Source: a virus (taxonomy: Duplodnaviria; Caudoviricetes). From it: a stretch of 33,166 bases of DNA. Below, piece by piece: positions 1 to 33,166 of the stretch. The stretch spans positions 1 through 33,166 of the IMG/VR virus record IMGVR_UViG_3300037045_000297, one strand, 5' to 3'. How positions within the stretch are numbered: the first letter of the stretch is position 1; each line of letters begins with the position of its first letter. The notes beneath the pieces are model-generated. The model made no database searches. It was not told where the DNA came from and was given only the letters and a program-made list of their open reading frames with translations. A program made the translations under genes and the position numbers.

Positions 1-116
1 TCTCCCTAAGCACTTTTCTTGTTACTATTTAACTATTTAGTTATGTAGCATCAATATATAGTATGGTTTTTGCAGTCAATACTGCTGTCAAGATATTCCT
101 GATTGTCAAAGCTATA

Positions 117-127
117 GTAACAGCTAT
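117..127 (+). repeat. Left copy of flanking direct repeat (candidate target-site duplication or att core) GTAACAGCTAT
   Basis: Matches GCAACAGCTAT at 33038-33048 at 10/11 positions; the core AACAGCTAT is an exact 9-bp match. Abuts the terminal inverted repeat. Confidence 0.55.
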
Positions 128-151
128 AAAGTATCACCCAATTCTGCAAAT
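128..151 (+). repeat. Left terminal inverted repeat / transposase binding site
   Basis: AAAGTATCACCCAATTCTGCAAAT versus the reverse complement of 33014-33037, AAAGTCTCAAGTAATTCTGCAAAT. Confidence 0.8.
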
Positions 152-161
152 GTGTATCACC

Positions 162-233
162 TGTCACAGTGGTGCTAAGGCTTTAAGGGGTGGCGAGTTA
201 TAGCGGACTGGTTTTAGACTGTGTCACAGTGGT
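162..233 (-). repeat. Two left-end copies of the ACCACTGTGACA motif (TGTCACAGTGGT at 162-173 and 222-233)
   Basis: Exact 12-bp repeats 60 bp apart; same core as the array at 1352-1539. Confidence 0.85.
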
Positions 234-304
234 TTTTAGACTGTTCTGGACGTTTGGGGATCAGGGTTACTGCAAATATGCGCTGGTTTTGGACTGGTTT
301 TGGA
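208..304 (+). repeat. Short degenerate repeats CTGGTTTT(A/G)GA
   Basis: Copies at 208-218, 283-293 and 294-304, with degenerate copies at about 230-240 and 241-250. Confidence 0.7.
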
Positions 305-316
305 AACATCGATTTT

Positions 317-1063
317 TTACAGAAGGGCATCAGATTTATAGACCCGCAACTGAAGCGCAACGGGGCCGATCATGGAAAGCCACTGAGTCTGATCTGCGTC
401 TATAAACTCGATTCTAAAGTCTTTATTGAGGGGTTGGAGGGCAACTCCCTTGCGGGCGACATCATACTGGATCCTTTTCAGAGTAATGCCTGACTCATAT
501 CTGACCGCGCAGATTTTACCATCCAGATCATCCCAGGTGATTTGCTTTTTGATCAGGACGATATCGTCATGCAGGATCTCCGACTCCATACTTCTGCCGT
601 TCACTCTGAAGGCAGCGTATCTGTCCGTGCCGAGTGGTATGTACCGGGTGGGAACTTCGACCGAATCCGCCGGTTCATGCCCTTCAGTCACTTCGATGGG
701 GGTTCCGGCGGAAATTTCCGCCAGGATCGGGAAGATGGCAGTGCGGATGTAAGTCCTATCAAAATCATTGACTAAGGTCGGTTTGCCATCGATGATCTGC
801 ACCCGCTTGGAGGTTTTGACATCGGGTGCCATCTCCCAGGGAGCCTGGATGAACATACTGCCTTCACCTCTTAATAACCAGTTAACATTGATGCCATTTT
901 CCACCAGTTTCGCCAGAAATTCCGACTCCGGATAACGCTCATTGTTCTTATAACGAGCCATTGAATTGGTGGAAATTCCGAATTTCTCATTAAACTGGTA
1001 TTGCTTCAGATTCAATGCTTTAACCAGCAATCCGAGCCTTGTGCCGATATCCTCAGCCTTCAT
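317..1063 (-). CDS. Phage repressor, XRE-HTH plus S24 (LexA/CI-type) autopeptidase
   Basis: N-terminal HTH (LKQYQFNEKFGISTNSMARY...NVNWLLRGEG), Ala-Gly cleavage site (EISAGTP), catalytic Ser (NGRSM) and Lys (ITLKRI). Divergent from the early operon, with a GGAG RBS. Confidence 0.9.
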   Translation of the reverse strand: MKAEDIGTRLGLLVKALNLKQYQFNEKFGISTNSMARYKNNERYPESEFLAKLVENGINVNWLLRGEGSMFIQAPWEMAPDVKTSKRVQIIDGKPTLVNDFDRTYIRTAIFPILAEISAGTPIEVTEGHEPADSVEVPTRYIPLGTDRYAAFRVNGRSMESEILHDDIVLIKKQITWDDLDGKICAVRYESGITLKRIQYDVARKGVALQPLNKDFRIEFIDADQTQWLSMIGPVALQLRVYKSDALL

Positions 1064-1069
1064 ATCTCC

Positions 1070-1148
1070 CCCTTAGGGACAATATTTTGCTTGACCATTC
1101 CCCTTATGGGTATCATTATGCATCTGTGAACAACATAGATTCCCTAAG
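1070..1148. promoter_or_regulatory. Candidate repressor operators (CCCTTAGGG-like)
   Basis: CCCTTAGGG 1070-1078, CCCTTATGGG 1101-1110 (inside the early-promoter spacer), CCCTAAG 1142-1148 (inside the repressor-promoter spacer). Confidence 0.4.
1091..1119 (+). promoter_or_regulatory. Putative early (lytic) promoter
   Basis: TTGACC-N17-CATTAT upstream of the early operon. Confidence 0.55.
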
Positions 1149-1160
1149 TTGTGATGTCAA
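1132..1160 (-). promoter_or_regulatory. Putative repressor promoter
   Basis: Minus strand TTGACA-N17-TATGTT pointing at the repressor gene. Confidence 0.7.
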
Positions 1161-1306
1161 GAACTAAATAAATAGTGTGCATTGGCGGCGGATTTTTCCG
1201 GCGGTCTCAGAAGTTTTTCAGAAGTTCCGGTATTCGGGAGAAAGAACTTCCCAAGTTATTGCAGGTCAGTTAAGTAGAGACCAACAATAAACTGCGGGAG
1301 GCGCTT

Positions 1307-1918
1307 ATGAAAGCGACTACTTACGAGCCTGGGGAGAGGGTGGTCAAGGACGACCACTGTGACAGGCAGACCACTGTGACAAGTGTCACAGTGCTTTTCA
1401 ATCGGGAAAAATCTCCGTCAAAGCTGATTACCAGATGGGTTGACCACTGTGACAGCAACCAGGGCAGGAAATTTGTCACAGTGCTACCTGATTTACCGAC
1501 CACTGTGACACATCGGAAGAGCGGAGCTGTCACAGTGCTTTTACCGGTAACAGAATTTTATATGCAGAGGCTGAGGATGAGCAAAGGCAAGATAAAGGCG
1601 ATCTGGCTGACCGTGGAGCGGGTGGCGGAACTGTTGGGCTGTTCCACCAGGACAGTATGGCGCTATGTGAAGCGTAACCGGGTGATGGTCTATAAGCACC
1701 AGATCACCCAAGGCAGGGCTAGGGTAATGAAAGCCTTCCTGCTGACTGAGCCGGAGATCTTTATCAAAGAGATGGCAGATTGTGAGAGCAGAGAGCTATT
1801 GCCTGCCGAGTTCCTGGAAATCGGGATCGAGGTGGATGGGGTTAAACTAAACAGCGCTCTAATTTATAAGTACAGGAACATTAATAGTGAAAATGGAAGT
1901 TATTATGCAGCCCTATGA
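1307..1918 (+). CDS. Early HTH DNA-binding protein (Ner-position; resembles HTH_17 / MuA I-alpha type) with a repeat-derived N-terminus
   Basis: WLTVERVAELLGCSTRTVWRYVKR HTH; GGAGG RBS 5 nt before ATG 1307. Downstream in-frame ATGs near 1562-1577 are alternative starts. Confidence 0.75.
   Translation: MKATTYEPGERVVKDDHCDRQTTVTSVTVLFNREKSPSKLITRWVDHCDSNQGRKFVTVLPDLPTTVTHRKSGAVTVLLPVTEFYMQRLRMSKGKIKAIWLTVERVAELLGCSTRTVWRYVKRNRVMVYKHQITQGRARVMKAFLLTEPEIFIKEMADCESRELLPAEFLEIGIEVDGVKLNSALIYKYRNINSENGSYYAAL
1352..1539. repeat. Array of seven CACTGTGACA-core sites (candidate operator / transposition enhancer)
   Basis: GACCACTGTGACA at 1352, 1369, 1442, 1498; inverted TGTCACAGTGCT at 1384, 1474, 1528. 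Confidence 0.9.
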
Positions 1919-3986
1919 TTTTACGATTGATGAGTACACCGAGTTCTATAACGCCACCTTTCCCGATCGGGTAAAAGTGCCTGGTATTGTGAAGTCAATC
2001 CTGAATAAAAGCAACAAACCTGAGCAATCAGCGGTGATACCTAGACATAAGGCAGAGAAACCGGAATCAAAATATACAGCATCACCAGAAACTGAGCAAA
2101 AGTCTGACTTTGGTGTTGAGTACCAGCAACCCTTACCGGATAAAGGCATCTTGTCGGCTGACTTCATCGATCTCGACCCCCGGGAAGCCTTACCAATCCA
2201 GTTTGACCGGGAAGCCAGGCTGTTAGGTAACTTCTGCACCCTGGTGCTTAGAAGGCTGGAGAACTGCGAGTCCAAGGTGGAGGAGTGGAAGCAAGTCACC
2301 CAGGATTACAATACAGGTGCACTGGTACCGGAACTCTACCAACTCAGAGGCAACCGCTGTGAGCGTGCTCTACGTTCCTGGATTGACCAGTACCGGCAAT
2401 CCAACCGGGACATGTATGCTCTGCTGCATGGCAATAAGAACCTTAACCGCAAACGCAAGGTCAGTGAGATCGAAGCCAAGATCCTCTTGAGTATATTGCT
2501 GCATCCTAATCGGGTAACCATCGGCTCAGCCATCACCTTGCTCAAATCTCAAGCCAGACTGGGACGTTATGAGTCGCCTACCAGCAAACCCACGCTGAGG
2601 CGTTGGTGTGAGGAGTGGAAGAGCGATAACCTGGCGATCTGGGAGCAGACCAGACGGGGTAGCAAGTACGTGGCTGAGCACATCATCAAGACCATCCACC
2701 GTGACAGCAGACTGCTGAGAGTGGGTCAGGTCTGGGTGGCGGATGGTCATACCCTGGCTTTTGATATCCTTAACCCCAAGACCGGCAAAGCGCAGCGTAT
2801 GACTTTGATCATGGTCTTTGACTGGGCAAGCCGCTATCCGGTGGGAGCCTCACTTGCCTTTACCGAGGATAGCCAGCATATCCAGACTGCTTTCCGTAAC
2901 GGCTTCCTGAACTGGGGAGCTTTGCCGGACTGTGTTTATCTCGATAACGGCAAGGCGTTTAAGTCCAAACTCTTTCATGAGCAGTGGGAGGAGCATGATC
3001 TGGAGCGGGAGTTGGGAGGGATCTTCCCCAAGTTAGGAATAGAAGCTCATTTCGCTGAAAGCTATAATGCCAAAGCCAAAGTGATCGAGCGGTTCTTTAA
3101 AACCTTCCAGGAGCAGTTTGAACGCTTTATCTCCTCCTTTAGAGGTTCTAATATAGCCGATAAACCTGCCACCCTGATGCGGAATGAGCGGTGGGTTAAG
3201 AAGCTGTTCGAGTCGGTACCTCCTACTATAGAGGAGACCATGGGGATGATCGGCTTCTATATCCGGCACATCTATGGCGAAAATGAGCATGGCGGTCTTA
3301 GCAACCGCAAGCCCTGGGAGGTGTTCAGCTCAGCTCCCCTGCCTCCGGACAGGCTGGTTATACCCGGTAAGCTGAACTTCCTGATGCTGAGCGCTGAGCG
3401 TAAGGCAGTGCGCAGTGAGGGAATCAGCTTCAATAAACTCCAATACTGGCATCCTGCCTTAATCGACTATATGGGCAAGCCGGTGGTCTTCCGATACGAT
3501 TATGGAGATGCACGCTGGATCATGGTCTATGACACCAAGGGCAGCTTCATTTGCCAGGCAGAGCTGAGAAGGCTGCAGCATCCGTTCATCCACTTAGATA
3601 AGGATAACCCGGTCTCGCATAAAGAACTGAAACAGGAATACAACCAGGTCAAGAAACTGCAGAGGCTGACTGAACAACGCTCCAAGCTGTTCGTTAAACG
3701 CAATCAGGAGTCGGTGGATAACCTGCTCAAGCCCTATCTGGAGATCACCCCGGAGGCGAATCCCACTTTTATCCAACCACCTATGATCACCGCGCCCAAA
3801 CCCGGAGCGGAGGAAGAGCTCGCCCGGCTGGAGCAGTTGGTGGTCGGGCAGATGCAGGAGGATCAGGCAGATCTTTCATCCTTAGAGACACCCACCCCGG
3901 ATACGGTAGACCTAAGTAATGACCAACCCGATCCTTTCACTGATGCCAGCTTCGCTGAGATGCTGAAAACCATCGGAATCAAATAA
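1887..3986 (+). CDS. MuA-like DDE transposase
   Basis: DDE triad contexts WVADGHT, YLDNGKAF, KVIERFF; two HTH-like segments upstream; Mu-transposase C-terminal motif VVFRYDYGDARWIMVYD..GSFICQA. Start may be 1893 or 1905. Confidence 0.95.
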   Translation: MKMEVIMQPYDFTIDEYTEFYNATFPDRVKVPGIVKSILNKSNKPEQSAVIPRHKAEKPESKYTASPETEQKSDFGVEYQQPLPDKGILSADFIDLDPREALPIQFDREARLLGNFCTLVLRRLENCESKVEEWKQVTQDYNTGALVPELYQLRGNRCERALRSWIDQYRQSNRDMYALLHGNKNLNRKRKVSEIEAKILLSILLHPNRVTIGSAITLLKSQARLGRYESPTSKPTLRRWCEEWKSDNLAIWEQTRRGSKYVAEHIIKTIHRDSRLLRVGQVWVADGHTLAFDILNPKTGKAQRMTLIMVFDWASRYPVGASLAFTEDSQHIQTAFRNGFLNWGALPDCVYLDNGKAFKSKLFHEQWEEHDLERELGGIFPKLGIEAHFAESYNAKAKVIERFFKTFQEQFERFISSFRGSNIADKPATLMRNERWVKKLFESVPPTIEETMGMIGFYIRHIYGENEHGGLSNRKPWEVFSSAPLPPDRLVIPGKLNFLMLSAERKAVRSEGISFNKLQYWHPALIDYMGKPVVFRYDYGDARWIMVYDTKGSFICQAELRRLQHPFIHLDKDNPVSHKELKQEYNQVKKLQRLTEQRSKLFVKRNQESVDNLLKPYLEITPEANPTFIQPPMITAPKPGAEEELARLEQLVVGQMQEDQADLSSLETPTPDTVDLSNDQPDPFTDASFAEMLKTIGIK

Positions 3987-3996
3987 AGGAGTTAAT

Positions 3997-4713
3997 ATGA
4001 AACAAGGCAAACTTGTGCCGATCACCAATGTCAGGAAAGCCGATGCCTGCATCGACTTCCTGCTTAAACGTCCCCGTCTGGAAATGGTAGGGCTGGGCAT
4101 GCTTTACGGCAGACCCGGACTCGGCAAGACCACCTATGCCCAGCGGGTTGCCTATAGCAGAGGCTATGTCTATCTGCGGCTGGAGTCCACCACCACCCCC
4201 AAGACCTTCGCCCGGGACCTGCTGCAAAGCCTGTACATCAGTTATGGCAAGGGAGACTACCTGCCGGCAGGAACGACCAATGCACTCTACAAGCAGTGCA
4301 TCCAACTGCTCTATGACCATGAGGACACAATCATCATGATCGATGAGATAGACTATGCCTTCCGCTACCCCCAATTACTAGGGGCTGTGCGGGACTTGGT
4401 GGATGAGACTCTGGCTGTGGTCATCCTGGTCGGAATGCAGAATGCCAAGGACAGGTTGAACCAGATCAATGAGTACTACTTCGACCGCTGCAATTACTTC
4501 TATGAGTTCCAGAGTGTCAGCAAAGCCGATATCAAACTGATCACCCAAGAGGTGATGAGCATCGAATGCACGGATACCCTGGTCAACTACATCCATCACA
4601 ATGCTGCAGGTAACCTGCGCAAAGCCATGAAACTGATGCATATGCTGGAGAGCAGATACCAGCTTAATCCCATCCAGGCTATGAACGATGTCACGGCTCA
4701 GGGGGCGCTATGA
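3997..4713 (+). CDS. MuB-like AAA+ transposition ATPase
   Basis: Walker A GRPGLGKT, Walker B IIMIDEID, GNLR sensor; directly after the transposase, with an AGGAG RBS. Confidence 0.93.
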   Translation: MKQGKLVPITNVRKADACIDFLLKRPRLEMVGLGMLYGRPGLGKTTYAQRVAYSRGYVYLRLESTTTPKTFARDLLQSLYISYGKGDYLPAGTTNALYKQCIQLLYDHEDTIIMIDEIDYAFRYPQLLGAVRDLVDETLAVVILVGMQNAKDRLNQINEYYFDRCNYFYEFQSVSKADIKLITQEVMSIECTDTLVNYIHHNAAGNLRKAMKLMHMLESRYQLNPIQAMNDVTAQGAL

Positions 4714-5324
4714 CCGAGCGAGACTTAATCCTGCGCTTTGTCACCAACTTCAAGTCGTTCTACAGCCTTGATCTGGTGGTGGAGTGCACCGGTCTGGACC
4801 CTGAAGTGGTCAAATCCTACTTCAAGTCGCTGGTGATGTGTGATGTGATCCGCAGAATATCCAAGCATGAGCAGATCTACGTCACGCAGAGAAGTGCCAA
4901 TACTCTGAAGATCTGCACCATTCACAGCCGGAACTGGGTGTATAACTTGAAGGACTGCCAGGATATAGCTGCCCTGCTCAAGTGCACCCGGGTCAAAACG
5001 ATCAGGGAGATCGCCCGCCTGCTGAACCGCAGCCGCCAGTGGGTGTATATGTATCTGGAGGCTTTGATCTCAGTGGAGGTGATTGGAATCAATGAGTCCG
5101 GCTATTATACCAAGAACTTCGCTAATATCTATCAGGTAGGCTCCGTGATCAAGAAGGGTATCATCAATGAACTGAGAGTTGCCTGCGGCATCAAACCGGA
5201 CAGAAAATCCATCCCCAAGCCCAAATCCAAAGTTAAGGTAAAAGCTAAAGCCAAATCCCGAACCAAGCAAACAGTATCCAAGCAGCGGTCACTCAGGCGG
5301 ACTGAGCAGACTGCTGGCATCTGA
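4710..5324 (+). CDS. Tandem winged-HTH DNA-binding protein with Lys-rich tail
   Basis: Two wHTH-like segments (LDLVVECTGLDPEVVKSYFKSL; TIREIARLLNRSRQWVYMYLEAL) and a PKPKSKVKVKAKAK tail; ATGA overlap with the ATPase stop. Confidence 0.65.
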   Translation: MTERDLILRFVTNFKSFYSLDLVVECTGLDPEVVKSYFKSLVMCDVIRRISKHEQIYVTQRSANTLKICTIHSRNWVYNLKDCQDIAALLKCTRVKTIREIARLLNRSRQWVYMYLEALISVEVIGINESGYYTKNFANIYQVGSVIKKGIINELRVACGIKPDRKSIPKPKSKVKVKAKAKSRTKQTVSKQRSLRRTEQTAGI

Positions 5325-5349
5325 TTAAACAGTAGGCAAGAGGCATTCT

Positions 5350-5844
5350 ATGACACAGGAACTACGGGAACGCAAACTACGTCAGGACATCCATGCCCTG
5401 AGGGTCAAGAAGTTCCACTGGCAATTGGACGGCTTCAGGTTCATCCTCCAGGGTCTGGGTTACGGTGACTCGCTGAGGGCTTTATCTGAAGTCAAGCTAA
5501 CCGAACTCAAAACCCTCCTGCTAACCTACCGCAAGCATGGTCGTCCCCAGTCCTTCACCTTTGATAAGCAGGGCAGGTTCATGTTCGCTCTGATGAAACA
5601 GGCTGGCTGGACTGACTCGGAGCTCAGAGCATTCATGATCAAGCACTTCCACAAAAGCCACTGGAATCTGCTGGCTATTCCGGAGCGTAGAGCGGTAATC
5701 GCTATGCTGCAGAACTATATCCATAAAGCCGGGTACCCTGCTGCTAATAATGAAAATCAAAGCTCAAATGAACATACAAGCACAACTATAAATAAACCAC
5801 ACAAGGAGAACACTAATGGAACAGACAGCCAAGCCCAAGACTAA
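5350..5844 (+). CDS. GemA / Mu gp16-like (DUF1018) protein
   Basis: IHALRVKKF..GFRFILQG..SLRALSEVKLTELK and LRAFMIKHFHKSHWNLL..RRAVIAML patterns; typical Mu early-region position. Confidence 0.75.
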   Translation: MTQELRERKLRQDIHALRVKKFHWQLDGFRFILQGLGYGDSLRALSEVKLTELKTLLLTYRKHGRPQSFTFDKQGRFMFALMKQAGWTDSELRAFMIKHFHKSHWNLLAIPERRAVIAMLQNYIHKAGYPAANNENQSSNEHTSTTINKPHKENTNGTDSQAQD

Positions 5845-6439
5845 GAAGACCACCGACCGTACCAGAACGGATGCCAATGGACAGAGCATCCCCATCTCGG
5901 TCATCAAACCTGAACTACTGCAGCAGGACACTGTCGTTAGCAAAACCATCGACCGGGTCAAGAAACTGCATGACCGTATCGTCTCCGACAAAGCCAAGCT
6001 CTTCGAGGAAGTGGAACTCTATCTGCAATCCGTAGCCGAGAAGAACGGACTCTCCTGGAAAGGCAATGCCCTGCTCAACAGCTTTGACGGCAAGTACCGG
6101 GTGGAGATCAGGTTCAAGGAGCACATCCAATTCGGTCTGGAGTTACAACTGGCTAAGCAGAAGATCGATGAATGCCTCAAAGCCTGGACTTCCGACTCCA
6201 ACGTCAACCTCAGAGCCATCATCAGTGAAGCCTTCCAAGTCGATAAGAAAGGCGAAATTGCCAAGTACCGTATCCTCAGATTACGTAGATACAACATCAA
6301 AGACCCGGTCTGGAAGGAAGCGATGGAACTGATCGATGCCGCTATCCAGGTCGTCTCCACCAAGCAGTATATCACCTTCTATGAGAAAGACGGCTCCGGT
6401 CAAGCCCACCAGATTGTGCTCAATTTCACAGCTCTGTAG
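5816..6439 (+). CDS. DUF3164 family protein of Mu-like phages
   Basis: KGNALLNSFDGKYRV, LQLAKQKIDECL, AFQVDKKG, WKEAMELI motifs. Confidence 0.85.
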   Translation: MEQTAKPKTKKTTDRTRTDANGQSIPISVIKPELLQQDTVVSKTIDRVKKLHDRIVSDKAKLFEEVELYLQSVAEKNGLSWKGNALLNSFDGKYRVEIRFKEHIQFGLELQLAKQKIDECLKAWTSDSNVNLRAIISEAFQVDKKGEIAKYRILRLRRYNIKDPVWKEAMELIDAAIQVVSTKQYITFYEKDGSGQAHQIVLNFTAL

Positions 6440-6497
6440 ATGGAAACTGTGGTATCGTTATGCATCAGGATTTGAACAAAGCACAGGAGAGTGAACT

Positions 6498-6749
6498 ATG
6501 ACACCTTATAACACCAATACCGCAGAGGAGATACAGATCATGAACGTATTCAAGGCTGAGCGCAACTACCGCCCCGATGAGATAGCCGCTGCTCTGCGGG
6601 TTGACCGCTCCAGCGTATACCGCTGGATCAGGGATATCCTTGACCCTCTGCCGGCTTTCCGCACCAAGGAAGGCGGACAACTGCGCTGTACAGGCAGCGA
6701 TCTGAACGCCTACCTGCTCAAGCACAAGGTCCGTCCTGAGTATGAGTAA
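6498..6749 (+). CDS. Small HTH (excisionase/HTH_17-like) protein, candidate late regulator
   Basis: YRPDEIAAALRVDRSSVYRWI..LPAFR; AGGAG RBS. Confidence 0.75.
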   Translation: MTPYNTNTAEEIQIMNVFKAERNYRPDEIAAALRVDRSSVYRWIRDILDPLPAFRTKEGGQLRCTGSDLNAYLLKHKVRPEYE

Positions 6750-7191
6750 TAACATCGGGTTCCGCATTAAGCGGGATAATTGCAAAGTCACCTATTTGAA
6801 CGGAAAGACGGACACAGCCGAACTGGCAATAATTTATGGAGTGTCCGAGATCACCGTTCGCAAGTGGATCAAGTCGGGTAATTGGGATAGCCTGTTCAAA
6901 GAAGAGCGCAAGCTCGATGCCGAGATCAGGACGGCTCGCAAGAGAGCCCTGATCCAAGCCCTGAGGGAGTATGCCAAGAACCCGGCTGATACCGCTCTGC
7001 AGTCTTTAGTCTCTCTGATTAAGCAGAACCAGAAGGATGACGAACCTGCCAAGGAACTCAATGACTATATCGTAAAGTTTTTAGATCAAACCACTGACTT
7101 CATGGTCGAGAAAGGCTATGAGACCTTACTTAAGCAGTTCCAGGCTATCGTCCTAGATCTGGCTGATTATCTACGTATTCGTAACGGATAA
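6742..7191 (+). CDS. Terminase small subunit (N-terminal HTH)
   Basis: ELAIIYGVSEITVRKWIKSGNWD followed by helical region; directly upstream of TerL. Confidence 0.75.
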   Translation: MSNNIGFRIKRDNCKVTYLNGKTDTAELAIIYGVSEITVRKWIKSGNWDSLFKEERKLDAEIRTARKRALIQALREYAKNPADTALQSLVSLIKQNQKDDEPAKELNDYIVKFLDQTTDFMVEKGYETLLKQFQAIVLDLADYLRIRNG

Positions 7192-7244
7192 TATTATGAC
7201 AGCCCTCCGATACCCCCTGACCCCAAGTCCTCCTATCCCCAGTT

Positions 7245-8801
7245 ATGCCTAAGAAGTTTATTCAAAGGCATAACAAGGCACTGACGGAGATCGCCTCAAA
7301 AACGATCTCCGTTTTGCCATTTATAGACGATAATCCAGAGGCTAAGGAAGATCGAATAGCCAGAACCAAAGGGGATGACTGGGATGCTTTCTCATTCTTT
7401 GCCAGAACCTATTTCCCTCATGTCTTTACCTTACCTTTCTGCCCAGCCCACGAGACGATGTTTGATGAAACTGATAAGAGCACAGGCATCATCTCTATCA
7501 CCGGTTTTCGTGGGTTGGGCAAAACGGTACTCATGGGTGTGGTCTATCCCATCTGGAAGATAATCAAGGGTGAACGTTATGTGATACATACTGCAGCCGA
7601 TGTCGATTTGGCGCAAGAACGTACTGCCTTTACCTTGCATGAGTTAATTAACAACCGAAGACTGTTATCTGACTTCTCGGAGCTGCAGCCGGTGGATACC
7701 CTGGATCTGGACTTCTATCTAAAGAATAAGACCCGCATCCGAGCCAGGAGTATCAAACAGTCCCACCGGGGAACCATCAATCCCAAAACTGCCAAGCGAC
7801 CGGGACTCTTGATCTGTGACGATATCGACAAAGAAGAGAACATGGGCAATCAATCCATCGGTAAGCGCAGAATGGAGAAGATCACCCAGGAGATTGCCGG
7901 TGCCTTGGACCCGGGACAACCCGGCAAGGTAATCTGGCTGGGGAACCTGGTACACCCCAATTATGCCATCTGCCAGTTCCTGAACCTCATAATAGACGAA
8001 ATAAAGGCAGAACACCCGGAAGTCGACTCCAATGTCGTATCTGTTCTGAAAACCCACCAAAAAACGATTTTGCGCTTTTCTTTGGAGAACCCTGACGGTA
8101 CATCAACCTGGGAAGAGCAGTATCCTACCACTACCTTACATAACCTGAGAGCCAAGTTCGGTAATACAGGCTACCAGAGAGAGATGTTGGGACAGCCGGT
8201 CATTGAAGGCAATATCTTCAAGCATCACTGGTTTACCAAGTATAGAACACTACCAATCCCCACTCAAATGAAACGGGTCTGGCTATATGCTGACCCGGCC
8301 TGGGGAGAGAAAGGCTGTTTTAAGGCAGTCATCTCCATCGGTTATGATGGTAATAAATTTTACGTTCTCAGTGTCTGGATACGTCAGACTGAGAATACCA
8401 AGTTCTTCCGGTATTACTATGATACCTATCAGGAATTGGACAGAACCTATAGAGTCAAGTTCAGATCAGCTATTGAAACAACCTATGGACAAGGGCGTAT
8501 CTTATCCGACTTTGACAGGTGGGCAACCGATAACCATTTACCACCCATTTCCCATAGGATCAAGCGCATCGATAACAAGGAAAACAAGAACCTGAGAATA
8601 GAGAGAACCGAGACGCTCATTGAAACTGCCAAAATCCTCTTCCCGGACGGGCAGGATACTCCCACCCTGATCAGTCAGTTCCTGACCTATCCTGATGGCT
8701 ATATCGATGGCTGTGATGCCTTGGCTGGATGTCTGGAACGTTTTTCCGAGTACGACATTGGCAGAAACAGAGTCAGGGTCAGGAGATATATCTTTAGATG
8801 A
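7245..8801 (+). CDS. terL: Terminase large subunit
   Basis: Walker A GFRGLGKT, Walker B LLICDDID, coupling motif LGN, nuclease acidic motifs YADPA and DGCDALA. Confidence 0.92.
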   Translation: MPKKFIQRHNKALTEIASKTISVLPFIDDNPEAKEDRIARTKGDDWDAFSFFARTYFPHVFTLPFCPAHETMFDETDKSTGIISITGFRGLGKTVLMGVVYPIWKIIKGERYVIHTAADVDLAQERTAFTLHELINNRRLLSDFSELQPVDTLDLDFYLKNKTRIRARSIKQSHRGTINPKTAKRPGLLICDDIDKEENMGNQSIGKRRMEKITQEIAGALDPGQPGKVIWLGNLVHPNYAICQFLNLIIDEIKAEHPEVDSNVVSVLKTHQKTILRFSLENPDGTSTWEEQYPTTTLHNLRAKFGNTGYQREMLGQPVIEGNIFKHHWFTKYRTLPIPTQMKRVWLYADPAWGEKGCFKAVISIGYDGNKFYVLSVWIRQTENTKFFRYYYDTYQELDRTYRVKFRSAIETTYGQGRILSDFDRWATDNHLPPISHRIKRIDNKENKNLRIERTETLIETAKILFPDGQDTPTLISQFLTYPDGYIDGCDALAGCLERFSEYDIGRNRVRVRRYIFR

Positions 8802-9673
8802 ACTACTATGACCAGGTTATGCTTGAATATTACCGGGTGTTGAATAATGCTTGGAAGACCGAAGTCAGAGATGCTGCCAGGTTAGCTATCCAGATGCTGA
8901 GTGATATGCCAAGAACAGAAAAAGTAAACAAAAACCAGATAGATAAGATGATGGACATCATCAATACCAAGTTAGGAGACGACTTCTCAGCTCAGGTCAA
9001 TGAACCGACCAAAGCCTACATCGACCGCTGTATTAGACTGGGACTCAGGGATACGCAGGTTCAGGCACCAGTTAAGATATCCGTTGGACTCTGGGGAATA
9101 GAAGAACAGCACTTATCATCCACCATCCAGAAACAGCAGATCTTCTGGCTGGGTAACCATTTTGAGGCTGATATCCGACAAAACTTCGCAGACGTGCTCA
9201 CTCAAGCCATACAACAGGGCTATACCAAAGAAATGCTCACTGAGACCCTAAAACAGCAATTCAGTGACATCGTAGATAAGTCTCAAGCATACTGGCAGGG
9301 CTTGGCTGAGCATACGGCTCTCAGGATAAGAGAATTTGGCAGACTGCAGGGATACAAGAAAGCCCAAGCTAAGTACTACAAGTTAGTAGTTATCCTGGAT
9401 GACCGCACCAGTGACATCTGCCGGGCTCTGGCAGCCCAGGACAAGGTTTATCCCTTAAACGATGCAGTAGAAGTAATGGATAACCTGATGGCTTTGGATA
9501 CCAAATCCAGTAGCTTGGATGATGCTCGGGAGTACATCAAAGCCTTAGCCCCTTGGGTTAAGAATGACCAGATAGTCTATAACAACCAGGATGAGCCGAT
9601 TGGTGTTTCAGGAGCACACACTCCCTTCCCGCCATTTCATTGGAAGTGCAGGACGACTACTATAATTGTCTAA
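8798..9673 (+). CDS. MuF / SPP1 gp7-like head morphogenesis protein
   Basis: DDRTSDICRAL and PPFHWKCRTT signature motifs. Confidence 0.9.
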   Translation: MNYYDQVMLEYYRVLNNAWKTEVRDAARLAIQMLSDMPRTEKVNKNQIDKMMDIINTKLGDDFSAQVNEPTKAYIDRCIRLGLRDTQVQAPVKISVGLWGIEEQHLSSTIQKQQIFWLGNHFEADIRQNFADVLTQAIQQGYTKEMLTETLKQQFSDIVDKSQAYWQGLAEHTALRIREFGRLQGYKKAQAKYYKLVVILDDRTSDICRALAAQDKVYPLNDAVEVMDNLMALDTKSSSLDDAREYIKALAPWVKNDQIVYNNQDEPIGVSGAHTPFPPFHWKCRTTTIIV

Positions 9674-9677
9674 GGGG

Positions 9678-10535
9678 TTAACTAGTTCTTCTATGTTGAT
9701 TGATAAGTATTGTATTGAGTCTTTTTAAGTCTCGCATATTAAGATCTTTTAGAGATGATATTGGGGATTTTAAGGGTATGTTTTGATAAGCGATATGATA
9801 AAGCTCTTCCTTCTCAATTCCTAAGGTCTTTGCTCTTGCATAAATGGAAGTGTAAAGCTTTTTCTTCCACAATTCAGGATCTTTCTTACGAATTGAAGGC
9901 ATTGCCATATTAATCTGGGTATGTAAGTAATTGATAGCATCATCACCAAGTTCAAGTGGTATCAATTCATACTTGGTAACTTTAAACCTATTTTTTAATG
10001 AACTCCATACTTCTGCACGAGCTTTAGCCATAGAATAACCGGCAGATTGTTTCATTTCACAGAGTTCTTTAACCAGTATCGATAACTTAACTGCTGTCTC
10101 AGTTGTTATATACTTTCCTCCAGCATCGTATAAGACGTTAGTCTGGTGAACCACCTTAGGATTAATATTAATGTCTCGACCTGCAACTACATTCTTATTA
10201 CCTATTACTGAAATAACATTTGAACTTTCTCCCAGAGTGTTTGTTACTGGGATAAATGAGCCTTCAGCAACTTGTTGGTAGAGATGGTCACGTAAACGTT
10301 TAAGTTCTTCAGTTGTAAATTTTTGACCTTTAGGATGGTTTGGATTGTAATGCCCAACTTCAGCATGGCAATTAAAGCAAAGAGCAATGCAATTATCATA
10401 ACTATCATCGCCACCTTCTGCTAAAGGGACTATGTGATGAGTCTCTATCTTAGTTCCCAAGTATTTTCTACATAGACAGCAGTTCCTTCCAGAAGCTTTC
10501 AAGGCTTGTTTCTTAACTGATTTATTAAAAGCCAT
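9678..10535 (-). CDS. HNH endonuclease fused to C-terminal helical domains
   Basis: CCLC..ETHHIVPLAEGGDDSYDNCIALCFNCH zinc-HNH; C-terminal half resembles ORF6C and the GemA N-terminus by eye. Confidence 0.85.
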   Translation of the reverse strand: MAFNKSVKKQALKASGRNCCLCRKYLGTKIETHHIVPLAEGGDDSYDNCIALCFNCHAEVGHYNPNHPKGQKFTTEELKRLRDHLYQQVAEGSFIPVTNTLGESSNVISVIGNKNVVAGRDININPKVVHQTNVLYDAGGKYITTETAVKLSILVKELCEMKQSAGYSMAKARAEVWSSLKNRFKVTKYELIPLELGDDAINYLHTQINMAMPSIRKKDPELWKKKLYTSIYARAKTLGIEKEELYHIAYQNIPLKSPISSLKDLNMRDLKRLNTILINQHRRTS

Positions 10536-10596
10536 AACATCCTCTTCGCTTTTTGATAGATTTGGCTTTGCCTTTTCTAGGCCTATTTAGAATTCA

Positions 10597-11451
10597 TTAG
10601 AAGTCTAGTAGATCAATAGGTAGATCACTAATATCTCTTAAGCGTTTCCCCTTGATGAGAAGGTTAAGCATATCAAGAGATCCTTCATCCTTTAATTCCT
10701 TAGCAACTTCCATCATTTCATATAAAGCAAAGTGGTATACGCAATCTATATCACCCGTACCAAGAGCAACAGATGCTATTCTATTGGGATATGGTTCAGC
10801 TGTAACTAACATTATATGGGGAGTATGTCCTTTTCGATTTCTGATTAGGTTTAAGCCCTCGGTTCTTGCATTTTGAGACCGGTCGCTTCTTAATGTCCAC
10901 TTACAAGATATGCTTGCGTGTAGAATTTCAAAGTCTGTGTTATTAACTAGTCTCATAGGAGTTAGTCGAGATGTTGATTTATCGATAATACACTTGGTTT
11001 TGTTTATCTGTTCATCTGTTAATGGTTTGACACCCAACACAATATCAGGTTTGATTATATAGTCTCCAAGGATGGTTTTGAGTTCAGGATGCTCTGACAT
11101 TGCATTATCGAGCTGAATGATATGTTCATATTGTTCAAATTTTGATATTTCTCTTTGCGTATAGAGAGAATATTCATGAGAAATCTGGTCTTTTACTTCA
11201 ATAAGACAATTCCTGATATAATCTAATGTTACATTTTCAAACTGCTTACCTGTCGTTTGACCCGGATTATGTCCAGCTTTTGTTTCAGCTATGATTTTCT
11301 CAACAATTCCTTTTGCAATATACACACTAATCTTACTGCTCTTATCTGCATTGTTTGGAATCCCTTGTTCATTTACAACCAACACTTGATGGAAGATATC
11401 TTTGTGATAAGCTATACGATGCTTTTGCAAGCTAAGAATTTTCTTTTTCAT
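10597..11451 (-). CDS. NgoMIV-family type II restriction endonuclease
   Basis: IKPDIV...LHASISCKWTLRSDRSQNARTE, VTAEP.PNRIASVALGTGDIDCVYHFALYE, KRLRDISDLPIDL. Confidence 0.9.
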   Translation of the reverse strand: MKKKILSLQKHRIAYHKDIFHQVLVVNEQGIPNNADKSSKISVYIAKGIVEKIIAETKAGHNPGQTTGKQFENVTLDYIRNCLIEVKDQISHEYSLYTQREISKFEQYEHIIQLDNAMSEHPELKTILGDYIIKPDIVLGVKPLTDEQINKTKCIIDKSTSRLTPMRLVNNTDFEILHASISCKWTLRSDRSQNARTEGLNLIRNRKGHTPHIMLVTAEPYPNRIASVALGTGDIDCVYHFALYEMMEVAKELKDEGSLDMLNLLIKGKRLRDISDLPIDLLDF

Positions 11452-12683
11452 TTATCCTTCCTAAAATCGATTATAAACTCTGTATGCATGCGGGATTCTA
11501 TTTGGGAATTAGTCTTTACACCATTAGAAACTGGCATCATACGTTTATCCCGATCAATATCTCTTTCTTGTATATTATCTAGTATAAGACCAAGTGATTG
11601 AGCAATTTCTATTAAACACTCATGAGTTAATACGTCTATACCATTGATGACGGAAGATGCTACAACTAAAATGGCATGCTTACCGGGTTTCAGTGCTCGC
11701 CTTATCTGCTCCAACATAAATAACATGTCAGAAAAGTATTTTTCAAGCCTTCTACCCTTAGAATTATCTTTCCCCATTATTGTTTCTATGGTGTTTAAAG
11801 TTCTGACTGGCAACTGATATGAATTTCTACTTAATGCCAGTTCACCAATCATATGTTTTCTGATCTCAGCTAGTTGTTCGATGCTATAACCTAGCCATAC
11901 TAGTGCAAACTTATGCGCTCTTAAGTAATCAATAGCGTTATTAGCATAGGGTGGCGAAGTCACAACAAGATCTACTGAATTACTGTCCAAAGATAGTGTT
12001 CTTGCATCCCCATGGATCAAAACGGGTGCATTCTGTTTATTAATTTGATAGTAAAGTCCATAGTCTTTTATTATACTACTATATTTTTTCTCGAATTCAT
12101 CAATAGGAAGTACTATTTTTTTGCTTGAGACCTTATGTGGTCTAGTATGTGCAAGATCAGCAGCATAACATATATTTCCATGCTTAGTGATAACAGTAGC
12201 CGATAACACTAAGCAAAAAAAATCTCTGATTTGCTCATTTGATATAGATAATATATTGTTAGATAAAGCTAATAACTGATTAATGCTGTCTTGTGGGAAC
12301 CAATATCTAATGAATTCTTTAGTTTTTTCGGTGAACCTCGTCTCAAACATCTGATTTAAAGCTTTGGATTTATCTACAATAGAATTCACTATTCTACTAT
12401 GTTCATCTATTATGTCTTGAAGCGAAGCAGTACAGAACTTACCCTTAATATTAATTATTGATAGGGGGTCAACATCAAATCCGACTGATTTTCTATTTAA
12501 TCTCTGAGCCTCAATTAAAGTTGTACCTGACCCTGACATTGGATCGAATACCAAGTCACCCTTTTTAGTAAAAAAATTTATGTAAGTTTCTGGAATGTCA
12601 GGGGGATACTTGGCAGGGAAAGAATGCCAGCGATGTCTCGTGTCTATGCTTTTATTATTCTTTTCTTTGTTTAGTTTATCCAA
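11448..12683 (-). CDS. Amino-DNA methyltransferase (probably m4C, alpha motif order), cognate of the REase
   Basis: Motif I DPMSGSGTT precedes motif IV VVTSPPY; overlaps the REase start by 4 nt; TTG start. Confidence 0.88.
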   Translation of the reverse strand: MDKLNKEKNNKSIDTRHRWHSFPAKYPPDIPETYINFFTKKGDLVFDPMSGSGTTLIEAQRLNRKSVGFDVDPLSIINIKGKFCTASLQDIIDEHSRIVNSIVDKSKALNQMFETRFTEKTKEFIRYWFPQDSINQLLALSNNILSISNEQIRDFFCLVLSATVITKHGNICYAADLAHTRPHKVSSKKIVLPIDEFEKKYSSIIKDYGLYYQINKQNAPVLIHGDARTLSLDSNSVDLVVTSPPYANNAIDYLRAHKFALVWLGYSIEQLAEIRKHMIGELALSRNSYQLPVRTLNTIETIMGKDNSKGRRLEKYFSDMLFMLEQIRRALKPGKHAILVVASSVINGIDVLTHECLIEIAQSLGLILDNIQERDIDRDKRMMPVSNGVKTNSQIESRMHTEFIIDFRKDK

Positions 12684-12740
12684 ATCATTATCGTCCTATC
12701 TATTAAATCATCGGAGTTATCTTCTACCAAATGTGATAAT

Positions 12741-12746
12741 TGTCAA
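12741..12746 (-). promoter_or_regulatory. -35 box of putative RM operon promoter
   Basis: TTGACA on the minus strand about 60 bp upstream of the MTase; -10 match is poor. Confidence 0.4.
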
Positions 12747-12799
12747 TACCAAACTAAGTGAGTCCCTGTGACTCTCAAACTTTTTCAGGAGCTATTGAT

Positions 12800-12830
12800 A
12801 AAAAAGCCCAAGGATTATCCTTGGGCTTTT
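12800..12830 (-). terminator. Intrinsic terminator (possibly bidirectional)
   Basis: AAAAGCCCAAGGA-TTA-TCCTTGGGCTTTT perfect stem just past the stop of the 1472-aa gene. Confidence 0.88.
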
Positions 12831-12845
12831 AGTTATATAATGTCG

Positions 12846-15800
12846 CTATTTAAGCATCATCACTTTATGTGTATCAACTTTATTACCAATACCAATTCGC
12901 ACTAAGTAGAGCCCTGAACTTACTGCCCTACCGTTATTATCCTTCCCGTCCCACACAATCCGATGACTGCCTTTTGGAATTTCATTATTGATAAGATCTT
13001 TTACCCGCTGTCCTTTTACATTATAGATTGCCATATCCACTTTGCTTTTTACTGGAATATAGTAAGCTATTGTTGTTGTTGGATTAAATGGATTAGGGTA
13101 GCTGGCTGTTATACTAGGCTTTGCAGGTATTAGATTATTGTAGTCTTCCTCATGTTTATTCATTAAGTCATACAACAAAGCCCAATGCTCATCATGTTTC
13201 TGACTGAAAGTCGGCAGATCAGGATACTTGTATTGTTGATACTTAGTTGTTATCACCTGCTTAGGAGCATCTAAATCATATAATTGCAGGATTATTTCCA
13301 AGTCAAGAACCGCCAACAATGAGTCAATTTCACTGGAGGGATTATCAATGCGGAGTTGAATCAGATTGATTGCATTCTGATACTCCTCATCCTCGATATA
13401 GGATTTTGCTAAGTAATCTTTGAGCAAGGCTGCTAATTGCGGGTCATCCACAGCATATTGTATAGCTTTTAGATCAAAATAACCAGATTTTACCCAATTT
13501 ACATTGTTATTGAAATAGGCTAAACGATATATTCCATCAGCAGCTATAGGTAAAAACCTTTTTTCCTCAGGTAGAGGATCATCCAATATTGCTTTATACA
13601 AATCAAATGCTTGTTCATTCAATGCCTGAGCTTCAAAAGTTAAAGCATTATTAATCCTGTCATCTATGTCAGGAGGTGGTGCTGGCATACTATTTGATGG
13701 ATCATATACTTCAACGAAAACATATCCTCGATATGGAGCATTTACTCTACAATCAGAATCCTGAAACCAATTTCGGCTGGCATCGATTCTATGCTCAGGA
13801 AGGACGTTTCCATTGTAGTAATTACCATCAAAATTGAAATCATAGGCAATATATCCTGTTTGATTCTCAAAATAGTGATAAAAGTCATTGTGTCCTCTTA
13901 TCAATTGAATAGTAGCTTCATAAGGCTGCTGGTCATAGAATTCGATATTATTTACCCGATTATGGAATACGTTATTAGCGTTTCTGCTTAAATTTAAATT
14001 TGATTTCGCATGATTCACAATACCATTCTGATTTAGATTGAAATAACTAGTTTCAATCCTATGATTTGATCCTCTGCTCTCAATACCAGTATCAGCATTA
14101 TAGAAATCTGAATTATAAACTCCGTTCATGTACCATATTTCTGGAGCAACTGATAATTCAGTGACAATGCCTTTAGATCCGTTTGTAAAATGACACTCAT
14201 TGATGTAAGGAGTCGCTGCAGACAATCTGACACCGATTCCATTCAAGTTGAAATTGCAGTATTCTATTTTGGGTACATAGTTCTTGCTAATTGCCTTTAT
14301 ACCCTCAGTACAATTAACAAAATGACAGTAAGCTATACTATCTCTTTCGCTAATATTAGATGCTTTTGAAACTCCAAATAAGAGATTCTGAAAATTCACA
14401 TTATGCAGAATTATTCGATTTCTCATTTGCCAAATCAAGATCCCTTTAGAGTTCGTATTGGAGTTTCCTGTGAACCCCTTCCCTTGCACAGAATTGATGA
14501 TTTGAGTAGCGAAACCTGAATTTGGATTGTTTAAGATCAAACCATAAGCATTTTCGGGCACACTGAAATTGCTATTTGACACTAAAAGATTGCTATTAGT
14601 TACATTATGGCTAAAAGCACCCTTCAATTCGGTATTACTCAGGATTATCGTACTTGATTGAGATGCCCTTAAACCACCCCACCTTAGGGTATTATTCTGT
14701 TTATTCCATATTCCACCTTCAACACTCAGTGATCCTCCATTCACTTCAATTAATACACCTTCTCCAAAGAAACACCGGGCATTGTCAAAATTCAGATTTC
14801 CATTAGGAGCAACAGAAATGTGAACACCTGCTTCGACAATCACACTGTCTCTGAATGTGAATGAAGCTCCTTCTGAAATGTTTATCCAACAATTACTTTT
14901 TATCCTAGTGGTTGTTCCATCTAACATAGTTACCTGTGTACCTGGTGATAAATTAATATTACCTTCCAAAACAACCCTATGAGCTAGTATAGCATTTGTA
15001 TTAACTTCTTGGGGCAGAGTTGAAATCATATCTAGTAGTTTGCCATCACCTGGTCCTATGGGTACTCTGATGTCCTGAGTGTTTTCAGTATTGTAGTAAA
15101 TAATATCATCATAAGGATCATGCATGGCTAGATGGGTTCCGAAATGAGTATATGCTTGACTGCTGGGAGTAAAAATCACAGCTTGATATGGAGCTGGCTC
15201 GAAACAATTGTCAAAGTTGTCATTATTAGTTGTTTGAGGATTATAACCGGGTCTTACATAATTCGCTCTTCTATTTACGATCATAAAACTTGGATCCTGG
15301 CTATCTTTGTAAACACCGCATTGAATGTATCCTCTGTAGATACCATTTTGCACAAATTCAATGTATGCATTGTCTAACATAACCGTAGATATTGGCATTA
15401 CGGAAGGATCAGGATTAGTAGATATGTTTAGTTTCCCGGCAAACTGCCATGCTCTTTGATTTATAAGCTTACCATAAATGCTTATCTTGGAATTAGCTTC
15501 CTGCAAAGCATAATAATTACTTAAACGATCATAATTTTCTGCTGAATTACCAGGATAACGGAATTTTACTGGATTAAATTCAACTATATCTGTTGATGTA
15601 GGTTCGTATGCTGTTACAAATCGGTAATCCATAATTCCGTTTGCACCATAGCATAAAGGTAAATATTGCAACATTTTTTGTGTCTCTGCTGGTGGGCGTA
15701 TCCATGAGTACCAATTTTGAGTACTTCTCTTCCATTGTCCAAAAGTTTGCACGATTGGTATAAACCGCATTCCAGGCGAACTTATGGTTGCCTCCTTGCA

Positions 15801-17264
15801 TTGCTTGTATTTCGCACAGACTCTATCATCCAGAATATTCTGAATAAAATTTGGACTATTAAAATCTGAGTCCCATATTACTCCTGGTCTGAGTGGATAA
15901 ACATCTGGTGCAATAATATTGGGATCAACATAATCTATAAATGCTTTTTGGTGTTGATAATATTTCTCCATAGGATCGGTTGAACCTGGAGATTTTACCA
16001 TACTCTTTCTGTATTCATAACTTGCTGTAAATATAGTGGGATTAGTACCTGAAATGCCGTTTTGTACCCTTTTGTAGGAATCGAACTGGGGTTGGTGAGG
16101 TTCGTCGAAGCTGTAAAAATATCTAATGTTGTTTCCTGGTGCTAGATTTTTTATATAGTTTATTCGATTGTTTAGATACTGATTGGTTAGTGTCTCTTCA
16201 GTTCTCATTTTTTCATGGATACTGTCTTCCATTTCGATATAGTCTAACACAAGATCACTATTTCCGTACCAATAAAGCCTGGGAATGATGTTTGATAGAG
16301 AATATCTGCCTGGTAGCTGTTCATCTCCGGTCAACATGCCAAGATTTTTTAAGGTTAGTAACCTGATCTTTAAAACTATGAGTTTGTTACCAAAGCCATC
16401 TACTGGAACACCAGTTCTATCATAATCATATTGTGTTAGAATGGTTTGCGTTCCCTCCTCTTCAGCTTGTATATTTATATGGGGGATCTCCACAAAATTA
16501 CCACTCCAGTCATATCCACATAGTTCAAAGCGAAGTAAATCAATAGGATTAGCCTCATTCCGGTCGAAATTATCCAGTGTTAAAGCAAAAGTAAAATAAA
16601 CGTATGTATTTTGCATCATATGATTGTTTAAGGTTGTGTCATAATAGAAGTTTAAAAACTGACCTTCTTCTCCAAGCCTGCTATAAGTTGTGCTGTTCTC
16701 ATTTCTCCATCTAAAATATGTGTCATTATATGCGTACCCTTCAGTGTTACTTGGGTTGCGATTGCATTTCCAACCATGTTCATTAGATTTACCTTCAATG
16801 TATTCCTGAAATCCAATTCGAATAATTTCACCAATATTATTCGTTGTTCTTGAACTATAATAGAGCTGATCGTTTTTATGATCATCGCCAACTATGTCAG
16901 AATCAGCAAAATATTCTGCTTCATATCTTTTGTAATTTGAAAGAGATAAATTGTGGGTCGTGTATTTACTGTTGGATTGGAACGCGTCCCAACTCTTATC
17001 AATCATGATAGCATCGATAGATCGTGCATCCATAGCATTGAGCATTGATGTCACTGCAGGAAGATTGGTAGGAGTCTCATGCTCATTGCGTATCTGGACG
17101 ATAGTGCTATTATACCCACACTGCTGCATAAAATCAAACATAAGAGTCGGGTTATAGTAGCTCCAATAAGTGTAGTTACCATTTACGAAATCATCCGAAT
17201 GTTTGGCTGACATTGTGAACCAAACCACTAATACAATGACTAGTATGAAGAGCTTTTTCTTCAT
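12846..17264 (-). CDS. Large secreted protein: signal peptide, possible glycoside-hydrolase-like barrel, right-handed beta-helix, C-terminal T9SS/FlgD-Ig domain
   Basis: MKKKLFILVIVLVVWFTMSA signal; Asn/Gly-rich beta-helix-like repeats; C-terminal YPNPFNPTTTI...IYNVKGQRVKDL...VWDGKDNNGRAVSSGLY. The barrel call (SFDEP, DVYP, YGANGI) is tentative. Confidence 0.85.
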   Translation of the reverse strand: MKKKLFILVIVLVVWFTMSAKHSDDFVNGNYTYWSYYNPTLMFDFMQQCGYNSTIVQIRNEHETPTNLPAVTSMLNAMDARSIDAIMIDKSWDAFQSNSKYTTHNLSLSNYKRYEAEYFADSDIVGDDHKNDQLYYSSRTTNNIGEIIRIGFQEYIEGKSNEHGWKCNRNPSNTEGYAYNDTYFRWRNENSTTYSRLGEEGQFLNFYYDTTLNNHMMQNTYVYFTFALTLDNFDRNEANPIDLLRFELCGYDWSGNFVEIPHINIQAEEEGTQTILTQYDYDRTGVPVDGFGNKLIVLKIRLLTLKNLGMLTGDEQLPGRYSLSNIIPRLYWYGNSDLVLDYIEMEDSIHEKMRTEETLTNQYLNNRINYIKNLAPGNNIRYFYSFDEPHQPQFDSYKRVQNGISGTNPTIFTASYEYRKSMVKSPGSTDPMEKYYQHQKAFIDYVDPNIIAPDVYPLRPGVIWDSDFNSPNFIQNILDDRVCAKYKQCKEATISSPGMRFIPIVQTFGQWKRSTQNWYSWIRPPAETQKMLQYLPLCYGANGIMDYRFVTAYEPTSTDIVEFNPVKFRYPGNSAENYDRLSNYYALQEANSKISIYGKLINQRAWQFAGKLNISTNPDPSVMPISTVMLDNAYIEFVQNGIYRGYIQCGVYKDSQDPSFMIVNRRANYVRPGYNPQTTNNDNFDNCFEPAPYQAVIFTPSSQAYTHFGTHLAMHDPYDDIIYYNTENTQDIRVPIGPGDGKLLDMISTLPQEVNTNAILAHRVVLEGNINLSPGTQVTMLDGTTTRIKSNCWINISEGASFTFRDSVIVEAGVHISVAPNGNLNFDNARCFFGEGVLIEVNGGSLSVEGGIWNKQNNTLRWGGLRASQSSTIILSNTELKGAFSHNVTNSNLLVSNSNFSVPENAYGLILNNPNSGFATQIINSVQGKGFTGNSNTNSKGILIWQMRNRIILHNVNFQNLLFGVSKASNISERDSIAYCHFVNCTEGIKAISKNYVPKIEYCNFNLNGIGVRLSAATPYINECHFTNGSKGIVTELSVAPEIWYMNGVYNSDFYNADTGIESRGSNHRIETSYFNLNQNGIVNHAKSNLNLSRNANNVFHNRVNNIEFYDQQPYEATIQLIRGHNDFYHYFENQTGYIAYDFNFDGNYYNGNVLPEHRIDASRNWFQDSDCRVNAPYRGYVFVEVYDPSNSMPAPPPDIDDRINNALTFEAQALNEQAFDLYKAILDDPLPEEKRFLPIAADGIYRLAYFNNNVNWVKSGYFDLKAIQYAVDDPQLAALLKDYLAKSYIEDEEYQNAINLIQLRIDNPSSEIDSLLAVLDLEIILQLYDLDAPKQVITTKYQQYKYPDLPTFSQKHDEHWALLYDLMNKHEEDYNNLIPAKPSITASYPNPFNPTTTIAYYIPVKSKVDMAIYNVKGQRVKDLINNEIPKGSHRIVWDGKDNNGRAVSSGLYLVRIGIGNKVDTHKVMMLK

Positions 17265-17275
17265 CTTATCCTCCT

Positions 17276-18895
17276 TTATTTGATGGATATTGTTTTAGTT
17301 ATCAGATTTCGGGATTTTGTATTGATTGATAAGATATAATTCCCAGACTGGATATGTTTTATATCACCAGACCATTTTCCTGATTCGAGTTCGGAATCGG
17401 TAAGTTTGTACTTAGCTATACATTGACCCTTGATGTTGTATATTGATACTTTGATGTTGCTCAGATTTTTGTATCCGCTTCCAATAAAATCTATGTTAAT
17501 TTTGGTTAGGTTTTTTTTTATTGGGTTCGGGAAAACCATAATATCCCATACTGCTGTATCGGGTTCAGGTAAGATGTGATCTTCGCTACTTACTGTTGTA
17601 TCTGCGAGTTGAGCATTGCCGGCATATACGTGTATTCTACCTTGTGCAGTTTCAGGACCAGAGTCGGAAATCGGTTGAGATATAGCTACATCGCAGAATC
17701 CGTCATTATTGAAGTCCCCCGCTGCCTTTGCCCAACCAAATTTCTCTGCCACCCCCGGAGGTGCATACAAGGTTAAGTCCAGAGTATTGTTGAAATTACT
17801 GCCCCCCATCCAAACATATGCTCTGCCATCCTGACCGGCATAGAGGTAATTTGAGGATATCAGGTCTTCATAACCATCATTATTCAAGTCACCATGAACG
17901 ATTGCATATCCATCAGAACCTCCTGTGATTAATGGAGGTAACATGATATCCCATTGAGGTGTTAGGTTTTGATTACCATACCAGATTCTAACGCCACTTG
18001 AATTCATAAAACTAACAAAATCTGCTATCCCGTCTCCATTAATATCACCTAAGGGACATGCATGTTCAGTTATAACACTGTTCGTATTATAACAAATAAC
18101 CAAACTATCAACTATTGGAAAAGAATTACTTCCGTAATAAACACTTAGTCTTTTCTGAGAATTATCATATTCAATTAGGGGATTTATAATATGGTAATCA
18201 TCAACACCATCGCTATTTACGTCTCCAATGCCATTGATAGAACAAACTACACCAGCCCCTACAGGATTATATAAATTGCTAATACTACCGCTATATCCGT
18301 CAATTACCCGTATGGTGCTGATATTGTTTGATATTTTTACTGTTATACCTAATTCAGTAAAACCATCACTATTAATATCTCCAAGTGGATATACTTTCAT
18401 TAATCCCAAATATTGGCTACTTGGAAAAGAATATTGTCTGTCAGGAGTTGGACTAGGTTGCTGTCTTCCATAGAAAATTAGGATTTTATATAGCTGGTCT
18501 TCAGAGCCCCAGTAGACTAAGTCTTCTACACCATCTCCATTCACATCTCCTGCATTGAATATCTTACCGAGTCCAAATTGCCGTTGATATGTCCCGAGAA
18601 TAGTTGCACATATTGAGTTATCAAAGTTAGGCCTACCCCAATAGAAATTAATCCTGCCAAACATTCCATTAGTAAAATCTAAAGTTCCGTTGGGATTCCA
18701 ATTCTTTTCCAATGCAACTAAATCTTTAATACCATCTCCATTGAAATCCAAACTGGCAAGTGACCAACCCAAACCACACCCATTGAAACTACCAGTCATG
18801 GTTGTGAGAACATTCATGTGATTTTGTGCTGATAAAAACGAAATACTAATAGATAATGTCAGTAGTAATACGTACCGTAGCAGTACTTTTCTCAT
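17276..18895 (-). CDS. Secreted FG-GAP (integrin-alpha-like) beta-propeller protein with T9SS-type C-terminal domain
   Basis: Signal peptide; seven D-x-N-x-D-G-x-x-D/E Ca-binding repeats (DFNGDGIKD, DVNGDGVED, DINSDGFTE, DVNSDGVDD, DINGDGIAD, DLNNDGYED, DFNNDGFCD); VFPNP...IYNIKGQ...SGNY tail. Confidence 0.9.
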   Translation of the reverse strand: MRKVLLRYVLLLTLSISISFLSAQNHMNVLTTMTGSFNGCGLGWSLASLDFNGDGIKDLVALEKNWNPNGTLDFTNGMFGRINFYWGRPNFDNSICATILGTYQRQFGLGKIFNAGDVNGDGVEDLVYWGSEDQLYKILIFYGRQQPSPTPDRQYSFPSSQYLGLMKVYPLGDINSDGFTELGITVKISNNISTIRVIDGYSGSISNLYNPVGAGVVCSINGIGDVNSDGVDDYHIINPLIEYDNSQKRLSVYYGSNSFPIVDSLVICYNTNSVITEHACPLGDINGDGIADFVSFMNSSGVRIWYGNQNLTPQWDIMLPPLITGGSDGYAIVHGDLNNDGYEDLISSNYLYAGQDGRAYVWMGGSNFNNTLDLTLYAPPGVAEKFGWAKAAGDFNNDGFCDVAISQPISDSGPETAQGRIHVYAGNAQLADTTVSSEDHILPEPDTAVWDIMVFPNPIKKNLTKINIDFIGSGYKNLSNIKVSIYNIKGQCIAKYKLTDSELESGKWSGDIKHIQSGNYILSINTKSRNLITKTISIK

Positions 18896-18999
18896 AACAC
18901 CTCCTTAGAAATATATTTATATACATATATCTCTAACCTATCAAAAACCCTACATAATGAGAAAATCTACAATTCCTATAAATATTACACAAAAGAACC

Positions 19000-19005
19000 T
19001 GTCAA
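19000..19005 (-). promoter_or_regulatory. -35 box of putative cargo promoter
   Basis: TTGACA on the minus strand about 105 bp upstream of the FG-GAP gene, followed by AT-rich sequence. Confidence 0.45.
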
Positions 19006-19017
19006 GATATTTTTTGT

Positions 19018-19036
19018 GGCATCCTTAGGCATCCTT
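19018..19036 (+). promoter_or_regulatory. Tandem GGCATCCTT repeat, candidate late-activator site
   Basis: Two exact 9-mers with 10-bp period, about 60 bp upstream of the endolysin start. Confidence 0.4.
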
Positions 19037-19094
19037 TTTTGTCAGCATACGAGAACGTGTTTTCATTGCTCCAGATTAATATTATGGAGTTTAC

Positions 19095-19517
19095 ATGGAA
19101 CCAAGCCTTTTGCAGAAAATCAAAAAACAACTACTCAGACATGAGGGTCTGAAGATTAAGCCATATCGATGCTCTGCAGGCAAACTGACCATCGGAGTGG
19201 GACGTAACCTGGAGGATAGAGGGATAACTCAGAAGGAAGCCTTTATCCTGCTTGAGAACGATATTCAACGCTGTGAGAGTGAACTCTTGGCTGAAATTCC
19301 AGAGATTTACTCCAGACTGAATGAGAGCCGTAAGTCAGTTCTGCTCAATATGTGCTTCAACTTAGGTATTACTGGTTTGTTAGGCTTCAAGAACACCCTG
19401 GCTTTTATTGGTGCCGGTGACTTCGAGAGAGCCGCTAATGGGATGCTGGCTTCTCGTTGGGCTAAGCAGGTTGGGCGCAGAGCGATTGAACTCTCAGAAC
19501 TGATGAGGAAAGGTTAA
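19095..19517 (+). CDS. Endolysin, GH24 / T4-like lysozyme
   Basis: HEGLKIKPYRCSAGKLTIGVGRNL, NMCFNLG, SRWAKQVGRRA. Confidence 0.93.
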   Translation: MEPSLLQKIKKQLLRHEGLKIKPYRCSAGKLTIGVGRNLEDRGITQKEAFILLENDIQRCESELLAEIPEIYSRLNESRKSVLLNMCFNLGITGLLGFKNTLAFIGAGDFERAANGMLASRWAKQVGRRAIELSELMRKG

Positions 19518-19978
19518 TGCCGGTTGCTTTACCGGTTGAATTGTCTGAAGTCCTGATCTTCTTGAATCTGCCATCAGAGATGGAAAGCAACTCCGTCTTT
19601 AAACTTCACCGACCTCTAGTCTTGGAAACCATCAGATCTGTTGTCTTGGATAACTTTTACCAGTCGGCCTTTGATCCGAGAGTGGGAGAAGAAGATCCTC
19701 TGTATATTGCCTTCCAGTCTGCTTATTGCTTTTACATGCTGCATTCGACCTGCGAGTTCCTCAATTTAAAGACTTTGGGCGAGGGTATCGTCAAGACCGT
19801 AGGATTAGACCAATCAGCTACAGAACTGCTCACAGGTGCGGAAATCGATGCCTTTAAGTCCAAACTTGAGCTGAGAGCGCTGATTGTCCTGTCTGCCTAC
19901 CTGAACGATGCCGGAAAAGAAAGATTGAGCATTATTGTGCCCAGACCACCCCGGGTAATCAGAGTTGGAGTCATCTAA
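19517..19978 (+). CDS. Putative head-tail adaptor / hypothetical virion protein
   Basis: Coupled in the late operon; helical, size and position consistent with a head-completion protein; no clear motif. Confidence 0.45.
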   Translation: MPVALPVELSEVLIFLNLPSEMESNSVFKLHRPLVLETIRSVVLDNFYQSAFDPRVGEEDPLYIAFQSAYCFYMLHSTCEFLNLKTLGEGIVKTVGLDQSATELLTGAEIDAFKSKLELRALIVLSAYLNDAGKERLSIIVPRPPRVIRVGVI

Positions 19979-20469
19979 TGGCTGGCCGAGTGTTTGAATC
20001 ACCGGATGAGCTGATGGCCGAGATCTATCGGGCTATCTATACTGCCTTGGAGAGCAGATTGCATTTGATTGGGTCTGTGATCGATGCCGATGCCCGTAAA
20101 GAGATTTTAGCTCAGAACATCTATGACAGGGGCGATTTCTACCGAAATACAGGTTACTTAGTCGAGACCCAGCCTTCCGGCATGACTCTCAGGGTCGGTT
20201 CCAATGTCAAACATGAGCCTTTCGTTTTGGGCGGTAAGGTGCCTTCCTGGACTCCCATTGCTCCGCTGATCGCTTGGGTTGAACGCAAGCACCTATCTTG
20301 GACAGACAAGGAGACAGGCAAGCAGCTGACCATCGCTGAGATCGCATATCTCATTCGGGGCAAGATCAAACGGGAAGGCATCGCTGCCCGTAATGTCTTT
20401 GCTGAGGTGATCACCAATCGGGAGCAGTGGATATATGAACAGTTGAACTCCATCGAGGTCAGGTTATGA
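19978..20469 (+). CDS. HK97 gp10 / Mu gpG-like neck (tail completion) protein
   Basis: DRGDFYRN...LRVGSNVKHEPFV..G..P.W.PIAPLIAWVERK...IKREGI pattern. Confidence 0.65.
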   Translation: MAGRVFESPDELMAEIYRAIYTALESRLHLIGSVIDADARKEILAQNIYDRGDFYRNTGYLVETQPSGMTLRVGSNVKHEPFVLGGKVPSWTPIAPLIAWVERKHLSWTDKETGKQLTIAEIAYLIRGKIKREGIAARNVFAEVITNREQWIYEQLNSIEVRL

Positions 20470-20867
20470 CCAACCTGGAGCGTTTTCTGGCGCAAAGGGA
20501 CAAGATAGTCCAGTCCCTGCAGCCCTGTAATATTCCGACCATCATGTTTAACAAGGACAGCATACCCAAGAACCTGCCCTGCGCCATTGTGATCCTGGAT
20601 ACAGAGGATGGCATCAAAGCCACCGTTCGTCAGTTTACCTCCACCGATATCGCTTGGACCGTCTATCTGATCGTCAATGCTCAGAATGCTGATGATCCTG
20701 ACTTAGACCTGTATAAAACTAAAGAGCAGTTCAGAGATAACTTACTCAAGTATGCCAATAGAGATATACCCCACATTGAGTATTATACATCCAGGATAGA
20801 CGGCACCCGGACAGTCAGGATAGCCAAAATAGATCTGCTGAAAAGCGGTTCGGGAGCGGCATCATGA
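20466..20867 (+). CDS. Putative tail terminator
   Basis: Size, position after the gp10-like gene, and LPCAIVI...WTVYLIV strand pattern. Confidence 0.5.
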   Translation: MTNLERFLAQRDKIVQSLQPCNIPTIMFNKDSIPKNLPCAIVILDTEDGIKATVRQFTSTDIAWTVYLIVNAQNADDPDLDLYKTKEQFRDNLLKYANRDIPHIEYYTSRIDGTRTVRIAKIDLLKSGSGAAS

Positions 20868-22063
20868 AGATAATGCGCCTGGGTAACCACAACGTAGGCA
20901 TCAGTAGTGCAACTGAACTATTGGAGAGCAAATACAAGCCTGAAGCGGTTGACTTAGTTGTTATGAAGAGAGTCGGTAAACGCATTGTCTCTAAAGAAGC
21001 TGAGTCTAAGAAAGTTGTCTCCCAACCCTACTCTATGAGCAAGCTGTTGGCTCTCCTGGATACCGATGAGTACCATTCCGGCTGTGTGGATGCCATTACC
21101 ATGGCAACTGTCATGCAATTTGAGTGCAAGAACTCAAATGTCACCAAGTGGATGGAAACAGCCGAGTTTCCTGCCTGCGAAGACCAGACCACCATTTTGG
21201 GCGAACTGATCAGATTCTACATCGCCTGTGGCAATGGTTTCCTGATCAAGATGCGTAATGCCCAGGGACAGTGGATGGGTCTGGAACGCATGCTGCCCAC
21301 CGAAGTGCAGATCGTGGAGAACTATGACGAGTTCGGGTTCTTCCGTCCCAACTTTATCCAGACCAAGAATAACCAAAAACAGGACTTCGCTTATGCTGAT
21401 ATCATCCACATCAAGAAGAGCACTCATAAGTCCAATGCCTGGGGGTTGTCCTGCCTGCCCATAGCCATTAATGTTGAGATCCTTTCTGAGATCAAGACCT
21501 TCGACTATAACAACTTCCTGAACGGTCTAATGATCGACTATTTCGTGATCGTTGAGGGAGGGACCCTTAGAGATGGCACTGTTATGGATGAGCAGGGCAA
21601 TGAAGTACTGACCGATGCTTATAAAGAGATTGAGAAAGCCCTGACTGAGGTTAAAGGCAATGCCAAGTCTCACTCTACGGTTTTGATTGAAAGCGAAAGC
21701 AAGGATGTCCGCATCCGGCTGGAACCTCTGCGCCAGCAGGACAGAGAAGGTGGTTTTCTGAGTCTTAAGAAAGACCTCAGAGAAGGCATATTCGCTTATC
21801 ATAGAGTTCCTGCCCGAGTGGTGTCCCAACTTATACCCGGTCAGTTGGGTGGTGATAACAAGAGCGATATGCTGATGTTCTATCACTTTGTAATCAAACC
21901 CCTGCAGGAACGCCTTGCTCTTACCTTAGCCATCGAGTTCAGTTATGAGTTCAACTGGAATGTAACTCCGGGTGACTTCAACTTTGGTAACCTGACAGAA
22001 GCTCTGCAGTCTGCCGATGAGCAGCTCTTTATGCAGAACCGTAATTTTCCCAATAACCAATAA
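20864..22063 (+). CDS. Portal protein (PBSX/HK97-like family)
   Basis: CGNGFL, IIHIK, WGLS, YNNFLNG, IFAYHRVPARVV, FYHFVIKPLQ motifs. Confidence 0.88.
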   Translation: MKIMRLGNHNVGISSATELLESKYKPEAVDLVVMKRVGKRIVSKEAESKKVVSQPYSMSKLLALLDTDEYHSGCVDAITMATVMQFECKNSNVTKWMETAEFPACEDQTTILGELIRFYIACGNGFLIKMRNAQGQWMGLERMLPTEVQIVENYDEFGFFRPNFIQTKNNQKQDFAYADIIHIKKSTHKSNAWGLSCLPIAINVEILSEIKTFDYNNFLNGLMIDYFVIVEGGTLRDGTVMDEQGNEVLTDAYKEIEKALTEVKGNAKSHSTVLIESESKDVRIRLEPLRQQDREGGFLSLKKDLREGIFAYHRVPARVVSQLIPGQLGGDNKSDMLMFYHFVIKPLQERLALTLAIEFSYEFNWNVTPGDFNFGNLTEALQSADEQLFMQNRNFPNNQ

Positions 22064-22081
22064 CCATACACAGGAGGTAAA

Positions 22082-23830
22082 GTGTACCCATTTAGTAAAA
22101 ACCGAAAGCTCGTCCAGAAGGGCGAACTGCGTAACGTGGAGGTGGAACTGGTCTCCCTGCTGTTTGATGAGATGACCCCTGCCAATCAGAAAGGTTTTGT
22201 CATCAAATCAGCCCAGGGCAAGAGCTATGAGCCCAAGACCCACTCCATCAAATTCAAAAGTGAAAAGACCGGTACCCAGGGTCGGCTGTATGTCACGCTC
22301 ATGGAACCGGATGTCAAAGACAGCCAAGGTGACTTCTACTCGAAAGAGGAAATCCAGAAAGCCTGCGACCACTTCGCCAAGCATGGTCTGGTCGGCAAGA
22401 ACGACATCAATCACAACCTCAGCCCAGTACCTGAGTTTACTGTAGTGGAGAACTACATCCTCAAGACTGCCGATAAGGAGCATTTCCCCGATACCGATAC
22501 CGGTGCCTGGGTGCAGGTGCTCAAGTGCGAAGATCTGAGCTCTGAACTCTGGCAGAAGGTCGAGAAAGGTCAGTTCCATGGTGTGTCCATCTATGGCAAA
22601 GCTGACGATTACGGCGATACCAAGGCAGTCCTGGATGAGATCAAGGGAGAGCTCAATACTCTCAAGCAGGTCGCTGAACAGCATAACAACACCGAACTGC
22701 AGAAAGGCATCTCTGCTATCTCCAACCGTATCTCTGAACTTGAGAAAGGCAGTGGGTCGGGTAATATCATGGTTTCAGATGCCATCCGCAGCATCGAAAA
22801 GAGCCTTAAAGACCTCTCGGTCACCATGAGCAAAGCCATCTCCAAGTCCATCAAAGGCGAACCGGATGAGAACCAAGCTATCCTGGACAAAGAAGTCCTG
22901 ATCGATGGTAACAAGGTGATCGTCAAGGCAAGTCACCGGGAGATCTACAAAGGCATTGCTGATGTTGATTCCGGCAAGGCCATGAACATCCTGACTGCTA
23001 ATACTACTTCACTGTTTATCGATGAAGTGGTGGGCAGTCAACCGGGTGATACCCTCTCCGATATCTCGGTCATACCCCTGCTCAAAGACGAGAAGATCGA
23101 TGTCGGACTGATCAACGACCTGGTGTTCAAGAACTCACTTGATGGCGCTCTGACCGCTCAGAACGTTGGCACAGCCGATCTGTCCGTACCCACCGGTATC
23201 CTGAATGCCGAGTTTACCTTGGGCAGGGATGTGGTCGAGTTCTATAAGGACAAGTATGGTGAGCAAGCCTTTGGTGCTTATGTGGAACAGCATATCGCCA
23301 AGAAGACCGAGAAAGCGATGCGCCTGCTCCTGTTCAAAGGTGACAGAGCCTCCGGTACAGATAAGCTGAAAGCTCTGGATGGTGTGATCAAGTTGGCTAC
23401 TGCTGGCTCTGATATTACCAACCTCTCCAAGACCACTTATCCCAAGTGGGTTGACCGCTTTGAAGCCGCTCTGCTTGCTTTCAGTGATGAGCTGTTGGAA
23501 GAGCAGGAGAACTTTAAGTTCTATGTCTCCCAGAAAGACCTGATTCGGATCAGAGCTGAACTGGCAGATAGGGAAACCAATGCCGGGGATCGTCTGCTCT
23601 TGGAAGGCGGCAACGTCTCCTTTGCCGGTATCCCAGTTAAATCCAGACTCATGCCGGATGACTATATCATCGGTGGTCTGCCTAAGTTCATCATCATCGG
23701 CTACCGTACCGATGCCGAACTCAAAGTGGAACATCATGGCGCAGACTGGAAGTACCACTGGTATATTCGTATCCGTCCCGGCATTACCTATATCCCCAGC
23801 TTCATCGAAGTGTTCAAGTTAACCACCTAA
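22082..23830 (+). CDS. Fused XkdF-like prohead protease, coiled-coil scaffold and major capsid protein
   Basis: PDVKDSQGDFYSKEEIQKAC..DINH..VVENYI..LWQKVEKGQFHGVSIYG protease motifs; coiled coil; HK97-fold-like C-terminal half (LLFKGD...ALDGVIKLA, FAGIPV). GTG start with GGAGGT RBS. Confidence 0.85.
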   Translation: MYPFSKNRKLVQKGELRNVEVELVSLLFDEMTPANQKGFVIKSAQGKSYEPKTHSIKFKSEKTGTQGRLYVTLMEPDVKDSQGDFYSKEEIQKACDHFAKHGLVGKNDINHNLSPVPEFTVVENYILKTADKEHFPDTDTGAWVQVLKCEDLSSELWQKVEKGQFHGVSIYGKADDYGDTKAVLDEIKGELNTLKQVAEQHNNTELQKGISAISNRISELEKGSGSGNIMVSDAIRSIEKSLKDLSVTMSKAISKSIKGEPDENQAILDKEVLIDGNKVIVKASHREIYKGIADVDSGKAMNILTANTTSLFIDEVVGSQPGDTLSDISVIPLLKDEKIDVGLINDLVFKNSLDGALTAQNVGTADLSVPTGILNAEFTLGRDVVEFYKDKYGEQAFGAYVEQHIAKKTEKAMRLLLFKGDRASGTDKLKALDGVIKLATAGSDITNLSKTTYPKWVDRFEAALLAFSDELLEEQENFKFYVSQKDLIRIRAELADRETNAGDRLLLEGGNVSFAGIPVKSRLMPDDYIIGGLPKFIIIGYRTDAELKVEHHGADWKYHWYIRIRPGITYIPSFIEVFKLTT

Positions 23831-23863
23831 CCATAACAACCAATAAGTAGATAAGGAGTATCT

Positions 23864-24214
23864 ATGGACTTTATCATTAACAACCAGGAGTTCATCCTGG
23901 GACTGATTGCCACCCTCATTGTCTGGCTGATAGCCTGGATAACCGGCAAAACCTTGGATAAGACCAAAATCAATGCCGCCTTAGCCATGATCTTGGAGAT
24001 CATCCAGGACATCAAGACCAATCCCAACACTAAGATGTTGGACGACTATGCCAAGAAACAGCTGGCTGTGGAAAGGGTATCCAAGTCCCTACCTGCCAAA
24101 CAGACCAACCTGGTGCTGAAGTTTTTCGGCACTATCGGTGGCGCAGTGGAGTTCGTGTTCCATAACCGCAAGTGGCTGTTCTCTCTCGGAAAAGCGATTA
24201 AGGGAGTATTCTAA
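23864..24214 (+). CDS. Holin-like membrane protein
   Basis: N-terminal transmembrane helix FILGLIATLIVWLIAWI, basic C-terminal part; AAGGAG RBS. Confidence 0.55.
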   Translation: MDFIINNQEFILGLIATLIVWLIAWITGKTLDKTKINAALAMILEIIQDIKTNPNTKMLDDYAKKQLAVERVSKSLPAKQTNLVLKFFGTIGGAVEFVFHNRKWLFSLGKAIKGVF

Positions 24215-24759
24215 TGCCTCCTTCTCCAATCACAACACCCACCTATCCTACCGGCACCACTCAGAGTGATCTGCTGTTTTCCGCTTTGATGGAAGGTATG
24301 GTGGCAGATAAGATCTACTTCGGCTTCGGTACATATACCGATGCCGATGTGGATACTATCTATGCCAATAAAGCTGCAGCCGAATCTGAACTGCTCACCA
24401 ACTTCGATTCCTTGGGCGAGTTGGCAGAGAAACCGGGTAAAGCCGATTCCAAGCTGACTAAGCTCAAGACCCGTAACTACACCATACCAGGCAAAAGAAC
24501 CAGTACGGTGGAACTGTCCATAGTCGGCATGTCAGCCAAGCAGAAGAACTATCTGGAAAGTCGTTCTTTCTCGGGTAAGGACATGACCATCGTGATCGTC
24601 TCCACTGAAGTGGATCGCATCATCATCTTCAATGGCATGCGTTGGACAGTCGAATGGTCGGGAGAAGCTGACGGTCTGTTCTCTGTGGTTATCTCCACTG
24701 AGTTCGCAGGCACTACTGCCGGTAAGGTCTATCTCAAGAAGGATATCCCCGTCACCTGA
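24214..24759 (+). CDS. Probable major tail tube protein
   Basis: 181 aa, beta-rich, located between capsid and tail chaperone; LGEL...TIPGKRTSTVELSI pattern. Confidence 0.65.
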   Translation: MPPSPITTPTYPTGTTQSDLLFSALMEGMVADKIYFGFGTYTDADVDTIYANKAAAESELLTNFDSLGELAEKPGKADSKLTKLKTRNYTIPGKRTSTVELSIVGMSAKQKNYLESRSFSGKDMTIVIVSTEVDRIIIFNGMRWTVEWSGEADGLFSVVISTEFAGTTAGKVYLKKDIPVT

Positions 24760-24760
24760 T

Positions 24761-25000
24761 ATGCCTCCCAGAAAGAAAGTAACACCTGAACCTCAACTGC
24801 TGCCTGAGTGCCAGTGCAAGCCGGAGATCAAAGACAAGGTCGACAGCCTGCATGAGGAGATCTATGGCAATGGAAACAGCAATAACTCACTGGTCACCCG
24901 CATGGCGAGAGTGGAGACGAACATGAAGCTACTTCTGGGCGTCTCCATCTCCCAATTCTTTATGCTGATCGGGGTGGCTATCAAGATGTTCTTTGATTGA
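24761..25000 (+). CDS. Small coiled-coil protein with C-terminal transmembrane helix (XhlA/holin-like)
   Basis: Likely start ATG 24761, right after the tube stop; EIYGNG..SLVTRMARVETNMK followed by a hydrophobic tail. The ORF track's longer start overlaps the tube gene. Confidence 0.55.
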   Translation: MPPRKKVTPEPQLLPECQCKPEIKDKVDSLHEEIYGNGNSNNSLVTRMARVETNMKLLLGVSISQFFMLIGVAIKMFFD

Positions 25001-25016
25001 AATGAAAGGATTAACT

Positions 25017-25367
25017 ATGCAAGAACCAAAACTGACATATAACCAGCTCAGGCAGATCCTGTGCCTGACCATCTCCAACGGTACCCTGAAAGCCAAGTTG
25101 GAAGACTTCCTCTCCGGCAAGCTGACCAAGGTCTCGGAAGTTGAGCTGTTAGAAATCATCTCCACCTCGGAAGCCGATAAAGACCTGATTCGCATCCTCT
25201 CCGGACAAGATGCTGATGATCTGGATGCTGTAACCGCCTTGGAGTATATCTCCTCTTTTTTCGCCTATATCAGAGCCAACAGTCAGAGGTGCAAAAGTTG
25301 GCTCGGGAGTTTAGGATTGGCGGTGACAGGAAAGGCACCCGTTACCCCTATGAGAAGTTCGAAATGA
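25017..25367 (+). CDS. Tail assembly chaperone (gpG-like, short form)
   Basis: AAGGA RBS before ATG 25017; contains the in-frame slippery heptamer T TTT TTC at 25256-25262. Confidence 0.7.
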   Translation: MQEPKLTYNQLRQILCLTISNGTLKAKLEDFLSGKLTKVSEVELLEIISTSEADKDLIRILSGQDADDLDAVTALEYISSFFAYIRANSQRCKSWLGSLGLAVTGKAPVTPMRSSK

Positions 25368-25468
25368 TCATGCGCAAATTAGGCTTCACTAATGACGACT
25401 TCAACAGCCTGACTCTGCCGGAGTTGTATCTGCGCCTTTGCATGAGTGATCCCAAAGGAGATATCTGA
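25017..25468 (+). CDS. Tail assembly chaperone, -1 frameshifted long form (gpGT-like)
   Basis: The -1 frame is open from the slip site to TGA 25466-25468 (RLYQSQQ...KFEMIMRKLGFTNDDFNSLTLPELYLRL...), and this stop overlaps the next ATG. Confidence 0.72.
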
Positions 25469-26229
25469 TGGATGCTTTAATCGGCTGGATCGGTGGTAAA
25501 CGTCTGCTTAGAAAGACCATCTCCCAGTATGTACCGGATGACATAACAGGCTATATCGAACCCTTCGGTGGTGCTGCCTGGATGCTCCTGCTAAAGGATA
25601 GATGGGCTGATCTGGAAGTGTATAATGACTTAGACTACAGATTAGTGAATCTCTTCCTGCAGGTCAAGTACCACCCTGATGAACTGATTCGGGAACTGGA
25701 CTATATGGTTGCCAGCCGCAAGCTGTTTGGCGAGATCATGAAACAGGAAGGTCTGACCGAGATACAGCGGGCTGCCAGGTTCATGTTCCTGATCACCAGA
25801 AGTTATGGCTCAAAGGGCGACAGCTTCGGCACATCTCAGAAACGTGGCACTTCCAGTATGTATAATCGTCTTGATCGCATCAAAGAGCTGCACAAACGTC
25901 TGGATATGGTGATCATTGAGAACCTGTCCTATGAGAAGGTTATAGATAAGTATGATACCAAGTCCAACTTCTTTTACTGCGACCCTCCCTATATGGTTGG
26001 CTATACCTATGAGAACTCCAAGCAGTTCAGTCATGATGACCTGCATAAAAAGCTCAAGAACATCAAAGGTCGATTTATTCTGAGCTATGACGATAATCCT
26101 GATGTCTTGAAGATATATAAAGGCTACCACATTAAGCACGTAACCAGAACCAAGGGTATCAACCGCAAAGAAGGTAAATCGGAATATAATGAAGTGATCA
26201 TTGCTAACTTCCCTTTGGAGGTTAGATGA
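25468..26229 (+). CDS. Dam/D12-family DNA adenine methyltransferase 1
   Basis: WIGGKRLL, YIEPFGGAAW, VYNDLD, FFYCDPPY. Confidence 0.93.
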   Translation: MDALIGWIGGKRLLRKTISQYVPDDITGYIEPFGGAAWMLLLKDRWADLEVYNDLDYRLVNLFLQVKYHPDELIRELDYMVASRKLFGEIMKQEGLTEIQRAARFMFLITRSYGSKGDSFGTSQKRGTSSMYNRLDRIKELHKRLDMVIIENLSYEKVIDKYDTKSNFFYCDPPYMVGYTYENSKQFSHDDLHKKLKNIKGRFILSYDDNPDVLKIYKGYHIKHVTRTKGINRKEGKSEYNEVIIANFPLEVR

Positions 26230-27002
26230 ACTCCATCATCTCCTGGGTGGGCGGCAAACGGCTGCTTAGAAAGAAGATCCTGCCTCTTATTCCCAAGCAT
26301 GACATCTATTGTGAGGTGTTTGGCGGAGCCGCTTGGGTGCTGTTCGGCAAGTCGCCCAATAAGGAAGACTGGCAAACCAATCCCAAAAGCAGATATACTG
26401 AGGTCTATAACGATATTAATGGAGACTTAGTCAACTTCTGGAAGTATATTAAGAACCACCCGGAAGCCTTCGTGACTGAGCTTAACCAGTATCTAATCTC
26501 CAGAGAGCTATTCGATGCCTTTACCCAGCATCAGCCCAAGACTGAACTGGAACGGGCTATCCGCTTTTACTTCCAGTTATCCTGTTCTTACGGCTCCCGT
26601 TCCAAGAACTTCTGCATCATGCAGGGCTACAAATACATGCCCCTGCGCCAACTGGAGAAGGTGAAGGTAGCCTCCGAGAGATTACAGCAGGTGATCATTG
26701 AAAAGCAGGACTTTGAGAAGATCATTAACCGCTATGACAGTCCCAATACGTTCTTTTACTTAGACCCACCCTATTACACAAAGGAGCACTTATACGATAG
26801 AGAAGACGCAGATGCTTTTACCAAGCATGAAGAGATGGCAATACTGCTGAGGACAATAAAGGGCAAGTTCCTGCTGTCCTACAATAATGAAGCCTACATC
26901 AAGAAGCTATATAAAGGCTTTACCATTGAAACAGTGGAAGCCCAATATACTGTCTCAGGCAGTTTCCAGACTCAGACTGAGTTGATGATCAAGAATTATT
27001 GA
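26226..27002 (+). CDS. Dam/D12-family DNA adenine methyltransferase 2
   Basis: WVGGKRLL, YCEVFGGAAW, VYNDIN, FFYLDPPY. Confidence 0.93.
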   Translation: MNSIISWVGGKRLLRKKILPLIPKHDIYCEVFGGAAWVLFGKSPNKEDWQTNPKSRYTEVYNDINGDLVNFWKYIKNHPEAFVTELNQYLISRELFDAFTQHQPKTELERAIRFYFQLSCSYGSRSKNFCIMQGYKYMPLRQLEKVKVASERLQQVIIEKQDFEKIINRYDSPNTFFYLDPPYYTKEHLYDREDADAFTKHEEMAILLRTIKGKFLLSYNNEAYIKKLYKGFTIETVEAQYTVSGSFQTQTELMIKNY

Positions 27003-27005
27003 TAA

Positions 27006-27470
27006 TCAATCTTTCGATTTAAGATGTTTCAAGATTTGATATGAAAAAGATGATATGTCAGTCATAACTTTTATAGATTCAGCTGATGCGAATGAAAAGA
27101 TAGCCAATATTACTGAAGCTACTATTGTTAATACCATTGCTATAGTGTTATCAGAGAGTTTTATGGCACCAATTAAACCTCCGATGAGTAAAACCCATCC
27201 AAGTATTGTATATATGATCACTAGACCATTTAAAGCTGGATATTTAAGACCTTCCTCGTGTAAATCAACATCATTTTCAACATATACGAAACTTGGATCT
27301 CTTCTTTTCAACTCATTAACTAATTTTTCTTTATCATCATTATCTAATACGTACTCATCTAGGATCTTCAATAAATCCTCTGATGTTACTTCCGATAATA
27401 CAGATGGGGAATACCTTTCATCTTCCGGCATCTCCCATAAATCTTCAACAGTTAGATGCTTTTTGTCCAT
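27006..27470 (-). CDS. Two-TM membrane protein (moron)
   Basis: Acidic N-terminal domain plus two hydrophobic helices; AT-rich; GGAGG RBS; upstream TTGACA at 27522-27527 (minus strand). Confidence 0.8.
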   Translation of the reverse strand: MDKKHLTVEDLWEMPEDERYSPSVLSEVTSEDLLKILDEYVLDNDDKEKLVNELKRRDPSFVYVENDVDLHEEGLKYPALNGLVIIYTILGWVLLIGGLIGAIKLSDNTIAMVLTIVASVILAIFSFASAESIKVMTDISSFSYQILKHLKSKD

Positions 27471-27534
27471 ATGATCCTCCCTAAATTTATAATAATTCCT
27501 CTTTAAGATAAATATCTAAAGTGTCAATACTATT

Positions 27535-30156
27535 ATGCCTGAGCTAACATTCAAACTCGTCCTGATCACCGATGATGCCAATCTCAAGCTGAGTGAGGTA
27601 ACCCAGGAGGCTAATACTGCCAAAGAGCAGATAGAGAAGCCTGCTGCGGTCAAGATCTCGGCAGAACAAGCTTTGGCTACCATTCGTGACGTCAAGATAG
27701 CCTTTGACGGAGTGCTGCAAGTGCTTGGCTCGGTTGTCTCTTCCATGAATGACTTTCTTAATGCTTCACTGTCACAAAGACAAGCGGTAACCTTAGCCAA
27801 GATAGCCTTTGGAGAAGCTGCCGGTGAGATGGGTAACTTCGCCTCAGCCATGCAGAAAGTCACTAACTTCGAAGATGATGTGATGTTGGCTCTTATGTCT
27901 AAGTTAGCACAGACCTTCAAGCTGAATAAAGATGAGATACAGCAACTGGTCCCTGTATTATTGGACTTTGCTGAAGCTAACAAAAGCACCGGCATGACCA
28001 TCGAGTCAGCCTTTGATCTGATGGGACGTGCCTTGAACGGACATACTGAGATGTTGGGTCGGTACGGCATTGAACTGGATTCCACCCGGCTGAAGACCGA
28101 AGGTGTGTCTTATCTGGTAGAGAAGCTATCTAATGATTATGGGGGAACTGCTGAAGCTTTAGCTGATTTAAGGTTACAGAATGCCAATACCTGGGGTGAC
28201 ATCAAAGAGACCATTGGTGACATGCTCAATGTACTGATTACTCCACTATTAAAGGGACTGCGCTCCCTTATGGAAGGCTATCAGAACCTGTCTCCTGTTA
28301 TGAAAGGCTTTGTCACAGGACTGATGATTGCCATCCCTGTGATCGGGACAGTAACCACTGCCGTCATTACTCTGACAGCCGCCTACCACGCTCTTAAAAT
28401 AGCCATCAACCCCGTAGCCGGGATTATCGGTCTGGCAGTGGGAGCGGTGGCAGGTCTGGGCTTTGCCTATGCTTCCACTCAGATAGCCAATCAGTCGGCA
28501 ATGGATACTCAAGATGAGTATAGGGACTCGGTAGATCAAACTGCAGTTAGTGTGGAGTCCTTGGTCTTCAAGCATAAGGAGATAGCCTTCAGCATTGACT
28601 ATGTGGAAGCCAAGCGACGTCTGAATGAGATCAAGCGGGAGATGGCTGATTATGAGGAGACTGTCAAACTCATGCAGACCGATATGGTCCTGGTTAGTGA
28701 CGATTACTTCGATAGACAGAGAGAACGTACTATTGAAGCATCCGAACTGGCTAAGAAGATTGCAGCTGAAGATGCCCAAGCCGTAGCTGAGTATAACAAG
28801 GAAAAGGTGCGTGTTGAGACCGAAGCCACATTGTCGGGCATTGCTCTGTTGGAGTATAAGCTTGAATATGCCAGGCAACACTTCAAGGCATTGGGCAAGG
28901 TGACAGCCGATAACGCTGAGGAGCATATCTCTACCTTGGAAAAGGTCAAGAGCTTGGAACAGCAGTTAACTCAAGCCAAACAGCGAGACCTGGATGCCCT
29001 GCGCTCAATGGAGCAGAAATACAACACCCTTTCCCTTGAAGATGCTGTAGCTCGTAGACAGAGTGAACTGGAAACCCAAAGAGATGCCGAATTAGAGAAA
29101 GCCAGATTGCTCAATGCCTCTGAGCAGACCTTAGCTAACATCAGAACCTATTATGCCAATGAGATCACCAAGGTGGAACAGGATGCGGTTGCTCAAAGGC
29201 TCAAACAGGCAGAGACCGAGCAGAGGGATAAACAAAGGTTAGCCGAGGAAGAGCAGCGCAGATTGCAGGATTTGGAAGATACCCGGTTTGACTTTACCCA
29301 GCGTTTACTGGATTTATCGGGCAATACCTATCAGGCGGAACTGGATGCCATTGATAACTACTATACCAAGAAGAAAGACAAACTTATAGAAGCAGGCATC
29401 ACCGAGGAGCAGATCACCCGACAGATTGAACTGGCAAAGTCCAGGATCAGGGAGCAGTTCGACCAGAAGCATATAGCCGGAGTCAGTCAGATATTAGGCA
29501 ACCTTGCCAAGACCTCCGAAGCCTTCGGCAAGAAAGGCTTTGCTCTGTGGAAAACCTTGTCCGTAGCCCAGGCGATGATGGATACCTATTCCTCAGCCAA
29601 TGCCGCCTATAAGGCTATGGCTGGCATACCCATAATTGGACCCGGATTGGCTATTGCCGCTGCTGCCGCAGCCATCGGAGCCGGTCTGGCTAATGTGGTC
29701 GCTATCAGCAATACCGAGCCACCCAAGGCAGCTAAGGGCGGTATGCTGATCGGTAATTCCCATAGTGAGGGAGGTATCCTGATTGAAGCTGAAGGTGAGG
29801 AGTATATCACTGCTAAGGATAGAGTAAAAGCCTTGGGCAGGAACATCTTTGACTTTCTCAACTTTGCTCCCCTGAATCAGGTGAAGCTTGCCTTTGCCGG
29901 ACTGCCTGTTCCCAGTGTCCCCCTGCCTGCCAACGTCGGCTCATATTACGGCTCAGGTGGCAGTATCTCAGGCAGAGGTAGTATGGATGCGCTTCTTGAT
30001 ATAATGAGCGATATGCGGGATAAGATCGTGGAGTTACAGCAGAAAGTAACTGAGTCCAAGCCCATAATCGATATCCATGTTGACCCACTCTCCAATGATC
30101 CGGTCAGGGTGAGTGAGATAGCCGATACCGGCAAGCAGATCAGGAGTGAAGTCTGA
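27535..30156 (+). CDS. Tape measure protein
   Basis: 873 aa, Ala/Leu-rich helical, LGRYGI motif, hydrophobic central stretch, long coiled coils, C-terminal AKGG..GNSHSEGGILIEAEGEEY. Confidence 0.92.
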   Translation: MPELTFKLVLITDDANLKLSEVTQEANTAKEQIEKPAAVKISAEQALATIRDVKIAFDGVLQVLGSVVSSMNDFLNASLSQRQAVTLAKIAFGEAAGEMGNFASAMQKVTNFEDDVMLALMSKLAQTFKLNKDEIQQLVPVLLDFAEANKSTGMTIESAFDLMGRALNGHTEMLGRYGIELDSTRLKTEGVSYLVEKLSNDYGGTAEALADLRLQNANTWGDIKETIGDMLNVLITPLLKGLRSLMEGYQNLSPVMKGFVTGLMIAIPVIGTVTTAVITLTAAYHALKIAINPVAGIIGLAVGAVAGLGFAYASTQIANQSAMDTQDEYRDSVDQTAVSVESLVFKHKEIAFSIDYVEAKRRLNEIKREMADYEETVKLMQTDMVLVSDDYFDRQRERTIEASELAKKIAAEDAQAVAEYNKEKVRVETEATLSGIALLEYKLEYARQHFKALGKVTADNAEEHISTLEKVKSLEQQLTQAKQRDLDALRSMEQKYNTLSLEDAVARRQSELETQRDAELEKARLLNASEQTLANIRTYYANEITKVEQDAVAQRLKQAETEQRDKQRLAEEEQRRLQDLEDTRFDFTQRLLDLSGNTYQAELDAIDNYYTKKKDKLIEAGITEEQITRQIELAKSRIREQFDQKHIAGVSQILGNLAKTSEAFGKKGFALWKTLSVAQAMMDTYSSANAAYKAMAGIPIIGPGLAIAAAAAAIGAGLANVVAISNTEPPKAAKGGMLIGNSHSEGGILIEAEGEEYITAKDRVKALGRNIFDFLNFAPLNQVKLAFAGLPVPSVPLPANVGSYYGSGGSISGRGSMDALLDIMSDMRDKIVELQQKVTESKPIIDIHVDPLSNDPVRVSEIADTGKQIRSEV

Positions 30157-31640
30157 TGGCTAATCTATTCAAAGTGGACTTCATCATGGGCAAGACCGAT
30201 GCAGTGGATTATGGTCAGATTAAACATAGTCTGACAGATACCACCACTGACAGGCAGATCATCTCCCTTTCAGTCTCTGCCGATAAGCTGCAGTCCATCT
30301 CCAACTACAGCCGGGAACCCAAGCGTCTAACCTTTGAGTGTTTCCCGACTGCCTGGATTACCGATAATATCCTCTCCGGAGTAAATGAACATGAACGCTA
30401 CATCTCCCATTATGAGGTTAAGGTCTATCGGGACAACGTCCTGCTCTTTACCGGCATCATTGATACCTCCCAGTTAAGCTACGATGTCATCACCGGCATC
30501 CTTAAGTTCACTTGTTATGATAAGATCAAGCTGTTATCGGTCTATTCCGACCTGACCCACTATTACAGTCTGACAGCAGGTTACCTGCCAATTTGGATAC
30601 TTGGCTATTTCCTGCAGGATATCGAACAGACAATTCCCATAGCCCTACCTTATAGTAACCAGTTCACATTACCCGACCTATACATCGGAACAGGTGATGC
30701 CTTAAACATAGCTCATGTGGATTATAACGACATCCTGCAGTTTCCCGATCCGCCCGGAGGCTGGACCTATACATATCATAATACATCTTGGGCTGCTCCC
30801 AAGTATGGCTATATAGTAGACACCATAGCCAACCGGGTCACCTTTGTCTTTGCATATAAAGTGGTGATCCAAGCCACCTATCCCAGTCCTGCTACTACCA
30901 AGTACCAAGGCAGGTTCAGAGGCAGAATCCTGCACTTCTACAACAACATCTGTCCCGTGATCATGGAATACGATGAGAAGACCGGCTGGGAGGATAGCCT
31001 TACTTCTCTGGATAATGCCTATAACGAACTACTCAGCTTTTTCAATGACAATGGCATCTCCGATACCCAGTTAAACAACCTGACCAGTACCGGCACCTTA
31101 GGTAATAGCCACTATGGCAGCAGTCAGTTGGTCAATACCTGGGTGGAAGCCGACTTCTATGGCAATCTGATGCCTGTCCGTTTACATCCCGGCAAGTCCT
31201 ATGAGACCTTTAAAGATGAACAGACCGATAACATCAAGGTGCTTCAGGCTATGCTCATGCTCTATAATGCCACTCTTTATACCAGTCCCTCCGGCAGCAT
31301 CATCCTCAAGAACAAGGATGCCTACTCCTCTACTATAATAGATATAGCGGATGAGGATGTGGTCACCTTCATCACCAAGCGGGGTAATCAGGAGCAACCG
31401 GACACTGCCATCCTGGACATCTTAGCCGGAGATACCTCTCAACTGCAGAACCAGATAAAAAGTTACCTGATTGACTTCTATGACTCCAAGTGGAGCATCG
31501 ATGCCACTATCGACCAGTTAAGTAAATACAACCTTACTCTGCAGGGCAAGATCAGGATCAGAGGCAGGGTCTATGCCATTACTGAACTGGAGCGTAACTA
31601 CCTATCAGATGAATATAAACTCAAGGCATGGTTAATATGA
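30156..31640 (+). CDS. Tail-tip / baseplate hub (Tal-like) protein
   Basis: Directly follows TMP; VKVYRDNVLLFTGIID..LKFTCYD and LQGKIRIRGRVYAITELE hub-like patterns. Confidence 0.6.
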   Translation: MANLFKVDFIMGKTDAVDYGQIKHSLTDTTTDRQIISLSVSADKLQSISNYSREPKRLTFECFPTAWITDNILSGVNEHERYISHYEVKVYRDNVLLFTGIIDTSQLSYDVITGILKFTCYDKIKLLSVYSDLTHYYSLTAGYLPIWILGYFLQDIEQTIPIALPYSNQFTLPDLYIGTGDALNIAHVDYNDILQFPDPPGGWTYTYHNTSWAAPKYGYIVDTIANRVTFVFAYKVVIQATYPSPATTKYQGRFRGRILHFYNNICPVIMEYDEKTGWEDSLTSLDNAYNELLSFFNDNGISDTQLNNLTSTGTLGNSHYGSSQLVNTWVEADFYGNLMPVRLHPGKSYETFKDEQTDNIKVLQAMLMLYNATLYTSPSGSIILKNKDAYSSTIIDIADEDVVTFITKRGNQEQPDTAILDILAGDTSQLQNQIKSYLIDFYDSKWSIDATIDQLSKYNLTLQGKIRIRGRVYAITELERNYLSDEYKLKAWLI

Positions 31641-32071
31641 AGGGATTTCGCATGATCAGAGTCGATAATGGGTATAGCACCTATACCTGCGAACATGGAC
31701 AGGTGGAATATATACCCAAAATAAAGTACCGTATAGAGAAAAGGAACGCCTTTGATCCCAGCATAATCCACCAGAGAGAGCCGTACCGGGAAGACACCAT
31801 CAATCTGGAGGCAGTGATGTATCCTGAGGAATACAGTGCTTTTCTCTATTTCCTGACTCAGCCGGGTAAGTTCTATATCGAGTTCAACTGGTACAGCATC
31901 CTGATAAGGCAATACCCGGTCATCATAGCCCAGTTACCCAAAATGCCCGATGATCTGCATGAATACCCGGAAAAGATTAAAGTCACTCTGGAATCCAGAT
32001 ATGTGGGAGAGCCACCCTTTATCAACTTCGACTACTATACCACCCTGGATGACCATGAGTCCGTTTATTAA
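31628..32071 (+). CDS. Small tail-tip protein (possibly Dit/gpM-like)
   Basis: Position in the tail module; INLEAVMYPEEYSAFLYFL..GKFYIEF pattern. Start may be 31637. Confidence 0.45.
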   Translation: MVNMKGFRMIRVDNGYSTYTCEHGQVEYIPKIKYRIEKRNAFDPSIIHQREPYREDTINLEAVMYPEEYSAFLYFLTQPGKFYIEFNWYSILIRQYPVIIAQLPKMPDDLHEYPEKIKVTLESRYVGEPPFINFDYYTTLDDHESVY

Positions 32072-32117
32072 CAAAATATACAAAGATCAGAACCTATACT
32101 ATATTTAAGGAGACAAT

Positions 32118-32789
32118 ATGTATAAATTTGGAATCAGCTATTACATGATGAGCGCTGCCAGCCGTATCCCTCTGACCGGAGTCAAAGTCCGACTGGTCAG
32201 ACCAGGAAGTGACTTCTATCATGGTATCCCTGTGCATGAGACCCCTGCCAACTCAGGCTATTATGAGACAGATAAGTTAGAAGTGACTGACTGGGGCTTT
32301 TATGAGATCTGGGATGACCGGGTTAAGGAAGAGGGCTCTTTTTCGGGCAAGACCTGTATCGTAGGTCAGCTTGACAGCTATGGCATCAAAGATAAAGCCA
32401 TCGGCACCAATCAGGTGGATAATGAAGCCATCACCTCCGATAAGCTTTCAGCCGAGGCAGTCAAGACCAAGAACCTGGCTAACGGCATCATACCACTTTC
32501 TAAGATGATCTGCGAGATCCAAGACCAGAGCCAGGGCAGAGGGATGCAGAGCAATCAGTCTCCACCACATATGGAATTGGATGATCTTGCCGAGCATATC
32601 CTTGTTAAAGAATATGATCACATACCGCATATCATCCTGACTCCTTGGTGTGACAGTAATCTCTTTATCAAGGATGTCAAGCATGAGGAGAGGCAAATAA
32701 TTATAACCATAGCCAAAGGTCAGCGTTTCGATGCTCCCGAATGGAGATATACTATCCTCGCTATATCAAGTGAACCTAACAATGACTAA
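32118..32789 (+). CDS. Short tail fibre / receptor-binding-like protein
   Basis: Central 10-residue-period repeats (DKAIGTNQVD NEAITSDKLS AEAVKTKNLA) as seen in phage fibres; last gene of the tail module; AAGGAG RBS. Confidence 0.55.
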   Translation: MYKFGISYYMMSAASRIPLTGVKVRLVRPGSDFYHGIPVHETPANSGYYETDKLEVTDWGFYEIWDDRVKEEGSFSGKTCIVGQLDSYGIKDKAIGTNQVDNEAITSDKLSAEAVKTKNLANGIIPLSKMICEIQDQSQGRGMQSNQSPPHMELDDLAEHILVKEYDHIPHIILTPWCDSNLFIKDVKHEERQIIITIAKGQRFDAPEWRYTILAISSEPNND

Positions 32790-32800
32790 AATCAAAACTA

Positions 32801-33037
32801 TCCATTTGCAGAAATGCTGATACTTTCACTAAATTTGGTATTAATCATCAGTTTGAACCCTGAAATTACCTAACACACTTGTATGATTGAAGTTGGAAAA
32901 TTTCATTTGCAGAATTAAATGAAACTCCATTTGCAGAAATGCTGATACTCATTTGCAGAAACCTTGATACTCTGCATCCTGTAAAAAAGCCGATTTGCAG
33001 AATTGGTGATCCGATTTGCAGAATTACTTGAGACTTT
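32801..33037 (+). repeat. Right-end array of six ATTTGCAGAA-N4/5-TGA(T)AC-like sites (transposase binding sites)
   Basis: ATTTGCAGAA at 32804, 32905, 32929, 32951, 32993, 33014; 32801-32824 and 32926-32949 are identical 24-mers. Confidence 0.9.
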
Positions 33038-33048
33038 GCAACAGCTAT
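33038..33048 (+). repeat. Right copy of flanking direct repeat GCAACAGCTAT
   Basis: 10/11 match to 117-127; abuts the right terminal inverted repeat. Confidence 0.55.
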
Positions 33049-33166
33049 GTCGCATTTGAGGCGAAAGCAGCCACTCCTTAACTATAATTTTGCTTGACAT
33101 CTATAAGCAGTCAAATATCTTATTATTATACAAAGCATAAATTCTTTATCAGCAAGACCATAGTCT

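Follow-up and report, generated by a model that had tools for sequence, protein, structure and literature searches.

Phage Mu is the textbook example of a phage that inserts indiscriminately and breaks genes. Mu and the Mu-like phages (the D3112 group, BalMu-1, phiRTG5 and SuMu) carry a repressor, a helix-turn-helix gene, a DDE transposase, an AAA+ ATPase, a GemA-like gene and virion genes between TG...CA ends, with several unequally spaced boxes at each end and a 5-bp target duplication; they transpose replicatively and carry packaged host DNA at their virion ends. According to PMC7350765, the Mu target is CYSRG, Mu inserts at the edges of MuB-bound A/T DNA, and it has trouble inserting near start sites and promoters. 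Prophages with TA ends have been published from Leptospira (PMC8705779); they have a normal DDE triad, a B3-related transposase, a 6-bp duplication and TG-CA relatives in the same hosts. The TnGBS ICEs, ISLre2 and ISKra4 (p-MULT 3 and 4), which have a Mutator-type transposase and no phage genes, insert in a set orientation, their right end lying a fixed 15-17 bp upstream of the -35 box in primary-sigma promoters (PMC3942029). Tn7-like elements with protein target selectors are described in PMC10293859, where Mu is listed without a selector.

The window analyzed here is the whole 33,166-nt stretch of the virus record IMGVR_UViG_3300037045_000297. We consider it probable that the window holds a complete Mu-type transposable prophage at 125-33040, tipped by TA on the left and TG on the right, whose family likely steers its right end to about 30-70 nt upstream of a host -35 box. 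The initial annotation had called the sequence a transposable phage, and this was borne out; transposase, ATPase and virion genes all lie between the ends:

317 to 1063, minus strand: CI-like repressor, HTH + S24 (profile searches)
1307 to 1918, plus strand: helix-turn-helix protein, Ner/excisionase-like (profile searches)
1887 to 3986, plus strand: DDE transposase, D286, D353 and E401 aligned with the Mu triad (profile searches, alignment)
3997 to 4713, plus strand: MuB-like AAA+ ATPase, 238 aa (profile searches, alignment)
4710 to 5324, plus strand: third early gene, helix-turn-helix protein (Pfam TrmB at 87-133)
5350 to 6749, plus strand: GemA-like, DUF3164 and small helix-turn-helix genes (profile searches)
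6742 to 9673, plus strand: terminase small and large subunits, head morphogenesis protein (profile search)
9678 to 18895, minus strand: low-GC cargo with HNH nuclease, NgoMIV-like restriction enzyme and methylase, and two proteins with secretion C-terminal sorting domains
19095 to 32789, plus strand: lysozyme, portal, protease-capsid, two adenine methylases, tape measure and tail genes (profile searches)

The gene set is that of Mu and its relatives. The transposase, which has the Mu C-terminal domain and adjoins the ATPase (PF09299, phrog_310, phrog_296), is 21-28% identical to those of cultured phages among the matches listed, and the GemA match (E 3e-4) lies under the Pfam cut-off. Unlike in Mu, the ATPase is shorter, its residue 33 aligning with MuB residue 95 so that the N-terminus lacks about 60 residues, and it is followed by a family-specific helix-turn-helix gene. 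Profile searches of the phage ORFs identified no major tail protein. Site-specific prophages have an integrase and a core common to phage and target, whereas here the 33 ORFs scanned by profile include no recombinase and the flanks have no core.

The ends of the element and their surroundings are as follows:

120 to 124, plus strand: left copy of the 5-bp target duplication ACAGC, host DNA (junction comparison)
125 to 151, plus strand: true left tip (5'-TA) and first putative transposase-binding box, TCA-N7-CTGCAAAT (homology of relatives, loose end in run X4)
161 to 233, strand not assigned: two GTCACAGTGGT repeats, operator-like by motif scan
252 to 277, plus strand: putative second left-end box, L2-like (motif scans)
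1358 to 1534: seven further TGTCACA/TGTGACA copies, presumed to have a similar function
32801 to 33040, minus strand: right end with six putative transposase-binding boxes and tip 5'-TG, reading ...TTTGCA-3' on the plus strand (repeat search, motif scan, loose ends)
33041 to 33045, plus strand: right copy of ACAGC (junction comparison)

The element thus spans about 32.9 kb, with tips 5'-TATAAAG...CTTTGCA-3' and, by motif, an asymmetric set of two putative boxes on the left and six on the right; several unequally spaced boxes per end are shared with the Mu-like phages, and the spacing of the first left box is like that of the Mu left end. The homology of relatives begins at 125, which rules out the alternative tips proposed at TG 44, 86 or 104. 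The same phage breaks at these positions in other insertions, with a loose end at 33040 in runs X3 and X4 and at 125 in run X4. The 24-nt inverted repeat noted between 128-151 and 33014-33037 is present at 20/24 (83%), and it reaches the true tips, where 125-151 and 33014-33040 are identical at 21 of 27 positions.

The initial annotation read GTAACAGCTAT (117-127) and GCAACAGCTAT (33038-33048) as a 9-11 bp flanking duplication. The letters are as given, but the parsing is not: the exact repeat is only 9 nt (119-127 = 33040-33048) and consists of ACAGC, the TAT that starts the element (125-127) and the A that ends it (33040), matched by chance by a host TAT at 33046-33048 and a host A at 119. 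The flank composition predicts that about 2% of insertions with a true 5-bp duplication will show an exact repeat of at least 9 nt; a single instance is thus no surprise, and the 9-11 bp repeat is a coincidence. Among 24 candidate paired ends of the family, the duplication was exactly 5 bp in 17 and 9-11 bp in none; the other seven comprised six with 0-1 bp and one 16-bp overlap, from the single record G016, most plausibly an assembly join of two insertions lying 11 bp from each other. In a phage 96% identical to this one, the ends are the same but the site is different, and the duplication is CCCTT. The long target duplication is therefore not real, and the phage inserts in Mu fashion with an ordinary 5-bp duplication. 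The left end indeed lacks TG, as had been noted, but it is not a defective end that has lost about 6 bp, since 62 of 63 family left junctions begin with TA at the matching position, and in the 96%-identical phage an identical left end is flanked by a perfect duplication. Nor is there an att-like core resembling the ends: the 62 distinct left flanks share none, with no 5-mer occurring more than twice. The suggested empty site was found in three runs; its single 9-mer copy is compatible with either 5 or 9 bp. Even with this and the G016 overlap in their favor, a long duplication, an att-like core or a defective left end retain practically no probability against the paired ends, the coreless flanks, the conserved left tips and the CCCTT insertion.

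The suspicion of a preferred site was sound in that a preference exists, lying not in an end-like core but in position relative to a -35-like hexamer. The host site of this phage looks like a divergent promoter region, judging from the flanking sequence:

74 to 109, minus strand: three host TTGAC(A/T), pointing away from the left end, 15, 33 and 45 nt out
33094 to 33099, plus strand: host TTGACA, promoter-like, pointing away, 53 nt outside the right end

An outward TTGAC(A/T) lay 15-70 nt outside 32/47 right ends and 15/77 left ends of the family, against a background of 4-7% drawn from 400 kb of four genomes, with 16 of the 20 stretches from one genome. In a held-out set the counts were 29/40 and 3/19, the hexamer pointed toward the element in 1/40, and about a quarter of the right ends (11/40) were without it. 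The polarity was also evident in a larger count (right 34/50, left 19/91, p 6e-8). Among deduplicated junctions, 46/124 had the hexamer 15-69 nt out, compared with 4.2-6.7% of intergenic positions, a background that takes in "neutral" divergent gaps. Outside the ends, CTTGAC and TTGACA ranked first and second among hexamers (41 observed, 1.1 expected). The distances were peaked, with 40 hits at 30-69 nt, 6 at 70-144 and 0 at 0-14, while the background was flat; in duplication-confirmed insertions with a true right end, the hexamer lay at 31-64 nt in 11/14. Right-end spacing was broad (10th-90th percentile, 34-62 nt), unlike the set spacing of fixed-distance selectors, and no helical phase or periodicity was found in the end-to-hexamer distances. 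The -10 box was weak, both as strict TAnnnT (9/47 versus 24/289) and in relaxed form (22/53 versus 14/53 at a control offset), so that "promoter" rests on the hexamer and on the downstream ORF, which was present in 32/36 junctions with the hexamer and 40/63 without it. At the target itself, the only bias in the 62 distinct left flanks was the Mu-like N-Y-N-R-N (Y at position 2 in 46, R at position 4 in 44), and A preceded the duplication in 15/62, matching the background expectation.

The family ends thus have an oriented position relative to TTGAC(A/T). The right end usually lies 30-70 nt upstream of TTGACA, likely because the phage aims at host promoters, which would leave genes unbroken. 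All of these sites are survivors in natural populations, and survival may have biased them, so we infer rather than observe active targeting. The contrast with Mu, which has trouble near promoters, is likewise judged on surviving sites only.

A somewhat unlikely alternative is passive: the ATPase or transposase would prefer bent or A/T-tract DNA upstream of strong promoters, with neither polymerase contact nor a dedicated selector. The broad spacing, an A/T tract 3-7 nt upstream of the hexamer, and the insertion of Mu at the edges of MuB-bound A/T DNA all fit this idea. However, the AT content of the flanks is just 56-61%, the enriched word is the hexamer itself and not A/T runs, and DNA shape alone poorly accounts for which phage end faces the promoter. 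This passive reading overlaps the preferred one, which leaves the recruiting factor unfixed.

It is less probable still that insertion is near random, as in Mu, and that copies persist only where they are harmless, in the gap upstream of a promoter and oriented so that read-through of the repressor from the left end spares the next gene. Junctions with long flanks lay outside ORFs in 94/101 cases, in genomes that are 87% coding, which indicates selection or preference for non-coding DNA, and the target 5-mer bias is that of Mu. Under survival, nevertheless, the profile should be flat and 70-144 nt should hold more hits than 30-69 nt, the reverse of what was found, and the most favorable neutral class reaches 6.7% against about 70% at right ends. 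Also against it, in a small sample, three of four junctions at assembly-graph edges, where the empty allele probably coexists, had the hexamer at 53, 49 and 75 nt, and the fourth had none.

Under active targeting, the preferred reading, the transposase would bind the repeated end boxes and nick after the terminal 3'-YA, tolerating both TA and CA, and the target strands would be attacked 5 bp apart with the AAA+ ATPase assisting, as in Mu. A promoter-bound factor, either RNA polymerase holoenzyme or the phage helix-turn-helix protein on the hexamer, may nucleate the ATPase on the upstream side. Such nucleation would give polar, loosely spaced insertion and keep genes and promoters intact.

The third early gene is a candidate target selector on grounds of synteny and retention: it was found in 105/122 family loci, most of the misses being short contigs, and is retained in a 9.8-kb cargo transposon. 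Searches of Pfam, NCBIfam and PDB gave no match to TniQ/TnsD, and the protein had no PDB sequence match; its Atlas matches were only to unnamed or helix-turn-helix clusters. The AlphaFold model is of low confidence (pLDDT 55) and has two helix-turn-helix-like units, and Foldseek with this model returned no PDB match at E<=0.001 and one unnamed viral match. BLAST detected no internal repeat in the gene. We tentatively suggest, as possible though doubtful, that this protein (4710-5324) is a new selector that reads the -35 box or its polymerase and directs loading of the Mu-type transpososome on the upstream side in a single orientation. It would then be a safe-harbour system evolved by the phage lineage, used by the phage itself and by its cargo and miniature derivatives in many Cloacimonadota genomes.

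Compared with TnGBS, ISLre2 and ISKra4, this is a whole phage with a Mu-type transposase and ATPase and a 30-70 nt window. With the Tn7-like elements it shares a DDE transposase, an AAA+ ATPase and possibly a target-selecting gene, but their att site is single, whereas this family targets a class of sites. The target choice is the new result, oriented promoter targeting being already known for the unrelated Mutator-type transposases (PMC3942029). If it holds, target control of the Tn7-like or TnGBS-like sort can be acquired by a phage that transposes, placement upstream of promoters would explain how the family ends are tolerated in the 97 of 232 searched genomes of the phylum Cloacimonadota in which they are present, and the system might be a source of a gene-sparing integration tool. 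The host of this phage is inferred from the locations of its relatives to be a Cloacimonadota bacterium; its host flank (1-127), searched in the 232 genomes, gave only two weak partial matches.

These prophages also answer the question, left open in PMC8705779, of TA-ended prophages outside Leptospira. For the left junctions, 124 loci were examined, of which 78 were anchored and 46 had no anchored end; 68 rows were distinct, and 5 were dropped, being anchored on an internal operator in records that stop short of the end. Among 150 genome matches listed, a hand count gave 130 TA, 15 CA and 5 other tips, so the family is mostly TA where Mu-like phages end in TG...CA. In viral contigs, a one-box pattern scan gave mostly chance matches (9/13, and many of 94), and a second box or the left-end motif served as a filter on its matches.

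The TA tips of the Leptospira prophages are shared, whereas their duplication is 6 bp and that of the Cloacimonadota family 5 bp. The B3 and L. weilii transposases gave no phmmer match to the phage transposase at E<10, and one L. weilii prophage transposase, from a prophage that may be of either end type, groups with B3. A clade of L. weilii and Cloacimonadota was rejected (AU p 0.017, on a quick tree with long branches), so TA ends likely arose separately in the two, as far as transposase phylogeny can tell. Within the Cloacimonadota family, the quick and FastTree trees place a TG...CA prophage, whose duplication is 5 bp, inside the TA clade; the second tip base has therefore changed more than once or reverted. 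Closely related transposases with TA/TA, TA/TG and TG/CA ends provide material for testing the role of the terminal dinucleotide.

The window phage works like Mu and departs from the definition of a Mu-like phage only in its terminal bases (tips) and its target bias. In the window, a complete virus record of 33,166 bp, there are genes for a repressor, a helix-turn-helix protein, a DDE transposase of 699 aa, an AAA+ ATPase of 238 aa and a GemA-like protein, together with genes for a terminase, a portal, a protease-capsid protein, a tape measure protein and a lysozyme. The record also carries the following cargo:

9678-18895, opposite strand: 9 kb of low-GC DNA amid the late region, with an HNH nuclease, an NgoMIV-like restriction-modification pair and two large secretion C-terminal sorting domain proteins

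At 25468-27002, two D12-class adenine methylase genes lie in tandem, and their starts are similar. At 22082-23830, an XkdF-type protease and a virion structural domain form one fusion protein; the portal encoded upstream is HK97-type, in place of a Mu-type head module. Parts of the last tail genes (31973-32170) were matched by other, often deeper contigs in metagenome runs X1-X4, which shows that these communities contain related sequence in other places as well. The named relatives sit in Cloacimonadota genomes. A search of 232 Cloacimonadota genomes with the host flank did not locate the host of the window copy, for which Cloacimonadota is the presumed phylum. We found no paper on Cloacimonadota transposable phages in a literature search that covered few subscription journals, which does not establish absence from print.

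The element was delimited by comparison with a 96%-identical phage (G001), whose match starts at window position 125 and ends at 33040, with CCCTT on both of its sides. By this parsing, ACAGC flanks the element in the window, at 120-124 and at 33041-33045. The empty site was present in X1, X2 and X3, whose contigs run from window 127 directly into 33049, and in X2 a single 2,029-bp contig joined 1-127 to 33040-33166 with a 9-base overlap. Exactly 127 bases are common to each flank and the empty allele, which we read as an assembly-graph edge. X1 may be the sample from which the window came, and its depths (filled 45.6, empty 80, flank 125.7), which do not give shares of cells, are compatible with a mixed filled and empty population.

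The empty site alone cannot tell a 5-bp from a 9-bp duplication; other insertions can. The breaks in X4 also fall at 125 and 33040; their flanks are those of G001, and X4 is not treated as independent of it. X3 had a third, different right flank at 33040. Ten end pairs were drawn from virus records and genome records: the duplication was 5 bp in eight, the ends of one pair overlapped by 16 bp, and the last pair had none. In three of the eight, the two ends come from separate contigs and were paired by means of the duplication itself; the empty site of one of these three is present in another locus. Nine of 14 candidate pairs from genomes had 5 bp (two being the same insertion) and five had 0-1 bp, several of which are miniature elements or probably not true pairs. 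A duplication of 9-11 bp, as proposed in the initial annotation, occurred in none of these 10 and 14 pairs, and with the breaks at 125 and 33040 in G001, X3 and X4, the long repeat flagged there is a coincidence. The att-like core resembling the element's own end, also offered in that annotation, fared no better: flanks in the family (the related transposable phages and elements) do not resemble the ends.

The left-end anchor was set inside the end, so the terminal letters did not steer its placement. After removal of 5 false anchors, with 46 of 124 loci lacking an anchored end, 62 of 63 distinct left junctions started with TA and one with TT. The left-end pattern matched 97 of the 232 Cloacimonadota genomes and a reversed control pattern two; among 150 listed matches counted by hand, TA occurred in 130, CA in 15 and others in 5, a further 178 matches lying outside the count. 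Right tips in the family are mostly TA as well, and the TG of the window is a minority form. Since a prophage of 34 kb with TG...CA ends falls within the TA clade and both TA and CA tips occur in the family, the transposase likely accepts either pyrimidine before the terminal A. In Leptospira, TA-TA prophages with 6-bp duplications have been described, in a passage that calls occurrence elsewhere open (PMC8705779). The one Leptospira protein compared falls outside the group of family transposases, and the TA ends here are a second, probably independent instance of the published variant.

As in the CYSRG of Mu, a pyrimidine at position 2 (46/62) and a purine at position 4 (44/62) are common in the target 5-mers of the family, whereas there is no significant preference for the central S (30/62). 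Of 124 deduplicated junctions, 46 had an outward-pointing, -35-like hexamer, TTGAC(A/T), 15-69 nt outside the element; the background, taken from 400 kb of host-type DNA, was 4.2-6.7% of intergenic positions. When all hexamers outside the ends were counted, CTTGAC and TTGACA ranked first, ahead by about 40 orders of magnitude in p. With miniature elements set aside, the hexamer accompanied 30 of 38 right ends and 16 of 83 left ends. In a held-out set of 60 further ends, picked from genome end-match lists with their flanks unseen (one duplicate was dropped), it accompanied 29/40 right and 3/19 left ends (p 6e-5). The pooled distance from the right end was 30 to 69 nt (median 45), and the window follows this pattern with TTGACA 53 nt beyond its right end. 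Two points count against a promoter reading: the -10 signal is weak, and the hexamer is absent at about a quarter of right ends.

A third is that all insertion sites examined have passed selection. Survival alone predicts neither the distance peak nor the polarity. The oriented position upstream of promoters is a replicated statistical result with a putative cause. By contrast, insertion of Mu near promoters and start sites is described as difficult (PMC7350765), and a passage in PMC10293859 lists Mu without a target selector. Mutator-type elements are described as inserting in an oriented manner 15-17 bp upstream of -35 boxes (PMC3942029), closer than the family right ends to the hexamer. No description of a Mu-type phage that targets sites upstream of promoters turned up in the literature covered, which included few subscription journals and leaves absence from print unestablished.

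By analogy with published accounts of Mu (PMC3145075, PMC3562280), the family transposase would bind the ends, nick them at the terminal dinucleotide and transfer them to target strands with a 5-bp stagger, and the ATPase would assist target capture. We hypothesize that a factor bound at the promoter seeds ATPase assembly upstream of the -35 box; the candidate phage factor is the helix-turn-helix product of the third gene, directly after the ATPase gene. By profile, this gene was found in 12/12 family loci, including the deepest branch, and in 0/8 reference regions, several of which stop short of that position. A 9.8-kb cargo transposon keeps it together with the transposase and ATPase. Elements without any transposase sit at the same position relative to the hexamer, consistent with mobilization in trans.

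Other features were seen around the insertion sites. A palindromic host repeat with TTAATCAAGCGTTAA units recurs nearby (flanks of loci L099, L047, L191, L430, L434, L436 and L437), three right ends without the hexamer being among these sites; it is possibly a second target class. In the family record G002, a perfect TTATCCACA, which we take to be DnaA-box-like, lies between the right end and TTGACA (L006:1745-1800). Insertions of distinct family members in the same host locus were separated by 1, 15 and about 106 bp, and some family ends stood back to back with 7 or 17 bp between them (among L115/L251, L096/L204, L030/L047, L077:1194-1223, L184 and G016). This pattern is suggestive of hot spots and of weak target immunity.

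Some elements are miniature, at about 150-340 bp, and join a left-type end to a right-type end; their tips are TA or TG (L140/L159:501-843, L095, L101, L335, L376, L380, L382). No matching duplication was seen around single copies; in L376, CATGA flanks two direct copies as a unit, which resembles a composite transposon of 3.2 kb. Other elements, 3-10 kb long, carry cargo between family ends and have 5-bp duplications (L368, L372, L373, L377, L378); some lack a transposase, and two have a left-type end on both sides.
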